Shown: one piece after another, positions 1 to 48,467 of the stretch
Layout: each line of letters opens with the position of its first letter
Position numbering within the stretch: the stretch's first letter is position 1
DNA from: an uncultured Bacilli bacterium
GTDB lineage: Bacteria > Bacillota_I > Bacilli_A > RF39 > UBA660
Assembly (NCBI GenBank): GCA_947629075.1
Contig: CANRCI010000001.1
Coordinates: forward strand, 1-48,467
Length of the DNA: 48,467 bases
Direction: 5' to 3'
Made by a program: the position numbers and the translations under genes
The notes under the pieces: model-generated
What the model was told of the DNA's origin: nothing
Database searches by the model: none
The model's input: the letters and a program-made list of their open reading frames with translations, nothing else

Positions 1-482
1 CAAGTGTTGCTTGCCTTAAAGCGGGAGCTAGTGTCGTTCACGTCGATTCATCACGTGGTATGGTTGATTGGGCTAAAGAAAATGTCAAAGCCAGTGGTCT
101 TAGTGATAGACCGATAAGATATTTAGTCGATGACGTTGTAAAGTTTGTCAAAAGAGAAATTCGAAGAGGAAATAAGTATGATGCCATCATAATGGATCCA
201 CCTTCTTATGGAAGAGGAAGTAATGGTGAAGTTTGGGATATTGAAAACGATCTAGATAATTTAATAGAGTTATGTACACAAATACTTAGTGATAAACCAT
301 TATTTTTTATCATCAATTCTTATACAACGGGTTTATCTAAAGAAGTGTTTACTAATCTTTTAAAAGTTCATTTACAAAAATATAAGGGGAAGATTTATTC
401 TCATGAGATAGGACTTCCAATCAAAAATAGTGATTTGGTTTTACCATGTGGAATAACGAGTAGGTTTGAAAGTGATGAGTAG
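1..482 (+). CDS. Class I SAM-dependent methyltransferase (RlmI/YwbD-like), C-terminal part; 5' end lies outside the window
   Basis: Frame is open from the window edge (..GASVVHVDSS..). IIMDPPSYGRG motif is typical of this family. ORF track 60..482. Confidence 0.6.
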   Translation, partial: SVACLKAGASVVHVDSSRGMVDWAKENVKASGLSDRPIRYLVDDVVKFVKREIRRGNKYDAIIMDPPSYGRGSNGEVWDIENDLDNLIELCTQILSDKPLFFIINSYTTGLSKEVFTNLLKVHLQKYKGKIYSHEIGLPIKNSDLVLPCGITSRFESDE

Positions 483-1137
483 TGATTTAGAAATACTATA
501 CGAAGACAATCATGTTATTGTAGTTGTCAAAAAAGCTAATGTTTTGAGCCAAAGTGATGATACTCGTGATACCGATATGCTTACTCTAGTGAAAAAATAT
601 ATCAAAGAAAAATATAATAAACCAGGTAATGTCTATGTAGGACTTGTCCATCGCCTTGACCGACCAGTTGGTGGTTTAATGGTTTTTGCTAAAACTTCTA
701 AGGCAGCATCGCGATTAGCAGAACAGGTAAGAAATCACACATTTAAGAAAAAGTATTTAGCAGTTGTATGTGATAATGGTCTAAAAGATGAAGATACATT
801 TAAAGATTACTTGTTGAAAGATAAAAATAACAATGGCGTAGTTACATCAAAAGAAAGAGGTAAGGATTCGGAGTTATCTTATGTCGTGTTAGATAGAACT
901 GATAATTTGGCATTAGTTGACATATCTTTAAAAACTGGTCGTCATCATCAGATTAGAGTTCAGTTTTCATCACGTGGGCACGCTCTTTACGCTGACCATC
1001 GATACGGTACCGCTAACGGTGAAAATATAGCTCTTTACGCCTACAAATTAGAATTTGTTCACCCGACTAGAAAAGAAGTAATGACATTTACAAAAATGCC
1101 TCCTCGTGAAGGTATATGGAAAAAGTTTAAATATTAA
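466..1137 (+). CDS. RluA-family pseudouridine synthase
   Basis: HRLDRPVGGLMVFAKT catalytic-Asp motif and GRHHQIRVQ motif. Start could be TTG466, GTG472 or ATG475; it overlaps the upstream stop. Confidence 0.8.
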   Translation: MKVMSSDLEILYEDNHVIVVVKKANVLSQSDDTRDTDMLTLVKKYIKEKYNKPGNVYVGLVHRLDRPVGGLMVFAKTSKAASRLAEQVRNHTFKKKYLAVVCDNGLKDEDTFKDYLLKDKNNNGVVTSKERGKDSELSYVVLDRTDNLALVDISLKTGRHHQIRVQFSSRGHALYADHRYGTANGENIALYAYKLEFVHPTRKEVMTFTKMPPREGIWKKFKY

Positions 1138-1145
1138 TTTAATTA

Positions 1146-1197
1146 TTACAATTGTAAAACTTTTATTGCAATTGTAGTTTTTTTTTGTTATTATAAT
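1146..1197 (+). promoter_or_regulatory. Candidate operator/promoter: perfect palindrome, half-related repeat, T9 tract and -10 box
   Basis: TTACAATTGTAA at 1146-1157 is its own reverse complement. Related TTGCAATTGTAG at 1166-1177. T9 run at 1178-1186. TATAAT at 1192-1197. Confidence 0.4.
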
Positions 1198-1226
1198 AAT
1201 ATAGTAGAATAGAGGAGATGTTTATT

Positions 1227-2150
1227 ATGAAAATCCTAGAATATATGAGTTTTGATTTGGGTTGGTTTACTACTGTTCCTGGTATGATGATTACTGGCGG
1301 TATTGTATTATTATTGATTGGTCTAATAATATTTATTTTAAGCGGTAAGAAAAAGGATAGTGAGGAAGCTCCTAAGGAAGTTAAAGCAGAAGCTACTACT
1401 GATACAACTCCAGTTAGTGATGTACAAGTAGAAGTTCCTTCGGTTCCTGAAAGCGAGCCAGCACCAGCAGTTGTTGATGCTCAACCTGCACCAGCACCTG
1501 AAGTAGCACCTGTTAGTGTTGAACCAGTTGCTAGTGTTACACCAACTGAAGTAGCTACACCTAGTGATGCTAATGCCAGTGCTGAAGCTGTGGCTGAAAT
1601 TCCGACAGTAGAAGCAGCACCTGTTGCAGACGTTCAAGCGCCAGCAGAAACACCAGCACCAGAAGCAGCACCTACTGAAGCTGCACCAACAGTTCCAGAA
1701 GTTGCTCCAGCAGATGCACAAGCTATCCCAGCAGTTGAAGAAGTAAAACCGGTGGTAGAAGAAGAAAAGCCTGCAGTAGAAGCAGCACCTGTCGAAGAAG
1801 CTAAACCTTCAATTTATGGAGGAGCAGATCCACATTTAGATGCTGTGAAAGCTACTGAAGAACCACGTCAGATTTATGGTGGAGCCGATCCACTTGAAAA
1901 TACTGGTGCCTTACCTCGTGTTGAAGTTCCTGCTTTTGAAGAAGAAAAACCACAAGAACAACCAGCTGTTCCAACAGTAGAAGAGCCAAAAGCAGAACCA
2001 GTTGAAGAGAAAAAAGAAGAAGTAGTTATTCCGGCTGTCAGTGAAGAACCTAAGGAAGAAGTTGCTACACCTAGCGTAACAGTTCCAGCTGGAGAAGAGA
2101 AGAAAGAGGAAGCTCCAAAGACTGACGATATTGAAACATTAGAATTTTAA
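1227..2150 (+). CDS. Membrane-anchored low-complexity Pro/Ala/Glu/Val-rich protein
   Basis: N-terminal hydrophobic helix (GMMITGGIVLLLIGLIIFILSG) followed by ~270 aa of PAPE/VEE-type low complexity with a duplicated IYGGADP motif. ATG1227 has AGGAG 9 nt upstream; ATG1218 abuts the SD. Confidence 0.6.
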   Translation: MKILEYMSFDLGWFTTVPGMMITGGIVLLLIGLIIFILSGKKKDSEEAPKEVKAEATTDTTPVSDVQVEVPSVPESEPAPAVVDAQPAPAPEVAPVSVEPVASVTPTEVATPSDANASAEAVAEIPTVEAAPVADVQAPAETPAPEAAPTEAAPTVPEVAPADAQAIPAVEEVKPVVEEEKPAVEAAPVEEAKPSIYGGADPHLDAVKATEEPRQIYGGADPLENTGALPRVEVPAFEEEKPQEQPAVPTVEEPKAEPVEEKKEEVVIPAVSEEPKEEVATPSVTVPAGEEKKEEAPKTDDIETLEF

Positions 2151-2175
2151 AAAGACTTGTTAAAGTCTTTTTTTT
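2151..2175 (+). terminator. Rho-independent terminator
   Basis: AAAGACTT / AAGTCTTT 8-bp stem, 4-nt loop, T tract. Confidence 0.7.
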
Positions 2176-2228
2176 GTTCTTTTTTTATACCTTTTTAAAT
2201 ATATATAAGTAGAAAGGAAGATGAATAT

Positions 2229-2489
2229 ATGGAAACACTAAAAGTTTCATCAAAGTCAAATCCCAATTCAGTTGCAGGAGCACTTGCTAATACTTTCCGT
2301 GAAAAAGGGGTAGCGGAGATTCAGGCAATTGGAGCTGGAGCACTAAACCAAGCAATAAAAGCCATTGCTATTGCCAGAGGATTCATCGCCCCAAGTGGAA
2401 AGAATCTCGTTTGTATTCCAGCTTTTATCGATATCAATATCGATGGTGAAGAAAGAACGGCTATTAAATTAATTGTCGAAAGCAAATAA
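2229..2489 (+). CDS. spoVS: Stage V sporulation protein S
   Basis: 86 aa, near full-length resemblance to SpoVS (KVSSKSNPNSVAGALA..EIQAIGAGALNQAIKAIAIARGF..IDGEERTAIKLIVE). Confidence 0.9.
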   Translation: METLKVSSKSNPNSVAGALANTFREKGVAEIQAIGAGALNQAIKAIAIARGFIAPSGKNLVCIPAFIDINIDGEERTAIKLIVESK

Positions 2490-2540
2490 TTCATAAACAT
2501 TTTTAAAAGTCAACAAAAAATTAAAAAAATTACAAAAAAG

Positions 2541-2569
2541 TTGACAAGTTGACAGTTAAGTGTTATAAT
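2541..2569 (+). promoter_or_regulatory. Near-consensus sigma-A promoter with extended -10
   Basis: TTGACA (2541-2546), 17-nt spacer, TGT-TATAAT (2561-2569). The -35 lies in a tandem AGTTGACA duplication. Confidence 0.6.
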
Positions 2570-2650
2570 AATTACACATTTGAAGATTAGCACCATATGA
2601 AGATATTTCAGGGGACAATTAAAAATACAGGGGTTAAGGGGTTGAATATT

Positions 2651-3079
2651 ATGGAAAATACCAAGAAATCTTATATCTTTGAATATCAAAACGAAAATGA
2701 TTTTAGAAAGAAAGAAAGAACAGTCAGAAAATATAACATGTTAGCTTATAAAAAGTTGACATTTAGTTATTATCCTGAACTTAGAAAAGGTAACTTTTTA
2801 GGTGAATTAGTTTCAGTTAATAAAAAAGACAATACTAAATCATACGAATTAAAGTTACCAACTGATGATTTATTTGTAAAAGTTCATGGAGAGATTCGTC
2901 TTCATTATACTGTTTACGAAGATAAGAACATCATTCTTTTAACTAACATTACACCAGAAGGTATCTTAGATGAAGGACATCGTGCTGAGTTAGGTACTTA
3001 TAAAGGTGTTATGATTTCTAAATCAAATCCCGAAAAAGATATGTTCAAAGTAAACTTGTTAAATATGTTACAAAAATAG
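2651..3079 (+). CDS. Hypothetical protein, possible RelE/ParE-like fold in the C-terminal half
   Basis: ORF track 2597..3079. ATG2651 is preceded by AAGGGG. Segment LFVKVHGEIRLHYTVYEDKNIILLTNITP resembles the RelE/ParE core pattern; no HTH or antitoxin partner seen. Confidence 0.35.
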   Translation: MENTKKSYIFEYQNENDFRKKERTVRKYNMLAYKKLTFSYYPELRKGNFLGELVSVNKKDNTKSYELKLPTDDLFVKVHGEIRLHYTVYEDKNIILLTNITPEGILDEGHRAELGTYKGVMISKSNPEKDMFKVNLLNMLQK

Positions 3080-3099
3080 CTACTAGTTAGCTATTTTTT
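3076..3099 (+). terminator. Rho-independent terminator
   Basis: ATAGCTA / TAGCTAT stem, 5-nt loop, T5 tract; the stop codon lies inside the stem. Confidence 0.65.
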
Positions 3100-3100
3100 A

Positions 3101-3129
3101 TTGTAAATATTTTTTAAAGAAGTTATAAT
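3101..3129 (+). promoter_or_regulatory. Sigma-A-type promoter for the solitary pilin gene
   Basis: TTGTAA, 17-nt spacer, TATAAT. Confidence 0.5.
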
Positions 3130-3153
3130 TGTTGTAGAATAGGAGATAAAAAT

Positions 3154-3723
3154 ATGATAAACAGAGAAGATGGTTTTACCCTTATTGAACTTATGGCAGT
3201 TGTAATTATTTTAGGTATTCTTATGTTGATTGCTGTTCCAAATACAACAGCTATTCTTGAAAAGAATAAAAAAGATGCAATGATCGAAGATGCTAAAAAA
3301 TTAATTGCTTTAGCTCAATATCAAGTTAAGAAGGATAAAAATATTGAATTGCCAGAAACAGCAGATGAAGCAATAGTAATTACTCTTCAATATATGAATA
3401 CTGATAATTTGAATAAAACTAATTATTCTACTTATTATATAAAAGATAGAACTTTCGTGGCAATTAAGAAAAATGGAGATAAATATATCTATTATGCCAA
3501 TTTAGTATCTTGTAATACTGATACTTGTAATGATGAAAAATATGGAATCAATCTCGCTACTGAAGAACAATTGAGATCTGATGCCAGATTTGATTTAGTT
3601 AAAAATACTGAACAATTACAAGATTTTTTGATCAAAGCTAATACGAGTGGTGGCTATGAAATAAGTACGGTTTTAACTAGTCCATCAGGAGTTTTAAAAG
3701 CTACTAGAATAGATGTTTATTAG
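3154..3723 (+). CDS. Type IV pilin / pseudopilin (class III signal peptide), divergent from the tandem copies
   Basis: MINREDG|FTLIELMAVVIILGIL: short basic leader, Gly-1, Phe+1, Glu+5, hydrophobic helix. Cys pair at SCNTDTC. Confidence 0.8.
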   Translation: MINREDGFTLIELMAVVIILGILMLIAVPNTTAILEKNKKDAMIEDAKKLIALAQYQVKKDKNIELPETADEAIVITLQYMNTDNLNKTNYSTYYIKDRTFVAIKKNGDKYIYYANLVSCNTDTCNDEKYGINLATEEQLRSDARFDLVKNTEQLQDFLIKANTSGGYEISTVLTSPSGVLKATRIDVY

Positions 3724-3745
3724 AGAGTTTAACTCTCTTTTTTTT
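3722..3745 (+). terminator. Rho-independent terminator
   Basis: AGAGAG / CTCTCT stem followed by a T7 tract. Confidence 0.65.
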
Positions 3746-3782
3746 CTTTAATGTAAATTTAAAAAAATTAAATTGATAAATA

Positions 3783-3811
3783 TTGACTGTGAATTTTGGG
3801 TATGCTAATAT
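3783..3811 (+). promoter_or_regulatory. Sigma-A-type promoter of the pilin array
   Basis: TTGACT (3783-3788), 17-nt spacer, TAATAT (3806-3811). It lies inside the ORF-track N-terminal extension of copy 1. Confidence 0.5.
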
Positions 3812-3842
3812 AAAATTATATGATAGGAAGGAAAGTGAAGGT

Positions 3843-4427
3843 ATGAGGAAGAATCAAAAAGGGTTTACATTGATCGAGTTGCTAGCTGTTATCATCATTT
3901 TAGGACTTTTAATGGCAATCGCAATTCCAAGTGTAACTCGTTATATTACACAATCAAGAAAGAAGACATTAGTTAATTCAATCGACAGTTTCATTTCCGC
4001 TGTAACAACAGCCGTAAATGAGCAAGAATTTGGAGCATTATCTAACCAAGAAAACATTTACTTTATACCGGTTTCAAATGATTCATCAAAGAGTTGCATC
4101 GAATTAGAAAAAGGTGGAACAGATCCGTTTGGAGTTTGGCAAGAAGCATATGTTGCAGTTCACTATGATGCAGAAAAGTTCAGTTATGATTACTATTTCA
4201 CATTCTATGATGATGCGGGATATGGTATGAGTTTAACTAAGAGTGATGATATAGCTACGAGTGGTAGTGATATCAAAAACCCAAGTCCAGTAAAGAGCGG
4301 TACAATCGTTAAGAATACAGTAGGGGCTAAAAAGCCTAAAGTAGGTGCAGCAGCTGCTGAAAACGCTACTCCTATGAAAATTCCTGTTGGTAATTGTAAA
4401 GTAGCTAATGCAACACCTGCTACTTAA
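3843..4427 (+). CDS. Type IV pilin, tandem paralog 1 (194 aa)
   Basis: MRKNQKG|FTLIELLAVIIILGLL class III signal peptide. Cys85 and Cys185 could form a D-region disulfide. ATG3843 follows a GAAGG SD. Confidence 0.85.
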   Translation: MRKNQKGFTLIELLAVIIILGLLMAIAIPSVTRYITQSRKKTLVNSIDSFISAVTTAVNEQEFGALSNQENIYFIPVSNDSSKSCIELEKGGTDPFGVWQEAYVAVHYDAEKFSYDYYFTFYDDAGYGMSLTKSDDIATSGSDIKNPSPVKSGTIVKNTVGAKKPKVGAAAAENATPMKIPVGNCKVANATPAT

Positions 4428-4469
4428 TAAATAGTTAGTTTGTAATAAAAAAATTATTTGGAGGTCAAA

Positions 4470-5060
4470 GTGAGAAAGAATCAAAAAGGATTTACTTTAA
4501 TCGAATTGCTTGCCGTTATCATTATCTTAGGACTTTTAATGGCAATCGCAATTCCAAGTGTAACAAGATACATTACACAATCAAGAAAGAAAACGTTGGT
4601 TAATTCAATCGATAGTTTCATTTCTGCTGTAACAACAGCTGTAAATGAACAAGAATTCGGTGCATTGTCTAACCAAGAAAATATTTACTTTATACCAGTT
4701 TCAAACGACTCAGCAAAAAGTTGTGTTGAACTAGAAAAAGGTGGAACTGATCCATTCGGAGCTTGGAAAGAGGCTTACGTAGCAGTTCACTATGATGCCG
4801 ATAAATTCAGTTACGATTATTATTTTACATTCTATGATGATGCTGGATATGGAATGCAATTGACTAAGAGTGACGATATAGCTACAAGTGGTAGTGATAT
4901 CAAAAATCCAAGTCCTGTTAAAAATGCAGATATCATAAAAAATACTGTAGGAGCTAAAAAATCCAGTGTAGCAAGTGCAGCAGATGCTAATCCGTTAGTA
5001 CTATCTACTACTGATTGCAAAGCTTCAACTGCTAAAGCTGGACCAGTAACAGTTAGTTAA
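4470..5060 (+). CDS. Type IV pilin, tandem paralog 2 (196 aa, GTG start)
   Basis: Same N-terminal 151 aa as the other copies with a few substitutions. GGAGG SD 5 nt upstream of GTG4470; the TTG4458 of the ORF track sits in the SD. Confidence 0.85.
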   Translation: MRKNQKGFTLIELLAVIIILGLLMAIAIPSVTRYITQSRKKTLVNSIDSFISAVTTAVNEQEFGALSNQENIYFIPVSNDSAKSCVELEKGGTDPFGAWKEAYVAVHYDADKFSYDYYFTFYDDAGYGMQLTKSDDIATSGSDIKNPSPVKNADIIKNTVGAKKSSVASAADANPLVLSTTDCKASTAKAGPVTVS

Positions 5061-5094
5061 TATTTGATAAAAAATAAATTATTTGGAGGTTAAA

Positions 5095-5685
5095 ATGAGA
5101 AAGAACCAGAAAGGTTTTACTTTAATTGAGTTGCTAGCCGTTATTATCATTTTAGGACTTTTAATGGCGATTGCAATTCCTAGTGTAACGAGATACATTA
5201 CACAATCAAGAAAAAAGACATTGGTTAATTCAATCGATAGTTTCATTTCTGCAGTAACGACAGCAGTAAATGAACAAGAGTTCGGTGCATTATCTAATCA
5301 AGAGAAAATTTACTTTATACCGGTTTCAAATGATTCAACGAAGAGTTGTGTTGAATTAGAAAAAGGTGGAACAGATCCATTTGGAGTTTGGCAAGAAGCA
5401 TATGTAGCAGTTCACTATGATGCCGATAAATTCAGTTATGATTATTATTTCACATTCTTTGATGACGCTGGATATGGTATGAAATTGACTAAGAGTGATG
5501 ATATTGCTACAAGTGGTAGTGATATCAAAAACCCAAGTCCAGTTAAACATGCTGATATTATTTCAAACACTGTAAGTGCCAAAAAAACTAGTAAGGCAGA
5601 TGCAGCTAATGCTGATGCGGTAGTACTATCTGCTAAAGATTGTAAAGCTGCAACTGCTACAAGCGGGCCAGCAGCAACTAGCTAA
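5095..5685 (+). CDS. Type IV pilin, tandem paralog 3 (196 aa)
   Basis: As above; ATG5095 follows GGAGG. Confidence 0.85.
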   Translation: MRKNQKGFTLIELLAVIIILGLLMAIAIPSVTRYITQSRKKTLVNSIDSFISAVTTAVNEQEFGALSNQEKIYFIPVSNDSTKSCVELEKGGTDPFGVWQEAYVAVHYDADKFSYDYYFTFFDDAGYGMKLTKSDDIATSGSDIKNPSPVKHADIISNTVSAKKTSKADAANADAVVLSAKDCKAATATSGPAATS

Positions 5686-5719
5686 TATTTGATAAAAAAT
5701 AAATTATTTGGAGGTTAAA

Positions 5720-6289
5720 ATGAGAAAGAATCAAAAAGGATTTACATTAATTGAGTTGCTTGCTGTTATCATTATTTTAGGACTTTTAATGGCAATCGCA
5801 ATTCCAAGTGTAACAAGATACATTACACAATCAAGAAAGAAAACGTTAGTTAATTCAATTGATAGTTTCATTTCTGCAGTAACGACAGCAGTAAACGAAC
5901 AAGAGTTCGGTGCATTATCTAATCAAGCCAATATTTACTTTATACCAGTTTCAAATGACTCATCAAAAAGTTGTGTTGAACTAGAAAAAGGTGGAACTGA
6001 TCCATTCGGAGTTTGGCAAAAAGCATATGTAGCAGTTCACTATGATGCCGACAAATTCAGCTACGATTATTATTTCACATTCTATGACGATGCAGGATAT
6101 GGTATGCAATTGACTAAGAGCGATGATATAGCTACAAGTGGTAGTGATATCAAGAACCCAAGTCCAGTAAAAGCTGATAATATTGTTACAAATAGTGTAA
6201 ATGCTAAGGCAAGTAGCGCACCTGGTGCTGCCAATGCTACTGCTAAAGAGATTACTGTTGCAGGTAATTGTAAAGTAAGTGCATCTTAA
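5720..6289 (+). CDS. Type IV pilin, tandem paralog 4 (189 aa)
   Basis: As above; ATG5720 follows GGAGG. Confidence 0.85.
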   Translation: MRKNQKGFTLIELLAVIIILGLLMAIAIPSVTRYITQSRKKTLVNSIDSFISAVTTAVNEQEFGALSNQANIYFIPVSNDSSKSCVELEKGGTDPFGVWQKAYVAVHYDADKFSYDYYFTFYDDAGYGMQLTKSDDIATSGSDIKNPSPVKADNIVTNSVNAKASSAPGAANATAKEITVAGNCKVSAS

Positions 6290-6308
6290 TAACATTAAAT
6301 TAAACGTT

Positions 6309-6335
6309 AAAGATTTAGTTATCTAAATCTTTTTT
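6309..6335 (+). terminator. Rho-independent terminator closing the pilin array
   Basis: AAAGATTTAG / CTAAATCTTT 10-bp stem, 4-nt loop, T tract. It is the only hairpin terminator between 3811 and 6335. Confidence 0.75.
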
Positions 6336-6381
6336 CTTTGTTTAAAAAATAGTATAATATTAGTTGTTGAGGAGTGGTTAT

Positions 6382-7248
6382 ATGTTAGTTATTGGAAGTC
6401 ACGTTGGTTTCAATAAAGATAGTCAATTAGTTGGTAGTGTTAAAGAAGCTTTGGGGTATAATGCTAATACTTTTATGTTTTATACTGGAGCACCACAAAA
6501 TACTAAAAGAAGTGGTATCGATGATGGATTAACTTTAGAGGCCTATAATCTGATGAAAGAAAATGGTATAAAATTGGAGGACGTTATTGTTCATGCTCCT
6601 TATATTGTTAACTTAGCTAATAAAACGGATATCGATAAATACAGTTTTTCTAAACGTTTTTTAAAAGAAGAATTAAACAGATGTGAATTATTGGGGATGA
6701 AATATTTAGTTCTACATCCTGGTAGCCATGTTGGTCAAGGAGTAGAAGTTGCTATTCAAAATATTGCTGATGCTTTAAATGAAGTTTTGGAAGGTTCTAA
6801 AGTTATCGTCCTTCTTGAAACTATGGCTGGTAAGGGTACGGAAGTTGGAAGAAATTTCGAAGAGATAAAGAGTATAATTGATAAAGTAGTTCATAAAGAT
6901 AAAATTGGTGTTTGTTTGGATACTTGTCATTTAAACGATGCTGGTTATGATGTTAATTCTTTTGATAAAGTTCTAGATGAATTCGATAAAGTTGTTGGTC
7001 TTAAATACGTTCATTGCATCCATATCAACGACAGTAAAAATCCTTGTGGTAGTCATAAAGATCGTCACGAGAATATCGGTTATGGTACGATTGGCTTTGA
7101 TAGTATGATAAAGATTATCTATAATGATAGATTAAAAAATATTCCTAAGATTTTAGAGACTCCTTGGATTGGTGATTATCCTCCTTATAAAGAAGAGATC
7201 GAATCTATTAGAAATAAAAAGTTTAATGATAAATTAAAAGAAGATTAG
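6382..7248 (+). CDS. nfo: Deoxyribonuclease IV (endonuclease IV)
   Basis: HAPYIVNLA, VLHPGSH, LETMAGKG and CLDTCH motifs. GAGGAG SD before ATG6382. Confidence 0.9.
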   Translation: MLVIGSHVGFNKDSQLVGSVKEALGYNANTFMFYTGAPQNTKRSGIDDGLTLEAYNLMKENGIKLEDVIVHAPYIVNLANKTDIDKYSFSKRFLKEELNRCELLGMKYLVLHPGSHVGQGVEVAIQNIADALNEVLEGSKVIVLLETMAGKGTEVGRNFEEIKSIIDKVVHKDKIGVCLDTCHLNDAGYDVNSFDKVLDEFDKVVGLKYVHCIHINDSKNPCGSHKDRHENIGYGTIGFDSMIKIIYNDRLKNIPKILETPWIGDYPPYKEEIESIRNKKFNDKLKED

Positions 7249-7502
7249 TTGTTAATCTTCTTTTTTGCTTCTTGATATAACGACATAGCTTTTTCATACA
7301 CTATTGGACGGACCTTTTCCTTGAATTCATCAAATATTTCTTGGGGATCACCTTTGTAGAGTACTTGCCAATAATTTTTTAAATAAATTAGAATTGTTCT
7401 CGTTTCTTCCTCAGTAAGTTCAACTCCCTGTTTTAAAGCAAATTTTTTAATAGTATATTCGTCCATATTATTTATAAAATCTCTAATTAATAATTCATAC
7501 AT
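7245..7502 (-). CDS. Small conserved hypothetical protein (85 aa)
   Basis: ORF track 7245..7634. The upstream 44 codons are Ile/Thr/Leu junk antisense to the PBP start, so ATG7502 (MYELLIRDF..) is the likely start. Confidence 0.5.
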   Translation of the reverse strand: MYELLIRDFINNMDEYTIKKFALKQGVELTEEETRTILIYLKNYWQVLYKGDPQEIFDEFKEKVRPIVYEKAMSLYQEAKKKINN

Positions 7503-7575
7503 TTTATCACCAATTAAATATATGTCGATATGAATAAATAATGACAAATAAGAAAGACTAATAGTGGTGATATTT

Positions 7576-9567
7576 ATGGTCAAGAGAGTTAATTTTATTA
7601 TGGTAGTTGTAATTGCAGCTTTTACTGTTATCATACTAAATCTTTTTTATTTAACGATGTTTAAAGGAAGTTATTATGAAGAAAAATTAGATGTGATGAC
7701 TGATAATGAAGTAGATGGATCATCGACTCCACGTGGTAGGATATATGACCGAAATATGAATTTATTGGTGGATAATAGGAGTATTCCCGTAATTTATTAT
7801 AAAAATGTCAATGATTTAAATACTTTTGAAGAGGCAAAATTAGCTTTAGAAATAACTGATCATATAGAAGTAGATGATAGACGTCTTACCGAAAGAAATA
7901 TCAAAGACTATATAATAGCTAGAGATGAAAATCAGTTAAACAATTTGATAACTAGTGATGAATGGTTACAATTAAAAAATCGGCGTATTACCGAAAATGA
8001 TGTTTATAACTTTAAATTAGAGAGAATTACTGATAAAGAAGTTGGGAAGTTGACCAGTAAAGAAAAAGAAGCTGCTTATATCTATTATCTTATGAAGAAA
8101 GGGTACTCCTATGAAGAAAAAGAGATCAAGAAAGATAATGTCGATGAAAAAGAGATTGCTTATATATCAGAAAACATCAGTAAACTAAATGGGTTCAATA
8201 TCAAATACGATTGGGAACGAGTTTATCTATATGGTGATACTTTTAAAACGATTTTAGGTAGTTTAGGAGATATTCCTAGTGAAGAGAAGGAAGAGTATTT
8301 AAAGAATGGTTATAGTTTAAACGATGTGGTTGGAACTAGTTTTATCGAGAAGGAATATGAGGATATTTTAAGGGGTACTAAAGAGAAATATGAAGTTACT
8401 AAAAATAATTTAGTTATGACTTCTAGTGGTAAAAGAGGAAAAGATATTGTTCTTACGATTGATATAAAACTTCAACAGGAGATAGATAAAATCTTGGAAG
8501 AGGAGTTGATAAAGGCTAAATACGAGAGCGCTACTGAATATTTAGATCATGCTTTTGTGGTAATTCAAGAACCGAATACAGGTGAGATTTTAGCGATGAG
8601 TTCTAAACAGGTGATTAAAAGTGGTGGTAAATATAAAGCTTATGACTACAGTAGTAATATTCCGACTGATGCGATGACGGTTGGTAGTGTTGTCAAAGGG
8701 GCGTCGATGCTTACAGCTTATAAAAATGGAGCGATTAAAATTGGTGAAGTTATGACGGATAGTTGTATTAAGATCTATTCTAAACCTCAGAAGTGTTCAT
8801 GGAGTAAGTTAGGAAGGATAAATGATTTAGATGCTTTAGCGTATTCCTCTAACATATATCAGTTTAAAGCAGCGATGAAGGTTGCTAATTTTAAATATAG
8901 TTACAATAAAAAATTCAATGTTACTAAAAATGATTTTGATATTTATCATCACACTTTTGAAGCTTTAGGTTTAGGAGTAAAAACGGGAATAGATCTACCT
9001 AGTGAAGCAGTGGGTAATAGAGGAACCAATTATTCCTCAGACCTATTTTTAAATTATGCCATTGGGCAATACGATACTTATACCGTCTTGCAACTTTCAC
9101 AATACATCAATACCATTGCTAGTAATGGTAAGAGGTATAAGCCCCATCTTTTAAAAAGTGTCTACGATAGTAGTGATGGTGAAGAACTGGGGAAAAAGTT
9201 ATACGATGTCGAACCAGTTGTTTTAAATGCTCTAGATATCGATTCTAAATATATAAAGAGGGTTCAAAAAGGTTTTAGAAGTGTTATGACTTATGGATTG
9301 GGTAAAAATTTTATGGGTGATGTCGATTCTCCTTGTGGTAAAACTGGTACTAGTGAATCTTTTTATGACAGTAATGGTGATGGAAAAGTTGATGTTCAAA
9401 CGGCTTCTAATGCTTTCGTCGGCTATGCCCCATATAAAAATCCCAAAATGTCAATTGCGGTCATGGTTCCCAATATCGTTAATAACGATACCAATGGAAG
9501 TGGTCGCAGCTATGTAAATAAAAGGATTACTAGAATGATTTCTGAGAAATTTTTTGAGTTATATTAA
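7576..9567 (+). CDS. Class B penicillin-binding protein (PBP2/SpoVD-type transpeptidase)
   Basis: N-terminal membrane anchor; SVVK (SxxK), SSN (SxN) and KTGT motifs in canonical order. Confidence 0.85.
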   Translation: MVKRVNFIMVVVIAAFTVIILNLFYLTMFKGSYYEEKLDVMTDNEVDGSSTPRGRIYDRNMNLLVDNRSIPVIYYKNVNDLNTFEEAKLALEITDHIEVDDRRLTERNIKDYIIARDENQLNNLITSDEWLQLKNRRITENDVYNFKLERITDKEVGKLTSKEKEAAYIYYLMKKGYSYEEKEIKKDNVDEKEIAYISENISKLNGFNIKYDWERVYLYGDTFKTILGSLGDIPSEEKEEYLKNGYSLNDVVGTSFIEKEYEDILRGTKEKYEVTKNNLVMTSSGKRGKDIVLTIDIKLQQEIDKILEEELIKAKYESATEYLDHAFVVIQEPNTGEILAMSSKQVIKSGGKYKAYDYSSNIPTDAMTVGSVVKGASMLTAYKNGAIKIGEVMTDSCIKIYSKPQKCSWSKLGRINDLDALAYSSNIYQFKAAMKVANFKYSYNKKFNVTKNDFDIYHHTFEALGLGVKTGIDLPSEAVGNRGTNYSSDLFLNYAIGQYDTYTVLQLSQYINTIASNGKRYKPHLLKSVYDSSDGEELGKKLYDVEPVVLNALDIDSKYIKRVQKGFRSVMTYGLGKNFMGDVDSPCGKTGTSESFYDSNGDGKVDVQTASNAFVGYAPYKNPKMSIAVMVPNIVNNDTNGSGRSYVNKRITRMISEKFFELY

Positions 9568-9650
9568 AATTTTTGGTGAATTAGATAAAAAGTCTTTGGC
9601 AAAAGGCTTTTTTTCTGATATAATACCAATAGAAAACGAGGAGGGATAGT

Positions 9651-9815
9651 ATGGCAAAGGTAGGAAATAGACAACTTAAGAGTTTAGTTTGCACTGTTTG
9701 TGGTGAAAAAAATTATCGTACTTCTAAGAATGTGAAGAATACAACTGAACGTCTTGAATTAAATAAATATTGTCCAAGATGTCAAAAACATACGCCTCAC
9801 AAAGAGGAAAAATAA
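9651..9815 (+). CDS. rpmG: 50S ribosomal protein L33 (not in the ORF track)
   Basis: 54-aa [57 protein letters not shown] with two CxxC pairs. GAGGAGGG SD upstream. Confidence 0.85.
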
Positions 9816-9855
9816 TTAGAGTTTAATTTTATATATAGAAAGGAGGGGAAAACCT

Positions 9856-10419
9856 ATGGCTAATATAAATATTAATGATATTAAAAATGGTATGACTATT
9901 AAAATAGATAATAACCTTTTTACTATTTTAGAGTTCCAACACGTTAAACCAGGTAAAGGACCAGCTTTTGTAAGAGTAAAGATGAAGAACGTTAGAACTG
10001 GAGCTACAATTGACAATACGTTCAATGCTGGTATTAAAGTTGAAACAGCTAGAATCGATAAACGTGAAATGCAATATTTATATTCGATGAATGATACTTA
10101 TTACTTTATGAATATGGAAGATTATGATCAGATTGAATTATCTAAAGATGTATTAGGTAAAGCTGTTAATTATTTAAAAGAAAACCTAAGCGTAATGGTC
10201 ATGTCTTACGAGAATGAAATAGTAGGAATTAACCTTCCCGATAAAGTTGATTTAAAAGTAGTTGAAACTGAACCTGCAGTTAAGGGAAATACAACTAGTA
10301 GTGCGATGAAAGATGCAACTCTTGAAACTGGTTACGTTGTAAAAGTACCTATTTTTATAGGTGAAGGTGAGACAATTTTAATTTCAACTAGTGATGGAAA
10401 ATATGTATCACGTGCTTAA
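9856..10419 (+). CDS. efp: Elongation factor P
   Basis: Full-length EF-P pattern (FQHVKPGKGPAFVRVKMKN with the modified-Lys loop, 187 aa). Confidence 0.95.
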   Translation: MANININDIKNGMTIKIDNNLFTILEFQHVKPGKGPAFVRVKMKNVRTGATIDNTFNAGIKVETARIDKREMQYLYSMNDTYYFMNMEDYDQIELSKDVLGKAVNYLKENLSVMVMSYENEIVGINLPDKVDLKVVETEPAVKGNTTSSAMKDATLETGYVVKVPIFIGEGETILISTSDGKYVSRA

Positions 10420-10442
10420 ACACTTTATAAGTGTTTTTTTTT
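10418..10442 (+). terminator. Rho-independent terminator after efp
   Basis: AAACACTT / AAGTGTTT stem, 3-nt loop, long T tract. It overlaps the ORF-track start at 10431. Confidence 0.7.
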
Positions 10443-10490
10443 GAATATTTATTCTCTTCAGTCATACAATTTAATGAAAGAGGAGATATG

Positions 10491-11015
10491 ATGAATAAAC
10501 AGAATTTGTGGTTTCTTACTTTGTTTAGTTTAATATTAGTTCTCAGTGTCTATTACGTAACGATGCCCAATGACTTACTTTTAACTACTAATAGTAATTA
10601 TAATGATAGCGAAACTAAAAAAAGTTCTTCTGATAAAGAAGAAGAAGTAAGTGTCGTTGTAGAAGATGCCGAATTAATATCTTCGATGAAACTTAGTAAA
10701 GAAGAGGAAAGATTAAAACAAAAAAGTGATTATCAAAAAGTTTTAACTAATACTGAGGCAACTACTGATGAAAAGAATGAGGCCTTAGAAAAGATAAAAT
10801 CTTTAGATGAAGTGAAGGCTGAAGAAGAGAGTTTAGAAACTAAAATCAAAGATAAATTTAAATTGGATTGTTATGTAGAAAAAGAAGAGACTAATATCAA
10901 TAGTGTCTGTGTCAGTGATAAACATGACAATACTTTAGCGAATAACATAATGCGTCTCATTCAGGGTGAATATGATGATCATAAATATATAACTGTGAAA
11001 TTTGAAAAGAGCTAA
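10491..11015 (+). CDS. SpoIIIAH-like protein
   Basis: N-terminus MNKQNLWFLTLFSLILVLSVYYV matches the characteristic SpoIIIAH anchor. Acidic linker, then a C-terminal domain ending ..YITVKFEKS. Start is ATG10488 or ATG10491. Confidence 0.55.
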   Translation: MNKQNLWFLTLFSLILVLSVYYVTMPNDLLLTTNSNYNDSETKKSSSDKEEEVSVVVEDAELISSMKLSKEEERLKQKSDYQKVLTNTEATTDEKNEALEKIKSLDEVKAEEESLETKIKDKFKLDCYVEKEETNINSVCVSDKHDNTLANNIMRLIQGEYDDHKYITVKFEKS

Positions 11016-11075
11016 ATCTCTATGATTTTAAGTTCTTTTTTTTAGGTGTATACCCTCAACAACTACCTATAAAAA

Positions 11076-11084
11076 CATAAACTA
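11076..11084 (+). promoter_or_regulatory. Candidate sigma-K-type -10 element upstream of the gerE-like gene
   Basis: CATAAACTA fits CATAnnnTA. Several AC dinucleotides lie 15-18 nt upstream. Confidence 0.3.
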
Positions 11085-11120
11085 TTATGAGTTTATATAA
11101 AAGGTAAAGGAGGTAATACT

Positions 11121-11324
11121 ATCAAAAGGATACTTACTAATCGCGAGAAAGAAGTGTTTGAATTATTAGTTTTAAACAAGACGACTAAAGAGATTGCAGA
11201 AATATTAAATATTAGTGAAAAAACAGTTAGAAATCACATATCTAATACAATGCAAAAACTGGGAGTTAAAGGACGAGCTGGAGCAGTTGTTGAACTTCTT
11301 AAGCTAAATGAAATTTCTTTATAA
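11121..11324 (+). CDS. gerE: GerE/LuxR-family HTH regulator (not in the ORF track; apparent ATC start)
   Basis: IKRILTNREKEVFELLVLNKTTKEIAEILNISEKTVRNHISNTMQKLGVKGRAGAVVELLKLNEISL closely parallels GerE. AAAGGAGG lies 7 nt upstream of ATC11121. In-frame TGA at 11088, with no ATG/GTG/TTG in between. Confidence 0.7.
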   Translation: MKRILTNREKEVFELLVLNKTTKEIAEILNISEKTVRNHISNTMQKLGVKGRAGAVVELLKLNEISL

Positions 11325-11326
11325 TC

Positions 11327-11353
11327 ATAAATAGATTACAACTTTCATATTAT
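11327..11353 (+). promoter_or_regulatory. Candidate sigma-E-type promoter upstream of gerM
   Basis: ATA, 16-nt spacer, CATATTAT; loosely fits ATA-N16-18-CATACAnT. Confidence 0.25.
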
Positions 11354-11370
11354 TTTTTAGGTGATGAAGT

Positions 11371-12306
11371 TTGAAGAAAAAGATATATCGCAAGATAGCT
11401 ATAACTAGTATGACAGTTGTCATTTTATTACTTTTATATTTAATGCCGGGCGTAGTAGATAATAAAAAAGATGTCTTTAATGTTCAGTACCAGGACGATT
11501 TTAAGGAGGAAGATGTCTATTTTTTGAATAGTACTAATCTCTTAGTTAAAACTAGTATTCCAGTCTTTAGTGATAGTGATTTAGCTAGTAGAATTAAGTC
11601 GGTTATTGAGAGTTTGATTTCAGCATCTAGTGAGATAATACCTAATGGACTAAATCGCGTCATTCCTAAAAATACTAAGTTGATTGGTATTGAAGTAGAT
11701 GAGTCGATGGTCAATCTAAATTTTTCTAAAGAATTACTCAATAGTGATGAGGACATGTATTTAAAAATGGTGGAATCGATTGCTTATAGTGTTTTAGATT
11801 TTAAAGAGATTAATGGTGTTAGTATTTATGTCGAAGGTACTAATATAAGTGGACAATTACCAATAGAGGTACCTAGTGTTATCACTAGAGATTTTGGAAT
11901 AAATAAGGAATACGATATAAAGAGGAAAGATGGAGTTGTCAAATACGTAGTTTATTATTTAGAAGAAATTGGTGAGAGTAAATACTATGTCCCAATTACT
12001 AAGTATGTCAATGACGATCGAGAAAAGATTAAGATAATTATTGAAGATCTGTCTAGTAGTTATCTTTATCAATCTAATTTGATAAGTGTTTTGGATAAAA
12101 ATGTCGAGCTTACTAGTTATGAAATTAATGAAAAAGAGATGATTTTAAACTTCAACAACAGTGTCTTTTTAGATGATGGAGAAATTATCGAAGAGGTTGT
12201 TTATCCGATCTGTTATTCGGTTTTTGATAACTATGATGTCGACCGCGTTGTAATCCAAGTAAATGGTAAAGAAATTTATAAAAAAGACAAAAAAGATATT
12301 GAATAA
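11371..12306 (+). CDS. gerM: GerM-domain (germination/sporulation) lipoprotein-like protein
   Basis: N-terminal membrane anchor plus two GerMN-like halves (LNRVIPKNTKLIGIEVDESMVNLNFSKEL.. and ..MILNFNNSVF..VVIQVNGKE). TTG start after AGGTGA. Confidence 0.6.
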   Translation: MKKKIYRKIAITSMTVVILLLLYLMPGVVDNKKDVFNVQYQDDFKEEDVYFLNSTNLLVKTSIPVFSDSDLASRIKSVIESLISASSEIIPNGLNRVIPKNTKLIGIEVDESMVNLNFSKELLNSDEDMYLKMVESIAYSVLDFKEINGVSIYVEGTNISGQLPIEVPSVITRDFGINKEYDIKRKDGVVKYVVYYLEEIGESKYYVPITKYVNDDREKIKIIIEDLSSSYLYQSNLISVLDKNVELTSYEINEKEMILNFNNSVFLDDGEIIEEVVYPICYSVFDNYDVDRVVIQVNGKEIYKKDKKDIE

Positions 12307-12353
12307 AAGTGGATAATGTTGTATAATCTTTAATGTATTTTGGTTATACAACT

Positions 12354-12430
12354 GTCCTAGTAGCTCAGTTGGATAGAGCATCGCCCTTCTAAGGCGAGTG
12401 TCAGGGGTTCGAATCCCTTCTGGGACACCA
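12354..12430 (+). tRNA. tRNA-Arg (anticodon UCU), CCA encoded
   Basis: 77-nt cloverleaf folded by hand: acceptor GTCCTAG/CTGGGAC, D arm GCTC..GAGC, anticodon stem TCGCC/GGCGA with loop CTTCTAA, T arm AGGGG-TTCGAAT-CCCTT, discriminator A, CCA. Confidence 0.9.
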
Positions 12431-12440
12431 TATGATTCTG

Positions 12441-12465
12441 AAGTGACTTAAATAGTCACTTTTTT
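12441..12465 (+). terminator. Rho-independent terminator after the tRNA
   Basis: AAGTGACT / AGTCACTT stem, 5-nt loop, T tract. Confidence 0.7.
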
Positions 12466-12466
12466 G

Positions 12467-12495
12467 TTGGCAATAACTTTCAATATGTGTATAAT
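12467..12495 (+). promoter_or_regulatory. Sigma-A-type promoter
   Basis: TTGGCA, 17-nt spacer, TATAAT. Flanked by the inverted repeat GTTGGCAA (12466-12473) / TTGCCAAC (12509-12516). Confidence 0.5.
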
Positions 12496-12538
12496 AATTT
12501 GCGTGGCGTTGCCAACTATATTCGAGGAGTGAGAGTTT

Positions 12539-13279
12539 ATGGAAAAATTGGTTGTTCCTTTTATCAAGGATGATTGTATATATTTAGGAGAGTTAAAGTT
12601 TAAAAAAGAGAGAAACATAGAGGAAGAAGAGTTTAAAGATTTGGGTGTTACTGAACTTAATTTTGGTAAGAAATCTTTAAAGTGTCGCGTATCTAAAGAA
12701 GATGAGGGTTGTCACGATTTTAAAGAACTACAGAGTGGTTTTTGGTATAATGGTAGTTTTTTTGATGTTGATAGATCTGATGTTGAAGTTATTGATGTTG
12801 AAAAGTTTTACGACTATTTGAAAAAAACTGATTTAGATGGATATAGCCTTGTTTATTATGCATCTAGAGATATTAGTGATGAAGAAAAGAGTTCGCTTAG
12901 TGATTACGTTTTGAAATTGGAAGAAGAGTTTTTATTAACTAGTGGTGCCGACCTTGATCAGTTCATAAAGAGAAAGCTTTTAAATAGTAAATATCGCGAT
13001 GTAATTAGCAGTCTAGAACATTCCAAGTTGTTTGCTATCGACATTTCTGATCATAAGATCGAATTAGACCCTTTTATTAAAACGATTGGCTTTTTATCAT
13101 CTATCGATGTTACTAAACCTTATTATATGGAAAGTGTACTAGCTTTTGCTTTCCAAAACAGTAATGCAATAGAAGAGTTGGATAGTATTAATAGAATTGT
13201 TTACGGTGGTAAGACAACTGATATTGTCAAGTTTAAAGATGCTGAAGAAAAGAATAAACAAAAAATAAAAAAAGCCTAG
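12539..13279 (+). CDS. Hypothetical acidic protein
   Basis: 246-aa ORF with GAGGAG SD; no motif recognised. Confidence 0.5.
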   Translation: MEKLVVPFIKDDCIYLGELKFKKERNIEEEEFKDLGVTELNFGKKSLKCRVSKEDEGCHDFKELQSGFWYNGSFFDVDRSDVEVIDVEKFYDYLKKTDLDGYSLVYYASRDISDEEKSSLSDYVLKLEEEFLLTSGADLDQFIKRKLLNSKYRDVISSLEHSKLFAIDISDHKIELDPFIKTIGFLSSIDVTKPYYMESVLAFAFQNSNAIEELDSINRIVYGGKTTDIVKFKDAEEKNKQKIKKA

Positions 13280-13288
13280 GGCTTTTTT
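13266..13288. terminator. Bidirectional terminator between convergent genes
   Basis: AAAAAAGCC-tag-GGCTTTTTT: a symmetric hairpin flanked by A and T tracts. Confidence 0.6.
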
Positions 13289-14178
13289 TATATACCACTT
13301 AAATCGAAATCGGGAATGAAACTTTCTTCAGCCGCTTCTCCTTCTTGGATGAAAGCATTTTTAATTCCTATGTCCATAGCATATTCGACGATTTCATCGT
13401 ATTCTTCATCAGTTAGTCGGTTATTTAAATTTGTATATTTTTTAAATTGTCTAATCGGAGTATATTGACTCATGATACTTATGTAGATATCGTCGTGATA
13501 TGTAGAGTAGAGATAGTCTAGAATCTTTTTAACATCTTCTTTTAAGCCGGGTAAAACGAGTATTCTAACGATTATTCCTCTAGTCATTATCCCATCTTTA
13601 AATACTGGTTTTCCTACTTGTTCATACATTTTAGAAATAGCTTTCGTTGCTACTTCAAAATAATTCTTAGCATGGGAATATTTAATAGCGTATTCATCAC
13701 TATAGTATTTTAAATCAGCCAGATAAATGTCTACGATTCCATCTAACATGTCGATGGCTTGTTCTGTTTCATAACTACTGGTGTTATAGACAATGGGAAT
13801 AGTTAAGCCTTTTTTACGAGCTTTATTGATTCCTTTGATAATCGATGGTATGTAATGTGTCGGTGTTACTAAATTGATATTAGTAGCTTTTTTATTTTGT
13901 AGTTCTAAACAGATATCACTGAACTTATCAATTGTTATTTTTTTACCAAACCCTTGGGTTGATATCTTTCTATTTTGACAGAAGATGCATTTTAAGTTAC
14001 AGTGTGAAAAGAAAATAGTACCACTTCCGAATTCACCAGTTATCGGTGGTTCTTCCCACATGTGAAGAGACGCTCTGGCTATTTCGATATTGTTACTAGC
14101 ACCGCAGATACCACGTTTTTCATATCTGTTAACCTGACAATTTCGGTGACACAAATTACAACTTTTATAAATATTCAT
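13288..14178 (-). CDS. Radical SAM protein, PflX-like (COG1313-type)
   Basis: CNLKCIFCQN (CxxxCxxC) cluster motif plus the N-terminal CNLCHRNCQVNR..GICG cysteine motif. Confidence 0.75.
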   Translation of the reverse strand: MNIYKSCNLCHRNCQVNRYEKRGICGASNNIEIARASLHMWEEPPITGEFGSGTIFFSHCNLKCIFCQNRKISTQGFGKKITIDKFSDICLELQNKKATNINLVTPTHYIPSIIKGINKARKKGLTIPIVYNTSSYETEQAIDMLDGIVDIYLADLKYYSDEYAIKYSHAKNYFEVATKAISKMYEQVGKPVFKDGIMTRGIIVRILVLPGLKEDVKKILDYLYSTYHDDIYISIMSQYTPIRQFKKYTNLNNRLTDEEYDEIVEYAMDIGIKNAFIQEGEAAEESFIPDFDLSGI

Positions 14179-14288
14179 AAGCCCTCCTTTGGCTATATTA
14201 TAAGTCTTTAAGATAAATTTTTCACTATCTTTTTAATTTGACTACCACTTTTTTAAGTGATACTATTTAGATAGTGTAGGAGAACATT

Positions 14289-16787
14289 ATGAAAAAATTA
14301 AATCGAAATGATTATTTAAATATATTTATTTTAGTATTATTGTTGTTATGTTCATTAGTGATTTCCTTCGGTACTAAATATGGTTTTGGTTCAGTTATCG
14401 ATTGGAGTTGTCAGCATTATAAAATTCCCGAATATTTTAGAGAATTATTTTATAGTACCGGAAATTTGTTTCCCAACTTTGCTTTCAATCTTGGTGGTGG
14501 ACAGAACATCTATTTTTTATCTTATTATGGCCTTTTTAATCCGGTAATTATGTTTAGTTATCTATTGCCATTTGTAAGTATGCGAACTTATATAACTTTT
14601 AGTAGTATTGCTTTAGTAATCTTAAGTATATTTTTACTTTATAAATTTATAAATGATAAATATGACTCCAAGTTAGCCTTTTTAGGATCATTTATTTTTA
14701 TTTGTTCAGCTCCCATAGTTTTTCATCTTCAAAGACATATCATGTTCATAAATTATATGCCTTTTCTAATTATGGCTTTTATGGGAGTAGATGAGCACTT
14801 TAAGAATAGACACGATTTTCTTTTGATCATCAGTGTGACGTTGGTCATTTTATCTAGTTACTTTTTTAGTGTTTCAGCTTTAGTAGCTATTAGTATCTAT
14901 GCCGTTTTTTGTTATTTAAAATTTGAACGAGAAATCAACTTTAGAACTTTTTTTGTCAATGCTTTGGCATATTTAAAACCGATTGTAATTGCAATTATGA
15001 ACAGTGCAATTCTTTTAATTCCAACGTTTATTGCACTTTTATCAGGACGTAGTAAGACTAATAATGATACATCGATATTGAGTTTAATCATACCGGAGTT
15101 TAATACCGGTGATATATTGTACAAACCATATACCACTGGACTTTCAATGATATTGATATTTGCTATAATCTGGTTTGTCGTAAATAAGAAAAAAGAAAAT
15201 AAATTTTTAGGTATAACTAGTTTATTAATAGTTTTATTTCCAATTTTTATTTATCTGTTAAACGGATTTATGTATGTCGAAGGTAAGGTTTTAATTACTT
15301 TTTTACCTCTATTTATTTTAATGATTATCGAGTGTTTAAACGAGATGTTTAAGACCAAGGAGAAATTAGTTTTAAGTACTGGAATTTTTACGGCGGTCAG
15401 TTTGATTTACCTATTGGTCAATTTTAGAAGTATTAGTGATTATCTAATTTTATTCGATTGTCTATTTTTAATACTTAGTCTTTTAATTTTGATAATTTAT
15501 GATAAAAAGCAATATTTAATAATATCTATTGTTTTAGTATCGATTGGTACATTTTTAAATGCTAGTTTAACTAATAAATTAGTGGGTAGAGATGATTATT
15601 TATACGATTATGATGAAATTGTAGAATATATTGATAAGTTGAGTAGTGAAGACAATTTATTTCGCGTTAATTATTTGACTAAACATTTAGATTCATCTAA
15701 TAAGATTTATGGTAGTAATCATTTGACAAGTAGTATCTATTCATCGTTATCTAATAAGTATTATAAAGATTTTTATTATAATGAATTGTACAATGAAGTT
15801 ATGCACAGGACAACAGGACAGATGGGAAATACGGAAAATTTACTCTTCAATATCCTGATGTCCAATCGTTACATTTTAGCAGAAAACTTAGATAGTATTG
15901 CTTATGATAAAGTCGATGCAATAAAAACTGGTGATGGTAAGACGATAAACGTTTATGAAAATGATAATGTTTTACCGATTATCTATGCATCTAATAAGAT
16001 TATGTCCTATGACGATTACGAACGTTTAAATGATGTTGAAAAAACTCTAGCTAATTTAAATTATGTCGTCGTAAATGGTGATGAGAGTACGGATTATTCT
16101 TTTAATTATGGAAAAGTAAATTATGATAAGACTTATCAATCACCTGATAAGAAACATATCGTTTTAGAAAGCGATGACGATTTGGAGAATAAGATCGTTT
16201 TAATCAGTTTTAAACTCAACAGCAATAATTCTTGTAGGATTGGAGATAATGCGATAACGATTAATGGTATCTTTAATAAACTTAGTTGTAAGAGTTGGAA
16301 ATACCACAATAAAAACTATAATTTTAAGTATGTCATTGCTGGTCAAGATAACAGTAAACTAGATATTACACTAGGTGATGGCAATTACGACATTTCAGAT
16401 TTATCTTTTTATTGGTTAGACTATAGTGATATCGAAAAGTTAAATGACGATGTTACGGCCGTAAATATTTCTAAAACTCGTAACAATGGTGATATAATAG
16501 AAGGAGAAGTAAAAATAAGTGATTCTTCTTATATCAAGACTTCTATTCCATATGACAATGGCTTTAGGGTATATGTCGATGATGAAGAAGTACTTGCTGA
16601 AAGAGTCAATGAAGACTTTTTAGGATTTGAAATTAGTAAAGGGAGTCATCACATAAAAATAGTTTATACGGCTCCGGGAGAAAAAGTTGCTAAAATGATA
16701 ACTTTTATAGGAATAACTATTAGTTTTGTCAGTTTGTATTTAGAATTTGGAATGACTAAAGCTAAAAGAAAAATAAAATTTGAGTGA
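14289..16787 (+). CDS. YfhO-family polytopic membrane glycosyltransferase-like protein
   Basis: 832 aa: ~13 hydrophobic segments, then a large extracytoplasmic C-terminal domain and a final TM. Followed by a GtrA-family gene. Confidence 0.6.
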   Translation: MKKLNRNDYLNIFILVLLLLCSLVISFGTKYGFGSVIDWSCQHYKIPEYFRELFYSTGNLFPNFAFNLGGGQNIYFLSYYGLFNPVIMFSYLLPFVSMRTYITFSSIALVILSIFLLYKFINDKYDSKLAFLGSFIFICSAPIVFHLQRHIMFINYMPFLIMAFMGVDEHFKNRHDFLLIISVTLVILSSYFFSVSALVAISIYAVFCYLKFEREINFRTFFVNALAYLKPIVIAIMNSAILLIPTFIALLSGRSKTNNDTSILSLIIPEFNTGDILYKPYTTGLSMILIFAIIWFVVNKKKENKFLGITSLLIVLFPIFIYLLNGFMYVEGKVLITFLPLFILMIIECLNEMFKTKEKLVLSTGIFTAVSLIYLLVNFRSISDYLILFDCLFLILSLLILIIYDKKQYLIISIVLVSIGTFLNASLTNKLVGRDDYLYDYDEIVEYIDKLSSEDNLFRVNYLTKHLDSSNKIYGSNHLTSSIYSSLSNKYYKDFYYNELYNEVMHRTTGQMGNTENLLFNILMSNRYILAENLDSIAYDKVDAIKTGDGKTINVYENDNVLPIIYASNKIMSYDDYERLNDVEKTLANLNYVVVNGDESTDYSFNYGKVNYDKTYQSPDKKHIVLESDDDLENKIVLISFKLNSNNSCRIGDNAITINGIFNKLSCKSWKYHNKNYNFKYVIAGQDNSKLDITLGDGNYDISDLSFYWLDYSDIEKLNDDVTAVNISKTRNNGDIIEGEVKISDSSYIKTSIPYDNGFRVYVDDEEVLAERVNEDFLGFEISKGSHHIKIVYTAPGEKVAKMITFIGITISFVSLYLEFGMTKAKRKIKFE

Positions 16788-16797
16788 GGTAGTAAAC

Positions 16798-17250
16798 ATG
16801 GAAAAAAAGTTAAAAAAATATTATCGTCTTATAAGAGAAATATATACTGATTATAAAGAGGTCATCAATTACTTGATAGTTGGTGTTTTGACCACTGTAG
16901 TTAGTATCGTCTCTTTTGCTATATTTCAAAATTTTGCATTAGGTTTTAGTCTTTTTGGTCTAACAGTAAAAAAGTATATGGTTTCAACAGTTCTATCTTG
17001 GATTGTTGCCGTTTTATTCGCCTATGTAACTAACAGAAAATTTGTCTTTGAAAGTCATTCTAAGAAAGTTGTTTCCGAATTTATCAAATTTGTCACAGCT
17101 CGTATTATGTCTTTATTGGCTGAAATTGTATGTATGTACATTTTGATCGATTTGATGCATAGTGATGAGATGATTGCTAAAATATTAGTTCAAGTTTTAA
17201 TAATAGTATTAAATTATGTCTTTAGTAAATTGTTCGTCTTTAAAAAATAA
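16798..17250 (+). CDS. GtrA-family membrane protein
   Basis: ~150 aa with four hydrophobic helices and the YLIVGVLTTVVSIVSF.. pattern. GAGGTAG SD before ATG16798. Confidence 0.65.
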   Translation: MEKKLKKYYRLIREIYTDYKEVINYLIVGVLTTVVSIVSFAIFQNFALGFSLFGLTVKKYMVSTVLSWIVAVLFAYVTNRKFVFESHSKKVVSEFIKFVTARIMSLLAEIVCMYILIDLMHSDEMIAKILVQVLIIVLNYVFSKLFVFKK

Positions 17251-17304
17251 GTAGTAAAATAACAAATAATTTTATATAATTATTTATATAGTTGGGGTGA
17301 ATTT

Positions 17305-17541
17305 ATGAAATACGAAATTGGAAGGGTAGTAAAGGTTCAAAATAGAGATTATCTAATAGTCAGTAAACTAGAGGATGAAGGCATTTATTATGTATATTTA
17401 ATGAGTGTTGACCAGCCGATTTCGGTCCTTATTGCTCGTGAAAATGTTAAAAGCCCTAGACTTATTGAAATTGAGGTTTTGGATGACGCTTCCAAATTTC
17501 AAGAGATTTATGAAAAATTTGTTGAGAATGCTAGTAAATAA
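17305..17541 (+). CDS. Small hypothetical protein (78 aa)
   Basis: GGGGTGA SD. A strong terminator follows. Confidence 0.5.
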   Translation: MKYEIGRVVKVQNRDYLIVSKLEDEGIYYVYLMSVDQPISVLIARENVKSPRLIEIEVLDDASKFQEIYEKFVENASK

Positions 17542-17562
17542 AGCTGGTGTAAATAATGGTTT

Positions 17563-17600
17563 AAGATATGACAATATCGTTTAAAGTCATATCTTTTTTT
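17563..17600 (+). terminator. Rho-independent terminator
   Basis: AAGATATGAC / GTCATATCTT 10-bp stem, 13-nt loop, T tract. It overlaps the ORF-track start at 17599. Confidence 0.75.
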
Positions 17601-17637
17601 GATGGTTCGTGCTATAATTTTTTATGTGGGTGATATT

Positions 17638-18660
17638 GTGAAAAGTATATACGATATGACTTTCAGGGGATTAGAAGAATACTTTTTAAAACTGGGTGAA
17701 AAGAAATATAAAGCTGTTCAAGTATTTGAGTGGATTTATGGTAAAAGGATATCTTCTTTTGATGAAATGTCGAATATTAAAAAAAGTGTTATCGATAATT
17801 TGAAAAAAGATTTTACGATCGGCAAATTAAAACCTGTTAAAGTGGAACGAGATGAATTAGTTAATAAATATTTATTCAATTTAGAAGATGGTGAACGTAT
17901 TGAAAGTGTTTTGATGCGTCATGATTATGGACTTAGTATCTGTATTTCTAGTCAAGTAGGATGTAATATGGGGTGTAAGTTTTGCGAAAGTGGACGCTTA
18001 AAAAAAGTTAGAAATCTAAAAACGAGTGAGATGATTCTCCAGATAATGGCTGTTGAAGAGGATCTACACGAACGAATTAGTCATGTCGTAATTATGGGAA
18101 TTGGTGAACCTTTTGATAACTTTGACAATTTTAAAGACTTTGTCGAAATTATTAATCATCCTAAGGCTTTGGCGATTGGAAGTCGTCACATTACTGTATC
18201 TACTTGTGGTATAATTCCTAAAATAAAAGAGTTTATGGAATTTCCTTATCAGGTCAATTTAGCAATCAGTTTACATGCTCCATCCGATGAGATAAGAAAT
18301 AAAATAATGCCAATTAATAAAGTTTATCCCCTAGATCAACTCATTCAAGTTTTAAAAGAATATATTAAAACTACTAATCGTCGTGTTACTTTTGAATATA
18401 TTTTGTTAAAGGGAGTTAATGACAGCATAGAATGCGCTAATGAACTATGTGATTTAGTTAGAGGTATGAATTGTTATATAAATTTGATTCCTTATAATGA
18501 AACTAATAATATTGATTTTAAACGCAGTAAAAAGGATACTATTTCTAGGTTTTATGATATAATTAAAAAAAGAAAAATAAACGTGACCATAAGAAGAGAA
18601 TTTGGTGGTAATATAAGTGCTGCTTGTGGACAACTTAGAAGCGAGAAGGAGGATTTATGA
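17638..18660 (+). CDS. rlmN: 23S rRNA/tRNA adenine-C2 methyltransferase RlmN (radical SAM)
   Basis: CNMGCKFCESG cluster motif, MGIGEP, and the conserved C-terminal GQL Cys region. Start is GTG17638 or ATG17656, downstream of TGcTATAAT (17610-17618). Confidence 0.9.
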   Translation: MKSIYDMTFRGLEEYFLKLGEKKYKAVQVFEWIYGKRISSFDEMSNIKKSVIDNLKKDFTIGKLKPVKVERDELVNKYLFNLEDGERIESVLMRHDYGLSICISSQVGCNMGCKFCESGRLKKVRNLKTSEMILQIMAVEEDLHERISHVVIMGIGEPFDNFDNFKDFVEIINHPKALAIGSRHITVSTCGIIPKIKEFMEFPYQVNLAISLHAPSDEIRNKIMPINKVYPLDQLIQVLKEYIKTTNRRVTFEYILLKGVNDSIECANELCDLVRGMNCYINLIPYNETNNIDFKRSKKDTISRFYDIIKKRKINVTIRREFGGNISAACGQLRSEKEDL

Positions 18661-19382
18661 AATCATTCTATTTAACGGATACCGGGAAAGTTAGAAGTCA
18701 TAATGAAGATAGTGTAATAATATTGAAGAATAAAGATAATGAATATCTTTTGGCAGTTGCTGATGGAATGGGAGGTCATCGTGCTGGTGAAGTAGCATCA
18801 TCTATTGCTATTACCCATTTGAGTAAATGTTTTAATGAAACGTTCAGCAATTTAGATAAAGTTAAAGCAGTTAATTGGCTTCGTGAGATTTCTTTTGAGA
18901 TAAACGAATTAATCTTTGATCATGTCAGTAAAAATCCTGAAAGTAAAGGAATGGGTACTACTCTAGTAGTGGCGATAGTTACTAAGAGTTATATTTTATT
19001 CGGTAATATCGGTGATTCCAGTGGTTTTGTAATGAAAGATGATAAACTTCATAAAGTTACTTATGACCATACTTTAGTAAATTTACTTTTAAAAGCGGGA
19101 GAACTTACTGAAGAAGAAGCTAAAGATCATCCGAAGAAAAATGTTCTTATGAAAGCTCTAGGAGCGAATGATCCAATTGATATTGACATATTTGATTGTG
19201 ATATGAATATATCATCTATTCTTTTATGTAGTGATGGACTTACCAATATGCTTAATGAAGAACAGATTCAAAAAGTATTGTTAAGTGATTTAGATATCGA
19301 AGATAAAGTAATTAAATTGATAGTTAAGAGTAATAATCGTGGTGGTACTGATAATATATCAGTCGCTTATCTTGAATTTTAA
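18657..19382 (+). CDS. stp: PP2C-family Ser/Thr phosphatase
   Basis: ADGMGGHRAGEVAS, LCSDGL and GGTDNIS motifs. Overlaps the rlmN stop (ATGA). Confidence 0.9.
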   Translation: MKSFYLTDTGKVRSHNEDSVIILKNKDNEYLLAVADGMGGHRAGEVASSIAITHLSKCFNETFSNLDKVKAVNWLREISFEINELIFDHVSKNPESKGMGTTLVVAIVTKSYILFGNIGDSSGFVMKDDKLHKVTYDHTLVNLLLKAGELTEEEAKDHPKKNVLMKALGANDPIDIDIFDCDMNISSILLCSDGLTNMLNEEQIQKVLLSDLDIEDKVIKLIVKSNNRGGTDNISVAYLEF

Positions 19383-19405
19383 ATTAGTTTAGAAAGAGAT
19401 TGGTG

Positions 19406-21199
19406 ATGACATTGATAACGAAGGGGCAAAAAATTAACGATAGATATGAAATAATTAAAAGTATTGGTGAAGGTGGTATGGCTAATGTCTATCTAGCTAA
19501 GGATATAATACTAGATAGAAAAGTAGCTATTAAAGTCTTAAGAGGAGATCTCGCTAACGATGAGAAGTTTATTCGTCGTTTTCAAAGAGAAGCTCTATCA
19601 GCATCATCACTTTCCCATCCCAATATTGTCGAGATGTACGATGTAGGGGAGGACCACGGTAATCACTACATCGTCATGGAATACGTTGAAGGAAAAACGT
19701 TAAAACAACTTTTAAAGAAACGTGGGCATTTAACAGTTGGTGAAGCTGTCGATATAATGTTACAACTTTCTGATGGGATTGCTCATGCCCATGAAAGTTA
19801 TATTATCCACCGCGATTTAAAACCACAAAACATCATGATTCAGGAGAATGGTCAAATTAAAATAACTGATTTCGGAATAGCAATGGCCATGAATTCAACC
19901 CAGCTTACTCAGACTAATTCAGTAATGGGAAGTGTTCACTATTTACCACCAGAACAAGCTAGTGGTAAAGGTTCGACGATTAAGTGCGATATCTATTCAA
20001 TGGGTATTTTGTTTTATGAATTATTGACAGGAATCCTACCTTTTAAAGGGGATAATGCAGTAGAGATTGCCCTTAAGCATATGAAAGAACCGATTCCTAG
20101 TATTAGAAAACAGAATCCTGCTATCCCTCAAAGTATTGAGAATATAATTTTAAAAGCAACAGCTAAAAATCCTAAAAATAGATATAACGATGTCAAAGAA
20201 ATGTATCGTGACTTATCAGTAGCGCTAGATGAAGATGTCAAAAATCAAGAAAAGATTCGTTATAAATATCCTGAAATGGAGTTTGACGAAACTAAAGATA
20301 TGATTCCTACGATGAAACCTAAGAAAAGAGAAACTAAAGAAGAGGAAGAGATAGTTAAAGAGATTCCAAAAGAGACTAAAAAGAAGAAAAAACTTAGTAA
20401 AAATGCTAAAATTATTATCACTTTAAGTGTTATTTTAGCCTTATTGGTTATCGGTCTTGGAGTTTATGCAGTATCAACTCTTTTTAAAGAGGAAGAGGAA
20501 ATAAAGATTCAAGATGTGTCGGGGATGAGTGTCGATGATGCGATTGAAGTGCTTAGAAATCAGGGGTTGGAGGTCAATCCAGAGACTGAAAAGATCGCTT
20601 CTAGTGAATATGAAGCTGGTAAAGTTGTCAGAACTGATCCGATGGCTAATCGCTATGTCAAGAAAGGACGTACGATTACTATTTGGGAATCGATTGGTGA
20701 GGAGACTTTTGATCTCGAAGATTATGTCGGTAAAAACTATTTAGAGATTAAAGGTAATTTGGAAGGTGCTTATAAAGTAACGGTTAATATCGTCAAAAAA
20801 GAAGTCGATGATTTGGATGGAATTGATGAGTATACAATTCTAGAACAGTCACCAAAAGCTGGTACGGAAATTAGAGAGGGAGATACGATTACTTTCTATG
20901 TACCAGATCTATATGAAAAATATCCTGATTTTGTAAATGATGGATGGACTGTTGAGCAAGTTGAGGAGTTCTGTGAGAAATATAATCTCAACTTACTTAA
21001 AACCGAAGAAGATACGACTAATTATAAAGATGGGGCGATTATCTATCAAAGACCAGTAGCGGGTAGTAAGATTGAATCTAACACAACGGTCAGAATTACT
21101 ATCGCTAGAACACCACCAGTGAATGATACTGAAAATCCAGAAGTTTTACCGAATAGTGATGGAAATACTTCGGGTGATAACAATAATCAAACGCCGTAA
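19406..21199 (+). CDS. prkC: Hanks-type Ser/Thr kinase with a TM segment and extracellular PASTA repeats
   Basis: GEGGMANVY, AIK, HRDLKPQN, DFG and PPE motifs; TM at ~aa 340-360; three PASTA-like repeats. Confidence 0.9.
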   Translation: MTLITKGQKINDRYEIIKSIGEGGMANVYLAKDIILDRKVAIKVLRGDLANDEKFIRRFQREALSASSLSHPNIVEMYDVGEDHGNHYIVMEYVEGKTLKQLLKKRGHLTVGEAVDIMLQLSDGIAHAHESYIIHRDLKPQNIMIQENGQIKITDFGIAMAMNSTQLTQTNSVMGSVHYLPPEQASGKGSTIKCDIYSMGILFYELLTGILPFKGDNAVEIALKHMKEPIPSIRKQNPAIPQSIENIILKATAKNPKNRYNDVKEMYRDLSVALDEDVKNQEKIRYKYPEMEFDETKDMIPTMKPKKRETKEEEEIVKEIPKETKKKKKLSKNAKIIITLSVILALLVIGLGVYAVSTLFKEEEEIKIQDVSGMSVDDAIEVLRNQGLEVNPETEKIASSEYEAGKVVRTDPMANRYVKKGRTITIWESIGEETFDLEDYVGKNYLEIKGNLEGAYKVTVNIVKKEVDDLDGIDEYTILEQSPKAGTEIREGDTITFYVPDLYEKYPDFVNDGWTVEQVEEFCEKYNLNLLKTEEDTTNYKDGAIIYQRPVAGSKIESNTTVRITIARTPPVNDTENPEVLPNSDGNTSGDNNNQTP

Positions 21200-21208
21200 G
21201 GGGGAATT

Positions 21209-22048
21209 ATGAAGGGACAAATTGTTAAAATAATTAGTAATCTATATACCGTTAATTGTGATGGCATCAAATATGATTGTCACAGTCGTGGTAAGTTTCG
21301 CAAGAACAATTTAACACCGGTAGTTGGGGATTACGTAATTATAGATGCAGAGAATAATTACATATTAGAGATTTTAGAACGAAAAAATTATTTGATTCGT
21401 CCCTTTGTTGCGAATGTCGATCAAGGACTTTTAGTAACTAGTCTAAAGTCACCTGATTTTTCGACTAATCTTTTGGATAAGTTATTGTGCATTATGGAAA
21501 TAAATGATATTGAACCAATTATTTGTCTTACCAAAATGGATCTTTTGAACGAAGATGAAAAAGAAAAACTTTTAGAAGTAGTGGCATATTATCAAAAAAT
21601 TGGTTATAAGGTTTTCAATAACGATAATCTGTCGGCGGTAAAGAAAATATTTAAAGGAAAGACAACTGTGTTTACTGGTCAGACAGGAGCAGGGAAGTCA
21701 ACCCTTTTAAATAAGTTAGATGAGACGCTGGATTTGGAAACAGGAGAAATATCTAAAGCACTAGGACGTGGCAAACACACGACTAGACATGTCGAGTTAC
21801 ACGAATTGTTTGGTGGAAAAGTTTTGGATACCCCAGGATTTTCAAGTCTCGATTTCAATGATTTTACTAAAGAAGAAGTCAGGGATAGTTTTAAGGAATT
21901 TGGTGAAGTTCCCTGTAAGTTTCACGATTGTATGCATATAAATGAACGAGACTGTAATGTCAAAGCTCGTGTGTTAAGTGGTGACATTCTCGAGTCTCGT
22001 TATGAAAATTATAAAAAAATATTAGATAGTATAGGAAAGAAATGGTGA
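21209..22048 (+). CDS. rsgA: Ribosome small-subunit-dependent GTPase A
   Basis: Circularly permuted GTPase (LTKMDL then GQTGAGKST) with a C-terminal Cys/His zinc motif. Confidence 0.9.
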   Translation: MKGQIVKIISNLYTVNCDGIKYDCHSRGKFRKNNLTPVVGDYVIIDAENNYILEILERKNYLIRPFVANVDQGLLVTSLKSPDFSTNLLDKLLCIMEINDIEPIICLTKMDLLNEDEKEKLLEVVAYYQKIGYKVFNNDNLSAVKKIFKGKTTVFTGQTGAGKSTLLNKLDETLDLETGEISKALGRGKHTTRHVELHELFGGKVLDTPGFSSLDFNDFTKEEVRDSFKEFGEVPCKFHDCMHINERDCNVKARVLSGDILESRYENYKKILDSIGKKW

Positions 22049-22052
22049 TTTT

Positions 22053-22673
22053 ATGAAAAAAATATCAGTCTCGTTTTTAAGCAGTAAAGACATAAGTAAG
22101 GATTTGATGCTTTTGAATTCTACTGATACCGATTACATTCATGTCGATGTAATGGATGGAAAGTTTGTACCTGCTAAATTTGATCCGATCAAGAAGTTGA
22201 GTAAATTAGCTAATGTAGTTACCAAGAGATTGGATGTTCATCTAATGGTTAAAAAACCTACTAAATACATTTTAAAATATGCTTTACTAAATACAGAGTA
22301 CATTACTGTTCATGTAGAAATCGATAATGTTTTGGAGTGTTTAGATCTGATTAAGTCCTATGGTATAAAATGTGGTTTAGCAATTAATCCCGATACACCA
22401 GTTGAAGTTTTAGAGGAATATTTAGATGAGATAGATGGAATTACTCTTATGAGTGTTTATCCTGGTAAAGGTGGTCAAGCTTTTTTAGAGGATTCAGTTA
22501 GTCGTCTTAAAAAATTAAAAAAGATGATCGGTAAACGTAAGATTGAAATCACTATTGATGGTGGTATTAATGATGAAACTAAGACTAAAGCTAAGCAAGC
22601 TGATATCTTAGTAAGTGGTAGTTACGTTCTCAACAATTTAGATTTTCAACATCAGATAGATACTTTGCGATGA
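22053..22673 (+). CDS. rpe: Ribulose-phosphate 3-epimerase
   Basis: HVDVMDGKFVP, HLMV and SVYPGKGGQAF motifs. Synteny follows rsgA as in Bacillus. Confidence 0.8.
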   Translation: MKKISVSFLSSKDISKDLMLLNSTDTDYIHVDVMDGKFVPAKFDPIKKLSKLANVVTKRLDVHLMVKKPTKYILKYALLNTEYITVHVEIDNVLECLDLIKSYGIKCGLAINPDTPVEVLEEYLDEIDGITLMSVYPGKGGQAFLEDSVSRLKKLKKMIGKRKIEITIDGGINDETKTKAKQADILVSGSYVLNNLDFQHQIDTLR

Positions 22674-23305
22674 AAAAATATTTAATATTTAGTCTTGCTT
22701 TTCTAATACTTCTAACCGGGTGTGATTTTAATTATAAAGTAAAAATCGATACATCTTCTAAAGAGGATGATGAAATAGTTGAGGAAGAAGAGAAGATAGA
22801 AGAGAAAGTTGAACATCAAGGGAAAAAATCTTCAAAAGATGAACCGCTTAAGATTAATGAAGTGGGTCTTGCTAGTAAGTATAGTGTTAAAGAAGAAAAA
22901 TATGATGATGTCGATGTCAAAGTAGTTGAGAATAAAAAAATTGATTTTGATAATGAAGATGTAAAAAAATATATTGAGAAAGAAAATGTTGAAATAGAGA
23001 GTAAGAGTGGTTATAAATTGATCATGACAACTATCGACGTTACGCTGGTCGATTTTAAGACCGAATCGTTTGGTAGTGATGTCGAAGTAAATACAGAAAT
23101 TTTAGATGAGAAGAGTAATCCAATTGTTGTAAATGGGGTGAAACAATTTATCGATGCCTATGCTATAGATAAGGGTAATGGTAAATTTGAAGGGGAAACT
23201 GGTACTTTAAAAATCGTTTATCAAATACCTAATGATGTCAATAGTTATATGATTAAGTTAGGAGCAGTTGGAAATACTCAGGCATATATCAAATTGAGTT
23301 TATAG
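22670..23305 (+). CDS. Lipoprotein, function unknown
   Basis: Lipobox LLTGC after a hydrophobic signal peptide, then an acidic linker. Confidence 0.6.
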   Translation: MKKYLIFSLAFLILLTGCDFNYKVKIDTSSKEDDEIVEEEEKIEEKVEHQGKKSSKDEPLKINEVGLASKYSVKEEKYDDVDVKVVENKKIDFDNEDVKKYIEKENVEIESKSGYKLIMTTIDVTLVDFKTESFGSDVEVNTEILDEKSNPIVVNGVKQFIDAYAIDKGNGKFEGETGTLKIVYQIPNDVNSYMIKLGAVGNTQAYIKLSL

Positions 23306-23329
23306 AAAGGATAATCCTTTCTTTTTTTT
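23305..23329 (+). terminator. Rho-independent terminator
   Basis: GAAAGGA / TCCTTTC stem, 3-nt loop, T8 tract. Confidence 0.7.
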
Positions 23330-23369
23330 GTTTGTCATTTGTAGTATAATTAGTAATAGGTGATTTTAG

Positions 23370-24497
23370 ATGATATATTTAGATTATTCAGCAACGACAC
23401 CAGTAGATAGAGAAGTATTAAAAAGCTTTGATCGAGCAGCTTTAGAGTTTATTGGTAATCCTAATTCATTGCACAAATTGGGAGTTGAGGCGAACAAATT
23501 GATCAGTAGTGCCACTTCTCAGGTAGCAGAGATATTAGGAGTTAAAAAAAGTGAAATAATTTATACCAGTGGAGCAAGTGAATCGAATAATTTAGCTCTT
23601 AAAGGTATTTGTTATAAATATAAAAATCGTGGTAAACACATCATTACTACTGACTTTGAACATTCTTCAATCTATGGACCATTTAACTTTTTACAAGAAG
23701 AGGGATTTGAGGTCGATTTCGTCAAGACGGATAAAGATGGAAAAGTCGATTTAGATGATTTGAAAAGACTGTTGCGCGATGATACGATTTTAGTTAGCAT
23801 TACAGCTGTTAACAGTGAAATTGGTATCATGGAACCCATTTATGAAATTGGTGAGATTTTAAAAGACTATCCAAAATGTTTTTATCATGTCGATATGACT
23901 CAGTTGATTACGAAAAAGAAAATCGATTTTACCAATATCGATTTAGCTAGTTTTTCGGCCCATAAATTTTTTGGACTTAAAGGAATTGGCGTACTAGTAA
24001 AAAAAGAAAAAATAAATTTAGAGCCGATTATTCACGGTGGTAAAAGTACTACCATTTATCGAAGTGGAACTCCCGCTCTTCCTCTAATCGTATCGCTTGC
24101 TAAAGCTCTTCGCCTTGCTTGTTGTGATTACGATCAAAGATATAATTATGTATCTAAATTGAATAAAAAAATGCGAGATAAATTGAAGACTTATGAAAAG
24201 GTTAGGATCAACAGTCCGGAAGATGGGCTTCCTTACATTTTAAACATTAGCATTTTAGGATGTAAACCGGAGACTGTTTTACACGCTTTAGAAGAAAAAG
24301 AGGTATACATTTCAACTCAGACGGCATGTTCATCTAATACGACTTTATCACAAGCAGTTTTTGCTCTTACTAAAGATAAGGATAGAGCATCTTCTTCAGT
24401 AAGAATCAGTATCTCTTATAAGACAACGGAAAAAGAAATTGATGAATTTTTAAAAATCTTTGATGATTGTTATAATCATTTGACGAATTTGAGGTGA
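23370..24497 (+). CDS. Cysteine desulfurase (class V aminotransferase, NifS/IscS-like)
   Basis: SGASESNN, SFSAHKFFGLKG (PLP lysine), GTP.. and QTACSS (active-site Cys loop). Confidence 0.85.
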   Translation: MIYLDYSATTPVDREVLKSFDRAALEFIGNPNSLHKLGVEANKLISSATSQVAEILGVKKSEIIYTSGASESNNLALKGICYKYKNRGKHIITTDFEHSSIYGPFNFLQEEGFEVDFVKTDKDGKVDLDDLKRLLRDDTILVSITAVNSEIGIMEPIYEIGEILKDYPKCFYHVDMTQLITKKKIDFTNIDLASFSAHKFFGLKGIGVLVKKEKINLEPIIHGGKSTTIYRSGTPALPLIVSLAKALRLACCDYDQRYNYVSKLNKKMRDKLKTYEKVRINSPEDGLPYILNISILGCKPETVLHALEEKEVYISTQTACSSNTTLSQAVFALTKDKDRASSSVRISISYKTTEKEIDEFLKIFDDCYNHLTNLR

Positions 24498-24501
24498 TAT
24501 T

Positions 24502-24762
24502 TTGGAAATTGTAAAGATAAGTGCTATTTGGTGTGGTGGTTGCTTAAAGACGAATAAGGCTATAAAAAAAGTAAAAGAAAATTATAAAGATATCACTATT
24601 TCCAATTTAGATTACGATATGGATGAAGAAAAAGTAGCGCCTTTAAATGTAGGAGAAATACTTCCGGTAATGATTTTTTATAAAGATGGGAAGGAAGTTG
24701 CAAGACTTATTGGTGAGAAAAATTATGACGAAATAGTGGAGGTAATAAAGAGACATGTCTAA
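24502..24762 (+). CDS. Small thioredoxin-fold protein with a WCGGC motif
   Basis: 86 aa, ISAIWCGGCLK. TTG start. Confidence 0.6.
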   Translation: MEIVKISAIWCGGCLKTNKAIKKVKENYKDITISNLDYDMDEEKVAPLNVGEILPVMIFYKDGKEVARLIGEKNYDEIVEVIKRHV

Positions 24763-25972
24763 ACTTAACAAGATAATTATCACAATTTTTCTCTTGTTCT
24801 TAATCTTTTTACCAACTAATATTTTTGCTTTAAGTTCTGATTATAAAGATGTCGTTCACGAAATAGTTGGTGAAAAAGAAGTAAAAGATAAGGTAACGAT
24901 CTATTTTTTCCACGGTTATAGTTGTCCCCATTGTAAAGAGGAAACTGGTTTTTTAGATCAACTTGAAAAGAAGTATGATGGAAAAATTTTAATTCGTAAA
25001 TACGAGACTTGGAAAGAAGAAAATAAACAGAATGCCAAATGGGCTAATGAGGTTCGTCATCATTTCGGTATAACGAGAGAGGGAGTACCACTTACCGTTG
25101 TCGGTGAAAAGTATTACTCTGGTTATTCCGATGTCATTGGTTATAGAATTGAAAAACAAATAGATCTGTACTTAGCTGAAGAAGAGAGTGATGACGACCA
25201 AGAAAAGACGATTGTCGAATCTAATAAATATAAAATTCCGATATTGGGAGAGATAGATGTCACTAAAGCATCAATATTCTTAATCGCTGTTGTACTAGGA
25301 TTTATCGATGGCTTTAATCCTTGTGCTATGTGGGTTCTTCTATTCATTATCAATATGTTATTGGGAATGGAAGATAAAAAGAAAATGTTCATTTTAGGGT
25401 TTGCTTTCTTATTTACCAGTGCTTTTATATATTTTCTATCGATGTTAGGAATTAGTTTTGTCCTAGGAAACTTTACTGGTGTTTTACGATCTCTAATCGG
25501 AGTTGTCGGTATTGTTTTGGGATCTGTTCAGCTGTATAACTATTACCAAACTAGGAATCGTGAAGATGGATGTGTTGTAGTAGATAAGAAAAAGCGCAAA
25601 AACATCACTCGTAAAATTACTTCGATTAAGGAATCACGAAATTTCTTCTTAGCACTAATCGGGGTTATCTCTCTTGCGGTATCGGTCAATCTAGTGGAAC
25701 TTGCTTGTTCCTTAGGTTTTCCTGCTACCTTTAGTGAGATTCTTACTATTAACAATGTCGATTTGATCATGCGAATTGTCTATTTGCTAATCTATGTCTT
25801 CATGTATATGCTCGATGATATAGTTGTCTTCATCATATCGATGTCAACTCTTTCATTAGTAGGTATGACGACTAAATACAATAAACTTGTAAAACTGATC
25901 GGTGGAATTATTATGATTCTGATGGGAATTCTTTTGATATTTAAACCGGAATGGATAATGTTAAGATTTTAA
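24755..25972 (+). CDS. Fusion of an extracytoplasmic thioredoxin-like domain (CPHC) and a CcdA/DsbD-like membrane domain
   Basis: Signal anchor; FFHGYSCPHCKEE; then six or more hydrophobic helices, with FNPCAMW in the first. Confidence 0.6.
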   Translation: MSKLNKIIITIFLLFLIFLPTNIFALSSDYKDVVHEIVGEKEVKDKVTIYFFHGYSCPHCKEETGFLDQLEKKYDGKILIRKYETWKEENKQNAKWANEVRHHFGITREGVPLTVVGEKYYSGYSDVIGYRIEKQIDLYLAEEESDDDQEKTIVESNKYKIPILGEIDVTKASIFLIAVVLGFIDGFNPCAMWVLLFIINMLLGMEDKKKMFILGFAFLFTSAFIYFLSMLGISFVLGNFTGVLRSLIGVVGIVLGSVQLYNYYQTRNREDGCVVVDKKKRKNITRKITSIKESRNFFLALIGVISLAVSVNLVELACSLGFPATFSEILTINNVDLIMRIVYLLIYVFMYMLDDIVVFIISMSTLSLVGMTTKYNKLVKLIGGIIMILMGILLIFKPEWIMLRF

Positions 25973-25995
25973 AGAAACGTAAGTTTCTTTTTTTT
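25971..25995 (+). terminator. Rho-independent terminator
   Basis: AAAGAAAC / GTTTCTTT stem, 4-nt loop, T tract. Confidence 0.7.
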
Positions 25996-26051
25996 ATCAT
26001 TTTTCGACATAATTTGCTAGATGTCGATTTTAAAATATAATTGGTGATGTT

Positions 26052-26492
26052 ATGAGAAAGAATTTTATAATACCTATGTTGTTGGCAATACTGATTGGTT
26101 TCTTTTCAGCGAAGTTTGTCTTTGTCGAAAAGACAGAACGAGAAGAAGATTATTACAATGCTTATTTTTTACAACAAGGTGTGTATACTAATAGAGATGT
26201 CATAGATAAATATATCAAAGATAGAAATGCGATCGTGTTGAAAGAGGATAATAAATATTATGTCTATTTAGGAGTTACAACCGATAGAGATAATGCTTCT
26301 AAACTAAAAAAGATATATGACTCTAATAATCAAGAATTGTATATCAAAAAGACTAAGATCGATGATATTGAATTTTTAAAAAATTTAGAACAGTACGACA
26401 TTCTTTTATCTTCAGCTGAAAAAGCAGACGATGTCAAATCGATAAATAAAGCAATTATTTCTAGTTATCAAGAAATGGTAAACAACAATTAG
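26052..26492 (+). CDS. Membrane-anchored protein with a possible SPOR-like domain
   Basis: N-terminal TM. YFLQQGVYTNRD..YYVYLGVTTDRDNASKLKKIY resembles the SPOR beta-alpha-beta pattern. Confidence 0.4.
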   Translation: MRKNFIIPMLLAILIGFFSAKFVFVEKTEREEDYYNAYFLQQGVYTNRDVIDKYIKDRNAIVLKEDNKYYVYLGVTTDRDNASKLKKIYDSNNQELYIKKTKIDDIEFLKNLEQYDILLSSAEKADDVKSINKAIISSYQEMVNNN

Positions 26493-26534
26493 GAAATCAA
26501 TTACTAGGAAAGTAATAATAAAAGTGGTGATGTT

Positions 26535-27212
26535 ATGAAAATTAAAGATATACCTACTAGTGAAAGACCACGTGAACGATTATTACTTTTAGGAAAAGAG
26601 AGCTTATCCAATGAAGAATTGCTTTCGATTATTATCAAAACGGGAACTAGAGAAAAGTCGGTTAAAGATTTAGCTCTAGAAGTTCTAAAGAGTGTTGATG
26701 ATATTACTTTACTTAGTAATGTAACAATAAATAAATTATTGGAGATTAAGGGAATAGGTACTGCCAAAGCAATCGAGATTTTAGCAACTATTGAGTTGGG
26801 AAAGAGAATGAATGTCAAGAGGAAAAATACGAATAATTACAAAATTACAACTGCTTTAGATGTATATGAATTAGTACGAGATGAATTGATCGGTAGAACA
26901 CAAGAGTGTTTTCTAGTGATTTATTTAAATGCTAATAACCGAATTATTGAAAGGAAAATTTTATTTATGGGAACTATTAATAAGAGTATTGTCCATCCAC
27001 GAGAAATATTTAAAAATGCTTATCTAGTGTCAGCTTCTAGTATCATTTGTGTCCATAACCATCCGAGTGGTAATAAAAAGCCATCACGCGAAGATATCAA
27101 TCTTACTAAAGCTCTAGTAGAAATAGGTGAATTACAAGGGATACCCGTTTTAGATCACTTAATAGTTACTGAAGATGACTACTTTAGTTTTTTAGATAAT
27201 CATATGTTATAG
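26535..27212 (+). CDS. radC: RadC-family JAB-domain protein
   Basis: HhH region (IKGIGTAKAIEILA) and the JAMM motif HNHPSG. Confidence 0.9.
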   Translation: MKIKDIPTSERPRERLLLLGKESLSNEELLSIIIKTGTREKSVKDLALEVLKSVDDITLLSNVTINKLLEIKGIGTAKAIEILATIELGKRMNVKRKNTNNYKITTALDVYELVRDELIGRTQECFLVIYLNANNRIIERKILFMGTINKSIVHPREIFKNAYLVSASSIICVHNHPSGNKKPSREDINLTKALVEIGELQGIPVLDHLIVTEDDYFSFLDNHML

Positions 27213-27220
27213 GAGGAATA

Positions 27221-27946
27221 ATGAAAAAAATTGATATTAAATATAGAGTAATATTTGCGATTGGTTTCATTTCTCTTATAGTAATAGCTCTCTATTTGAC
27301 CTTTAACGTTGATAGTTTATATCTTTCTAAGGCAGTTAAAGAAATTGTCTATTTTCCGTTTAATGATTTAAATAATAGTATCGATGTAATTGGGGAAAAC
27401 TTGAATAACGAATTACTTTTAGAAAACGAAGAGTTAAAGAAAGAGATCGAACTGGATAAAAGTCTTTCTAATTTCGAAGTGATAGATGCAGTAGTAATCG
27501 CGCGTAATCCCTCTTATTGGTTAAATTCAATTACCATCAATAAGGGTAAAAAAGATGGTTTAAAAGAAGGAATGGCTTGTGTTGTGAGCGAAGGTTTAAT
27601 TGGGAGTATCTCATCAGTTACCATCGATACCGCAACGGTTAGACTTTTGAGTAGTATCGATAATGAAAATAAGTTATCAGTGGTCGTCGGAAAGTACAAT
27701 AAAGTTTTAGAAGTTAGCGAAAACAATTTAGTAATCAGAGGAATTTTAAAGAATGAAGAAATTAAAAATGGTGATGTTGTAAAGACGAGTGGTCTTAGTA
27801 ATCTCTTTCCGAGTGGCATTGCGATTGGAAAAGTTGTTGCTTTGAGTAACGATAATTACGATAGTAGTCTAATTGCTAGGATAGAACTTTTTGCTGATAT
27901 AAATAACCTTAAATTTGTCAGTGTTTTAAAGCGTGATCTATCATGA
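27221..27946 (+). CDS. mreC: Rod shape-determining protein MreC
   Basis: N-terminal TM, coiled-coil LENEELKKEIE, and beta-barrel region GLIGSISSV..ATVRLL. Synteny with mreD. Confidence 0.8.
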   Translation: MKKIDIKYRVIFAIGFISLIVIALYLTFNVDSLYLSKAVKEIVYFPFNDLNNSIDVIGENLNNELLLENEELKKEIELDKSLSNFEVIDAVVIARNPSYWLNSITINKGKKDGLKEGMACVVSEGLIGSISSVTIDTATVRLLSSIDNENKLSVVVGKYNKVLEVSENNLVIRGILKNEEIKNGDVVKTSGLSNLFPSGIAIGKVVALSNDNYDSSLIARIELFADINNLKFVSVLKRDLS

Positions 27947-28413
27947 TATTGATTGCTTTTTTAGGTCTTGTTTTAGATTTAGTAATTATTTATATCAGTG
28001 GTTATACTCTAGGTGATATCTCATATTTATATCCGATGCTTACTCTAAGTAGTATTGTCATCTTAAGTACCAAGTTGAAACCCAAAACTTTTCTTTATAC
28101 CGTTCTTCTAATCGGTGTAATCGTTGGAACTATCTTCTTTGACAATGCTCTAATGGGACTAGTCATCTACGTCGTCATTTACTATTTCCTATTTCTATAC
28201 AATAAATTAGTCAGTAGTAGTATTTTATCTTTTCTCGTCAAATTAGCAATAACTATCTTTTTATACGATATGACTAGTTATTTTATATTAGTATTATTCG
28301 ACCATTTATATTTTAATCTCTCTTACTTGTTCTATAAATTTATCAGGAGTTTAATTTTAAATATTTTTTATGGAATAATTTTATATTTAGTTCTAAACGA
28401 GGATAAGCCTTAA
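27943..28413 (+). CDS. mreD: Rod shape-determining protein MreD
   Basis: 156-aa polytopic membrane protein translationally coupled to mreC. Confidence 0.6.
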   Translation: MILIAFLGLVLDLVIIYISGYTLGDISYLYPMLTLSSIVILSTKLKPKTFLYTVLLIGVIVGTIFFDNALMGLVIYVVIYYFLFLYNKLVSSSILSFLVKLAITIFLYDMTSYFILVLFDHLYFNLSYLFYKFIRSLILNIFYGIILYLVLNEDKP

Positions 28414-28437
28414 TAATCTATACTAGAGGTGAATGGT

Positions 28438-29016
28438 ATGGAGAGTAAGTTTTTGAATCAGAAGAAAAACGCTAAGAAAAAGCCTAGTTTTATAGTGAGA
28501 TTATTTACTAAAGTATTGATCTGTCTGATCATCTTTTTGAGCTTTTTAATCGTCGTTAAAGCTAATCCTAAACTAAAGAATAAAATTAATGACATTTTAT
28601 ACACTAATAATATATCTTTTGCTAGTTTTAATAATTGGTATAAGAAAAACTTTGGGAATATTATCCCTTTAGATAGTAATGTTGTCAAAGAAGAAGCAGT
28701 GTTTAACGAAAAGCTTTCCTATAGCAAATCATCGACTTATAAAGATGGGGTAAAGCTTACTGTCGGTAGTAATTATTTAGTTCCCATTTTAGAGAGTGGA
28801 GTAGTTGTCTTTAAAGGAGAAAAAGAAGGATATGGCAATGTCGTCATTGTCCAACAAATAAATGGGGTTGATACTTGGTATGGCAATGTCAGTACTTCAT
28901 ACGAATTGTACGATTATATAGAAAAAGGGGAATTGTTGGGTGAAGCTAATGGAGAGGAGATATATTTAGTTTTTCAGAAAGATGGAAAAGTTCAAAATTA
29001 TAAAGAATATATCTAA
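28438..29016 (+). CDS. spoIVFA: SpoIVFA-like protein with a degenerate LytM/M23 domain
   Basis: TM anchor, then GVVVFKGEKEGYGNVVIVQQ..GVDTWYGN..GELLGEA without intact metal ligands. Lies directly upstream of spoIVFB. Confidence 0.55.
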   Translation: MESKFLNQKKNAKKKPSFIVRLFTKVLICLIIFLSFLIVVKANPKLKNKINDILYTNNISFASFNNWYKKNFGNIIPLDSNVVKEEAVFNEKLSYSKSSTYKDGVKLTVGSNYLVPILESGVVVFKGEKEGYGNVVIVQQINGVDTWYGNVSTSYELYDYIEKGELLGEANGEEIYLVFQKDGKVQNYKEYI

Positions 29017-29752
29017 AAGAATAGAAATTAGTTCTTTCTTTTTTTTCTTTGCTCTAATCAGTTGCTTTTCAGCTTTTATCAAGAACTTTCTTTTTTTTAC
29101 CAGTATCATTTTAATTCACGAACTAGGACATTTTTTAACGGGAATAATTTTGGGATGGAAGCCAGATAAGATATATATTTATCCCTTTGGTGGAGTAACT
29201 AAATTTGATGATGATTTAAATAAACCCATCAGAGAAGAGTTACTCATTTTAGTAGCGGGTCCAACTGTGCAGATACTTTTTTATTTAATAATTAGAAATT
29301 TTCTATCTCTTCACGACTTACGTATATTTTATAACTATCATCTCTCAATTCTTCTTTTTAATCTTTTACCAATTTATCCACTAGATGGTGGAAAACTGAT
29401 GAAGTTATTATTCGAGACTTTTATATCGGTAAGAAAAAGTTTTTCATTAGTAATATTTATATCTCTTATTTTTGATGTGTCGATAATTATCTTTCTTCTA
29501 AAGAAGTTTCCCCTAAATATAATTTTAATGTTTATTTTTTTATTGTCCAAAATAATTAGAGAATATCGCAATCGGGATTATTACTTCAATAAGTTTATTT
29601 TAGAGCGATACATAAATAGTTATCATTTTAGTAGGGTAAAAGTAATTTCATCGATAAAAAAAATGATGCGCGGATATCGTCACATCATTAAGATTGATAA
29701 TAATTATTGGACTGAAAAACAGTATTTATACAGATTATATAAGCGGAAGTGA
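28982..29752 (+). CDS. spoIVFB: Site-2 (M50) intramembrane metalloprotease SpoIVFB-like
   Basis: HELGH in a TM helix and NLLPIYPLDGGKLM (the LDG motif). Confidence 0.8.
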   Translation: MEKFKIIKNISKRIEISSFFFFFALISCFSAFIKNFLFFTSIILIHELGHFLTGIILGWKPDKIYIYPFGGVTKFDDDLNKPIREELLILVAGPTVQILFYLIIRNFLSLHDLRIFYNYHLSILLFNLLPIYPLDGGKLMKLLFETFISVRKSFSLVIFISLIFDVSIIIFLLKKFPLNIILMFIFLLSKIIREYRNRDYYFNKFILERYINSYHFSRVKVISSIKKMMRGYRHIIKIDNNYWTEKQYLYRLYKRK

Positions 29753-30382
29753 AGTTTGGCTTTTTTCTTTTTCCAATTCTTTTAATAATTTTTTCTTATC
29801 GATTTTTTTGACATATTTTAAGTAGCATTCACCACATAGAGGGACGTATTCAACTTTTGAGTTTGCTCCATCGATTAGATTTTGTTCACCGGCTAAAGTA
29901 TATTTACCATCAACTTTACGAGCATTGAAACGAGCTTTTTTGCCACAGGTACAGATAGTTTCCAATTCTTTTAGTTGATCACATAATTCGATCAATCTAA
30001 TCGATCCTTTAAAACTGTTAGTTTGAAAATCACTTTTTAGGCCGAAGCATATGACAGGAATATCTAATATTTTGGCAATATACCAAAGTTCTTCTACCTG
30101 TTTGGGAGATATAAACTGTACTTCATCAACTAAGATACAATTAGAATTGATGATTAGGTCTCTATATTTTTTATTTAAAATCGATTCTTCTTCATCGACG
30201 ACGATATCAACTTTTCTTTTAGGACCGATACGCGATACTAGATAGTCATCACCTTTAGTGTCGATTTTCGATTTCAAAACAGTGACTTTTCGTCCGTTTT
30301 CTTCATAGTTGTAAGCCATTTGTAAAAGCATCATGCTCTTTCCGGAGTTCATCGCACCGTATCTAAATTCCAATTTTGCCAT
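29735..30382 (-). CDS. tdk: Thymidine kinase
   Basis: GAMNSGKS P-loop, VDEVQF, and zinc ribbon CTCGKKA / CGEC. Confidence 0.9.
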   Translation of the reverse strand: MAKLEFRYGAMNSGKSMMLLQMAYNYEENGRKVTVLKSKIDTKGDDYLVSRIGPKRKVDIVVDEEESILNKKYRDLIINSNCILVDEVQFISPKQVEELWYIAKILDIPVICFGLKSDFQTNSFKGSIRLIELCDQLKELETICTCGKKARFNARKVDGKYTLAGEQNLIDGANSKVEYVPLCGECYLKYVKKIDKKKLLKELEKEKSQTSLPLI

Positions 30383-30488
30383 AATATCACATCCTTTATT
30401 TAATTATAAAATTTAATATTTTTCTTTGTCAAAAACAATTATAAAATTTGACATATAATATATTGATTCTGTCAATAGGAGGTTTTTG

Positions 30489-31892
30489 ATGAAGAACATT
30501 AGAGATATTTATGATATCGGTTACGATTTGTATGTCAAAGATATAAAGATCAATTCTAAAGAAGTCGAGGATGGCGATTTGTTCGTCTGCGTTAAGGGAG
30601 TCAATGAAGATCGGCATAATTACATAAATGAAGCTTTGAACAATGGAGCAAAGTTTGTAGTTTGTTCTAAAGAAATAAACGATGAAATACCTCATGTTAA
30701 GGTTCCAGATACCAATTTAGAACTAGCTGTTTTATCTAAAAAGTTTTACGATTATCGAGATAGTTTAAAGATAATTGGTGTCACCGGAACCGATGGAAAA
30801 ACGACCACTAGTACTTTGATCCGTACCATGCTTACCAGTGATAAATGTGCTTATATCGGAACCAATGGCATTAGTGGGAAAAATTTTGAAATCAGTAGTT
30901 CCAATACTACTCCGGAAATAAATGTTTTATATAAATATTTTAAAAAGTTTGAAGATGAAAATTTGGAGTTTGTTGCGATGGAAGCTTCGAGTGAGGCTTT
31001 CTTTAGAAATCGTCTGAACGGAATAAAGTTTGATATTGGAATCTTAACCAACATAACTAGAGATCATTTAAATGTTCACAAAACTTTGAGCAATTATATT
31101 GATTGTAAGTGTGAGTTGTTTAGAAATATTAAAAAAGATGGGGTAGCCATATTAAATCGTGATGACACTTATTTCGATAAAGTGCGTGAAAACTGTAGTT
31201 GCCGTGTTTTAACTTATGGCAAGGGAATGGATAATGATTTAGTAATCAAAGAGATAGTTCCTAATATCGATTCAACTTCTACTACTTATCTGATTGACAA
31301 TTCTGAATATACTGTAAATATTCCACTACTGGGTGAATTTAATGCTTATAATTTAGCTGGAGCTATTCTTACTTTATTTGCTCTAGGTATGCCAATCGAA
31401 GAAGTCTTTAAAAGAGTTGAAAACATCGAACGAGTAGCAGGTAGGATGAATATCTTTAAAAAAGATAATACTTTAATAGTTTTGGATTATGCTCATACCC
31501 CAAATGCTTTGAAGGTGGTTTTAAAATATTTAAACCGCGTCAAAAAGAAAAGAATAATTACGGTAGTCGGTAGTGCTGGTGGTAGAGAGCATGAAAAAAG
31601 ACCTTTGATGGGTGAAGTCTGTCAAAAATTATCCGATTTAGTAATTTATACTAAAGATGATCCTAGGTATGAAGATCCAAAAGAGATAATTGCCGAGATG
31701 ATCGATTATAGTAAAGATAATTATTTTATCGAAGTAGATCGTGAAAAAGCAATCGTCAAAGCTTTGGAGTTATCGAGTGATGGTGACATAATCCTAGTAG
31801 CTGGTAAGGGTATCGATAAATACATGTTGGAAAATGGTGAAGAAAAAGAGTATTCCGATTACGAATTTTTAAAGAAATTAACTGATAAATAG
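30489..31892 (+). CDS. murE: UDP-MurNAc-L-Ala-D-Glu : diamino acid ligase MurE
   Basis: GVTGTDGKTTT, EASSE and DYAHTP motifs. The site is DDPR where mDAP-type enzymes have DNPR, so amino-acid specificity is left unassigned. Confidence 0.85.
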   Translation: MKNIRDIYDIGYDLYVKDIKINSKEVEDGDLFVCVKGVNEDRHNYINEALNNGAKFVVCSKEINDEIPHVKVPDTNLELAVLSKKFYDYRDSLKIIGVTGTDGKTTTSTLIRTMLTSDKCAYIGTNGISGKNFEISSSNTTPEINVLYKYFKKFEDENLEFVAMEASSEAFFRNRLNGIKFDIGILTNITRDHLNVHKTLSNYIDCKCELFRNIKKDGVAILNRDDTYFDKVRENCSCRVLTYGKGMDNDLVIKEIVPNIDSTSTTYLIDNSEYTVNIPLLGEFNAYNLAGAILTLFALGMPIEEVFKRVENIERVAGRMNIFKKDNTLIVLDYAHTPNALKVVLKYLNRVKKKRIITVVGSAGGREHEKRPLMGEVCQKLSDLVIYTKDDPRYEDPKEIIAEMIDYSKDNYFIEVDREKAIVKALELSSDGDIILVAGKGIDKYMLENGEEKEYSDYEFLKKLTDK

Positions 31893-31945
31893 AATAAAAT
31901 CCATTTTTATGTTATACTTGGTATATGTAAAATATGGAGGATGAA

Positions 31946-32437
31946 ATGAAAAAATTATTAATTGTCTTTGTCTGTCTGTTGTGTTTAGTTGGATGTAATA
32001 AGAAAAATGATGTCGATAAAGAAAAAGTCAGCTCTGATAGTTATGTTTTTGTCGTTGATGGGGTTGATTTAAAAGTAGGAACTAATTATTTAGATGTCAA
32101 AGATAAGTTACCAAATGACTATGTAGATAAATTGGTAGATAGTCTCGATAGTGAAACAGAGAAAGAGACTCTTTATACCTTTAACGATTACGAAATTTAT
32201 ACGTCTAAAGAAGAATCTAAAGAGATAATTGATCGTATCGTTTTATCAGATGAAAATGTTACGACCAAAGAAGGAGTAAAAGTAGGTGATAACCTTCAAA
32301 AAGTTGTAGCTGAGTACGGGGATAAATATCGTACGAACAGTAATGCCTATACCTATGTTAAAGGTCGAGTTATGCTTACTTTTTTCGTAGATAATGATGA
32401 AGTAGTAAGTATTGAATATCAAATTGTAAACGATTAG
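31946..32437 (+). CDS. Lipoprotein, function unknown
   Basis: Lipobox LVGC. GGAGG lies 5 nt before ATG31946. Confidence 0.55.
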   Translation: MKKLLIVFVCLLCLVGCNKKNDVDKEKVSSDSYVFVVDGVDLKVGTNYLDVKDKLPNDYVDKLVDSLDSETEKETLYTFNDYEIYTSKEESKEIIDRIVLSDENVTTKEGVKVGDNLQKVVAEYGDKYRTNSNAYTYVKGRVMLTFFVDNDEVVSIEYQIVND

Positions 32438-32497
32438 AAAAAGTCTATTTTTGTCGAATATTTGTTGTTAAAAACATATAATCTATTAGGTGATGAT

Positions 32498-33202
32498 ATG
32501 TTTTTTCAAATGATAGAATTTTTAAAAAGTCTATTTTTATTTACGGGGTCTTATTCCAATAACGTTTTTCCGGAGCCACTATCTAGCGAAGAAGAGGAAG
32601 AAGCTATTATGAAAATGCGTTTAGGGGATAAGGAAGCTCGTAATAAATTGATTGAACACAATTTGCGATTGGTTGCGCACATCGTCAAGAAGTTCGACGC
32701 TAAAAACAAGATGCGTGATCAAGATGATTTGATCAGTATCGGAACAATTGGCTTGATAAAAGGAATTGATTCCTATTCTAAAGGTCATGGCACTAAAATA
32801 ACAACTTACTGTGCTCGCTGTATCGAAAACGAAATTCTCATGTTCTTCCGCAGCAATAATAAAAACGAAAAAAATATATCCCTAAACGAATCGATCGGTT
32901 TTGATAAAGAAGGAAATGAGATTACAATCATGGACGTCTTAAAACTTCCTTCACCAGATTATATCGAAGATATTCAGACTAAAGATAATATCAAACTGTT
33001 AAAGGATTACATGAACGTTTTAACTCCTAGAGAAAAAGAAATTATTACGAGAAGATATGGCCTTAACAACCGCGAAGAAGAAACTCAGAAAAAGATTTCT
33101 AAAGAGCTTAAAATATCGCGTAGTTACGTCTCGAGAATTGAAAAACGAGCACTTACTAAGATTTTACGAGAATATATAAAAAACAATAATATTAACCATT
33201 AA
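32498..33202 (+). CDS. sigK: Sporulation sigma factor, pro-sigma-K type, uninterrupted
   Basis: Pro-sequence ..FLFTGSYSNNVFPEPLS, then LIEHNLRLVAHIVKKF, ISIGTIGLIKGIDSY, ARCIENEILM and ISRSYVSRIEKRAL; a very close parallel to SigK. Confidence 0.85.
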   Translation: MFFQMIEFLKSLFLFTGSYSNNVFPEPLSSEEEEEAIMKMRLGDKEARNKLIEHNLRLVAHIVKKFDAKNKMRDQDDLISIGTIGLIKGIDSYSKGHGTKITTYCARCIENEILMFFRSNNKNEKNISLNESIGFDKEGNEITIMDVLKLPSPDYIEDIQTKDNIKLLKDYMNVLTPREKEIITRRYGLNNREEETQKKISKELKISRSYVSRIEKRALTKILREYIKNNNINH

Positions 33203-33318
33203 TTCAAATAATAAAAAATAATTTTATGTAAATAATAAATTGTATGAATAATACAGTTTTTTTATTGGACTTTTATCACTAAAGTAATTATAATAAAGAT
33301 AGAAATAGGTGAGTAGTA

Positions 33319-34749
33319 ATGAATAGTTGGTTTGATCGTTTTAAAGATTTCTTCAAAAACAAATATGTTCTTATATCATTTATTGTCTTAGTATTGTCTT
33401 TTTTTCTTGTATTTTTAGTATATGTAGTGTTTGTTCCTAAAATTATTATTAACGGTAAAGAAAAAGTTGTGTTGCAGTATAATGACAAGTATAGTGAAAA
33501 TGGAGCTTATGTACTAGGTGATGATGATGGGGTTGAAATAGAGGGTAAGGTCGATACTAGTAAGATTGGTGAGTACGAGGTTGTATATAAATATAAAAAG
33601 TTTGGTATTACTTTTACTAAAAAGAGAATTGTCGAGGTCAAAGATGAAAAAGGACCGGATTTAGTTTTAACGGGTGAAGATGAAGTTAATGTCTGCCCTA
33701 ATAGGGATTACGAAGAAGAGGGTTACAAATCAGTTGATGAGTATGATGGCGACATTACTGATCAAGTGGTAGTAAATAGAGAAGATGACCAAATAACTTA
33801 TATCTCTACTGACAAGAGTGGTAATAAGACGACAGTCTTTAGAAAAATAGTTAAAGAAGATAATGTTAAGCCGGTTATAACCCTTAAGGGAAATAGTGTC
33901 ATGTACGTTGTTGTCGGTAGTAAATTTACTGATCCATCTGTCAAAGTAGTCGATAATTGTGATAGCAATTTGGAAGAGAAGGTCGTAACTGAAGGAAATG
34001 TTGACATTAATAAAGTTGGAAAGTATACTATTAAATATAAGGTAATTGATAGTAGTAACAACACATCAGAAGTAACTAGAGTTGTCAATGTCGTGAATAA
34101 AAATACGACCAATTCTAGTAGAGGAATACCTGGTGTTATCTATTTGACATTTGATGATGGACCTAATAGTGGAACGACTAATGTCATTTTGGATATCTTA
34201 AAAGAAGAAGGAGTAAAAGCTACTTTCTTTGTAACGATGCGAGGACCTGATTCTTTGATTAAAAGGGAATTTGATGAAGGTCATACAGTTGCATTACATA
34301 CGGCATCGCACAATTATAAGACGGTTTATACATCAGTTGATGGATATTTCAAAGACTTGAATAAAGTATCTAATCGTGTGGAAAAGATCACAGGAGTTAA
34401 ATCTATGATAATTAGATTCCCTGGAGGAAGTAGTAACACAGTAAGTAGACATTATAATATTGGAATAATGACGACACTTACGAGCGAGGTACTAAATCGT
34501 GGTTATCGTTATTACGATTGGAACATTTCATCTGGTGATGCTGGTGAAACCAAAAACAAAGATAAAGTATACGCCAACGTTGTTAACAATTTAAGTAAGA
34601 AACGTGCTAATGTGGTGTTAATGCACGATATAAAACCTTATACTCGAGATGCTCTTCGCAAAATAATTAAGTATGGTAAAGAAAATGGTTATACTTTTGA
34701 ACGCATTACGATGGATACACCTATGGTAACTCAAAGAGTTAATAATTAG
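33319..34749 (+). CDS. Membrane-anchored polysaccharide deacetylase (NodB domain) with two Ig-like (DUF5011-type) repeats
   Basis: TM anchor; two repeats ending ..GKYTIKYKVIDSSNN..; NodB motifs LTFDDGP, HTASH and RFPGG. Confidence 0.8.
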   Translation: MNSWFDRFKDFFKNKYVLISFIVLVLSFFLVFLVYVVFVPKIIINGKEKVVLQYNDKYSENGAYVLGDDDGVEIEGKVDTSKIGEYEVVYKYKKFGITFTKKRIVEVKDEKGPDLVLTGEDEVNVCPNRDYEEEGYKSVDEYDGDITDQVVVNREDDQITYISTDKSGNKTTVFRKIVKEDNVKPVITLKGNSVMYVVVGSKFTDPSVKVVDNCDSNLEEKVVTEGNVDINKVGKYTIKYKVIDSSNNTSEVTRVVNVVNKNTTNSSRGIPGVIYLTFDDGPNSGTTNVILDILKEEGVKATFFVTMRGPDSLIKREFDEGHTVALHTASHNYKTVYTSVDGYFKDLNKVSNRVEKITGVKSMIIRFPGGSSNTVSRHYNIGIMTTLTSEVLNRGYRYYDWNISSGDAGETKNKDKVYANVVNNLSKKRANVVLMHDIKPYTRDALRKIIKYGKENGYTFERITMDTPMVTQRVNN

Positions 34750-34758
34750 GAGGATTTT

Positions 34759-36423
34759 ATGAAAAATAGAATAAAGGGATTATTGGTATTAATAGGACTT
34801 TCGTTGTTAGTTTTAAGTCCTGTTGATGTAAGTGCTGCCCAAAATACGAGTTTACTTCCAGCTAGTGGAAAAAATGTCGCATCTCCTGGTGATGAAATAA
34901 GTTATGTGATCACCCTTAGTAGTACTGACACAATAATCAGTTATAGAGCTAGTTTAGAGTATGACTCTTCAATATTACGACTAGTCAGTATAAGTAATGG
35001 TAGTGGATGGAGTGGTCAAAACAGCATATCTAGTCGTGATCTTTCATTTACTACAAATGGGGTTAGTGGTCAGAGCAATGTTGCTACTCTAAAGTTTAAG
35101 GTTGCAACTAACACTAGTAAAAAAAGCACCATCATTAGGTTAAACGGGGTTAATGTATGTGCCAAAGAAAGTAATACGCCGACTACTCCGGAGACGACTC
35201 CTACTACGCCAACTGATCCTGCAACTGCTGCATGTTCCAATATTACCACGTCACCAAAAACCTTAAACATTCAATCTAGCGATAATCAGTTATCGGCTTT
35301 AAAAGTAAATGGTAAGAGTGTATCTAACTTTTCCAAGAACAATTACGAATATGCGATGAGTGTTGAATCCAGTGTTGAGAAAGCTGTCATTAAAGCTACG
35401 ACTAATGATAGTTCTGCTAGTTTTGTCGATGGTTTTGGAAATAGAACCGTTGATCTTGAATACGGTGAAAACAAAATTGAAGTTCGTGTCAAATCAGAAC
35501 GAGGAGATCAACAAGTATATACGATTAGAATTAACCGTGAAGATGACCGAACTACTGAAAACCATTTGGAAGAAATAGTAATTGGTGATAAAAAAATAGA
35601 GAAGTTCGATAAAGATACTTTAAGTTACTATGTCAAAGTATATAAACAAGATAAAATTACAATTACAGCCTTGACGGTAGATGAAAAGGCTACTTATAAA
35701 GTTGATGGACCAACGACTTTGAAAATTGGTGAAAACGAATTTAAAATTACTGTAACTAGTGAAGCCGGAGAAGATTTAATCTATACCGTTACCGTTGATA
35801 ATATCGATAGTGAGATCAGTAAAAAGCTAAAATCTTTATCGATTAGTGGTTATGATATCGAATTTGATAAAAATAATCAGCGATATGAGATTTTGTATAA
35901 TAAAGATTTAATAAAGAAACTAAAGATTTATTTTACAACTGAAGCTAAAAGTGATGAAGTTACTGTTACAGTTACTCCTGATTTAGACGATAAAGAAGCT
36001 CTAGCTAAACTTAAAGCTGGAGATGAGATAGTTATTACTATTGAAGGTATTGATGGTGAAAAAGAAGAGTACGTAATAGTTTTAAAGAAAGATAAACGAA
36101 TTAATTTCTTCTTTGTTGTCGAATTAATAATCTTAATCGGTTTAATCGCTGCTATAACAGTAGTAGTTATCAAACGTAAGAAAGATAAAAATAACCCTAC
36201 AAAGAAAGAAAAGACAAAAAAAGAAAATGATAATGATGACGATGATTCAGTTGTAATTGCTAAACATGGTAAAACTGCAAGTAGTCGTGTTGAGCGTTAT
36301 GATGAAGAAAAACCTAAAAAGAAAAAGAGATTTTCCATCTATGAAGATGAATATGAAGAAGTAGAAATTGAAGTAGATGATGAAGATGAAGAAGAAATAG
36401 GTCAAACTAAAGAGTATAAATGA
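34759..36423 (+). CDS. Surface protein: signal peptide, cohesin-like domain, Thr/Pro linker, three cadherin-like beta-sandwich repeats, C-terminal TM and charged tail
   Basis: Signal peptide ..VDVSAAQN; TPTTPETTPTTPTDP linker; three repeats of type L..L.V.G..V..F....Y.Y...V...; TM FFFVVELIILIGLIAAITVVVI; K/D/E-rich tail. Confidence 0.65.
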   Translation: MKNRIKGLLVLIGLSLLVLSPVDVSAAQNTSLLPASGKNVASPGDEISYVITLSSTDTIISYRASLEYDSSILRLVSISNGSGWSGQNSISSRDLSFTTNGVSGQSNVATLKFKVATNTSKKSTIIRLNGVNVCAKESNTPTTPETTPTTPTDPATAACSNITTSPKTLNIQSSDNQLSALKVNGKSVSNFSKNNYEYAMSVESSVEKAVIKATTNDSSASFVDGFGNRTVDLEYGENKIEVRVKSERGDQQVYTIRINREDDRTTENHLEEIVIGDKKIEKFDKDTLSYYVKVYKQDKITITALTVDEKATYKVDGPTTLKIGENEFKITVTSEAGEDLIYTVTVDNIDSEISKKLKSLSISGYDIEFDKNNQRYEILYNKDLIKKLKIYFTTEAKSDEVTVTVTPDLDDKEALAKLKAGDEIVITIEGIDGEKEEYVIVLKKDKRINFFFVVELIILIGLIAAITVVVIKRKKDKNNPTKKEKTKKENDNDDDDSVVIAKHGKTASSRVERYDEEKPKKKKRFSIYEDEYEEVEIEVDDEDEEEIGQTKEYK

Positions 36424-36477
36424 TTTGGGAGAAAGAAATAGACTATTTAGTTTATTTCTTTTGTTCTAGGAGGAATT

Positions 36478-36996
36478 ATGAATAAGTTTATTCCTAAAAT
36501 GTATGTTAAAAGTATTTATGATATCGATTATAAAAAACTAAAAAAGTCTGGTATTAAATGTATTATGTTCGATTTGGATAATACATTAGCTCTAATTGAT
36601 GAAGCTGAACCACCTAAAAAAGTTTTACAGTTTTTAAAAAAACTACAACGAGAATTTGATATCTATATCATTTCTAACAATTATAAAAAGAGAATCGAAA
36701 AATTCTGTCAACCTTTCGATTGCGATTTTGTCTTTTTCTCATTAAAGCCATCTACTTTGGGACTTAGAAGAGTAAAGAGAAAAAAGAATTATCAAAAGAG
36801 TGAAATGTGCATTGTCGGTGATCAATTGGTAACTGATATACTTGCAGGAAATAGATTTAAAGTATATACTGTACTGGTGGACCCATTGGGAGAAAAAGAT
36901 TTAAAGATTACGTCACTTAATAGATATCTTGAAAATAAAATCCTTAAAAAGACGGCGAGGCAGGGAACTTTAGAAAGAGGTAAATATTATGAGTAA
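36478..36996 (+). CDS. yqeG: YqeG-family HAD phosphatase
   Basis: FDLDNTL and GDQLVTDI motifs. Synteny with yqeH. Confidence 0.8.
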   Translation: MNKFIPKMYVKSIYDIDYKKLKKSGIKCIMFDLDNTLALIDEAEPPKKVLQFLKKLQREFDIYIISNNYKKRIEKFCQPFDCDFVFFSLKPSTLGLRRVKRKKNYQKSEMCIVGDQLVTDILAGNRFKVYTVLVDPLGEKDLKITSLNRYLENKILKKTARQGTLERGKYYE

Positions 36997-37996
36997 AGAA
37001 AAGTATTGTCTTGGATGTGGAGTAAAACTTCAAGATGATAACATTAAACAAGAGGGTTATACTTCTAGTTTAGATAATGACATATGTAGTAGATGTTTTA
37101 GAATGAAAAATTATGGTGAATATCAAGTAGTTGCTAAATCCAATGAAGATTTTATTAACATTCTAAAAAGTATTAATAAGACTAAAGATTTGGTTTTATA
37201 TATCGTCGATATTCTAAATACTTATGATGATATAAATTACATTAGGGATTATATCGATAATAAGATGATTTTAGTTTTAAATAAGAGGGATGTTCTACCT
37301 AAAAGTGTTAAAGATGAGAAGTTGATTGCTTATTTTAAAAATTTAGGACTAGATTTTCAGGATATCTTAATAGCGTCAGCGAATAAGAATTACAATGTCG
37401 ATGATTTGATGGCAATGATTAAGAAATATAAAACCAGTAGAAATGTCTATGTAGTTGGACATACTAATGTTGGAAAAAGTACAATGATCAGTAAACTCAT
37501 TAAGAATTATTCGGAATATGATAGTCCACTTACCATATCACCACTTCCTTCGACTACTTTAGATAAAATTACGATTAAAATAAGTGATGATTTGACGATT
37601 ATCGATACTCCGGGGTTAATAGATCGCGGTAGTATTGTGAATTACATTGATCAAGATGCTTTGAAAAAGATCAATCCCAAGAAAGAGATTAAACCGAAGA
37701 CTTATCAGATTAAACCTAATCAAGCTCTAATTATCGATGATTTAGTTAGAATAGATTATGTCGAAGGAGAGAGGAATAGTTTTACTGTCTATATGTCTAA
37801 CAATTTGAAAATCAAACGTGTCGTAGCTTCGCGTCACGATGAACTAACTAATTTAACTAAGACTAGTATCGATATGAATTATCATGAAGATTTAGTTATT
37901 GATGGCCTAGGTTTTATCAAAATAGTCAACAAAGGAAAAATAGATGTCTACGTTCCGATGAATGTTAAAGTTTTCAAAAGAGAATCACTAATTTAG
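36989..37996 (+). CDS. yqeH: Ribosome biogenesis GTPase YqeH
   Basis: N-terminal CxGC..CxRC zinc finger, then a circularly permuted GTPase (LNKRD then GHTNVGKST). Confidence 0.85.
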   Translation: MSKEKYCLGCGVKLQDDNIKQEGYTSSLDNDICSRCFRMKNYGEYQVVAKSNEDFINILKSINKTKDLVLYIVDILNTYDDINYIRDYIDNKMILVLNKRDVLPKSVKDEKLIAYFKNLGLDFQDILIASANKNYNVDDLMAMIKKYKTSRNVYVVGHTNVGKSTMISKLIKNYSEYDSPLTISPLPSTTLDKITIKISDDLTIIDTPGLIDRGSIVNYIDQDALKKINPKKEIKPKTYQIKPNQALIIDDLVRIDYVEGERNSFTVYMSNNLKIKRVVASRHDELTNLTKTSIDMNYHEDLVIDGLGFIKIVNKGKIDVYVPMNVKVFKRESLI

Positions 37997-38040
37997 TGAT
38001 TTTTTTATGGACAAAAATTGCTTCTTTTTCCGCTAATTCG

Positions 38041-38069
38041 TTGAAAATGCTTTATTTTTATACTATAAT
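38041..38069 (+). promoter_or_regulatory. Sigma-A-type promoter
   Basis: TTGAAA, 17-nt spacer, TATAAT. It lies inside the ORF-track extension of the next gene. Confidence 0.55.
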
Positions 38070-38085
38070 GAAATTGGGTGTTAAG

Positions 38086-38808
38086 ATGATAATAAACGTT
38101 AAAAATATGAACATTAATTACATACAATATGGTGAAGGGCATGATGTGGTTCTTCTTCACGGATGGGGGCAAAACATCGAAATGATGAGACCCTTAGGTG
38201 ATAGATTACAAAAAAATCATCGCATTACCATCATCGATTTACCGGGGTTTGGCCAGAGTAGTGAACCAGACGTTGAACTTACAATCTATGACTATTGTGA
38301 TGTCGTCGAGCAAGTTCTAAAGAAATTAAAAGTTAAAAATCCGGTGATGATCGGTCATTCGTTTGGTGGTCGCATTTCCATAATTTATGCATCGCGTAAC
38401 AAATGTCATCGTCTAGTACTTTTCGGAAGTCCTTGTGTTCGTGAGGAGGAAAAGGAAAGCCTGAAAGTTAAAATGTTAAAATCGTTAAAGAAAGTTCCTT
38501 TTTTAAGACCGTTTGAGGATTTTGCTAAAAAACACATCGGATCTAGAGATTATCGCAATGCCTCAGTTGTCATGCGTAAAGTCTTGGTTAACACCGTCAA
38601 TGAAGATTTGAGCGATTGTGCTAAAAAGATCGAGTGTCCAACCCTTTTAATTTGGGGAGATAACGACACTGAAGAACCAGTTAGTAGTGCTAAAAAAATG
38701 GAAGCTCTACTACAAGATGGTGCTTTAATAATTCTTCCTAATTCTACACATTATGCTTATTTAGAGAATTTGGTTCAAGTTGTTAATATAATTAACAATT
38801 TTATATAG
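38086..38808 (+). CDS. Alpha/beta-fold hydrolase
   Basis: HGWGQN oxyanion region, GHSFGG nucleophile elbow, and a C-terminal His (STHYAY). Confidence 0.75.
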   Translation: MIINVKNMNINYIQYGEGHDVVLLHGWGQNIEMMRPLGDRLQKNHRITIIDLPGFGQSSEPDVELTIYDYCDVVEQVLKKLKVKNPVMIGHSFGGRISIIYASRNKCHRLVLFGSPCVREEEKESLKVKMLKSLKKVPFLRPFEDFAKKHIGSRDYRNASVVMRKVLVNTVNEDLSDCAKKIECPTLLIWGDNDTEEPVSSAKKMEALLQDGALIILPNSTHYAYLENLVQVVNIINNFI

Positions 38809-38818
38809 GAGTTAAACT

Positions 38819-40426
38819 ATGGTTTATTTTGTTTATTTATTTGCTATTTTTTATGCCTTTTACATTACTAAACGAAGTTTTCACATGTTACAGGAAAACT
38901 TGTACAATGAGAACAATCGTTATTTGAAGTGGGTTAAAAACAATTTCAAAGATGTCATTACCAATTATGCTTGGTTTTCTTTCTTTTTTGTACTTTTAAC
39001 TTATTTTACCCCTAATATCTATATTATTTATTTTTTATTAGCTTGTAGCATTATTTCTTGTTTCGGTGCGGTTAGTCAAGAGAGAGAAAAGAGAAATCAG
39101 AGTCAAAATAAAAAGCCTCTTGTCATTACTAAACGTATAAAAAGACTTTATGTAACGACGGGAATAATCTATTTTTTACCACTCTTAATTGCGGTCATTT
39201 TTAGAAATCTACGCTATACGATGTTGTTGATTACGACTTTTCTTTGTGCGCTTAACTATTTAGTAGTATACATTTCTATGTTAATCAATTATCCAATTGA
39301 AATGAGTATTAATTATTCATATCGTAGAAAAGCGATGAAAAAACTTAAAAGTATGCCGGATTTGAAAGTAATTGGCATTACGGGAAGTTATGGTAAGACT
39401 AGTTGTAAAAATATTTTAGCAGACATTTTAAATATAAAGTATAATTGTCTTCCAACTCCCAAAAGTATCAATACTGTAGTAGGTCTCATCATGACAATCA
39501 ACAATCAACTTAGTAAATTTGATGATATCTTTGTAGCGGAGATGGGTGCTTATGTCGTGGGAGAAATCCACCGCTTATGTAAGTTGGTCAATCCTAAATA
39601 CGGAATTATCACGAGTATTGGAACAGCTCACTTGGAGACTTTCGGTAGCGAAGAGAATATTCAACATGGTAAGATGGAGTTAATCGAATATCTACCTAGT
39701 GATGGTGTCGGTGTTTTAAACCGCGATGATCCTAAACAGAGAGATTACGAATTAAAAAATGATTGTAAAATATTATGGATTGGTATCGAATCAGAAGATG
39801 TCGATGTCAGAGCAATAGATATCAAGTGCGATTCTAAAGGTACCAGTTTTAAATGTGTATTTAAAGGTGATAAGAAAAAGTATTCGTTTACAACTAAGTT
39901 ACTTGGTCGCCACAACGTCTATAACATTTTATCTGCTCTAGCTCTAGGATATGAATTGGGAATTAGTCCTGAAGAGTTAATCAGAGCTGTAAAAAGAGTA
40001 AAACCAATTCCTAATAGATTGGAATTAAAAAAGATGTATGGCTTTAATTACATTGCTGATGATTACAATTCTAATCCCGTTGGGGCCAAGAGTGCTTTAG
40101 ATGTATTGGCGATGATGGACGGATACCGAGTAGTAGTTACTCCAGGAATGGTTGAGTTAGGTGAAAAACAAGATTATTACAATAAAGAATTTGGTAGTAA
40201 TATTGCCGACATTAAGCCTGATCTAGTAATTTTAGTTGGCAGTGAAAATACCAAAGCAATTCATAAGGGATTAATTGAAAATGGCTATAAAGAAAAAAAT
40301 ATTCAAGTTATCGAAAGAGTAACTGAGGCCTTTCAAATTATAAATGGTATAAAGACTAAAAAAGAAATATATGCACTGTTCGAAAACGATTTAACTGATT
40401 CATATATAAAAGGAGGAAAAAAATGA
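38819..40426 (+). CDS. MurF-like Mur ligase with an N-terminal polytopic membrane domain
   Basis: Residues ~1-160 carry 4-5 hydrophobic helices. Then GITGSYGKTS P-loop, AEMGA, TSIGTAHLE, GRHNVYN, DDYNSNP and GMVELG: typical MurF central and C-terminal domains. Confidence 0.7.
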   Translation: MVYFVYLFAIFYAFYITKRSFHMLQENLYNENNRYLKWVKNNFKDVITNYAWFSFFFVLLTYFTPNIYIIYFLLACSIISCFGAVSQEREKRNQSQNKKPLVITKRIKRLYVTTGIIYFLPLLIAVIFRNLRYTMLLITTFLCALNYLVVYISMLINYPIEMSINYSYRRKAMKKLKSMPDLKVIGITGSYGKTSCKNILADILNIKYNCLPTPKSINTVVGLIMTINNQLSKFDDIFVAEMGAYVVGEIHRLCKLVNPKYGIITSIGTAHLETFGSEENIQHGKMELIEYLPSDGVGVLNRDDPKQRDYELKNDCKILWIGIESEDVDVRAIDIKCDSKGTSFKCVFKGDKKKYSFTTKLLGRHNVYNILSALALGYELGISPEELIRAVKRVKPIPNRLELKKMYGFNYIADDYNSNPVGAKSALDVLAMMDGYRVVVTPGMVELGEKQDYYNKEFGSNIADIKPDLVILVGSENTKAIHKGLIENGYKEKNIQVIERVTEAFQIINGIKTKKEIYALFENDLTDSYIKGGKK

Positions 40427-41619
40427 TAAAAGTAGGTGTAATTTTTGGTGGAGAAAGCGTTGAACACGAGGTAAGTATTATTTCTGCTGTTCAAGCTATG
40501 GATAAAATGGATAGGGAGAAGTATGAAGTAATCCCTATATATATAACCAAGGATCGTGAATGGTATACTGGTGAAGTATTGAAATCAATCGAAACTTTCC
40601 AAGATTTGAATTTGGTAAAACGATATGCTAAAAACGTCGTTTTGATTTCTAAGAACGGTAGATTTATTCTACAGGGTAAAGGTCTTTTTAAATCAATTGT
40701 CAAAGAGATCGATATCGCTTTTCCAATCGTTCATGGAACTAATGTTGAAGATGGAGCCTTACAGGGATATCTAAAAAGCATTGGTATTCCAATCGTCGGT
40801 AGTGATGTTGCCGGTAGTGCTTTAGGTCAAGATAAAGTGTTACAAAAACAGATTTGGGAGAATTTTGATATTCCATTTGCTAAATATGTTTGGTTTTATG
40901 ATAACGAATATGATGAAGATAGCGATGAAATAATAAAAAAGGTCGAAAAATTAAAATACCCAGTAATTGTAAAACCAGCCACTTTAGGAAGTAGTGTGGG
41001 AATTGAAGTTGCTAAAAATCGTGAAGAATTAGTCGCAGCAATTGAAAACGCTTGTGAATACGACGAAAAGATCTTGGTGGAAGAAGTAATTTCCAATTTG
41101 AAAGAAGTAAATATCAGCGTTTTGGGTAACCATGCTAGTCAAGAGTTGAGTGCTATCGAAGAAGTAATTAGTGATAACGACATCCTTACTTATGAAGATA
41201 AGTATATCGGAGAAGCTAAGAAGGGTGCTACTAAATCTTATGGAAGTAAAGGAATGGCTTCAGCTAGTCGTAAACTTCCAGCTAAAATTACGAAAAAAGA
41301 AGAAGAAGAGATTAGAGATATCGCTGTAAAAGCATTTAAATCACTAAATCTTTGTGGATGTACCAGAATCGATTTCCTTATCGATGATAAAAAGAAAAAA
41401 GTATATATTAACGAAGTAAATACTATTCCTGGAAGTTTAGCTTTCTATTTATGGGAATGCGTTGGCAAAGAATATACTGAACTTTTAGATGATATGATTA
41501 ATATAGCAATTAAAGAATATAAACATAAAATTAGTAAAGTTCATTCTTTTGAGAGCAATATTTTAGCAGGATATACATCTCTTAAAGGAGCAAAAGGAAT
41601 GAAAGGGAAATTGCGATAA
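40423..41619 (+). CDS. ddl: D-alanine--D-alanine ligase family (ATP-grasp), long form
   Basis: GGESVEHEVS, HGTNVEDGALQG, VKPATLGSSVGI and INEVNTIPG motifs. 398 aa, with an extended segment after YEDKY. Confidence 0.8.
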   Translation: MIKVGVIFGGESVEHEVSIISAVQAMDKMDREKYEVIPIYITKDREWYTGEVLKSIETFQDLNLVKRYAKNVVLISKNGRFILQGKGLFKSIVKEIDIAFPIVHGTNVEDGALQGYLKSIGIPIVGSDVAGSALGQDKVLQKQIWENFDIPFAKYVWFYDNEYDEDSDEIIKKVEKLKYPVIVKPATLGSSVGIEVAKNREELVAAIENACEYDEKILVEEVISNLKEVNISVLGNHASQELSAIEEVISDNDILTYEDKYIGEAKKGATKSYGSKGMASASRKLPAKITKKEEEEIRDIAVKAFKSLNLCGCTRIDFLIDDKKKKVYINEVNTIPGSLAFYLWECVGKEYTELLDDMINIAIKEYKHKISKVHSFESNILAGYTSLKGAKGMKGKLR

Positions 41620-41663
41620 GTTAAATTATTAGTAATTATTAACATTATTTGGGGGATGATATA

Positions 41664-42803
41664 ATGGATGATATTTTTAATTATTTAACCGATTTATTTG
41701 ATGATGTTCCAGTACCAGAAGTTAAGATTACTGTTGATCACGATTTAGATAAAGAGGAATTTGAAAATGTTAAAGAATTAATTTTATCAACCCCTGGTAT
41801 TACTGGTGTCGATTTTAAAGGAACAGTATCTGTTAATTTTATTGAACAAATTAAATGTCTTTTAGAGATTTCACCACTAGTAGATGATAAAAGTGTTGAA
41901 AAAATTGTTTTAGTAAATTTTAATCGTAAAGAATTAGAAAAACTGTTAAATTTAAATTATGTCAATCCTGAAACTTGGAGTATTGCTTATAAATATGAAG
42001 ATAATTCTTTTAAAGTAGCTCTTCTTCCCGAGGTGAGAAAGATCGAAGAATACATTTCTTTGATAAGTAGCAGTTTAAAGAAAAATTTAACTCCTTTAGA
42101 ACTGATAAAAGAGTTGTATGACTTTGTTAAACTGTTGGAACCTAAGGAAGAAGCATCTAATCTTCTTCAGGATATAATTAATACTCGTACTGCTAGTAGT
42201 TATGGATTTAGTTATTTACTACAGGAGTTGTTGGCGCGATTTAACATTCCTTCATATATTATTGATGTATCGCGTGATAAAAAATTATTTCATTCTCTAT
42301 TAGTTGAAATAAATGATGACAAATACCTAGCTTCAGGGATGTATCTTTTCGATCCTGAGAGTGATGCTGTACCAAAGCATTCTTATCGCAATGATCTAGC
42401 AAGGCATGTAAATTACAATTTTTTTGCTCTTAGCTGTGAAGAGGTTCAGCGACTAGTTTATGGTGATAAATTTGCAGGAATCATGGGAGCACTGATGATC
42501 AGTGATGAGGAGTTTGGCTTTAGAAAATATCGCAGGCGTAAAAACATTCGCGAAGTTACTAAGATAGAGAATACTTTCGATACTAATTATTTAGGCTTGA
42601 AAGAAAAAATAAACACAACTAAAAACATTCCTCAAGATATGAAAGTGAAATTGTTTACTAGTAATGTCAAAAAAGAACTGATCAAACTAAATAAAAATAT
42701 CGATGTAAAACATATTATTAAAGAGAATTATTTAGTTAAACGCCAAGAAATGTTTATAGAAGAGAAAAAAGAGATAGAACCGGTAGATATTTATGATATT
42801 TAA
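41664..42803 (+). CDS. Hypothetical protein, possible degenerate transglutaminase-like core
   Basis: ASSYGFSYLLQELLARFNIPSYIIDV .. HSLLVEI .. GMYLFDPESD parallels the Cys-His-Asp transglutaminase-like core, with Ser where the Cys would be. Confidence 0.35.
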   Translation: MDDIFNYLTDLFDDVPVPEVKITVDHDLDKEEFENVKELILSTPGITGVDFKGTVSVNFIEQIKCLLEISPLVDDKSVEKIVLVNFNRKELEKLLNLNYVNPETWSIAYKYEDNSFKVALLPEVRKIEEYISLISSSLKKNLTPLELIKELYDFVKLLEPKEEASNLLQDIINTRTASSYGFSYLLQELLARFNIPSYIIDVSRDKKLFHSLLVEINDDKYLASGMYLFDPESDAVPKHSYRNDLARHVNYNFFALSCEEVQRLVYGDKFAGIMGALMISDEEFGFRKYRRRKNIREVTKIENTFDTNYLGLKEKINTTKNIPQDMKVKLFTSNVKKELIKLNKNIDVKHIIKENYLVKRQEMFIEEKKEIEPVDIYDI

Positions 42804-42833
42804 AACTTAACGGTTTTATTTTTTTTGGCCTTA

Positions 42834-42842
42834 TGGTATAAT
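42834..42842 (+). promoter_or_regulatory. Extended -10 promoter element upstream of the tad-like operon
   Basis: TGgTATAAT. It lies inside the ORF-track extension 42825..42869. Confidence 0.4.
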
Positions 42843-42869
42843 TTAATTATTAAAATAGGGGTGAAATTT

Positions 42870-43226
42870 ATGCCTAAAACTAATAGTAAAGGACAAGCTT
42901 TAGTAGAATTTTTACTTATCTTGCCAATTTTTCTGTTCATTCTTTTGGCAGTCGTAGATTTTGGCAGAATTTTTGTTACTAGAAGTAATTTGGAATCCCT
43001 TTCTAGTGAAGCAGTAAAGCTCTATGAAAAAGATAGTAATTATGATACCGTCAACAAAGAATTAAAAGAAATATCATCAGATGAGTTTGTTTTGTCTATT
43101 GACAAAAACGGTAATAAAGTTAAGATTGTCGTTCAACGTGATGTAAGCATTATGACACCTGGTTTACAACAAGTTTTAGGTAAAGTTTACAAAGCTAGTA
43201 GTGAAAGAGTGATTTTAGATGAATAA
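42870..43226 (+). CDS. TadE-like pseudopilin
   Basis: MPKTNSKG|QALVEFLLILPIFLFILLAVVDFGRIF: TadE N-terminal motif with Gly-1 and Glu+5. Confidence 0.75.
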   Translation: MPKTNSKGQALVEFLLILPIFLFILLAVVDFGRIFVTRSNLESLSSEAVKLYEKDSNYDTVNKELKEISSDEFVLSIDKNGNKVKIVVQRDVSIMTPGLQQVLGKVYKASSERVILDE

Positions 43227-44208
43227 TAATCGTGGACAGGCATTAGTATTATTTGTTCTTTTTCTACCAGTATTGATGCTCATCTTAGCGTGGTCAATAG
43301 ATACAGTTTACTTAAATTACGAGAAACAAAAATTAGATGGAATAACTACTTCAATTATGGAGAACTTAAAAAATTACCCAGGAGCCGATGAAAAAGTAAT
43401 CACTGAACTTTTTGAAGATAACGATCGCGATATTGAAGTTTTAAAAAGTAATGTTCAAAGCGATAAAATAAGTATTTCCTTAAAAAAAGAAATTCCCAGT
43501 TTATTTGGAAGAATTATAGGTTACAATACTTATTCATTAAAACTAGAAAAAGATTACGATTATGAAGCATTAGACAGCATTTACGCTCCAGTTAACAATG
43601 GCCTTTACTTACATTTTACAGGTATAGATGCGTTAAATGATGACAATGAATTAGTTGATCGAACTGGTATAAACAAAATCGATTATTTCAATTTAAGTTG
43701 GGATAAGAAAGACCATTATTATAGTTTTAATGGTAAGGATTCACGCATCACCAATAGTATCGATTTTGAAAACGCAACCAACTATTTTACTATTCAAATG
43801 TTGTTTAGAACCAAAGATGTTAACAATTACAATAAAGTCTTAGTTTTAGATTTTTACGATATAAAAGACCAAGTTTTAAAATTGACTTTTAGGATTAATA
43901 ATGGTGTTTTAGAAGTATATGACGATTCAGAAAAAATTGGTGAGACAAAAGTAAATCCAATTTCAAAATACTATGTTGAGATAACCAAGGATGACAATGG
44001 TCTAAACATATATTTAGATAATGAATTGTTAGTTAGAAAAGATATTGGTTTCACTTTAAAGTCAATCATTACTAATATCGGAATGGAGAAAGATGATAAT
44101 TCGTCATTTGATGGTGGTATATACACATATCGCATTTATAATAGACTTTTAACCGATGAAGAGAGAAGTAAAAACTATAGTAATGCTTTAAAAGAGTATA
44201 CATCTTAA
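43219..44208 (+). CDS. TadG/TadE-like N-terminal anchor fused to a LamG (concanavalin A-like lectin) domain
   Basis: MNNNRG|QALVLFVLFLPVLMLILAWSIDTVY. The C-terminus has the LamG hallmarks ..YYVEITKDDNGLNIYLDNELL.. and FDGGIYTYRIYNRLLTDEE. Confidence 0.7.
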   Translation: MNNNRGQALVLFVLFLPVLMLILAWSIDTVYLNYEKQKLDGITTSIMENLKNYPGADEKVITELFEDNDRDIEVLKSNVQSDKISISLKKEIPSLFGRIIGYNTYSLKLEKDYDYEALDSIYAPVNNGLYLHFTGIDALNDDNELVDRTGINKIDYFNLSWDKKDHYYSFNGKDSRITNSIDFENATNYFTIQMLFRTKDVNNYNKVLVLDFYDIKDQVLKLTFRINNGVLEVYDDSEKIGETKVNPISKYYVEITKDDNGLNIYLDNELLVRKDIGFTLKSIITNIGMEKDDNSSFDGGIYTYRIYNRLLTDEERSKNYSNALKEYTS

Positions 44209-44213
44209 ATATA

Positions 44214-44222
44214 TGATATAAT
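44214..44222 (+). promoter_or_regulatory. Possible internal extended -10 promoter before the ATPase genes
   Basis: TGaTATAAT in the 37-nt gap. Confidence 0.3.
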
Positions 44223-44245
44223 TATTAAGATAGATAGGTGATAAT

Positions 44246-45025
44246 ATGGAGATTAAAAAAGGGAAAATATTTACAATTACATCGATGAAAGGTGGCGTAG
44301 GAAAGACTACTTTCGTCATGAGTTTAGCTAAAATTTGTGAAGAAGAAAAATTGAAAGTACTAATTATGGATTTAGATTTTTATACTGGAAATGTTGCTTT
44401 TTCATTGAATGCTAAAACTAAAGGAAGTATCTATAACCTATGTGATGATATGGCCAATAATCGTATTAAATATGGTGTAACTGATGAATATATCCACAAG
44501 ATAAATGATTATATCGATATCGTATCCTCACCTAAAGATCCTAGAGATGTAACTAAGATAGATGATAAATACATCGATGCCATTCTTAACAATTTAGTAT
44601 ATAAATACGACGTAATTTTAATAGATACTAACCATGTACTAAATGAACATAAAATGGTCGCGTTTGATTTAAGTGATAAGATAATTGAAATACTTACCAA
44701 TGATGCTTTTGATTTACAAGGAAATAAAACTTTTATGGCAATATGTAAAAATATGAAAGTAGATAATGTTATCTTAGTCCTTAATAATTCGATTGATGAA
44801 CGAAAGAGATATTTTTCGATGTATGATATAAAAAATATTTTAGGTAGAAATGTCAATTATATTATTCCTACTAGTTTTTATTTAAAAAATTATCAACAGA
44901 TGGTTATGGATGGCGATATTTTGAATTTTAAGAACAAATTATCATCAGCTGGTAAAAAAGATTATTCTAAATTCAGAGAGAATATGAAAAAAATATTATT
45001 AGAGGGTGGTAAAGATGGCAAATAA
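44246..45025 (+). CDS. TadZ/CpaE-like ParA/MinD-family ATPase (no receiver-like domain)
   Basis: Deviant Walker A TSMKGGVGKTT and LIDT Walker B region. Positioned directly upstream of cpaF. Confidence 0.7.
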   Translation: MEIKKGKIFTITSMKGGVGKTTFVMSLAKICEEEKLKVLIMDLDFYTGNVAFSLNAKTKGSIYNLCDDMANNRIKYGVTDEYIHKINDYIDIVSSPKDPRDVTKIDDKYIDAILNNLVYKYDVILIDTNHVLNEHKMVAFDLSDKIIEILTNDAFDLQGNKTFMAICKNMKVDNVILVLNNSIDERKRYFSMYDIKNILGRNVNYIIPTSFYLKNYQQMVMDGDILNFKNKLSSAGKKDYSKFRENMKKILLEGGKDGK

Positions 45026-46445
45026 ATGGTTAGAAGAATTTAATTTCGTATCCCATGATAAAGAAGTAAGTTCTGAAAGTGTTCAAAGCGATTACGAAGT
45101 ATTTAAAGATAAAGAATTACTAGATAAATTTAGAACAGTTATCATTCAAGATTTAATAGATAATAGAATACCTGATGGTAAACTTCTTACACAATACATT
45201 AATGAAGAAATTGATAGAATTACTGATGGTTATGATTTAACTAATTTAGAGAGAAGTCATATCTTTAATTTGATCGAGAATGAAGTAAATGGTTATGGAC
45301 CTTTAACAGAACTTTTAGATGATAAAAATATTACGGAAATCATGGTCAATTCTGCTGATGAAATATATATTGAGGTCGATGGTCAATTGATTCGTGATGA
45401 AAGTGTATCGTTTATCAATGAAGAACATATCATTAGGACTATTCAAAGAATTATTCAACCGCTAGGTAGAACGATTGATTCAACTAATCCGATGGTCGAC
45501 TCTCGTCTGCCAGATGGTTCTAGAATTAATGCTGTCATTCCGCCACTTTCGGTTAAGGGACCAGTTGTTACTATTCGTAAATTTAAGGATAGTATGGATA
45601 ATATTGAGAACTTAATTGGTAATGGTAGTATGACTCCATATATGGCTAGATTTTTAAATGCTTGTGTCAATGCCAAGTTGAACATTTTAGTTTGTGGTGG
45701 TACTGGTAGTGGTAAGACGACCCTTCTAAATGTTTTATCCAACTTTATCGGTTCAGGAGAACGTATTATAACGATCGAGGATGCGGTAGAGTTAAGACTT
45801 CATCAGGAACACGTCATTCAACTGGAGACAAGAAATGTTAACTACGATAAAGAAGGAGAAGTTACAATTCGTGATTTAGTTCGTAACTCACTTCGTATGC
45901 GTCCGGATAGAATTATCGTCGGTGAAGTTCGTGGTAGTGAAGCTTTCGATATGTTACAAGCTATGAATACAGGACATGATGGAAGCTTGACAACGCTTCA
46001 TGCCAATGGACCAGCTGATGCTCTAGATAGACTTGAAACGATGATTTTGATGAGTGGAATAGAAATTCCCCTAAAGGCAATCCGTGGTTATATTGTCAAT
46101 GCTTTAGATATCGTTGTCAATGTCGAACGTCTAAGTGATGGTCGAAGAAAGGTAACTTCTATTTCTGAGATTACGGGATTTGATGGTGATGAAATAGGAT
46201 TGAAAGAAATATTTGCCTTTAATCAGAACGGTGTAACAGATAACAGAGAGGTTATCGGTGAATTTGTTCTATATCCATATATTCCAAAAGTATATAGTAA
46301 AATTAAAAGTCGCGGTGTCGATGATGTCGACGATATTTTTGAAGAATTACAAAAACAAATCGATGCTGAAAACAAAAAGAAAACTAAAGATGGAAAAAAG
46401 AAAGAGACTAAAAAAACGACCAAAAAGAAAAGTGTAAAAAAATAA
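45015..46445 (+). CDS. CpaF/TadA-family secretion ATPase with a polylysine C-terminal tail
   Basis: [12 protein letters not shown] Walker [18 protein letters not shown] and [13 protein letters not shown] motifs. The tail is [25 protein letters not shown]. Confidence 0.9.
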
Positions 46446-46461
46446 AAAAAGGAGGTAGACC

Positions 46462-47469
46462 ATGAATAGTGTTGGTGTGTATACAATTCAGATTCTTACA
46501 ATATTAACCCTTCTAGTAATTGTTTTTCGATTATTGAGATTGAATTCATCCCTTAGAATGGTTAGACGCTTTACTCCTTATACAGTAGAAGAATTAGAAG
46601 ATCGCGATGAGACGTTATTCGATTATCTATATCGAAGATATCAGGTGTATCGCAAAAAGATTTCTAAACAGTTCAAAAAGTCTAAATTGTTATTAGATTA
46701 CAGTAAAAAATATGAGAAGTATTGCGATAATAGTAAGATCATAAGAGATGAAGCAATGGACTACATTTCTGATAAATTTGTCGTCGGTTTTGTGGCGATG
46801 ATTGTCATTATGTTCTCTGACATATTTCAATATCAACCAATAACTTTTTTGCAGTTGTTGACATTTTATCTAATCGGATTTTTTATACCAGATTTGGTTT
46901 TAATATCTAAGAATAAAATTCGTGAGAAGTTAATTGAAAGAGATATGTTACACGCGATCATAATCATGAATAATGCTTTTAAATCAGGAATGAGCATTAT
47001 GCAAGGTATATATATGGTTTACAATGAGTTAGATGGGCCGATTAGTGATGAATTCAAAAAGATGTATATCGACATTACTTTTGGACTTAATATGGATACC
47101 GTATTTAAAAGATTTGCTGATCGCGTTAAGACAAAAGAAGCAAAATACATCACAACTTCACTTACGGTACTAAATAAGACTGGTGGTAATATAGTTCAAG
47201 TATTCTCATCAGTTGAAAGAAATTCGTTTACCCGTAAGAAACTACGTGAAGAATTAGGAGCTATTTCAGCATCTAGTGATGCCATTTTCAAGATGTTAGC
47301 AATTATCCCAATATTCTTAATCGGCATAATTTTGATGCTCAATCCGACATATTTTTCACCACTTTTCACAACTAGTGAAGGCTTACTAATCCTTGGCCTA
47401 TTAATCCTTATTTATGTCCTATACATATTTATAGTTAGAAAAGTTATGAAAGTAGAGGTTGATATTTAA
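46462..47469 (+). CDS. TadB-like type II secretion F-domain membrane protein
   Basis: N-terminal TM, T2SSF-like cytoplasmic domain (AFKSGMSIMQGI..), C-terminal TMs. Confidence 0.75.
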   Translation: MNSVGVYTIQILTILTLLVIVFRLLRLNSSLRMVRRFTPYTVEELEDRDETLFDYLYRRYQVYRKKISKQFKKSKLLLDYSKKYEKYCDNSKIIRDEAMDYISDKFVVGFVAMIVIMFSDIFQYQPITFLQLLTFYLIGFFIPDLVLISKNKIREKLIERDMLHAIIIMNNAFKSGMSIMQGIYMVYNELDGPISDEFKKMYIDITFGLNMDTVFKRFADRVKTKEAKYITTSLTVLNKTGGNIVQVFSSVERNSFTRKKLREELGAISASSDAIFKMLAIIPIFLIGIILMLNPTYFSPLFTTSEGLLILGLLILIYVLYIFIVRKVMKVEVDI

Positions 47470-48173
47470 TGAATAGAAATAATTCTCGACTTGCATATCG
47501 TATATATAGTAGGAAAGAAATAGAAAAATATCAGCGAAAAATCGATTTATTTGGCTATGGAAAGAGTTATGACGCAACTATTTTTCTAAATATTAGACTT
47601 CTTACTTCCGCTTTCTTGTTTTTTATGATATTATATATATTCGAGTTGGGATACGTCTTAGCACCTATTCTTACCGTTTTATATTATTATTTCTTTCCTT
47701 ATTTTGTAATTGATCGAAAATTACAGAAGAGAAGTGATAAATTAGATAATGATGCGATGTATTTCTTTGAAGTTATGACTCTATCAGTTGAAACTGGTAG
47801 AAATTTAAAAACAGCTTTAGAGCTTACAGCTAATACGGTCGATAGTGAATTATCTGATGAATTCAAACAAACGTTAAAAGAAGTAAGATATGGTAAAAGC
47901 TTAAATGAAGCTTTGGATGATTTGAAGAGAAGAATCCCATCTGATACAATTAATAATATTATTCTTAATATTTCACAGTCTAATATTTTTGGTAATAGCA
48001 TTATCGAGACGATGTATAATCAAATAGACTATATAAGAGATAGACAAATAATGAGAGCAAAAGCTAGTATTAGCAAGGTACCATTAAAAGTCTCAGTAAT
48101 TTCTGTACTTTTTTATATACCTTTAATAATGTTATTGATTTTATCGCCAGTAATAATAGAATATTTTAGTTAG
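47469..48173 (+). CDS. TadC-like type II secretion F-domain membrane protein
   Basis: T2SSF-like domain ([23 protein letters not shown]..) flanked by TMs. Start overlaps the tadB stop. Confidence 0.75.
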
Positions 48174-48183
48174 GAGGATTTTT

Positions 48184-48467
48184 ATGAGTGGGCATTCAAA
48201 ATGGGCAACTATTCATCGTAAGAAAGGGGCATTAGATGCTGAACGTGGTAAATTATTTCAAAAATTAGCAAAGGAAATATATGTAGCAGCCCGTGGTACT
48301 AATGGTAATATCGATGATAATCCAGGACTTAGAATGGTAGTAGAAAAGGCTAGAAGTAACAATATGCCTAAAGATAACATTAAAAAGGCAATTGATAAAG
48401 CAACGGGAGCTGGAAATGGTGAAGACTATGAATCTATTAGATATGAAGGTTATGGTCCTAATGGTGT
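48184..48467 (+). CDS. YebC/PmpR-family transcriptional regulator, N-terminal part (runs off the window)
   Basis: [32 protein letters not shown] is the canonical family N-terminus. Confidence 0.9.

Follow-up and report, generated by a model that had tools for sequence, protein, structure and literature searches.

The window, i.e. the whole 48-kb stretch of DNA analysed here, is part of a larger genome of a gut Bacilli bacterium and contains five type IV pilin genes (positions 3154–6289) and a set of Tad-type motor genes (42870–48173) about 37 kb apart. The preliminary description had placed tandem pilins at 3.8–6.3 kb and a Tad-like set at 42.8–48.2 kb, and both are confirmed by profile matches and reading frames. 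The pilin locus comprises the following features, where a slash marks the predicted cleavage site:

2597–3079, forward strand: conserved ORF of 160 aa at the head of the pilin locus, without Pfam match
3154–3723, forward strand: pil1, divergent class III pilin of 189 aa, leader MINREDG/FTLIEL
3843–4427, forward strand: pil2, at the start of the run of four tandem paralogs, 194 aa, PF07963 at 38.7 bits
4470–5060, forward strand: pil3, tandem paralog of 196 aa with a GTG start, PF07963 match
5095–5685, forward strand: pil4, tandem paralog of 196 aa, class III site found by motif scan
5720–6289, forward strand: pil5, tandem paralog of 189 aa, PF07963 at 38.6 bits

The precursors of pil1–pil5 (189–196 aa) carry the type IV pilin signal, consisting of a short leader, Gly at −1, Phe at +1 and Glu at +5, followed by a hydrophobic segment of about 20 residues. 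The class III signal in pil2–pil5 is MRKNQKG/FTLIELLAVIIILGLLMAIAIP, which in pil3 reads VRKNQKG from the GTG start. The motifs quoted earlier, KG/FTLIEL for the pilins and KG/QALVEF for the TadE-like protein, are exact to the letter for pil2–pil5 and TadE, while pil1 reads DG/FTLIEL. Four pilins scanned against PF07963 (N_methyl) scored 32–39 bits (cut-off 21.2; E 7e-8 to 6e-10), pil1 among them at 32.1 bits, and pil1 and pil3 scored 30–33 bits against TIGR02532 (cut-off 16.3). A six-frame regular-expression scan of the window gave only six plausible class III sites, those of the five pilins and TadE. Assignment to the ComG competence pilus was rejected, as the ComGC/D/E/F models match only the N-terminal helix (about 30 bits against a cut-off of 75); GspG is among the best NCBIfam matches for the pilins, but far under its cut-off.

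Alignment of pil2–pil5 reveals 95–97% identity in the first 150 aa and 37–61% in the last 45 aa or so; pil4 shares 95–96% with pil2, pil3 and pil5 across the 150 aa and diverges in the C-terminal tail. The motif residues are invariant in these paralogs and two cysteines are kept. The AF2 model of pil3 (mean pLDDT 83.4) predicts the lollipop fold of type IV pilins, where a long N-terminal α1 helix of 50 residues (10–59) sits on an antiparallel β-sheet head of four to five strands (71–77, 99–109, 114–123 and 128–133 among them). The head domain has no significant neighbour among PDB folds. PDB 8pfb (PilE1 of Streptococcus sanguinis) is among the matches found. A perfect sigma-70-like promoter (TTGACA-17-TATAAT with TG) is located at 2541–2569 by the 160-aa ORF, which has an ortholog in the same position (SpoVS – ORF – pilins – nfo) in the relatives L103–L105. 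Directly after pil1 lies a terminator-like hairpin (3722–3738), a promoter-like site (3783–3811) precedes pil2, and pil3 has its own ribosome-binding site (GGAGG). Only 13 homologs of pil1 were found, which suggests that pil1 evolves fast; the cluster in L103 is headed by a pilin similar to pil1 in size and N-terminal segment. In L001, a 142-aa ORF preceding the pil1 copy is similar to the 160-aa ORF, the likeness being one of size alone.

The second locus and its flanks contain the following features:

41649–42803, forward strand: X380, conserved protein of 384 aa without Pfam match, between ddl and the cassette in this sub-lineage
42870–43226, forward strand: TadE-like pseudopilin of 118 aa, NSKG/QALVEF, PF07811 at 49.9 bits (cut-off 22.9)
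43219–44208, forward strand: TadG/TadF-like protein, N-terminus MNNNRG/QALVLF, with a LamG-like C-terminal extension of about 210 aa
44246–45025, forward strand: CpaE/TadZ-like ParA-family ATPase of 259 aa (PF13614, PF01656, PF10609)
45006–46445, forward strand: CpaF/TadA-type assembly ATPase, PF00437 at E 1.9e-64
46462–47469, forward strand: TadB-like platform protein, one T2SSF domain, PF00482 at 38 bits
47469–48173, forward strand: TadC-like platform protein, one T2SSF domain, PF00482 at 60.9 bits
48184–48467, forward strand: yebC (partial), read as translation, the 3′ neighbour of tadC marking the 3′ end of the locus

The product of 45006–46445 is by sequence an ATPase of the TadA/CpaF clade, as its best solved structure is Caulobacter CpaF (2e-103), compared with 3e-40 for an archaeal GspE-type ATPase (PDB 2oap) and 1e-12 for PilT; its best NCBIfam match is TIGR03819, under the cut-off of that model. 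In the NCBI call this ORF starts at 45015 and encodes 476 aa, and it has a Lys-rich C-terminal tail, a feature that was not seen in the relatives read. As in Tad systems, the platform consists of two proteins, TadB and TadC, with one PF00482 domain each, and a TadZ/CpaE ParA-like ATPase is present, whose length of 259 aa does not accommodate an N-terminal receiver-like domain. The TadE/TadF pseudopilin motif G/xxxxE[FY] is contained in TadE, while the second protein reads RG/QALVLF and lacks Glu at +5. The latter matches PF16964 (TadF) and PF13385 (Laminin_G_3) under both cut-offs, and its orthologs in relatives are 105–140 aa without the LamG-like extension.

The six-gene cassette recurs in seven further genomic contexts of relatives (CpaF 65–80% identical), with yebC after tadC in every locus reaching past tadC and a TadE-like protein in every cassette with its 5′ end recovered. 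Identities are 46–55% for the CpaE-like protein, 54–61% for TadB and 62–72% for TadC, while CpaF, of which more than 120 protein clusters exist at 75–80% identity, reaches 75–80% (65% in L091). As CpaF is more conserved than MurF (57–60%) and, except in L091, than Ddl (63–72%), the cassette appears to be a core function of the clade. Homologs of X380 are followed by the Tad cassette in L007, L009, L091, L100, L102 and L109, and by topA in L092, L094, L096 and L101, as well as in L097 with one intervening ORF; its linkage to the cassette is thus not consistent. In L098, another pilin of the same family comes right after X380.

The pilin locus is likewise syntenic in relatives, where the family is always orphaned, in at least six different housekeeping slots among the relatives sampled, all without a motor. 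Some of its members there carry large C-terminal modules, i.e. PF03382 (DUF285), PF13306 and PF00404 (dockerin). Phe at +1 is strictly conserved in the pilins, while Ala at −1 is tolerated in both the pilin and the TadE-type families of this lineage. In L009/L010, a pilin of this family (N_methyl plus DUF285, 592 aa) is encoded directly upstream of tadE, with a terminator-like hairpin and a promoter-like site between the two genes in L009. In other relatives, this hypervariable slot upstream of tadE is occupied by genes for unrelated surface proteins, such as four tandem non-class-III proteins in L007, L100 and L102 and a 1778-aa repeat protein in L109. One such adjacency in about 20 flanking gene slots (p of about 0.1) is not statistically compelling. 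The gene content, the class III motifs, the pilin fold and the conservation of both loci constitute the solid part of this picture.

It is equally solid that Flp, peptidase and Pil genes are missing from the window as well as from the flanks in relatives. The claim that the pilins have no PilB/PilC-type motor in the window holds, as no PilB, PilC, PilM, PilN or PilO was found among its ORFs (most scanned with Pfam, the others read as translations), and it extends to relatives, since no type IVa machine gene lies within 10 kb of the pilin homologs in L004, L005, L103 and L106. The companion claim, that the Tad-like motor lacks a major pilin, is likewise correct and extends to the seven relative contexts: neither these nor the window contain a Flp-sized class III ORF, no major pilin gene is present in any of the eight cassette contexts (window plus seven relatives), and tadC is directly followed by yebC instead of a pilin gene. 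A TadV/CpaA-type A24 peptidase (G.GD.K motif) is missing from the window and the lineage loci, with Flp or peptidase found in none of the seven further contexts. In a comparison set of 60 unrelated Tad loci, 38 have a Flp-sized class III ORF and 25 an ORF with the peptidase motif by the same crude test, while a GFTLIE-type pilin occurs in none of them at a distance of up to 10 kb from cpaF. Neither a prepilin peptidase nor a second type IV filament ATPase, platform or Pil/Com motor gene was detected in about 540 kb (redundant) of window and lineage DNA. The window contains no comGA or comGB, comG was not found upstream of efp, its position in Erysipelotrichales, and no GFxxxE-class minor-pilin set was seen besides pil1.

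Tandem near-identical major pilins with a GFxxxE class III signal are also present in the monoderm S. sanguinis, where some type IVa pilins also carry adhesin or lectin modules. In that species all machine genes (pilB, C, D, M, N, O and T plus minor pilins) adjoin the pilins, whereas here the pilin genes have no machine gene in their vicinity, and a significant PDB fold match for the pilin head is lacking. The cassette resembles the canonical Tad/type IVc systems (Aggregatibacter tad, Caulobacter cpa) in CpaF (2e-103), the split TadB/TadC, CpaE/TadZ and the G/xxxxEF motif of TadE, but lacks the Flp major pilin, the TadV/CpaA peptidase and, as expected in a monoderm, RcpA, RcpC and TadD; its CpaE-like protein has no room for the receiver-like N-domain, and the LamG-like module on the TadG-like protein occurs in this genome only. 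By gene content rather than phylogeny, it is closest in kind to the 'no Flp_1' tad operons (Imam 2011, PMC3244431), which share TadA/CpaF, TadB, TadC and a TadZ/CpaE-like ATPase, have TadE-like proteins as their only class III proteins, and lack flp and secretin; the locus here also misses tadV, and its six genes form a fixed unit with yebC attached, which is vertically conserved in a gut Bacilli family. Flp-less Gram-positive tad operons as such were thus already described in 2011. In TANB77 of the gut Clostridia (PMC11680825), another uncultured gut Firmicutes lineage with mid-sized non-Flp candidate pilins, a Tad-like cluster (CpaB, TadZ, CpaE, TadA, TadB/C) holds seven pilin-like proteins of 143–621 aa, several of them under their own promoters. 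Those candidates are in the same cluster as the machine and have no recognised pilin motif, whereas here the motor is 37 kb away from the candidates, which are canonical N_methyl pilins. MSH pili and other peptidase-borrowing filaments (Denise 2019, PMC6668835) also lack a peptidase in their locus and are presumably served by another one, but MSH loci keep the major pilin, while the motor locus here has neither.

We give a probability of about one half to the default reading, that the window holds two separate, individually incomplete gene sets of the type IV filament repertoire of this organism. In the pilin locus (SpoVS – 160-aa ORF – pil1 – tandem pil2–pil5 – nfo), which encodes canonical class III pilins of GFxxxE, T4a-like type, a prepilin peptidase would remove the short leader after Gly at −1, the hydrophobic α1 with Glu at +5 would pack into the filament core, and the small β-sheet head with the hypervariable, Cys-stapled C-terminal tail would point outward. 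The four near-identical pilins are probably co-polymerised or used as alternative surface variants. Most likely, a PilD/ComC-type peptidase processes the GFTLIE pilins, and a motor of PilB/PilC or ComGA/GB type encoded elsewhere in the genome polymerises them. The second locus is a Tad-type cassette of six genes (tadE-like, tadG-like, cpaE, cpaF, tadB, tadC), inherited vertically and of the Flp-less Gram-positive kind. Its own TadE/TadG-like subunits, or others in trans, would form a filament or pseudopilus, and both sets require one or more prepilin peptidases encoded beyond the window. We infer pilin processing, polymerisation and the assignment of a motor to the pilins, all three.

The ATPase, platform and major pilin trees all separate Tad and archaeal systems from T4aP, Com and T2SS (Denise 2019, PMC6668835), so that GFxxxE pilins normally pair with the non-Tad motor branch, while peptidases are common to several systems (same source). 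Pilins need not be located with the biosynthetic genes, and Flp-less Gram-positive tad operons with TadE-like proteins only are known, in which these proteins were proposed as structural subunits (Imam 2011, PMC3244431); the orphan pilins in at least six housekeeping slots fit a trans-acting machine. Moreover, one Erysipelotrichales genome has tad and comG together (PMC12786226). Against two separate sets count the lack of any Pil/Com motor gene in the roughly 540 kb sampled, with comG not efp-proximal, and the fact that the cassette, without a major pilin gene in any of its eight contexts, needs a subunit supplied in trans; apart from the GFTLIE pilins, no abundant class III proteins were seen. 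The same-family pilin beside tadE in one relative, compared with none in the 60 unrelated Tad loci, and Ala at −1 in both families, which fits a single shared peptidase, count in the same direction.

These last points speak for the pairing proposed in the preliminary description, in which the Flp-less Tad-type motor would build its fibre from the GFTLIE pilins, here taken to include the modular family members in relatives. One trans-encoded peptidase would cut both the TadE/TadG-like proteins and the GFTLIE pilins, the TadE/TadG-like proteins would prime assembly, and CpaF with TadB/TadC would extrude a filament of the roughly 190-aa pilins. On the other side, we know of no experiment showing that a Tad motor polymerises GFxxxE pilins, and the Flp peptidase of Pseudomonas aeruginosa, FppA, and its PilD are reportedly substrate-specific. 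Phe at +1, strictly conserved, also points to a PilD/ComC-type peptidase with methylating activity and not to TadV, the L009 adjacency is broken by terminator-like and promoter-like signals in a hypervariable slot, and pilin class and motor class co-diverge (PMC6668835). The pairing draws on a complementary absence that spans all sampled relatives (window plus seven cassette contexts, at least six pilin contexts), on the pilins next to tadE in L009/L010 and after X380 in L098, on a cassette core to the clade, on the missing second ATPase, platform and peptidase, and on the mid-sized (143–237 aa) non-Flp pilin-like proteins suggested to belong with the Tad-like machine of TANB77 (PMC11680825). 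The argument from complementary absence over 48 kb is unsound, as TadE (G/QALVEF) requires a peptidase that is found neither in the window nor in the sampled relatives, so that type IV filament genes are certainly located elsewhere in the genome. The premises hold and reach beyond the window to relatives, while the step from them to a shared machine is a separate one; the data cannot show a Tad link, which is plausible but distinctly less probable than two separate sets. If true, the pairing would be an unusual one.

It is rather unlikely that the GFTLIE proteins are not fibre subunits at all but pilin-anchored surface proteins, whose N-terminal module anchors or presents variable tails, DUF285, LRR or dockerin modules, or pseudopilins of a short secretion piston. 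The large modules in relatives, the GspG match far under its cut-off and the lack of a minor-pilin set besides pil1 are consistent with such a role, but pil2–pil5 are short, tandemly amplified, each with a ribosome-binding site, and near-identical save the exposed tail, a major-pilin pattern comparable to the tandem pilE1/pilE2 of S. sanguinis, in which modular pilins are minor subunits of real pili. Decay of one or both loci into remnants without present function is very improbable: each lacks components normally encoded in cis, but all ORFs are intact, CpaF keeps 65–80% identity across over 120 protein clusters, relatives show synteny at the pilin locus, and the pilin paralogs keep their invariant motif residues and both cysteines.

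Five genes on the plus strand of the window (3154-6289) encode class III pilins, where a slash marks the predicted cleavage site:

3154-3723, plus strand: pil1, a divergent class III pilin
3843-6289, plus strand: pil2 to pil5, tandem paralogs with the leader MRKNQKG/FTLIEL and a separate GGAGG ribosome-binding site for each

The four of these five proteins that were scanned match the N_methyl family PF07963 with 32-39 bits (cut-off 21.2), TIGR02532 is matched by pil1 and pil3, and the window pilins show every sequence and fold feature for which type IV pilins were tested. The paralogs pil2 to pil5 share 95-97% identity in their first 150 residues against only 37-61% in the last ~45, a Ser/Ala/Thr-rich tail which holds the second of two conserved cysteines. 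The AlphaFold2 model (46-sequence alignment, mean pLDDT 83.4), with a 50-residue alpha1 helix and a sheet of four to five strands, is as modelled the pilin lollipop. Sequence likeness to solved T4a pilins is confined to the helix, and a Foldseek search of the model against the PDB gives no match with E < 1, leaving the head without a significant fold neighbour there. A terminator-like hairpin (3722-3738) lies directly 3' of pil1, and a pil1 search recovers 13 homologs only, all of which except the window's own copy are on contigs of less than 20 kb. A comG relic was rejected as an identity for this cluster, as the pilin sizes are wrong and ComG models match the N-terminal helix only; the equivalog cut-offs of ComGC and GspG are not reached by the window pilins. 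A perfect extended -10 sigma-70 promoter (TTGACA-17-TG-TATAAT) followed by a conserved 160-aa ORF occupies 2541-3079, and this ORF, without a Pfam match, heads the pilin locus both in the window and in loci L103-105 from relatives.

The pilin locus is kept in L103-105 as SpoVS, a small ORF, three N_methyl genes, nfo, PBP, L33 and efp, where the pilin that heads the L103 cluster (8603-9169; NRNA/FTLVEL) has Ala for Gly at -1. Other members of the family are orphans, located 3' of a SigK-like sigma gene (one or two large N_methyl genes directly downstream in L005 and L106), 5' of radC (L005), amid unrelated genes (L004) or 3' of X380 (L098), a 384-aa ORF without a Pfam match, and no Pil, Com or peptidase genes occur within 10 kb of them. 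Many members bear long C-terminal extensions, some with the recognised modules DUF285, LRR and dockerin. For the combination of tandem variant major pilins with modular pilins, the T4aP of Streptococcus sanguinis offers a functional parallel.

The second gene set is a six-gene cassette (42870-48173), after which yebC is the next gene:

First gene: TadE-like protein, PF07811 with 49.9 bits, KG/QALVEF
43219-44208: TadG/F-like protein of 329 aa, its C-terminal extension with a weak LamG/concanavalin-like match (PF13385, 23.8 bits; cut-off 27.6)
Within 42870-48173: ParA/CpaE-like ATPase
Within 42870-48173: CpaF, PF00437 with E 2e-64; 2e-103 to the solved Caulobacter CpaF, against 3e-40 to an archaeal GspE-type ATPase (PDB 2oap) and 1e-12 to PilT
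Within 42870-48173: TadB and TadC, a single T2SSF domain apiece

Of the features tested for Tad systems, an ATPase, a platform split in two, a ParA-like protein and TadE are present in the cassette, and Flp and TadV are lacking. Orthologs of the TadG-like protein have only 105-140 aa in all relatives read, and its LamG-like part could be a lectin-like module, specific to the lineage, carried by a Tad minor pilin. CpaF has 479 aa in the window against 443-472 aa in relatives, and ends in a Lys-rich tail (25 residues, ~46368-46442) unseen in the relatives read.

The window CpaF has at least 120 protein clusters among its listed matches at 75-80% identity. When the first 120 CpaF matches and the first 120 pilin matches are compared by the length of the longest contig, three contigs are common to both lists (48467, 128167 and 48743 nt). 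Seven further genomic contexts were read (L007/8, L009/10, L091, L100/102, L109/110, L111-114 and L115-118); all seven show the order tadE, tadG-like, cpaE, cpaF, tadB, tadC, with yebC next in every locus that extends so far, and none contains a Flp-like ORF or an A24 motif. The upstream neighbour varies (X380, dnaE or a hydrolase), and a scan of metagenomes for the lineage-specific X380 gave 12 loci, where it is linked to ddl and not to the cassette. Identities on the same contigs are 75-80% for CpaF (65% in L091), 57-60% for MurF and 63-72% for Ddl; CpaF is thus better conserved than MurF and, except in L091, than Ddl, which marks the cassette as a core, vertically inherited unit of the clade. 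Two relatives have Ala for Gly at -1 of TadE (L111, 8503-8889, KRA/QALIEF; L115, 8542-8913, QKA/QALIEF). As a baseline, 60 unrelated Tad loci were fetched by a CpaF genome scan and put through the same crude ORF and motif tests, which found a Flp-like ORF in 38, an A24-like ORF in 25 and a TadE-like ORF in 34, and in none of the 60 a GFTLIE-type pilin less than 10 kb from cpaF. These loci are all distant, the closest CpaF among the matches listed being 59% identical (L011). The L011 locus is without tadE, and ~2.4 kb upstream of its cpaE-cpaF-tadB-tadC encodes a protein exceeding 2278 aa (3-6839) with repeat modules and a DUF285-like C-terminus.

The slot 5' of tadE is hypervariable, with no gene in the window and L091, a 1778-aa repeat protein in L109, and in L009/L010 a pilin of 592 aa directly 5' of tadE on the same strand, ~52% identical to pil2 over its first ~150 residues. 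Since a terminator-like hairpin with a subsequent T-run (L009, 8398-8416) and a promoter-like site that includes TG (8457-8485) lie between this pilin and tadE, the pilin is a neighbour and not an operon member. Three loci carry tandem proteins of ~170 aa with an AxA/AF signal in the slot, and a protein with the same N-terminus is found further downstream in one of them:

L007, 5969-8407; L100, 11149-13614; L102, 11089-13587: four tandem ~165-190-aa proteins between X380 and tadE, N-termini like MKDSKNLVIGMLCAVICVMAVAYA/AFSTTLKVNGTASI
L007, region 14018-20036: 463-aa protein with this N-terminus, just 3' of yebC, in the vicinity of genes for a sortase, an S26 signal peptidase and a VWA protein

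The four tandem proteins, without Pfam or NCBIfam matches, were considered as candidate Tad pilins and set aside, as they lack G-1/E+5, have the AxA/AF site and occur with an S26 peptidase and sortase nearby. Their site resembles SipW/TasA-type signals, and they may form a separate, second fibre system beside the Tad cassette.

The preliminary description had stated that the pilins are without a PilB/PilC-type motor in the window and the Tad-like motor without a major pilin, and this observation is correct, because PF07963 pilins, the Tad-like set and both absences are all found. No Pil or Com machine protein is present among the remaining window ORFs (most Pfam-scanned, the rest read as translations only), a six-frame scan of the window found no Flp-sized class III ORF, and the window scan found no A24 peptidase motif; the motifs it quoted, KG/FTLIEL for the pilins and KG/QALVEF for the TadE-like protein, were likewise read correctly. 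The reading favoured here, with a probability of about 0.5, is that the window holds two independent, incomplete type IV filament (T4F) gene sets, where a PilD/ComC-type peptidase would cut the GFTLIE pilins and a Pil- or Com-type motor encoded outside the window would assemble them, while the cassette would build a structure based on TadE/TadG, or a different one supplied in trans. TadE requires a peptidase, which is missing from the window and all sampled flanks; T4F genes therefore exist elsewhere, and absence from 48 kb thus proves nothing. Pilins need not be encoded beside their machine (Imam 2011, PMC3244431), and one peptidase is known to serve more than one T4F system in some cases (Denise 2019, PMC6668835).

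The link proposed in the preliminary description, with a shared peptidase for both sets and GFTLIE pilins polymerised by CpaF and TadB/C, here with TadE/TadG-like proteins as primers, is plausible but less likely. It gains from the cassette's need for a major subunit in trans, GFTLIE pilins being the one class III family found in abundance in this lineage, from the Ala at -1 in some members of both the TadE and pilin families, and from the lack of a second T4F ATPase, platform or peptidase in ~540 kb (redundant) of window and lineage DNA. The L009/L010 pilin directly 5' of tadE also speaks for the link, but as one adjacency among ~20 flanking slots it is weak evidence; the slot it fills takes unrelated proteins elsewhere, and the hairpin and promoter-like site set it apart from tadE. 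Bulleidia and other Erysipelotrichales are reported to keep comG upstream of efp (PMC12786226); no comG precedes efp in the window (7564-10419) or L103 (11938-14801), where a PBP gene (in L103 also L33) stands instead, a point in favour of the link that presupposes a lineage kin to that order. Against it, tad and comG occur together in an Erysipelotrichales genome (PMC12786226), Flp-less Gram-positive tad operons are known, with TadE-like proteins proposed as subunits (Imam 2011, PMC3244431), and in the trees of ATPase, platform and major pilin alike, T4aP, Com and T2SS are separate from the Tad/archaeal systems (Denise 2019, PMC6668835). The fuller version is equally tentative: a Flp-less, peptidase-less CpaF/TadB/TadC would be the sole T4F machine of a family of spore-forming gut Bacilli and would polymerise canonical GFxxxE pilins, namely ~190-aa major subunits in tandem variant copies and modular DUF285/LRR/dockerin adhesin relatives, with TadE/TadG-like primers. 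That the pilin module merely anchors or presents surface domains is improbable, and that one or both loci are decaying remnants is highly improbable.

Pilin and motor classes are believed to evolve in step, so that Flp goes with Tad, while GFxxxE pilins go with T4aP, Com and T2SS. If true, the link would break this pairing by joining a Tad/archaeal-branch motor to pilins of a class that has until now been associated with motors of T4aP, Com and T2SS, would offer a minimal six-gene monoderm machine for studying how a platform selects pilins, and would make the many modular pilins of these rumen and gut bacteria, an abundant group without cultures, readable as an adhesin-display system; a cross-class pairing is a worthwhile hypothesis. 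If not, the find is an ordinary one, of orphan pilin genes and another Flp-less Gram-positive tad operon, and descriptions of both date back to 2011. What is demonstrably present in the window are further examples of kinds already known: the closest description of the cassette is the Flp-less Gram-positive tad operon (Imam 2011, PMC3244431), and the TANB77 Tad-like cluster with pilin-like proteins of 143-237 aa is a partial precedent (PMC11680825).

The window has a G+C content of ~31% and nearly all its genes on the plus strand, and a tRNA is the sole match of the Rfam scan. Its sporulation markers are SpoVS, a SpoIIIAH-like protein, GerM, M23 and M50 peptidases resembling SpoIVFA/FB, and a sigma factor:

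28429-29752 and 32462-33202: SpoIVFA/SpoIVFB-like M23 and M50 peptidases and the sigma factor, the peptidases ~3 kb upstream of this SigK-like gene

The N-terminal extension of the sigma factor (…YSNNVFPEPLSSEEE…) resembles the SigK pro-sequence. At 9856-12306, efp is directly followed by the SpoIIIAH-like gene (10431-11015) and GerM with no spoIIIAA-AG genes between them, and L103 likewise shows SpoIIIAH only. In Bacillus subtilis the entire spoIIIA operon comes after efp. SpoIIIAA and SpoIIIAB are themselves secretion-ATPase-like and GspF-like. A 310-aa protein without a Pfam match (1218-2150) combines a membrane segment at its N-terminus with a long stretch of low complexity rich in Pro, Ala, Glu and Val. 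Two adjoining genes (33319-36423), both syntenic in relatives, encode surface proteins, an Ig-like polysaccharide deacetylase and a cohesin and cadherin-like protein, whose cohesin could conceivably pair with dockerin-bearing pilin-family members elsewhere.

Follow-up and report, generated by a model that had tools for sequence, protein, structure and literature searches.

The analysis suggested that the region from 3783 to 6339 of the window, the window being the whole 48,467-nucleotide (48-kb) stretch of DNA analysed, forms a single operon in which four paralogous genes encode type IV pilins that would act as interchangeable subunits of mosaic filaments, a reading to which we give about an even chance. 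Under this proposal, a prepilin peptidase encoded elsewhere would cleave all four precursors, the four subunits would be built into the same filaments, probably at random, and the fibre surface would combine four tail chemistries in a mosaic. With the same assembly interfaces in all four, any subunit should be able to take the place of another, and the model follows one demonstrated for PilE1 and PilE2 of Streptococcus sanguinis.

Pilin genes and spacers

The features of the window on which the analysis was based are as follows:

3154 to 3723, + strand: pilin X, a fifth, divergent prepilin (189 aa, MINREDG/FTLIEL; matches PF07963 and TIGR02532)
3722 to 3746, + strand: terminator-like hairpin and T-run (terminator scan hit; fold -7.4 kcal/mol)
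3783 to 3811, + strand: sigma-A-type array promoter (-35 TTGACT, 17-nt spacer, extended -10 TGcTAATAT)
3826 to 3831, + strand: GGAAGG, probable Shine-Dalgarno sequence of copy 1, within the leader ATAGGAAAGGAAG, which is conserved in the alignment of relatives
3843 to 4427, + strand: pilin copy 1, 194 aa, variable tail encoded from about 4293 (by ORF, alignment, PF07963/TIGR02532 and codon analysis)
4428 to 4469, + strand: spacer 1, 42 nt, GGAGG at 4460-4464, without promoter block or hairpin (fold z -0.78)
4470 to 5060, + strand: pilin copy 2, 196 aa, GTG start, variable tail encoded from about 4920
5061 to 5094, + strand: spacer 2, 34 nt, GGAGG at 5085-5089
5095 to 5685, + strand: pilin copy 3, 196 aa, variable tail encoded from about 5545
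5686 to 5719, + strand: spacer 3, 34 nt, GGAGG at 5710-5714
5720 to 6289, + strand: pilin copy 4, 189 aa, variable tail encoded from about 6170
6309 to 6339, + strand: intrinsic terminator, AAAGATTTAG-TTAT-CTAAATCTTT followed by a T-run, with the hairpin at 6309-6332
41649 to 48173: Tad-type pilus locus, with a Tad ATPase at 45006 and a TadE-like ORF at 42825

The four open reading frames of the preliminary description, with starts at 3843, 4470, 5095 and 5720 that are 627, 625 and 625 nt apart, were recovered with stop codons ending at 4427, 5060, 5685 and 6289, and alignment of the array DNA gave 84% to 90% identity over 515 to 624 nt, in agreement with the four near-identical units described. 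All start positions stood, with the correction that copy 2 begins with GTG and not with ATG. Of the GGAGG or GAAGG sites ascribed to each copy, GGAGG was found 5 nt upstream of the start in copies 2 to 4, but the GAAGG of copy 1 (3837-3841) lies just 1 nt before the ATG; the likelier Shine-Dalgarno sequence of this copy is thus GGAAGG at 3826-3831, which aligns with the conserved leader of the relatives. The 40 nt at 5058-5097 and at 5683-5722, ahead of copies 3 and 4, are identical. Tandem Repeats Finder reported no repeat over the array, for no other reason than its maximum period of 500, and alignment and blastn were used instead. No array-like partial copies or silent cassettes were found by blastn elsewhere on the 48-kb contig.

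Pilin identity and predicted structure

All four copies matched both PF07963 (38.7 bits against a curated cut-off of 21.2) and TIGR02532 (32.7 to 32.8 bits against 16.3). The hallmark of the type IV pilin superfamily is the N-methylation motif, that is, a short basic leader ending in Gly, followed by Phe+1, Glu+5 and about 20 hydrophobic residues, and this motif (MRKNQKG/FTLIELLAVIIILGLLMAIAIP) was present in every copy. The intact class III signal peptide reported earlier (MRKNQKG/FTLIEL) was likewise confirmed in all four products, which are 189 to 196 aa long, with about 187 aa in the mature pilin.

Type IV pilins share a lollipop fold in which alpha-1, a helix of some 50 residues, is packed on an antiparallel beta-sheet head. 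The AlphaFold2 model of copy 2 (mean pLDDT 73.8) contains a helix at residues 10-59 and strands at 71-76, 99-109, 114-123, 127-133 and 174-177. The PDB sequence matches were all pilins, including S. sanguinis PilE1 (8pfb), and spanned the helix only, while a Foldseek search of the model against the PDB returned no match at E<=0.001, so that the pilin fold of the head is judged from the order of its secondary-structure elements only. No Pfam model exists for the head family, of which the database contains just 277 representatives. Among 30 family members, C85 was invariant and C183 nearly invariant, and the tails were poorly conserved; in the array, the Cys and its surrounding strand are kept in every copy, with pLDDT values of 85 to 88 in AlphaFold2.

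Assignments to other pilin classes were rejected. The copies scored 29 to 30 bits for the competence pilin ComGC and 37 to 39 bits for the pseudopilin GspG, in comparison to NCBIfam equivalog cut-offs of 75 and 88.85, respectively, and in both cases only the N-terminal 50 residues or so were matched. Flp/Tad (type IVc) pilins are very small (40 to 70 aa) and carry the Flp motif G/xxxxEY, whereas the array proteins, at 189 to 196 aa, carry G/FTLIE.

Conserved core, diverged tails and selection

Protein identity among the four copies was 85% to 88% overall and 96% to 97% over residues 1-150, or the first 145 mature residues. The four leaders, of 7 residues each, are identical, codons 2-55 (leader and N-terminal polymerisation helix) showed no amino-acid difference, and the globular head is almost identical; most of the differences are held by the last 45 aa or so, a tail that spans C183, the C-terminal member of a nearly invariant pair of Cys (C85 and C183). 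For core codons 2-150, dS was 0.42 to 0.94, dN about 0.02 and dN/dS 0.025 to 0.037, in comparison to a dN of 0.28 to 0.60 and a dN/dS of 0.24 to 0.58 for the tail. Such low core ratios at this level of dS indicate that all four copies have been preserved as functional coding sequences, and the core and tail rates together show that every copy is maintained by selection while its own tail diversifies, a tail which would be exposed on the filament surface. The core values also show that the copies are old, and thus neither an assembly artefact nor silent cassettes. With a start codon, a Shine-Dalgarno sequence and a signal peptide in each copy, these ratios support the earlier view of four full-length genes as opposed to one expressed gene plus silent cassettes.

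Predicted transcription unit

The promoter at 3783-3811 scored 9 of 12 in a promoter scan, which alone proves nothing, since the total of 27 sites was no higher than the 25.3 found in shuffles. The site does, though, align with an invariant block (TATTGA...T.TG.TA..AT) located 5' of homologous pilin genes in L004, L006, L115 and L116, and conservation in these four related species bears out the single sigma-A-like promoter proposed before. At the other end of the array, the hairpin at 6309-6332 with its T-run folds at -11.1 kcal/mol (z -3.74 against shuffles), and a near-identical, orthologous hairpin was found 3' of a pilin gene in L116. The terminator placed after copy 4 in the preliminary description is therefore retained, while calling it strong was an overstatement because it is AT-rich. 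Also in agreement with that description, there is no hairpin between the copies: the spacers form folds no more stable than those of shuffles (z -0.3 to -0.8), and no promoter block lies in them, nor any terminator, riboswitch or invertible element. A layout with a single promoter and a single terminator fits the comparative data, given the conserved promoter, the orthologous terminator and the unstructured spacers, and computation gives good support to a single operon from which the four genes would be co-transcribed.

Rfam gave no hit to a riboswitch or any other RNA near the array, which argues against regulation by c-di-GMP as for pilA1 of C. difficile. In Moraxella, Piv-type switching depends on inverted repeats that flank a pilin segment and on a site-specific recombinase. 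This type of switching was rejected for the array, where the search for an invertible element gave only weak AT-rich inverted matches and the neighbouring ORFs have no recombinase domain.

Genomic neighbourhood

Pilin X lies 120 nt upstream of the array and aligns with its copies at about 25% identity. It is single-copy and syntenic, with orthologs at the same position in L004, L006, L008, L009, L115 and L116, and the hairpin at 3722-3746 is predicted to end its transcript, separating pilin X from the array. Both pilin X (3154-3723) and the Tad-type locus (41649-48173) had been overlooked previously. No Flp pilin gene for the Tad locus was found in the window, in which the sole Flp/TadE-like motif is that of the TadE-like ORF at 42825.

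The statement that no PilB, PilC, PilD or PilMNO genes flank the array proved true of the whole 48 kb by Pfam and tblastn: no PilB, PilC, PilT, PilD, PilM-O or ComG gene was found in the window, with the exception of the Tad ATPase at 45006, and there was no Peptidase_A24 gene either, as would be expected for a PilD/ComC-type enzyme that cleaves and N-methylates prepilins. The type IVa assembly set, in which an ATPase, a platform protein and PilMNO stand beside the pilins, is thus missing within the window, and we assume that the assembly machinery is encoded elsewhere than on this contig. A pair of PilC and A24 peptidase genes is present at a locus of a related metagenome-assembled genome (L053).

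Related loci

In four sister species (L004, L006, L115 and L116), pilin X and two array-type copies lie between SpoVS/orf139 and nfo/PBP, and the copies likewise have a conserved core and a diverged tail. This counterpart two-copy locus, usually with a promoter for each copy, had also gone unnoticed in the preliminary description. In three of the four syntenic relatives (L006, L115 and L116), a separate promoter and terminator serve each pilin copy, so independent regulation is the commoner state in the clade. Tandem arrays of 2 to 4 paralogous pilins are recurrent and common in this clade, and L064 has four more divergent copies, with a T2SSE ATPase gene adjacent to the homologous array. From this synteny, the present array appears to have expanded from two copies, the number that sister species have at this chromosomal locus.

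The core of the array pilins has 70% to 82% identity between species and is more conserved than pilin X. In L115, the two cores show 0 differences in 447 nucleotides beside unrelated tails (tail dS 1.0), and in L004 the core dS was 0.089 in comparison to 0.85 for the tail. Homogenisation of dispersed orphan copies with the array was rejected, as L001 and L115, two contigs which come from one metagenome sample, are just about 81% identical at the nucleotide level. Homologs of the core elsewhere carry dockerin, BspA-type LRR (LRR_5) or PBP5_C modules at the C-terminus and reach 280 to 730 aa. A metagenome scan found no closer relatives or copy-number variants, and no relevant papers came up in a literature search on this clade and pilins or on concerted evolution of pilins.

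Tentatively, it is possible that these loci form an evolvable display system, in which tandem expressed pilins keep an identical core, their tails or C-terminal modules diverge or swap, array size varies and the pili are mosaic. The core would be kept by gene conversion in some lineages, with a sharp boundary at about codon 150-155, and by strong purifying selection here, and the surface repertoire might be tuned against phage or host IgA, with no silent cassettes and no linkage to assembly genes. The setting of such a system would be an uncultured clade of gut and rumen Bacilli.

Alternative explanations

Several results speak against an operon that makes mosaic filaments: no assembly gene (PilB, PilC, PilD, PilM-O or ComG) lies in the 48 kb, the structural model has a mean pLDDT of 73.8 and no significant Foldseek match in the PDB, promoters and terminators are arranged copy by copy in three of the four syntenic relatives, and homologs of the core often have bulky C-terminal modules, usually a trait of minor or tip pilins (PMC8179133). 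Because of these modules, the major subunit might instead be pilin X, in which case the four array proteins would be low-abundance accessory subunits for tip or display and the array would supply alternative adhesive or antigenic decorations. We consider this unlikely; a tip location is generally thought to apply to modular pilins (PMC8179133), such as the members of the same head family that bear dockerin, BspA-type LRR or PBP5_C, and at each syntenic locus pilin X is a single copy served by a promoter and a terminator of its own, but the tails here are short (about 45 aa) and have no added domain, the array core is the more conserved between species, and four copies with a conserved extended -10 promoter and a consensus GGAGG suggest high output. 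It is unlikely that the copies are alternative major pilins which are not co-assembled, with mRNA processing or stability, translation or condition leading to filaments dominated by one copy. Such independent control would be allowed by the separate promoters and terminators of L006, L115 and L116, and S. sanguinis PilA1 and PilA3 are functionally non-equivalent at 94% identity (PMC11121087), whereas between the copies of the array the promoter block, terminator, riboswitch and invertible element are all missing.

The almost identical core proteins and the poor conservation of tails across the family would also agree with dosage amplification, in which four genes simply yield more of a very abundant structural protein and the tails differ through neutral drift. 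This is quite unlikely in view of a tail dN/dS that stays below 1 (0.24 to 0.58), the Cys and adjoining strand kept in all copies at pLDDT 85 to 88, the age of the copies shown by a core dS of 0.4 to 0.9, and a design of same core and different tail which is kept in relatives even where the core is 100% identical in DNA. The array may otherwise serve as a recombination substrate, with expressed copies undergoing gene conversion or crossing over unequally, so that tails are shuffled, copy number changes and antigenic or phage-receptor variation arises at the population level. Support for such a reservoir is strong in the relative L115, with its 0 of 447 core differences beside unrelated tails, and L004 and the change from 2 copies in relatives to 4 here point in the same direction; in the window it is weak (p 0.03 to 0.08), coming from the grouping of informative sites into blocks (p 0.03 in a runs test) and from the identical 40 nt ahead of copies 3 and 4. 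Here we regard it as very unlikely, since the core dS of 0.42 to 0.94 indicates no recent homogenisation in the window, the mosaic tests were weak (p 0.05 to 0.86, uncorrected for multiple testing), and there are no silent cassettes elsewhere on the contig, no recombinase domain in the neighbouring ORFs and no inverted repeats other than weak AT-rich matches. Finally, the contig belongs to a metagenome-assembled genome, in which the assembly might have concatenated variants of one gene from different strains or mis-expanded a repeat. This is extremely improbable: 36 to 59 of the 447 core nucleotides differ between copies, the tails are unrelated and the longest run identical in any pair is 71 nt, so that short reads can resolve the copies, and tandem copies also occur at the same locus in independent assemblies of relatives.

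Comparison with known systems

In Neisseria, pilE is the one expressed locus and the pilS copies are promoterless and 5'-truncated. Like that system, the array has several pilin sequences that are conserved towards the N-terminus and hypervariable towards the C-terminus, near a conserved Cys, and gene conversion appears to homogenise or exchange segments, as in the relative L115. Unlike it, the four copies here are complete, each with start codon, Shine-Dalgarno sequence and signal peptide, and no silent or partial copies occur elsewhere on the contig, by which silent-cassette variation of the pilE/pilS type was rejected.

The closest parallel to the proposed mosaic filaments is S. sanguinis, in which 2 to 3 adjacent major pilin genes with 78% to 94% identity (PilE1/PilE2 of strain 2908 and PilA1-PilA3 of strain CGMH010) encode pilins with an identical N-terminal helix and differences in surface loops and the C-terminus, which are incorporated stochastically into a single heteropolymeric filament (PMC6497953, PMC10628169, PMC11121087). 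The array likewise belongs to a monoderm member of the Bacillota and consists of adjacent, near-identical genes (85% to 88% overall) with an identical alpha-1N. It differs in having four copies, whose co-assembly is predicted, in a mature protein of about 187 aa with a head family outside Pfam, and in the restriction of variation to a tail of about 45 aa, and it has no surrounding pil assembly cluster, whereas the Firmicute type IV pilus genes studied to date cluster together (PMC6916266). Calling the co-transcribed quartet unusual was an overstatement, given the tandem major pilins of S. sanguinis and the recurrent arrays of the clade; the array is real, and as an enlarged form of the arrangement of two or three pilins known in S. 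sanguinis it is not a new kind of system and reveals no new type of machine. Should all four pilins be built into a single filament, it would surpass every reported case in its number of co-assembled major pilins, and the heteropolymer model of S. sanguinis would extend to an uncultured, small-genome gut lineage.

In modular type IV pilins such as S. sanguinis PilB and PilC, the pilin module scaffolds variable C-terminal additions (PMC8179133), and homologs of the array core resemble them in carrying dockerin, LRR_5 or PBP5_C modules, unlike the four window copies, whose short, poorly conserved tails have no recognisable domain. With the arrays of the sister genomes (L004, L006, L115, L116 and L064), the present array shares the flanks (SpoVS, orf139 and pilin X on one side, nfo and PBP on the other), the head family and the pattern of core and tail, and differs in having four array-type copies in comparison to two (four more divergent ones in L064). 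This comparative series, with one to four copies, monocistronic or in an operon, and with a core either homogenised or only selected, would be a natural experiment in which the polymerisation interface is constant and the exposed surface is varied.

Organization and transcription units of the array

Inspection of the sequence at 3600-6500 together with the ORF listing bore out the four head-to-tail, forward-strand pilin genes of the preliminary description, which had overlooked a fifth, divergent prepilin gene (pilin X). The genes of this region are:

1218-2150, + strand, 310-aa protein with one N-terminal hydrophobic segment and no Pfam match
2651-3079, + strand, 142-aa protein (orf142) with no Pfam or NCBIfam match
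3154-3723, pilin X, 189 aa, MINREDG followed by FTLIEL, ~25% identity with the array pilins
3843-4427, + strand, pilin copy 1, 194 aa, MRKNQKG start
4470-5060, + strand, pilin copy 2, 196 aa, MRKNQKG start, start codon GTG
5095-5685, + strand, pilin copy 3, 196 aa, MRKNQKG start
5720-6289, + strand, pilin copy 4, 189 aa, MRKNQKG start

Start-to-start distances in the array were 627, 625 and 625 nt, and all four copies exceeded the curated thresholds of the prepilin N-terminal methylation motifs PF07963 and TIGR02532. The mechanical ORF listing prolonged every array frame upstream to a TTG, and the true starts were fixed by the four-copy alignment; the start of a 212-aa public gene call for copy 1 (P0002) would fall within the promoter. 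No partial pilin copies or extra prepilin motifs were found elsewhere in the 48 kb window.

The single promoter proposed at 3783-3811 (TTGACT, 17 nt, TGcTAATAT) gained no support from a promoter scan of the window, which by itself is uninformative on this site since it returned 27 sites, this one among them, vs 25.3 expected by chance. The support came instead from an alignment with the regions upstream of homologous pilin genes in four other species, in which the site coincides exactly with the invariant blocks TATTGA (-35) and T.TG.TA..AT (extended -10); the alignment also shows a conserved leader, TTATAAAATAGGAAAGGAAG. The spacers before copies 2, 3 and 4 are 42, 34 and 34 nt long, with GGAGG 5 nt ahead of each start, and fold no better than shuffles, in agreement with the reported lack of hairpin terminators between copies. 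The terminator described after copy 4 was likewise confirmed as a hairpin at 6309-6332 with a T-run (-11.1 kcal/mol, z -3.7), near-identical to the terminator behind a pilin gene of a relative (contig L116). Hairpins also end orf142 and pilin X (the latter terminator-like, 3722-3738), and the region thus divides into three units, one for orf142, one for pilin X and one for the array. We infer co-transcription of the four array genes as the best reading of this layout.

The 40-nt segments at 5058-5097 and 5683-5722, each running from the stop codon of one copy through the spacer to the start codon of the next (copy 3 or 4), match at 100%, although the coding sequence beside them carries many synonymous differences.

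Divergence and selection among the copies

In the self-alignment of the array the DNA units were 84-90% identical and the proteins 85-88%, residues 1-150 being near-invariant and the last ~45 residues diverged. By the Nei-Gojobori method, the core (codons 2-150) gave dS 0.42-0.94, dN ~0.02 and dN/dS 0.025-0.037, while the tails gave dN 0.28-0.60 and dN/dS 0.24-0.58; codons 2-55, which cover the signal peptide and helix, had zero amino-acid changes, although any two copies differ there at 9-22 nucleotides. These values mark the duplicates as old, with purifying selection on each copy and with divergence concentrated in the tail. The longest identical stretch between any pair is only 71 nt, which makes an assembly artefact very unlikely.

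Comparison with relatives

The array pilin family gave 1757 matches in a large protein search (180 to 340 aa, C-termini variable), the few named ones being 'Bacilli bacterium' MAGs. In four related loci (L004, L006, L115, L116/L117) the gene order is the same as in the window: methyltransferase, pseudouridine synthase, SpoVS, orf139, pilin X, array-type pilin (pilin Y), nfo, PBP, L33, EF-P and SpoIIIAH. Each has two Y copies, and L008 and L009, compared for the pilin genes alone, have pilin X followed by a single one. The four copies of the window represent an expansion at a conserved locus. Y copies in L006, L115 and L116 each have their own promoter and terminator, with spacers of 107-117 nt; those of L004 are separated by 25 nt and look operon-like. 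Y paralogs group by genome. The cores of the tandem pilins of L115 (10001-11321) differ at 0/447 nucleotides and their tails are unrelated (dN 0.55, dS 1.0), and in L004 dS is 0.089 in the core vs 0.85 in the tail. Such a pattern is the mark of gene conversion that stops sharply near codon 150-155, and L115 is a clean example of it. In the window, by contrast, the protein-level identity of the core is maintained by selection, not recent conversion.

In the wider clade, tandem pilin arrays occur commonly. A human-gut Bacilli MAG (L014, 339-8940) has four tandem pilins of ~687 aa with BspA-type LRRs, 63-71% identical; the pilins of L017 are arranged as one plus three, and those of L020 and L022 as one plus two. 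In an Erysipelotrichia MAG (L064, 1654-7165), four tandem pilins (41-65% identical) occur with a 154-aa prepilin, the nfo-PBP flank is retained and a 397-aa T2SSE ATPase adjoins the array on the opposite strand, which links the nfo/PBP locus to an assembly ATPase. In L053, genes for an A24 prepilin peptidase and a homolog of PilC lie close to a large pilin. The broader group therefore has T4a-type machinery, which is absent from this contig. The relatives supply informative comparative data on the four-pilin array.

Predicted structure and modular homologs

The AlphaFold2 model of copy 2 (30-sequence alignment input, mean pLDDT 73.8) places five strands after a helix at 10-59; confidence is good around Cys183 (residues 171-190, pLDDT 85-88) and low at 141-170. 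The invariance of C85 and near-invariance of C183 in the family suggest a disulfide, predicted to anchor the C-terminal strand to the head. Foldseek gave no significant match of the model in the PDB, and PDB sequence matches covered only the N-terminal helix of pilins, S. sanguinis PilE1 among them. A head-plus-tail query without the helix matched 277 representatives in a set of 1.84 billion proteins, and many of these are longer, modular proteins. Dockerin, BspA-type LRR or PBP5_C modules occur in homologs, in keeping with the modular-pilin concept of the literature (PMC8179133).

Assembly machinery and possible roles of the array

The claim that PilB, PilC, PilD and PilMNO genes are lacking held for the whole 48 kb window, where no ComG genes were found either, but it had missed, besides pilin X, a Tad-type locus:

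41649-48173, + strand, Tad-type (type IVc) pilus locus, extending to the contig end
42825 and 43219, + strand, two TadE-like proteins, of which one carries a laminin-G-like domain
44246, + strand, ParA/TadZ-like ATPase
45006, + strand, T2SSE ATPase
46462 and 47469, + strand, two T2SSF proteins

The window yielded no ORF for an Flp-type pilin that could belong to this locus.

With identical leaders and polymerisation helices, the four pilins should be equivalent to a single peptidase and assembly machine, and stochastic co-assembly into mosaic filaments would be the simplest expectation. Such co-assembly has been demonstrated for S. sanguinis PilE1 and PilE2 (78% identity, alpha-1N identical) at a ratio of ~4:3 (PMC6497953, PMC10628169), and strain CGMH010, with three major pilins, has since widened the heteropolymer principle (PMC11121087). 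Monoderms with full-length, near-identical pilin genes in tandem are known already; new here is a larger member, of four genes, in an uncultured lineage and without linkage to assembly genes.

Other roles may be considered. The Y pilins may be accessory, with pilin X as the major subunit, or the copies may be used alternatively. The array may also be pure dosage. Finally, it may serve recombination-driven variation; tests for mosaicism within the window gave marginal results, with p 0.03 in a runs test and p 0.05-0.86 for the longest runs shared between copies.

Other surface-related and neighbouring genes

33319-36423, + strand, cohesin plus cadherin-like protein and Ig-like polysaccharide deacetylase
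14289-17250, + strand, YfhO-family membrane protein and adjacent GtrA-like protein

C-terminal dockerin domains occur in array-family pilins from other metagenomes (P0098, P0102, P0104), and cohesin-dockerin coupling to pili is hinted at. YfhO/GtrA-like pairs are usually associated with glycosylation of cell-surface polymers; a link to the pilin tails, which are rich in Ser/Thr/Ala, is conceivable.

The orf142 protein is 88-91% identical between species, whereas the adjacent pilins are far more diverged, and its gene lies invariably directly 5' of pilin X, with a perfect 12/12 promoter at 2541-2569 (TTGACA-17-TATAAT with TG) and a hairpin terminator 3'. The 310-aa protein has a long low-complexity region rich in Pro/Ala/Glu/Val, and an unannotated gene of comparable size occupies its position in relatives.

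Follow-up and report, generated by a model that had tools for sequence, protein, structure and literature searches.

The 48,467-nt window, by which we mean the whole stretch of DNA that was analysed, contains four adjacent genes for predicted type IV pilins (A to D) downstream of a divergent pilin-like gene, which we term gene X (Table 1). All four pilins begin with MRKNQKGFTLIELLAV, and each copy is a full open reading frame with its own start codon, ribosome-binding site and signal peptide, in agreement with the first-pass annotation, which had described every copy as expressible. A promoter-like site precedes pilin A, and a consensus scan detected no comparable site in the A-B, B-C or C-D spacers, where ribosome-binding sites are the only elements; the scan reports consensus matches only, and its site count was no higher than in shuffled sequence. 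Downstream of pilin D, the fold of positions 6296-6345 has an energy of -11.1 kcal/mol (z = -4.7), and the hairpin in this segment was missed by the consensus scan because its stem holds fewer than three G-C pairs. Given this layout, A to D appear to be co-transcribed from a single promoter. The B-C and C-D spacers are identical, as had been noted before, and the claim that conservation resumes right after the stop codon holds for these two of the three spacers. It does not extend to the A-B spacer, which is unlike the other two apart from AAAAAATTATTTGGAGGT-AAA, nor to the region 3′ of D, which contains nothing homologous. An Rfam search of the locus returned no RNA element.

Table 1. Features of the pilin locus, with positions given in the window.
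Feature	Position	Strand	Description
Pilin-like gene X	3154-3723	+	189 aa, MINREDGFTLIELMAV..., divergent, just 5′ of pilin A
Terminator-like hairpin	3722-3738	+	Followed by T8 run, closing gene X; consensus scan
Promoter-like site	3783-3811	+	TTGACT-17-TAATAT with TG extension, 5′ of pilin A; consensus scan
Pilin A	3843-4427	+	194 aa; core 3843-4295, tail 4296-4424 (43 aa, type 1: …GNCKV…, two NAT motifs)
A-B spacer	4428-4469	+	42 nt; GGAGG ribosome-binding site; without terminator
Pilin B	4470-5060	+	196 aa, GTG start; tail 4923-5057 (45 aa, type 2: …VLSxxDCKA…GPxT(V/T)S)
B-C spacer	5061-5094	+	34 nt, TATTTGATAAAAAATAAATTATTTGGAGGTTAAA, with ribosome-binding site
Pilin C	5095-5685	+	196 aa; tail 5548-5682 (45 aa, type 2)
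C-D spacer	5686-5719	+	34 nt, same sequence as B-C spacer
Pilin D	5720-6289	+	189 aa; tail 6173-6286 (38 aa, type 1: one NAT motif; …GNCKVSAS)
Probable A-D operon terminator	6309-6339	+	AT-rich 10-bp hairpin AAAGATTTAG/CTAAATCTTT, then T run

Gene X is about 23% identical to the A to D cores (core-profile score 55), matches Pfam N_methyl (7e-8) and TIGR02532, and has a counterpart at the same position in the syntenic loci L082, L085, L087, L090, L091 and L092. A conserved ORF of about 142 aa upstream could be modelled with low confidence only (mean pLDDT 57). The window was found to lack an assembly ATPase, a platform protein and a prepilin peptidase for the pilin type of A to D; its pilus machinery consists of a Tad-type set only (TadE, TadZ-like, TadA, TadB/C; 42.8-48.2 kb). 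A to D presumably give rise to pili.

The four proteins carry a class III signal peptide (MRKNQKG followed by FTLIELLAVIIILGLL) in which a short basic leader closes with Gly and is followed by F+1, E+5 and a hydrophobic N-terminal helix, and they match Pfam N_methyl (6e-10, above the cut-off) as well as TIGR02532 (3.9e-8). Copy C was modelled with AlphaFold2 (mean pLDDT 82), and the model shows residues 10-59 as a helix and residues 71-76, 99-109, 114-123, 128-133 and 174-177 as strands, which corresponds to the lollipop fold of pilins with a helix of about 50 residues on an antiparallel sheet. Both the signal peptide and the modelled fold thus point to type IV pilins. A Foldseek search of this model against the PDB gave no match with E < 0.67, and in a PDB profile search the N-terminal helix alone was matched (8pfb_G, 4.6e-8, residues 10-61). 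Since Foldseek recovered no solved relative of the head domain, there is no filament model to borrow.

Near-identity of the four proteins through residue 151, followed by divergent tails, had been claimed in the first-pass annotation and was borne out at the protein level. The cores (residues 1-151) are 95-97% identical, with 10 of 151 columns variable, whereas the tails share 32-61% of their residues; the tail starts and lengths in Table 1 are exactly those reported earlier. The DNA tells a different story. Core sequences are 86.5-91.8% identical, the longest identical run is 71 nt (between B and D), with 20-40 nt being typical, and about 44% of the synonymous core sites differ, so that the proposed bracketing of the variable segment by conserved DNA fails on its 5′ side. 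Core dS is 0.42-0.97 at a dN of about 0.02 (dN/dS 0.03), whereas tail dN amounts to 0.29-0.62 with a dN/dS of 0.28-0.68, i.e. 10-20 times the core value, yet below 1. In sliding windows, the tail reaches 0.44-0.66 compared to 0.00-0.08 elsewhere, and thus lies far above the average of the whole gene (0.12), as the idea of a specifically divergent tail would predict. Between A and B, non-synonymous changes are seen at about 9 of 356 core sites and at 30 of 92 tail sites (Fisher p = 1.6e-15). Synonymous differences occur in a steady proportion over the entire gene (0.35-0.56), and divergence is therefore confined to the tail in terms of amino acids but not in terms of synonymous sites. Core identity is kept by purifying selection on the protein and not by homogenised DNA. 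Because dN/dS of the tail stays below 1, it does not demonstrate positive selection there and is also compatible with neutral drift of a loosely constrained tail. Selected synonymous recoding, for example as a means of stabilising the array, is an unnecessary assumption, as a dN/dS of 0.03 is ordinary under strong constraint and dS between species is saturated. A frameshift origin of the tail differences was rejected, since the alternative frames are full of stops and without cross-frame similarity.

The tails were initially thought to keep only an (N/D)CK motif and an Ala/Thr/Ser/Pro/Gly-rich end. This understates their likeness, because they also begin alike, with I-(V/I)-x-N-(T/S)-V-x-A-K, and have a short hydrophobic segment ahead of the Cys that is predicted to form the strand 174-177 in copy C. 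In the model of this copy, residues 161-170 and 191-196 are flexible (mean pLDDT 48 and 55, respectively), while residues 171-190, which contain the Cys, are ordered (85-90); the tail is of low-complexity Ala/Thr/Ser/Pro/Gly composition. Cys85, described as invariant in the first-pass annotation, is so among 109 family members, and the tail Cys (C183) is conserved in at least 90%; a Cys follows GYGM in 105 of them, and 69 have exactly two Cys. The two residues are conserved as a pair, and the tail Cys probably staples the C-terminus to Cys85 by a disulfide. In anaerobic Firmicutes, exported proteins are less expected to contain disulfides. The proposed link would bridge about 98 residues, tying the C-terminus to the alpha-beta region, and hence does not match the canonical short D-region loop to which the variable stretch had been assigned. 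The pilin family as a whole comprises 1,741 matches, with lengths from about 114 to 343 aa among the 120 matches listed. Some relatives carry LRR_5 or dockerin domains C-terminal of the conserved Cys, the segments or domains appended after the equivalent Cys range from about 100 to about 550 aa, and one locus (L007) encodes four tandem pilins with C-terminal modules of about 545 aa. Since relatives append such parts at this position, the C-terminus very probably faces outward.

Recombination has shaped the locus. Core and tail of A to D have different histories: the core groups A with C and B with D, the tail A with D and B with C (Fisher p = 2.2e-5). Tail A is mosaic-like, its first ~10 residues resembling B and its Cys region resembling D, and two proteins from other contigs, P0027 and P0241, have a tail identical to that of B (three independent contigs in all). 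The comparison between genomes was made on syntenic loci of related species, not on strains of the same species; the closest matches of the window pilins reached 72% identity in genome contigs and 55% over the N-terminus in metagenome contigs, and exact look-ups of these pilins matched no contig. Relatives carry one to four pilin copies per locus. Four syntenic loci have cores younger than their tails, with core and tail dS of 0.01 vs 0.63 in L082 (where the near-identical cores, like those of L018, may in part be the assembler consensus of a collapsed repeat), 0.09 vs 0.86 in L087, 0.23 vs 0.97 in L085 and 0.26 vs 1.57 in L090. Core homogenisation in the related loci ends at or slightly before the core/tail junction. 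The L087 and L092 contigs are 98% identical, with two copies in the former and one in the latter, and the only gene of L092 is a precise fusion of the 5′ end of L087_1 with the 3′ end of L087_2 across a 375-nt tract that is identical in both L087 copies. This difference in copy number reflects an unequal crossover inside the core. A PHI-like test on five alleles of the L087 species group gave p <= 0.0002; within their tails, which have short blocks in common in conflicting combinations, the test gave p = 0.012 at k = 3, and p = 0.17 and 0.53 at larger k. An all-against-all comparison of 61 family members revealed no pair with a shared tail (>60% identity) on clearly diverged cores, while two pairs sharing tails sit right at the 85% core threshold. 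Concerted evolution by partial gene conversion is known for duplicated bacterial genes such as tufA/tufB and opa and for other surface-protein families. The related loci resemble these cases, as the alignable part is homogenised up to the end of homology and young cores lie beside old variable segments. The window differs in that its cores were not recently homogenised, and protein-level purifying selection explains their identity.

On balance, we lean towards reading A to D as isoforms of one major type IV pilin that are expressed together and vary in an exposed C-terminus, which we hold to be reasonably, though not strongly, probable. The isoforms would share the N-terminal helix and globular scaffold (residues 1-151), whose near-invariance is most plausibly explained if every copy has to pass through one assembly machinery and fit into one filament lattice. 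Judging from copy C as modelled, the 38-45 residues at the end would run from a flexible loop through a short last strand and a conserved Cys, probably stapled to Cys85, to a floppy terminus. If the variable tail lies on the filament surface, a cell could display up to four surface variants per scaffold, either mixed in one heteropolymeric filament, as in S. sanguinis PilE1/PilE2, or as alternative filaments. The tails would vary through ordinary substitutions and indels, with selection either relaxed or diversifying; immunity, phage or adhesion targets might be the selecting agent, and occasional homologous recombination between copies would add to the variation. Conversion tracts or crossovers would end near the core/tail junction, as the tails have diverged too far for pairing; the cores would evolve in concert, the tails would stay distinct, and unequal crossovers would alter the copy number.

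A multi-isoform pilin layout is already known from S. sanguinis, where two to three tandem major pilins differ in the C-terminal tail and in one loop, assemble stochastically into one filament and have a flexible C-terminus that points outward; the copy number differs among strains, and paralogues are more alike within than between strains (PMC6497953, PMC10628169, PMC11121087). The arrangement of A to D parallels that of PilE1/PilE2 (PilA1-3): the genes are adjacent, full-length and near-identical major pilin genes, and the proteins have identical N-terminal helices, very similar heads and differences mostly in the C-terminal tail. However, only the N-terminal helix can be aligned between the two systems, and the head of A to D comes from another, unsolved family, so that A to D are best regarded as an analogue of PilE1/PilE2 and not as a member of that family. 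Furthermore, the four copies lie in one apparent operon away from pil machinery genes, their variable part comprises 38-45 aa rather than about 10, and their tail Cys probably acts as a staple, whereas the PilE1 tail is unstapled. Co-assembly is established in S. sanguinis; A to D, whose layout is operon-like, may also be expressed together and co-assemble. The relatives that graft LRR_5, dockerin or other segments where the window tails end recall the concept of modular type IV pilins such as S. sanguinis PilB and PilC (PMC8179133); the window tails themselves are short (38-45 aa) and without a recognisable domain, and A to D are apparently major rather than minor pilins.

A simpler account holds that duplication for dosage was followed by drift of a loosely constrained, partly disordered C-terminus, with isoforms that are functionally equivalent. 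Such drift would fit the tail dN/dS of 0.3-0.7, the low-complexity tail composition and the low pLDDT on both sides of the ordered Cys region, and in S. sanguinis PilE1/PilE2 the last seven residues can be replaced by a His tag with the cells still being piliated (PMC6497953). Yet copies are easily lost by crossover in the core, as seen for L092 vs L087, and single-copy relatives exist (L001, L091 and L092), and four intact copies nonetheless persist to a core dS of 0.4-1.0 at a core dN/dS of 0.03. Different tails on near-identical cores moreover recur independently in at least six other loci, where conversion keeps the cores alike without erasing the tail differences. The Cys and the preceding strand are conserved inside the tail, and even 94%-identical S. 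sanguinis paralogues are not functionally equivalent (PMC11121087). We thus regard purely neutral tails as rather unlikely.

The first-pass annotation had likened the variable segment to cassettes exchanged as in neisserial pilE/pilS. In both cases, the C-terminal, Cys-containing and, for A to D, presumably exposed region of a type IV pilin is the variable part, and several homologous copies per genome recombine with each other. In other respects the analogy breaks down. Neisserial pilS is promoterless and 5′-truncated, whereas A to D are all complete, and no silent, promoterless or 5′-truncated donor copy was found among these four full-length genes. Unlike in Neisseria, no G4 motif (G3+N1-7 x4) occurs on either strand within positions 3000-6500, the flanking homology is 86-92% rather than near-identical, with an identical 3′ spacer at two of three junctions only, the loci compared, which come from related species, give no sign of ongoing non-reciprocal transfer, and the disulfide would bridge ~98 residues instead of bounding a short D-region. 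Homopolymers of at least 8 nt are absent except for the terminator T8, and the inverted repeats are AT-rich, chance-like pairs of 70-93% complementarity, which indicates neither an invertible element nor slipped-strand phase variation. Because silent copies, G4 motifs, inversion repeats and slippage tracts are all lacking, the locus is not a pilE/pilS-type system, and nothing indicates programmed cassette swapping.

An all-expressed analogue of pilE/pilS would be another reading, in which gene conversion between copies or with imported alleles moves tail cassettes for antigenic or adhesive variation, and the upstream core and the downstream spacer together with the next core serve as homology arms. 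The conflict between core and tail trees, the mosaic look of tail A, the identity of two of three spacers, the conflicting tail blocks of the L087 group with their within-tail signal at k = 3 and the natural occurrence of crossovers between cores (L087/L092) could all be read in this way. However, the within-tail signal is lost at larger k, and core homogenisation accounts equally well for the patterns of the two-copy loci. In the window, the core arms are identical over runs of mostly 20-40 nt, and their dS of 0.4-1.0 shows that the cores of this genome underwent no recent conversion. The absence of silent donors, G4 motifs, repeat tracts and convincing inverted repeats, the lack of a tail common to clearly diverged cores among the 61 family members and the sameness of tail B in three independent contigs likewise speak against mobile tails, which we consider improbable. 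That strain variants of a single gene were stitched in tandem during assembly, and that the four-copy array or its sharp core/tail pattern is thus an artefact, is very hard to believe even though the window resembles a metagenome-assembled contig, short contigs with B fragments break inside the core and the identical repeats in L082 and L018 could be collapsed consensus. The copies differ at 8-13% of core nucleotides and have distinct spacers with ribosome-binding sites, the longest shared run of 71 nt is short enough to assemble through, and several copies in the same order of genes are also found in assemblies made independently by other studies (L082, L085/L086, L087, L090).

Hardly any work exists on the type IV pili of gut and rumen Firmicutes. 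Pilins A to D and their relatives with one to four copies suggest that multi-isoform pili with a shared scaffold, differing only at an exposed C-terminal stretch, may be routine in these bacteria. The comparison of loci provides a clean natural example of how recombination keeps cores alike and tails distinct and changes copy number. As the layout parallels that of S. sanguinis, current concepts remain unchanged. Under the preferred reading of co-expressed isoforms, such an array would offer a commensal a simple way to diversify its surface, provided that the tails decide what the pilus adheres to, how the immune system recognises it or whether phages attach; the C-terminus would also be a natural site for display engineering. 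A bolder view, to which we give little credence, is that of a lineage-wide surface-diversity device in which a conversion-homogenised scaffold carries expressed, recombining C-terminal cassettes (one to four per genome) that are reshuffled by ordinary homologous recombination; it would imply pilus variation at the population level and give a gut commensal a counterpart of silent-cassette systems in which all copies are expressed. The host itself belongs to an uncultured low-GC, spore-forming lineage, and its closest database relatives are gut and rumen Bacilli assemblies.

Our codon-aware alignment of the four tandem type IV pilin genes A, B, C and D bore out the core-and-tail pattern that a first-pass annotation had described at 4296-6289. 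At the level of the proteins this pattern is genuine, sits where it had been placed and has firm statistical backing. All four proteins start with MRKNQKG/FTLIELLAV, a class III (prepilin) signal peptide, and match Pfam N_methyl (6e-10) and TIGR02532; beyond this signal region, no family model covers the remainder of A-D. Ten of the 151 core positions vary among the four proteins, which split exactly after residue 151, as had been claimed, into tails running from residue 152 to the end. Nei-Gojobori estimates were 0.42-0.97 (dS), about 0.02 (dN) and 0.03-0.04 (dN/dS) for the core versus 0.53-1.6, 0.29-0.62 and 0.28-0.68 for the tail. A sliding-window scan (30 codons) shows synonymous differences at a level proportion along the entire gene (0.35-0.56), while dN/dS is 0.00-0.08 in the core and climbs to 0.44-0.66 in the tail. 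The latter exceeds the whole-gene value of 0.12, so the outcome that would have spoken against the annotation, a tail no higher than the gene as a whole, did not occur. Since core DNA (86.5-91.8% identical; longest identical run 71 nt, B-D, typically 20-40 nt) and synonymous sites have diverged, what is conserved in the core is the protein, maintained by strong purifying selection on long-separate copies, and the earlier view that the tail is bracketed by conserved DNA fails on its 5′ side. The reported identity of the B-C and C-D spacers was confirmed and stands out; because it breaks off abruptly at both edges, functional constraint on the translation initiation region seems more likely than recent conversion.

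In consensus scans no terminator-like element separates the copies, so that A-D look like a single operon (see table). The pilin cluster is flanked by an RluA-type pseudouridine synthase on one side and nfo / PBP2 / efp on the other. The region 3783-3842 bears on the start of A: the protein collection lists this copy as a 212-aa form (P0002) starting upstream of the promoter-like -10 element. Judging by orthologues and by the conserved AGGAAAGGAAG leader, translation starts at the ATG at 3843.

Features of the pilin cluster and its surroundings
Feature	Position	Strand	Details
310-aa protein	1218-2150	+	membrane-anchored; Pro/Ala/Glu/Val-rich low complexity
TTGACA-17-TATAAT, TG extension	2541-2569		perfect promoter-like site ahead of ~142-aa ORF
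ORF, ~142 aa	2651-3079	+	directly upstream of pilin cluster
Pilin X	3154-3723		more distant relative, upstream of A
Terminator-like hairpin	3722-3738		closes X
TTGACT-17-TAATAT	3783-3811		promoter-like (consensus scan), 5′ of A
Pilin A	3843-4427	+	194 aa; tail DNA from 4296; tail 43 aa
Asn-Ala-Thr motifs, tail A	4359-4367, 4410-4418
A-B spacer			42 nt; unlike B-C and C-D spacers
Pilin B	4470-5060	+	196 aa, GTG start; tail DNA from 4923; tail 45 aa
B-C, C-D spacers	5061-5094, 5686-5719		identical 34-mers with GGAGG ribosome-binding site
Pilin C	5095-5685	+	196 aa; tail DNA from 5548; tail 45 aa
Pilin D	5720-6289	+	189 aa; tail DNA from 6173; tail 38 aa
Asn-Ala-Thr motif, tail D	6233-6241
10-bp hairpin and T run	6309-6339		3′ of D; 50-nt fold -11.1 kcal/mol, z = -4.7
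YfhO/GtrA pair	14289-17250
405-aa Thioredoxin_4-like protein	24755-25972	+	DsbA-like; borderline, 23.0 bits vs cut-off 23.2
Deacetylase/cohesin pair	33319-36423	+	Ig-like polysaccharide deacetylase, then cohesin + cadherin-like protein
Tad-type locus	42825-48173	+	TadE-like, 329-aa Laminin_G_3-like, ParA/MinD-like TadZ, TadA/CpaF ATPase, two T2SSF proteins

An AlphaFold2 model of copy C (109 homologues in the alignment; mean pLDDT 82, pTM 0.75) predicts a helix (10-59) and strands (71-76, 99-109, 114-123, 128-133), followed by coil (161-170 at mean pLDDT 48, 162-167 below 50), a short strand (174-177) within a region of mean pLDDT 85-90 that includes Cys183 (171-190), and a floppy terminus (191-196, mean pLDDT 55). 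With these elements placed there, the tail would be more than a loose end, comprising a flexible loop, the last strand, the conserved Cys and, at its very end, a short stretch of disorder. Among the 109 homologues, Cys85 is invariant and Cys183 at least 90% conserved, a Cys follows the GYGM motif in 105, and exactly two Cys occur in 69. This pattern supports the suggested pairing as a putative C-terminal staple. The staple would, however, bridge ~98 residues, fastening the C-terminus to the alpha-beta region, and so would differ from the short D-region of classical pilins. The proposed surface exposure of the tail gained indirect but strong support from relatives: among the 120 matches listed of 1,741, lengths range from ~114 to 343 aa and the extra length, sometimes an LRR_5 or dockerin domain, always sits C-terminal to the conserved Cys, and the four tandem pilins of a related locus (L007) carry C-terminal modules of ~545 aa, which argues for an outward C-terminus. 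Foldseek found no solved relative of the head domain (no match at E < 0.67), and a PDB profile search matched pilins over the N-terminal helix only. Asn-Ala-Thr motifs occur in tails A and D and are absent from B and C. Since every tail ends Ser/Thr-rich, tail glycosylation is conceivable; a YfhO/GtrA pair is also present in the window. The Thioredoxin_4-like protein might assist in forming the proposed disulfide.

On balance we favour the reading that A-D are co-expressed isoforms of a single major pilin. The common helix and head would let one machinery and one lattice serve all isoforms, and the variable C-terminal 38-45 residues, stapled yet partly flexible, would decorate the filament surface, their diversity building up through indels and substitutions while selection is relaxed or diversifying, with recombination contributing now and then. 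The closest characterised analogue is Streptococcus sanguinis, which encodes two or three major pilins in tandem; these differ at the C-terminal tail and assemble stochastically into one filament, the C-terminus is flexible and replaceable, copy number varies among strains and near-identical paralogues are functionally non-equivalent (PMC6497953, PMC10628169, PMC11121087). A-D would operate in the same way yet fall outside the S. sanguinis pilin family, since homology is confined to the N-terminal helix. The locus is of an already known multi-isoform major-pilin type, with a hypervariable, putatively exposed C-terminus. The retention of four intact copies, although loss by crossover is easy, argues that the tail differences matter. 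dN/dS exceeds 1 nowhere in A-D, so that positive selection is not demonstrated. That the genes were duplicated for dosage and a loosely constrained end then simply drifted neutrally we regard as a rather unlikely account.

Active cassette exchange appears improbable, and the likeness drawn to the neisserial pilE/pilS system fails. The locus has no silent or truncated donor copies, G4 motif, slippage tract, convincing inverted repeats or RNA element, and near-identical flanking DNA is absent from this genome; the features that define a programmed cassette system are therefore absent. A comparison of 61 family members with short tails found many pairs whose cores are at least 93% identical and whose tails are 24-59% identical, and no tail is common to clearly diverged cores (two pairs lie right at the 85% core threshold). 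Tail B recurs unchanged in two additional contigs, which come from separate data sets. A core/tail boundary this sharp is to be expected of ordinary conversion, which stops where homology runs out; at two-copy loci, homogenised cores and swapped tails leave an indistinguishable pattern. An assembly artefact is very improbable.

Within the window, parsimony-informative sites split the copies differently in core (AC/BD 12 vs AD/BC 4) and tail (AD/BC 14, AC/BD 0; Fisher p = 2.2e-5). A and D share one tail type (…GNCKV…, NAT motifs), B and C another (…VLSxxDCKA…GPxT(V/T)S). Core and tail dS are similar within types (AD 0.81 vs 0.68; BC 0.68 vs 0.53), and the core is younger than the tail between types (BD 0.42 vs 1.10). 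Given this disagreement, core and tail of A-D differ in history, and the events are old.

We found no same-species strains and therefore compared syntenic loci of related species, in which the order is conserved ORF (139 aa), pilin X, major pilin(s) and nfo. Wherever such a locus has two copies, the tail is far older than the core, with core and tail dS of 0.01 and 0.63 (L082), 0.09 and 0.86 (L087), 0.23 and 0.97 (L085) and 0.26 and 1.57 (L090). In L082, 452 of 453 core nucleotides are identical, the 5′ leader is conserved as well, and the tails (62 and 39 aa) are unrelated to each other. More distant arrays behave alike: dS is 0 over the first 100 codons and 0.92 in the tail in L018, and patchy in L005, L007 and L023; the four pilins of L007 (333-8940), from a related Bacilli assembly, are ~690 aa long, each with a leucine-rich-repeat module. 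The exact repeats in L082 and L018, from short-read assemblies, may partly reflect collapsed consensus, which does not explain L085, L087 and L090 with their intermediate core dS. The clearest example is the single gene of L092 (1249-1854), whose flanking DNA is 98% identical to that of two-copy L087 (5992-7240). As far as nt 138 it equals the first L087 copy at 16/16 informative positions, and from nt 513 on it equals the second at all of them, switching inside a 375-nt tract identical between both. It is an exact 5′-copy-1/3′-copy-2 chimera, the result of a single unequal crossover from core to core. Given the age of tail 1, the simplest account is a 2-to-1 deletion. A PHI-like test on five alleles of this species group gave p <= 0.0002 overall; inside the tail the signal is weak and very local: p is 0.012 with k = 3, and the signal vanishes once k is larger. 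Inter-copy homologous recombination is thus real in this pilin family; it stops at the core/tail junction or shortly ahead of it, and it alters copy number (1, 2 or 4). Across related species, cores evolve in concert, crossover changes copy number and tails stay distinct.

SpoIIIAH, a Germane-domain protein, a PASTA kinase and Mur ligases identify the window as chromosomal DNA of a low-GC spore-former; the closest relatives in the databases are 'Bacilli bacterium' genomes assembled from rumen and gut metagenomes. The Tad-type locus, the sole filament machinery within the window, is a second filament system, which serves Flp-type pilins and is separate from the GFTLIE pilins. The ~142-aa ORF has 5,480 homologues (best 120 of 5,480 all unnamed and 83-93% identical), a conservation far above that of the neighbouring pilins, and equivalents at the same position in L082, L085, L086, L087, L091 and L092; it had no Pfam/NCBIfam match and only chance-level PDB matches (E >= 0.016), and its AlphaFold2 model reached a mean pLDDT of only 57. 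The 310-aa protein, without a family match, lies in DNA of GC 0.44-0.46 vs 0.27-0.35 around. Finally, the deacetylase/cohesin pair recurs in L083 (17389-20648) behind a 376-aa pilin, and some family pilins end in dockerin (P0098, P0101, P0106) or LRR_5 (P0020, P0111); the cohesin pair and the dockerin ends hint at pilus-linked cohesin-dockerin display.

Follow-up and report, generated by a model that had tools for sequence, protein, structure and literature searches.

Does a Tad-type operon that carries no Flp pilin gene still encode a filament, and if so, which protein would build it? We examined this question in a 48,467-nt contig (CANRCI010000001.1:1-48467; the whole stretch is called the window here), which is one contig of the MAG GCA_947629075.1 of an uncultured Bacilli bacterium. 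The host belongs to a monoderm, spore-forming, uncultured gut Bacilli lineage. ORF reading combined with Pfam and NCBIfam searches identified a six-gene Tad-type operon at 42870-48173, encoding a TadE-like protein, a TadE/F/G-like::lectin protein, a TadZ-like ATPase, a CpaF/TadA ATPase, TadB and TadC; the Pfam domains along this interval agreed with the gene set and order given in the first-pass annotation. Neighboring genes overlap by 8 nt (tadE/tadG-like), 20 nt (tadZ/cpaF) and 1 nt (tadB/tadC) or follow each other closely, and all six ORFs were intact, with catalytic motifs in place. All features described below are on the plus strand. The coordinates required correction: tadE starts at the ATG at 42870 and not at 42834, and yebC starts at 48184. 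Direct sequence reading placed a putative extended -10 promoter element, TGGTATAAT, at 42834-42842 and a Shine-Dalgarno sequence (AGGGGTG, 42857-42863) ahead of the tadE ATG, and a scan for generic promoters, with 48 sites versus 41.9 expected, was of no help in DNA this rich in AT. The core genes that had been reported on either side were indeed present, with murF-like and ddl preceding the operon and yebC following it, but a 384-aa gene between ddl and tadE was absent from the earlier description, and five genes encoding type IV pilins elsewhere on the contig (3154-6289) had been overlooked.

The motor of the system is a CpaF/TadA-type secretion ATPase of 479 aa when read from GTG (45006-46445; Pfam T2SSE, E 1.9e-64). 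An alternative ATG start at 45015 yields a 476-aa form that corresponds to protein-collection entry P0004, and the C-terminal tail (aa ~445-479) is rich in Lys. The best NCBIfam match was the TadA family TIGR03819, with 317 bits, below the 373-bit equivalog cut-off. A PDB search with this protein returned the CpaF structures 8rkd, 8rjf and 9e24 (E ~2e-103), and no PilB or GspE chain was found at E <= 1e-20. Classification between the CpaF and the PilB/ArlI clades, which had been proposed beforehand as a check, gave CpaF/TadA (350 bits for Caulobacter CpaF versus 142, 132 and 123 bits for archaeal GspE2, FlaI and VirB11, respectively), and by these sequence scores the ATPase lies firmly within the CpaF/TadA clade. 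Its relatives at 75-80% identity comprised more than 100 metagenome protein clusters, some of them named 'CpaF family protein [Bacilli bacterium]'. The membrane platform is of the split type, with adjacent TadB-like (335 aa, 46462-47469; Pfam E 1.8e-9) and TadC-like (234 aa, 47469-48173; Pfam E 1.5e-16) proteins that have a single T2SSF domain each. The position of tadB was kept in all relatives examined.

Directly upstream of the ATPase gene, in the TadZ/CpaE position, is a gene for a ParA/MinD-type ATPase of 259 aa (44246-45025; Pfam AAA_31, CbiA and ParA) with a deviant Walker A motif, MKGGVGKT, at residue 15. In NCBIfam it gave MinD/ParA matches and a weak match to TIGR03815 (CpaE_hom_Actino) that was confined to the ATPase portion at the C-terminus (110-253 of 340), and its best PDB match was the ParA-family ATPase 3ea0. 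The TadZ of E. rectale reportedly has an N-terminal atypical receiver domain (ARD) in its structure. No N-terminal receiver-like domain was found in the window protein. The Walker A motif started at residue 15-18 in the window, in the nearest GTDB relative (L002) and in L082-85, and at 27 in Alteribacillus (L028). The corresponding range for 14 further Firmicute loci was 143-212; in L004, whose ORF begins 9 nt from the contig end, the motif started at 93. The comparison with most other Firmicute TadZ proteins thus upheld the claim that this protein is a bare ATPase.

The first-pass annotation had also stated that Flp and TadV were missing, and contig-wide scans bore this out. Major pilins of the Flp family have ~50-80 aa, a G/xxxxEY signal and the Flp motif. 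A motif scan and an Flp detector, run in six frames over all 48,467 bp of the contig, found no Flp-like ORF, and the A24 peptidase motif G-x-G-D-x-K was absent from every frame; neither was found in ~234 kb of lineage loci. When the same detectors were applied to 43 other CpaF loci, namely those with at least 19 kb captured, 31 had a Flp-like ORF within 10 kb and 21 an A24-motif protein, and both were present in nearly all Firmicute loci of the set. The count for this lineage was 0/6 for each. Because the detectors succeeded on other loci and found nothing in the six lineage loci, the absence of Flp and A24 at the locus is a trait of the lineage and not a matter of chance or failed detection. 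Pfam identified no RcpC/CpaB, RcpA secretin or TadD domain in the genes of the operon or of its flanks. A monoderm would not be expected to have secretin or TadD. The tad loci of Gram-positive bacteria commonly include RcpC (PMC3244431).

The gene set is less surprising than had been supposed. Gram-positive tad operons without Flp or Flp-like genes, in which a TadE-like gene is kept, have been known since the study of Imam et al. 2011, who proposed TadE-like proteins as structural subunits and named clades of their TadA tree 'no Flp' (PMC3244431), and prepilin peptidases are often unlinked or shared among systems (PMC6668835; PMC12075869). The window operon has the makeup by which such operons are defined (PMC3244431), namely tadA, tadB and tadC together with a TadE-like gene that carries a prepilin signal, and no flp or Flp-like gene. 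It is like them in its TadA-clade ATPase, TadB, TadC, ParA ATPase in the TadZ position, TadE-like protein as the sole obvious subunit and monoderm Firmicute host, a likeness by gene content to the 'no Flp' groups (called 'no Flp_1' and 'no Flp_2' in their tree). It differs in that TadV and RcpC/CpaB are also lacking in cis, TadZ has no receiver domain and a second pilin carries a lectin. We see about an even chance that the locus encodes a working filament machine of the Tad type (type IVc), minimal and inherited vertically, that belongs to this already described Flp-less class.

The TadE-like prepilin (118 aa, 42870-43226; Pfam TadE PF07811, E 3.5e-13) is a candidate polymerizing subunit of such a machine. 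As expected of a TadE/TadF-type pseudopilin, it has a class III signal peptide (MPKTNSKG/QALVEF) in which positions +5 and +6 are E and F. In its orthologues (alignment A2), G/A-Q...E5-F6 was invariant, as were Q+1, E+5, F+6 and P+11 in L082, L084, L090, L091 and L028, and tadE was the first cassette gene in all close relatives.

The second protein (329 aa, 43219-44208) was analyzed with Pfam, AlphaFold2, Foldseek and HMMER and proved to be modular. A TadE/F/G-like module (aa 1-114, 43219-43560) is followed by a linker, a ConA/LamG-type beta-sandwich (aa 129-307, 43603-44139) and a C-terminal helix. The N-terminus gave a weak TadF match (E 0.0057), and an orthologue in L091 gave a weak PF13400 match. 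In alignment A1, G6 and Q7 of this family were invariant, with a G6/Q7 cleavage site and without E5. The high-confidence AlphaFold2 model (pLDDT 88.2) showed a helix at 4-51, a small beta head, the linker and the beta-sandwich, i.e., a predicted cleavage signal and alpha-1 helix followed by an independently folded module. Foldseek matched the model to lectin-type jelly-roll domains and to the modular pilin PilC of S. sanguinis (7oa8/7oa7), and the lectin module is predicted to bind glycans. The Laminin_G_3 match (E 5.6e-5, 23.8 bits) was below the curated cut-off of 27.6 bits, which counts against a minimal adhesive machine.

The likeness to PilC (7OA7/7OA8; PMC9934059) consists in a short pilin with a grafted ConA-like lectin beta-sandwich and spans ~290-300 structural columns; by analogy, the window protein would act as a tip glycan adhesin in a monoderm. 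PilC is part of a type IVa pilus and has E5 and an extra Ig-like module, whereas the window protein is TadE/F/G-like and has neither E5 nor Ig. Identity of ~11-12% indicates convergent domain grafting and not orthology. In other type IV filaments the tip is capped by an E5-less subunit, and modular pilins show adhesive modules there (PMC9934059); the tip complexes that TadE/F/G homologues form have variable domains on their outside (PMC12075869). By this analogy, we infer a tip position for the lectin pilin. HMMER searches of 1.84e9 representatives gave 386 relatives, nearly all of 100-130 aa and aligned only over residues 1-110, so that most members of the family lack the lectin module; only one full-length relative, P0002, was present among the 1.84 billion.

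If the missing components reflected decay, flp, tadV and rcpC would have been lost and the cassette would be a decaying or silent Tad remnant that makes no filament. Several canonical components are missing, and TadZ is truncated when compared with the majority of its Firmicute homologues, as this explanation would have it. The six ORFs are nevertheless intact, cleavage-site residues are invariant (A1 and A2), CpaF is kept at the identity given above, and the same six genes recurred in every context examined; the folded lectin module of the model, gained in one lineage, points to ongoing adaptive use. The cassette and yebC were conserved in many related "Bacilli bacterium" MAGs, including L082, L084, L090 and L091, in the order tadE, short tadG-like gene, tadZ, cpaF, tadB, tadC and yebC, and neither Flp nor TadV was found near the cassette in these MAGs. 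Comparison of the murF-ddl to yebC interval, suggested earlier, gave a divided result: the cassette and yebC were kept, but the upstream flanks varied. The operon is thus a syntenic chromosomal feature and, as had been claimed, not an island. Its retention in independent relatives despite differing upstream flanks points to a working system kept by purifying selection, and we consider decay very improbable.

A further alternative follows the canonical division of labor, in which the TadE-like and TadG-like::LamG proteins form only a priming or tip complex and a Flp pilin, probably along with TadV, is supplied from another locus. In characterized Tad systems, TadE, TadF and TadG are minor or tip pilins beside a separate major pilin that is sometimes unlinked, as is KilP, which was found only through a genome-wide search (PMC12075869); this precedent also weighs against polymerization of the TadE-like protein. 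Peptidases are often shared or unlinked (PMC6668835), and the window is a single 48-kb contig of a MAG. Moreover, L002 has tadZ-cpaF-tadB-tadC at a locus without any pilin gene, indicating that pilins can come in trans in the wider group, which again counts against a self-sufficient operon. The absence of a Flp-like ORF from 48 kb plus ~234 kb of lineage DNA, as against its presence within 10 kb in 31/43 other CpaF loci, and the first position and strong start signal of the TadE-like gene speak against an unlinked Flp, and we regard this explanation as rather unlikely.

The five genes overlooked earlier (3154-6289; motif scan, Pfam N_methyl, translations and alignment A3) encode orphan type IV prepilins with the signal KG/FTLIEL. 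With the two operon pilins, they bring the prepilin-like genes on the contig to seven. Because the G/Q sites of both operon pilins are conserved and five canonical prepilins accompany them, a prepilin peptidase encoded elsewhere in the genome is implied by the sequences; the contig and the ~234 kb of lineage loci contained none, so that processing of the pilins is assumed in a minimal Flp-less machine, which counts against it. The orphan cluster was syntenic in relatives, with the pilins conserved in five different genomic contexts and never beside PilB/PilC/PilD or ComGA/GB, and the orphan pilins are candidate in-trans substrates of the Tad machine. In the extreme form of this idea, the lineage would have no type IV filament machinery other than CpaF/TadB/TadC, which would build a non-Flp filament from these type IVa-like pilins, initiated by a tip complex of the TadE-like and TadG-like::LamG proteins. 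The four tandem copies differed only in their C-terminal ~45 residues (alignment A3), as would be the case for exposed major subunits, and pilin genes and tad cassette apparently share contigs in relatives (matching sizes of 128,167 and 48,743 bp). We know of no precedent, however, for a Tad motor that assembles N_methyl type IVa-like pilins. Since the analysis covered only a minor fraction of each genome, a Pil or ComG apparatus may well be encoded elsewhere; comG operons occur in related Erysipelotrichales (PMC12786226), and Firmicutes with ordinary Pil systems commonly carry orphan pilin genes as well (PMC3244431). We therefore consider this arrangement quite improbable; if true, it would be a natural Tad/T4a chimera with tandemly diversified pilins.

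For the minimal Flp-less machine that we favor, the product is most likely an adhesive Tad-type filament. A prepilin peptidase from outside the contig would cut both pilin-like proteins at the conserved G/Q site, and a hexameric CpaF ATPase would power assembly via the split TadB/TadC platform, with the receiver-less ParA-type TadZ as an assembly or positioning factor. The E5-less ConA/LamG lectin pilin would enter first and remain at the tip, and the E5-bearing TadE-like protein would polymerize below it, taking the role of Flp in canonical systems. The resulting short pilus or pseudopilus may carry the lectin through the cell wall for adhesion to glycans. With canonical Tad/Flp systems (type IVc; Aggregatibacter tad, Caulobacter cpa and Bifidobacterium breve tad), the locus shares the CpaF/TadA motor, split TadB/TadC, a ParA-type TadZ/CpaE encoded ahead of the ATPase, and pilins of the TadE family that bear G/xxxxEF. 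In contrast to them, it lacks the Flp major pilin, TadV/CpaA, RcpC/CpaB, secretin and TadD, and its pilin genes are upstream of tadZ instead of downstream of tadC. The 'Tips' of the Myxococcus Kil system are likewise TadE/F/G-like pilins with exposed variable C-terminal domains, proposed to act in priming and specificity, in a system with promiscuous peptidase use and an unlinked major pilin (PMC12075869). Kil has at least three minor pilins, Flp adapters and a Flp major pilin in a diderm with secretin, whereas two pilin-like proteins and no Flp were found here.

Since Flp-less Gram-positive tad operons have already been described, the present operon is a modest find and not a new kind of system, and it does not overturn current views; what is unusual about it is that TadZ is bare and that one pilin is fused to a lectin. 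To our knowledge, Flp-less Tad operons have been cataloged by genomics since 2011, and none has been characterized so far. This one is unusually stripped down: it has six genes, its position is conserved, and gut metagenomes contain many natural variants of it, among them one with a lectin grafted onto an E5-less pilin. It would offer a compact system for questions about a minimal Tad machine and tip-adhesin exchange, provided that the organism or the cassette can be expressed.

Downstream of the cassette, the window ends within yebC (TACO1/YebC family; 5' part at 48184-48467), assigned by sequence reading and the conserved junction. This gene is no pilus component. A site scan found no terminator-like site between tadC and yebC, the GGAGG of yebC overlaps the tadC stop codon, and the junction of ~10 nt recurred in L082, L084, L090 and L091. 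Because yebC always comes after the cassette, the two are probably co-transcribed.

ORF listing and profile searches bore out the gene list of the first-pass annotation, a Tad-type cassette of six genes on the forward strand. The first gene (42870–43226) encodes a TadE-like prepilin (PF07811, E = 3.5e-13; MPKTNSKG/QALVEF), and the second (43219–44208) a 329-aa second pilin in which a pilin-like N-terminus is joined to a LamG-type domain, as indicated by Pfam and a structure model. These are followed by a 259-aa ParA/MinD ATPase, the TadZ-like protein (44246–45025; KGGVGKT at residue 15), a T2SSE ATPase, CpaF (45006–46445; E = 1.9e-64), and TadB-like (46462–47469) and TadC-like (47469–48173) platform proteins, each with a single T2SSF domain. 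Neighbouring genes overlap or lie no more than 37 nt apart. In a PDB search, the T2SSE ATPase scored 350 bits against structures of Caulobacter CpaF (E ~2e-103); scores for other clades were 142 bits for archaeal GspE2, 132 for FlaI and 123 for VirB11, and no PilB or GspE chain passed 1e-20. The best NCBIfam model was TIGR03819 (TadA family). The ATPase thus lies within the CpaF/TadA clade, contrary to the outside placement that would have refuted the first-pass annotation. The window CpaF also carries a lysine-rich C-terminal tail (46338–46442) that is missing from relatives of 455–463 aa.

To assess the absence of Flp and of a prepilin peptidase, the complete 48,467-bp contig, all of which the window covers, was scanned in six frames for class III signal peptides, defined as G/A and E with four residues between them, followed by a hydrophobic stretch. 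Matches were confined to the TadE-like protein and to five type IV pilins at 3154–6289, and the A24 peptidase signature G-x-G-D-x-K was found in no frame of the contig. The Flp detector was a tightened regular expression validated with positive controls; a looser version gave false positives on antisense ORFs. Among 43 control CpaF loci of other genomes, each captured over 19 kb or more, a genuine Flp-like ORF (e.g. ...EEEGQGMVEYGLI...) was present in 31 and an A24-motif protein in 21, and nearly all of the Firmicute loci had both. Neither was detected at any of the six loci of the window's lineage. Thus, the absence of Flp and TadV from the locus, as originally claimed, is real and characteristic of the lineage.

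The identical gene order was found in four independent close relatives (L082/83, L084/85, L090 and L091), with TadE of 117–128 aa, a short TadG-like protein of ~107–129 aa, a bare TadZ of 261–268 aa, CpaF, TadB and TadC, and with yebC ~10 nt 3' of tadC. The named relatives are recorded as "MAG: Bacilli bacterium". The upstream neighbour of the cassette differs in each relative (ddl with a 379-aa gene and four tandem secreted proteins; dnaE; an LRR protein; others). This combination of a constant cassette plus yebC with variable upstream flanks indicates a chromosomal feature of long standing in the lineage and no island, as the first reading had suspected. In metagenomes, CpaF formed more than 100 protein clusters at 75–80% identity, and in a scan of the genome collection the nearest species representative, L002, was only 59% identical to the window CpaF. 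That locus has tadZ-cpaF-tadB-tadC without any pilin gene; two genes encoding proteins of 167 and 370 aa with no Pfam match follow (L002 13123–14786), and then ruvA/ruvB. The idea that the window cassette is a silent remnant is very improbable, since its ORFs are intact, its motifs invariant and the cassette widely conserved.

A perfect extended -10 element, TGGTATAAT, lies at 42834–42842, 5' of tadE, and the ribosome-binding site AGGGGTG precedes this gene; a new transcription unit appears to begin at this putative promoter, after a 384-aa gene (41649–42803). We did not count the latter as a cassette member: its synteny is confined to L084/L085, whose counterparts (379–382 aa) sit between ddl and the tad region, and L082, L090 and L091 have other genes in its place. 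Its product had no match in Pfam, NCBIfam or PDB. At the other end (48171–48186), the GGAGG of yebC, a gene starting at 48184, shares nucleotides with the stop codon of tadC, and 10 nt separate tadC from the yebC ATG, an arrangement kept in L082, L084, L090 and L091. A promoter and terminator scan, uninformative in this AT-rich DNA, gave no terminator-like site between tadC and yebC. Because this tight spacing persists in all close relatives despite the variable upstream flank, yebC is probably co-transcribed with the pilus cassette, with no apparent functional reason.

Four tandem genes 5' of tadE in L084/L085, absent from the window, were considered as the missing pilins and rejected because of Sec/SipW-type-looking N-termini and, by eye, TasA/camelysin-like motifs (AxA/AF..TL and PGDS..N.G.L). 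They encode secreted proteins of 165–195 aa without a Pfam match and separate the conserved 379-aa gene from tadE (L084 5906–8407); ~10 kb 3' of them in L084 are a type I signal peptidase (S26), a sortase and a VWA protein.

The TadZ-like protein was described at first reading as a bare ATPase without a receiver-like domain, and this description held. Walker A starts at residue 15 in the window and at 15–18 across the lineage, versus residue 143–212 in 14 other Firmicute loci, which leaves space there for an N-terminal receiver-like domain. An Alteribacillus locus, where Flp and TadV are present, has Walker A from residue 27. The bare form is unusual but not unique.

A HMMER search of 1.84 billion representatives returned 386 relatives of the second pilin, nearly all of 100–130 aa and matching residues 1–110 only. 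A few of 260–355 aa had other C-terminal extensions, and one protein (P0002, 46% identity) had the full architecture. In the family alignment, G6-Q7, F12 and P17 were invariant, and there was no glutamate at +5 (E5). The AlphaFold2 model (pLDDT 88.2) begins with an N-terminal helix of 48 residues and a small beta head, from which a linker leads to a beta-sandwich (129–307) and a terminal helix. Foldseek matched this model to carbohydrate-binding or lectin-type jelly rolls (AbnA arabinanase domain 4, a trans-sialidase lectin domain, the botulinum toxin Hc domain and ERGIC-53), and, over ~290–300 columns, to PilC, a modular minor pilin of Streptococcus sanguinis. The lectin module of S. sanguinis binds host glycans, and the subunit lacking E5 is believed to be the first to enter and to cap the tip (PMC9934059). 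For the TadE-like protein, a PDB sequence search gave no match, and a single-sequence structure model (pLDDT 57.7) was too poor for use.

We give roughly even credence to an adhesive Tad-type filament that is started by the lectin pilin and extended by the TadE-like protein. An unlinked peptidase would cut both pilins at G/Q, and CpaF would assemble the filament on TadB/TadC with the ParA-type TadZ. The E5-less lectin pilin would start the filament and the E5-bearing TadE-like protein would extend it, giving an adhesive pilus or a short pseudopilus with the lectin displayed outside the wall. To our knowledge, no Flp-less Gram-positive Tad system has yet been studied by experiment. The TadE-like gene comes first in the cassette, the place that belongs to flp in canonical tad operons. 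Tip complexes whose variable domains are exposed are built from TadE/F/G homologues in Myxococcus (PMC12075869). In a rival reading, which we consider rather unlikely, the TadE-like protein and the lectin pilin would form a tip complex only, on a major pilin Flp encoded at an unlinked site. Imam et al. (PMC3244431) described tad operons of Gram-positive bacteria in which flp and Flp-like genes are missing and a TadE-like gene is retained, noted that pilins are often encoded apart from biosynthetic genes, suggested TadE-like proteins as structural subunits, and defined "no Flp" clades within the TadA tree. Their account means that the central surprise was already published: the window operon belongs to the known Flp-less Gram-positive Tad class. 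The first-pass annotation was thus correct in its observation and partly so in its interpretation, but not in presenting the locus as unexpected. Two features of the operon are uncommon, the receiver-less TadZ and the rare lectin-module pilin.

The five type IV prepilin genes at 3154–6289 (KG/FTLIEL, Pfam N_methyl) had been overlooked. By alignment, four are tandem paralogs on the forward strand (3843–4427, 4470–5060, 5095–5685 and 5720–6289), near-identical over ~150 residues, with a handful of substitutions, and with most of their divergence in the last ~45, a pattern that resembles diversification of a putatively exposed C-terminal region. Relatives (L088) have the cluster in syntenic position, again as an orphan, and in three other contexts homologous pilins never adjoined PilB/C/D. 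That the Tad motor assembles these type IVa-like pilins seems improbable. As the contig bears seven prepilin-like genes whose cleavage sites are conserved, a prepilin peptidase is very likely encoded elsewhere in the genome; such peptidases are often common to several systems (PMC6668835; PMC12075869).

Also on the contig are SpoIIIAH, SpoVS and GerM-type genes, which fits a spore-forming monoderm host. In a relative (L086 16647–20648), a 376-aa N_methyl (pilin-type) protein has a sigma factor on one side and on the other two surface proteins, an Ig-like one with a polysaccharide deacetylase and a cohesin/cadherin-like one; the large pilin is missing from the window, and both surface proteins are present (33319–36423). 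Just 5' of spoVS and the pilin cluster, 1218–2150 encodes a 310-aa membrane-anchored protein that is almost all Pro/Ala/Glu/Val-rich low-complexity sequence. In the murF-like Mur ligase (38819–40426), a hydrophobic, multi-span-looking region of ~170 residues replaces the usual N-terminal domain, and the 533-aa Mur ligase of L084 has the same architecture.
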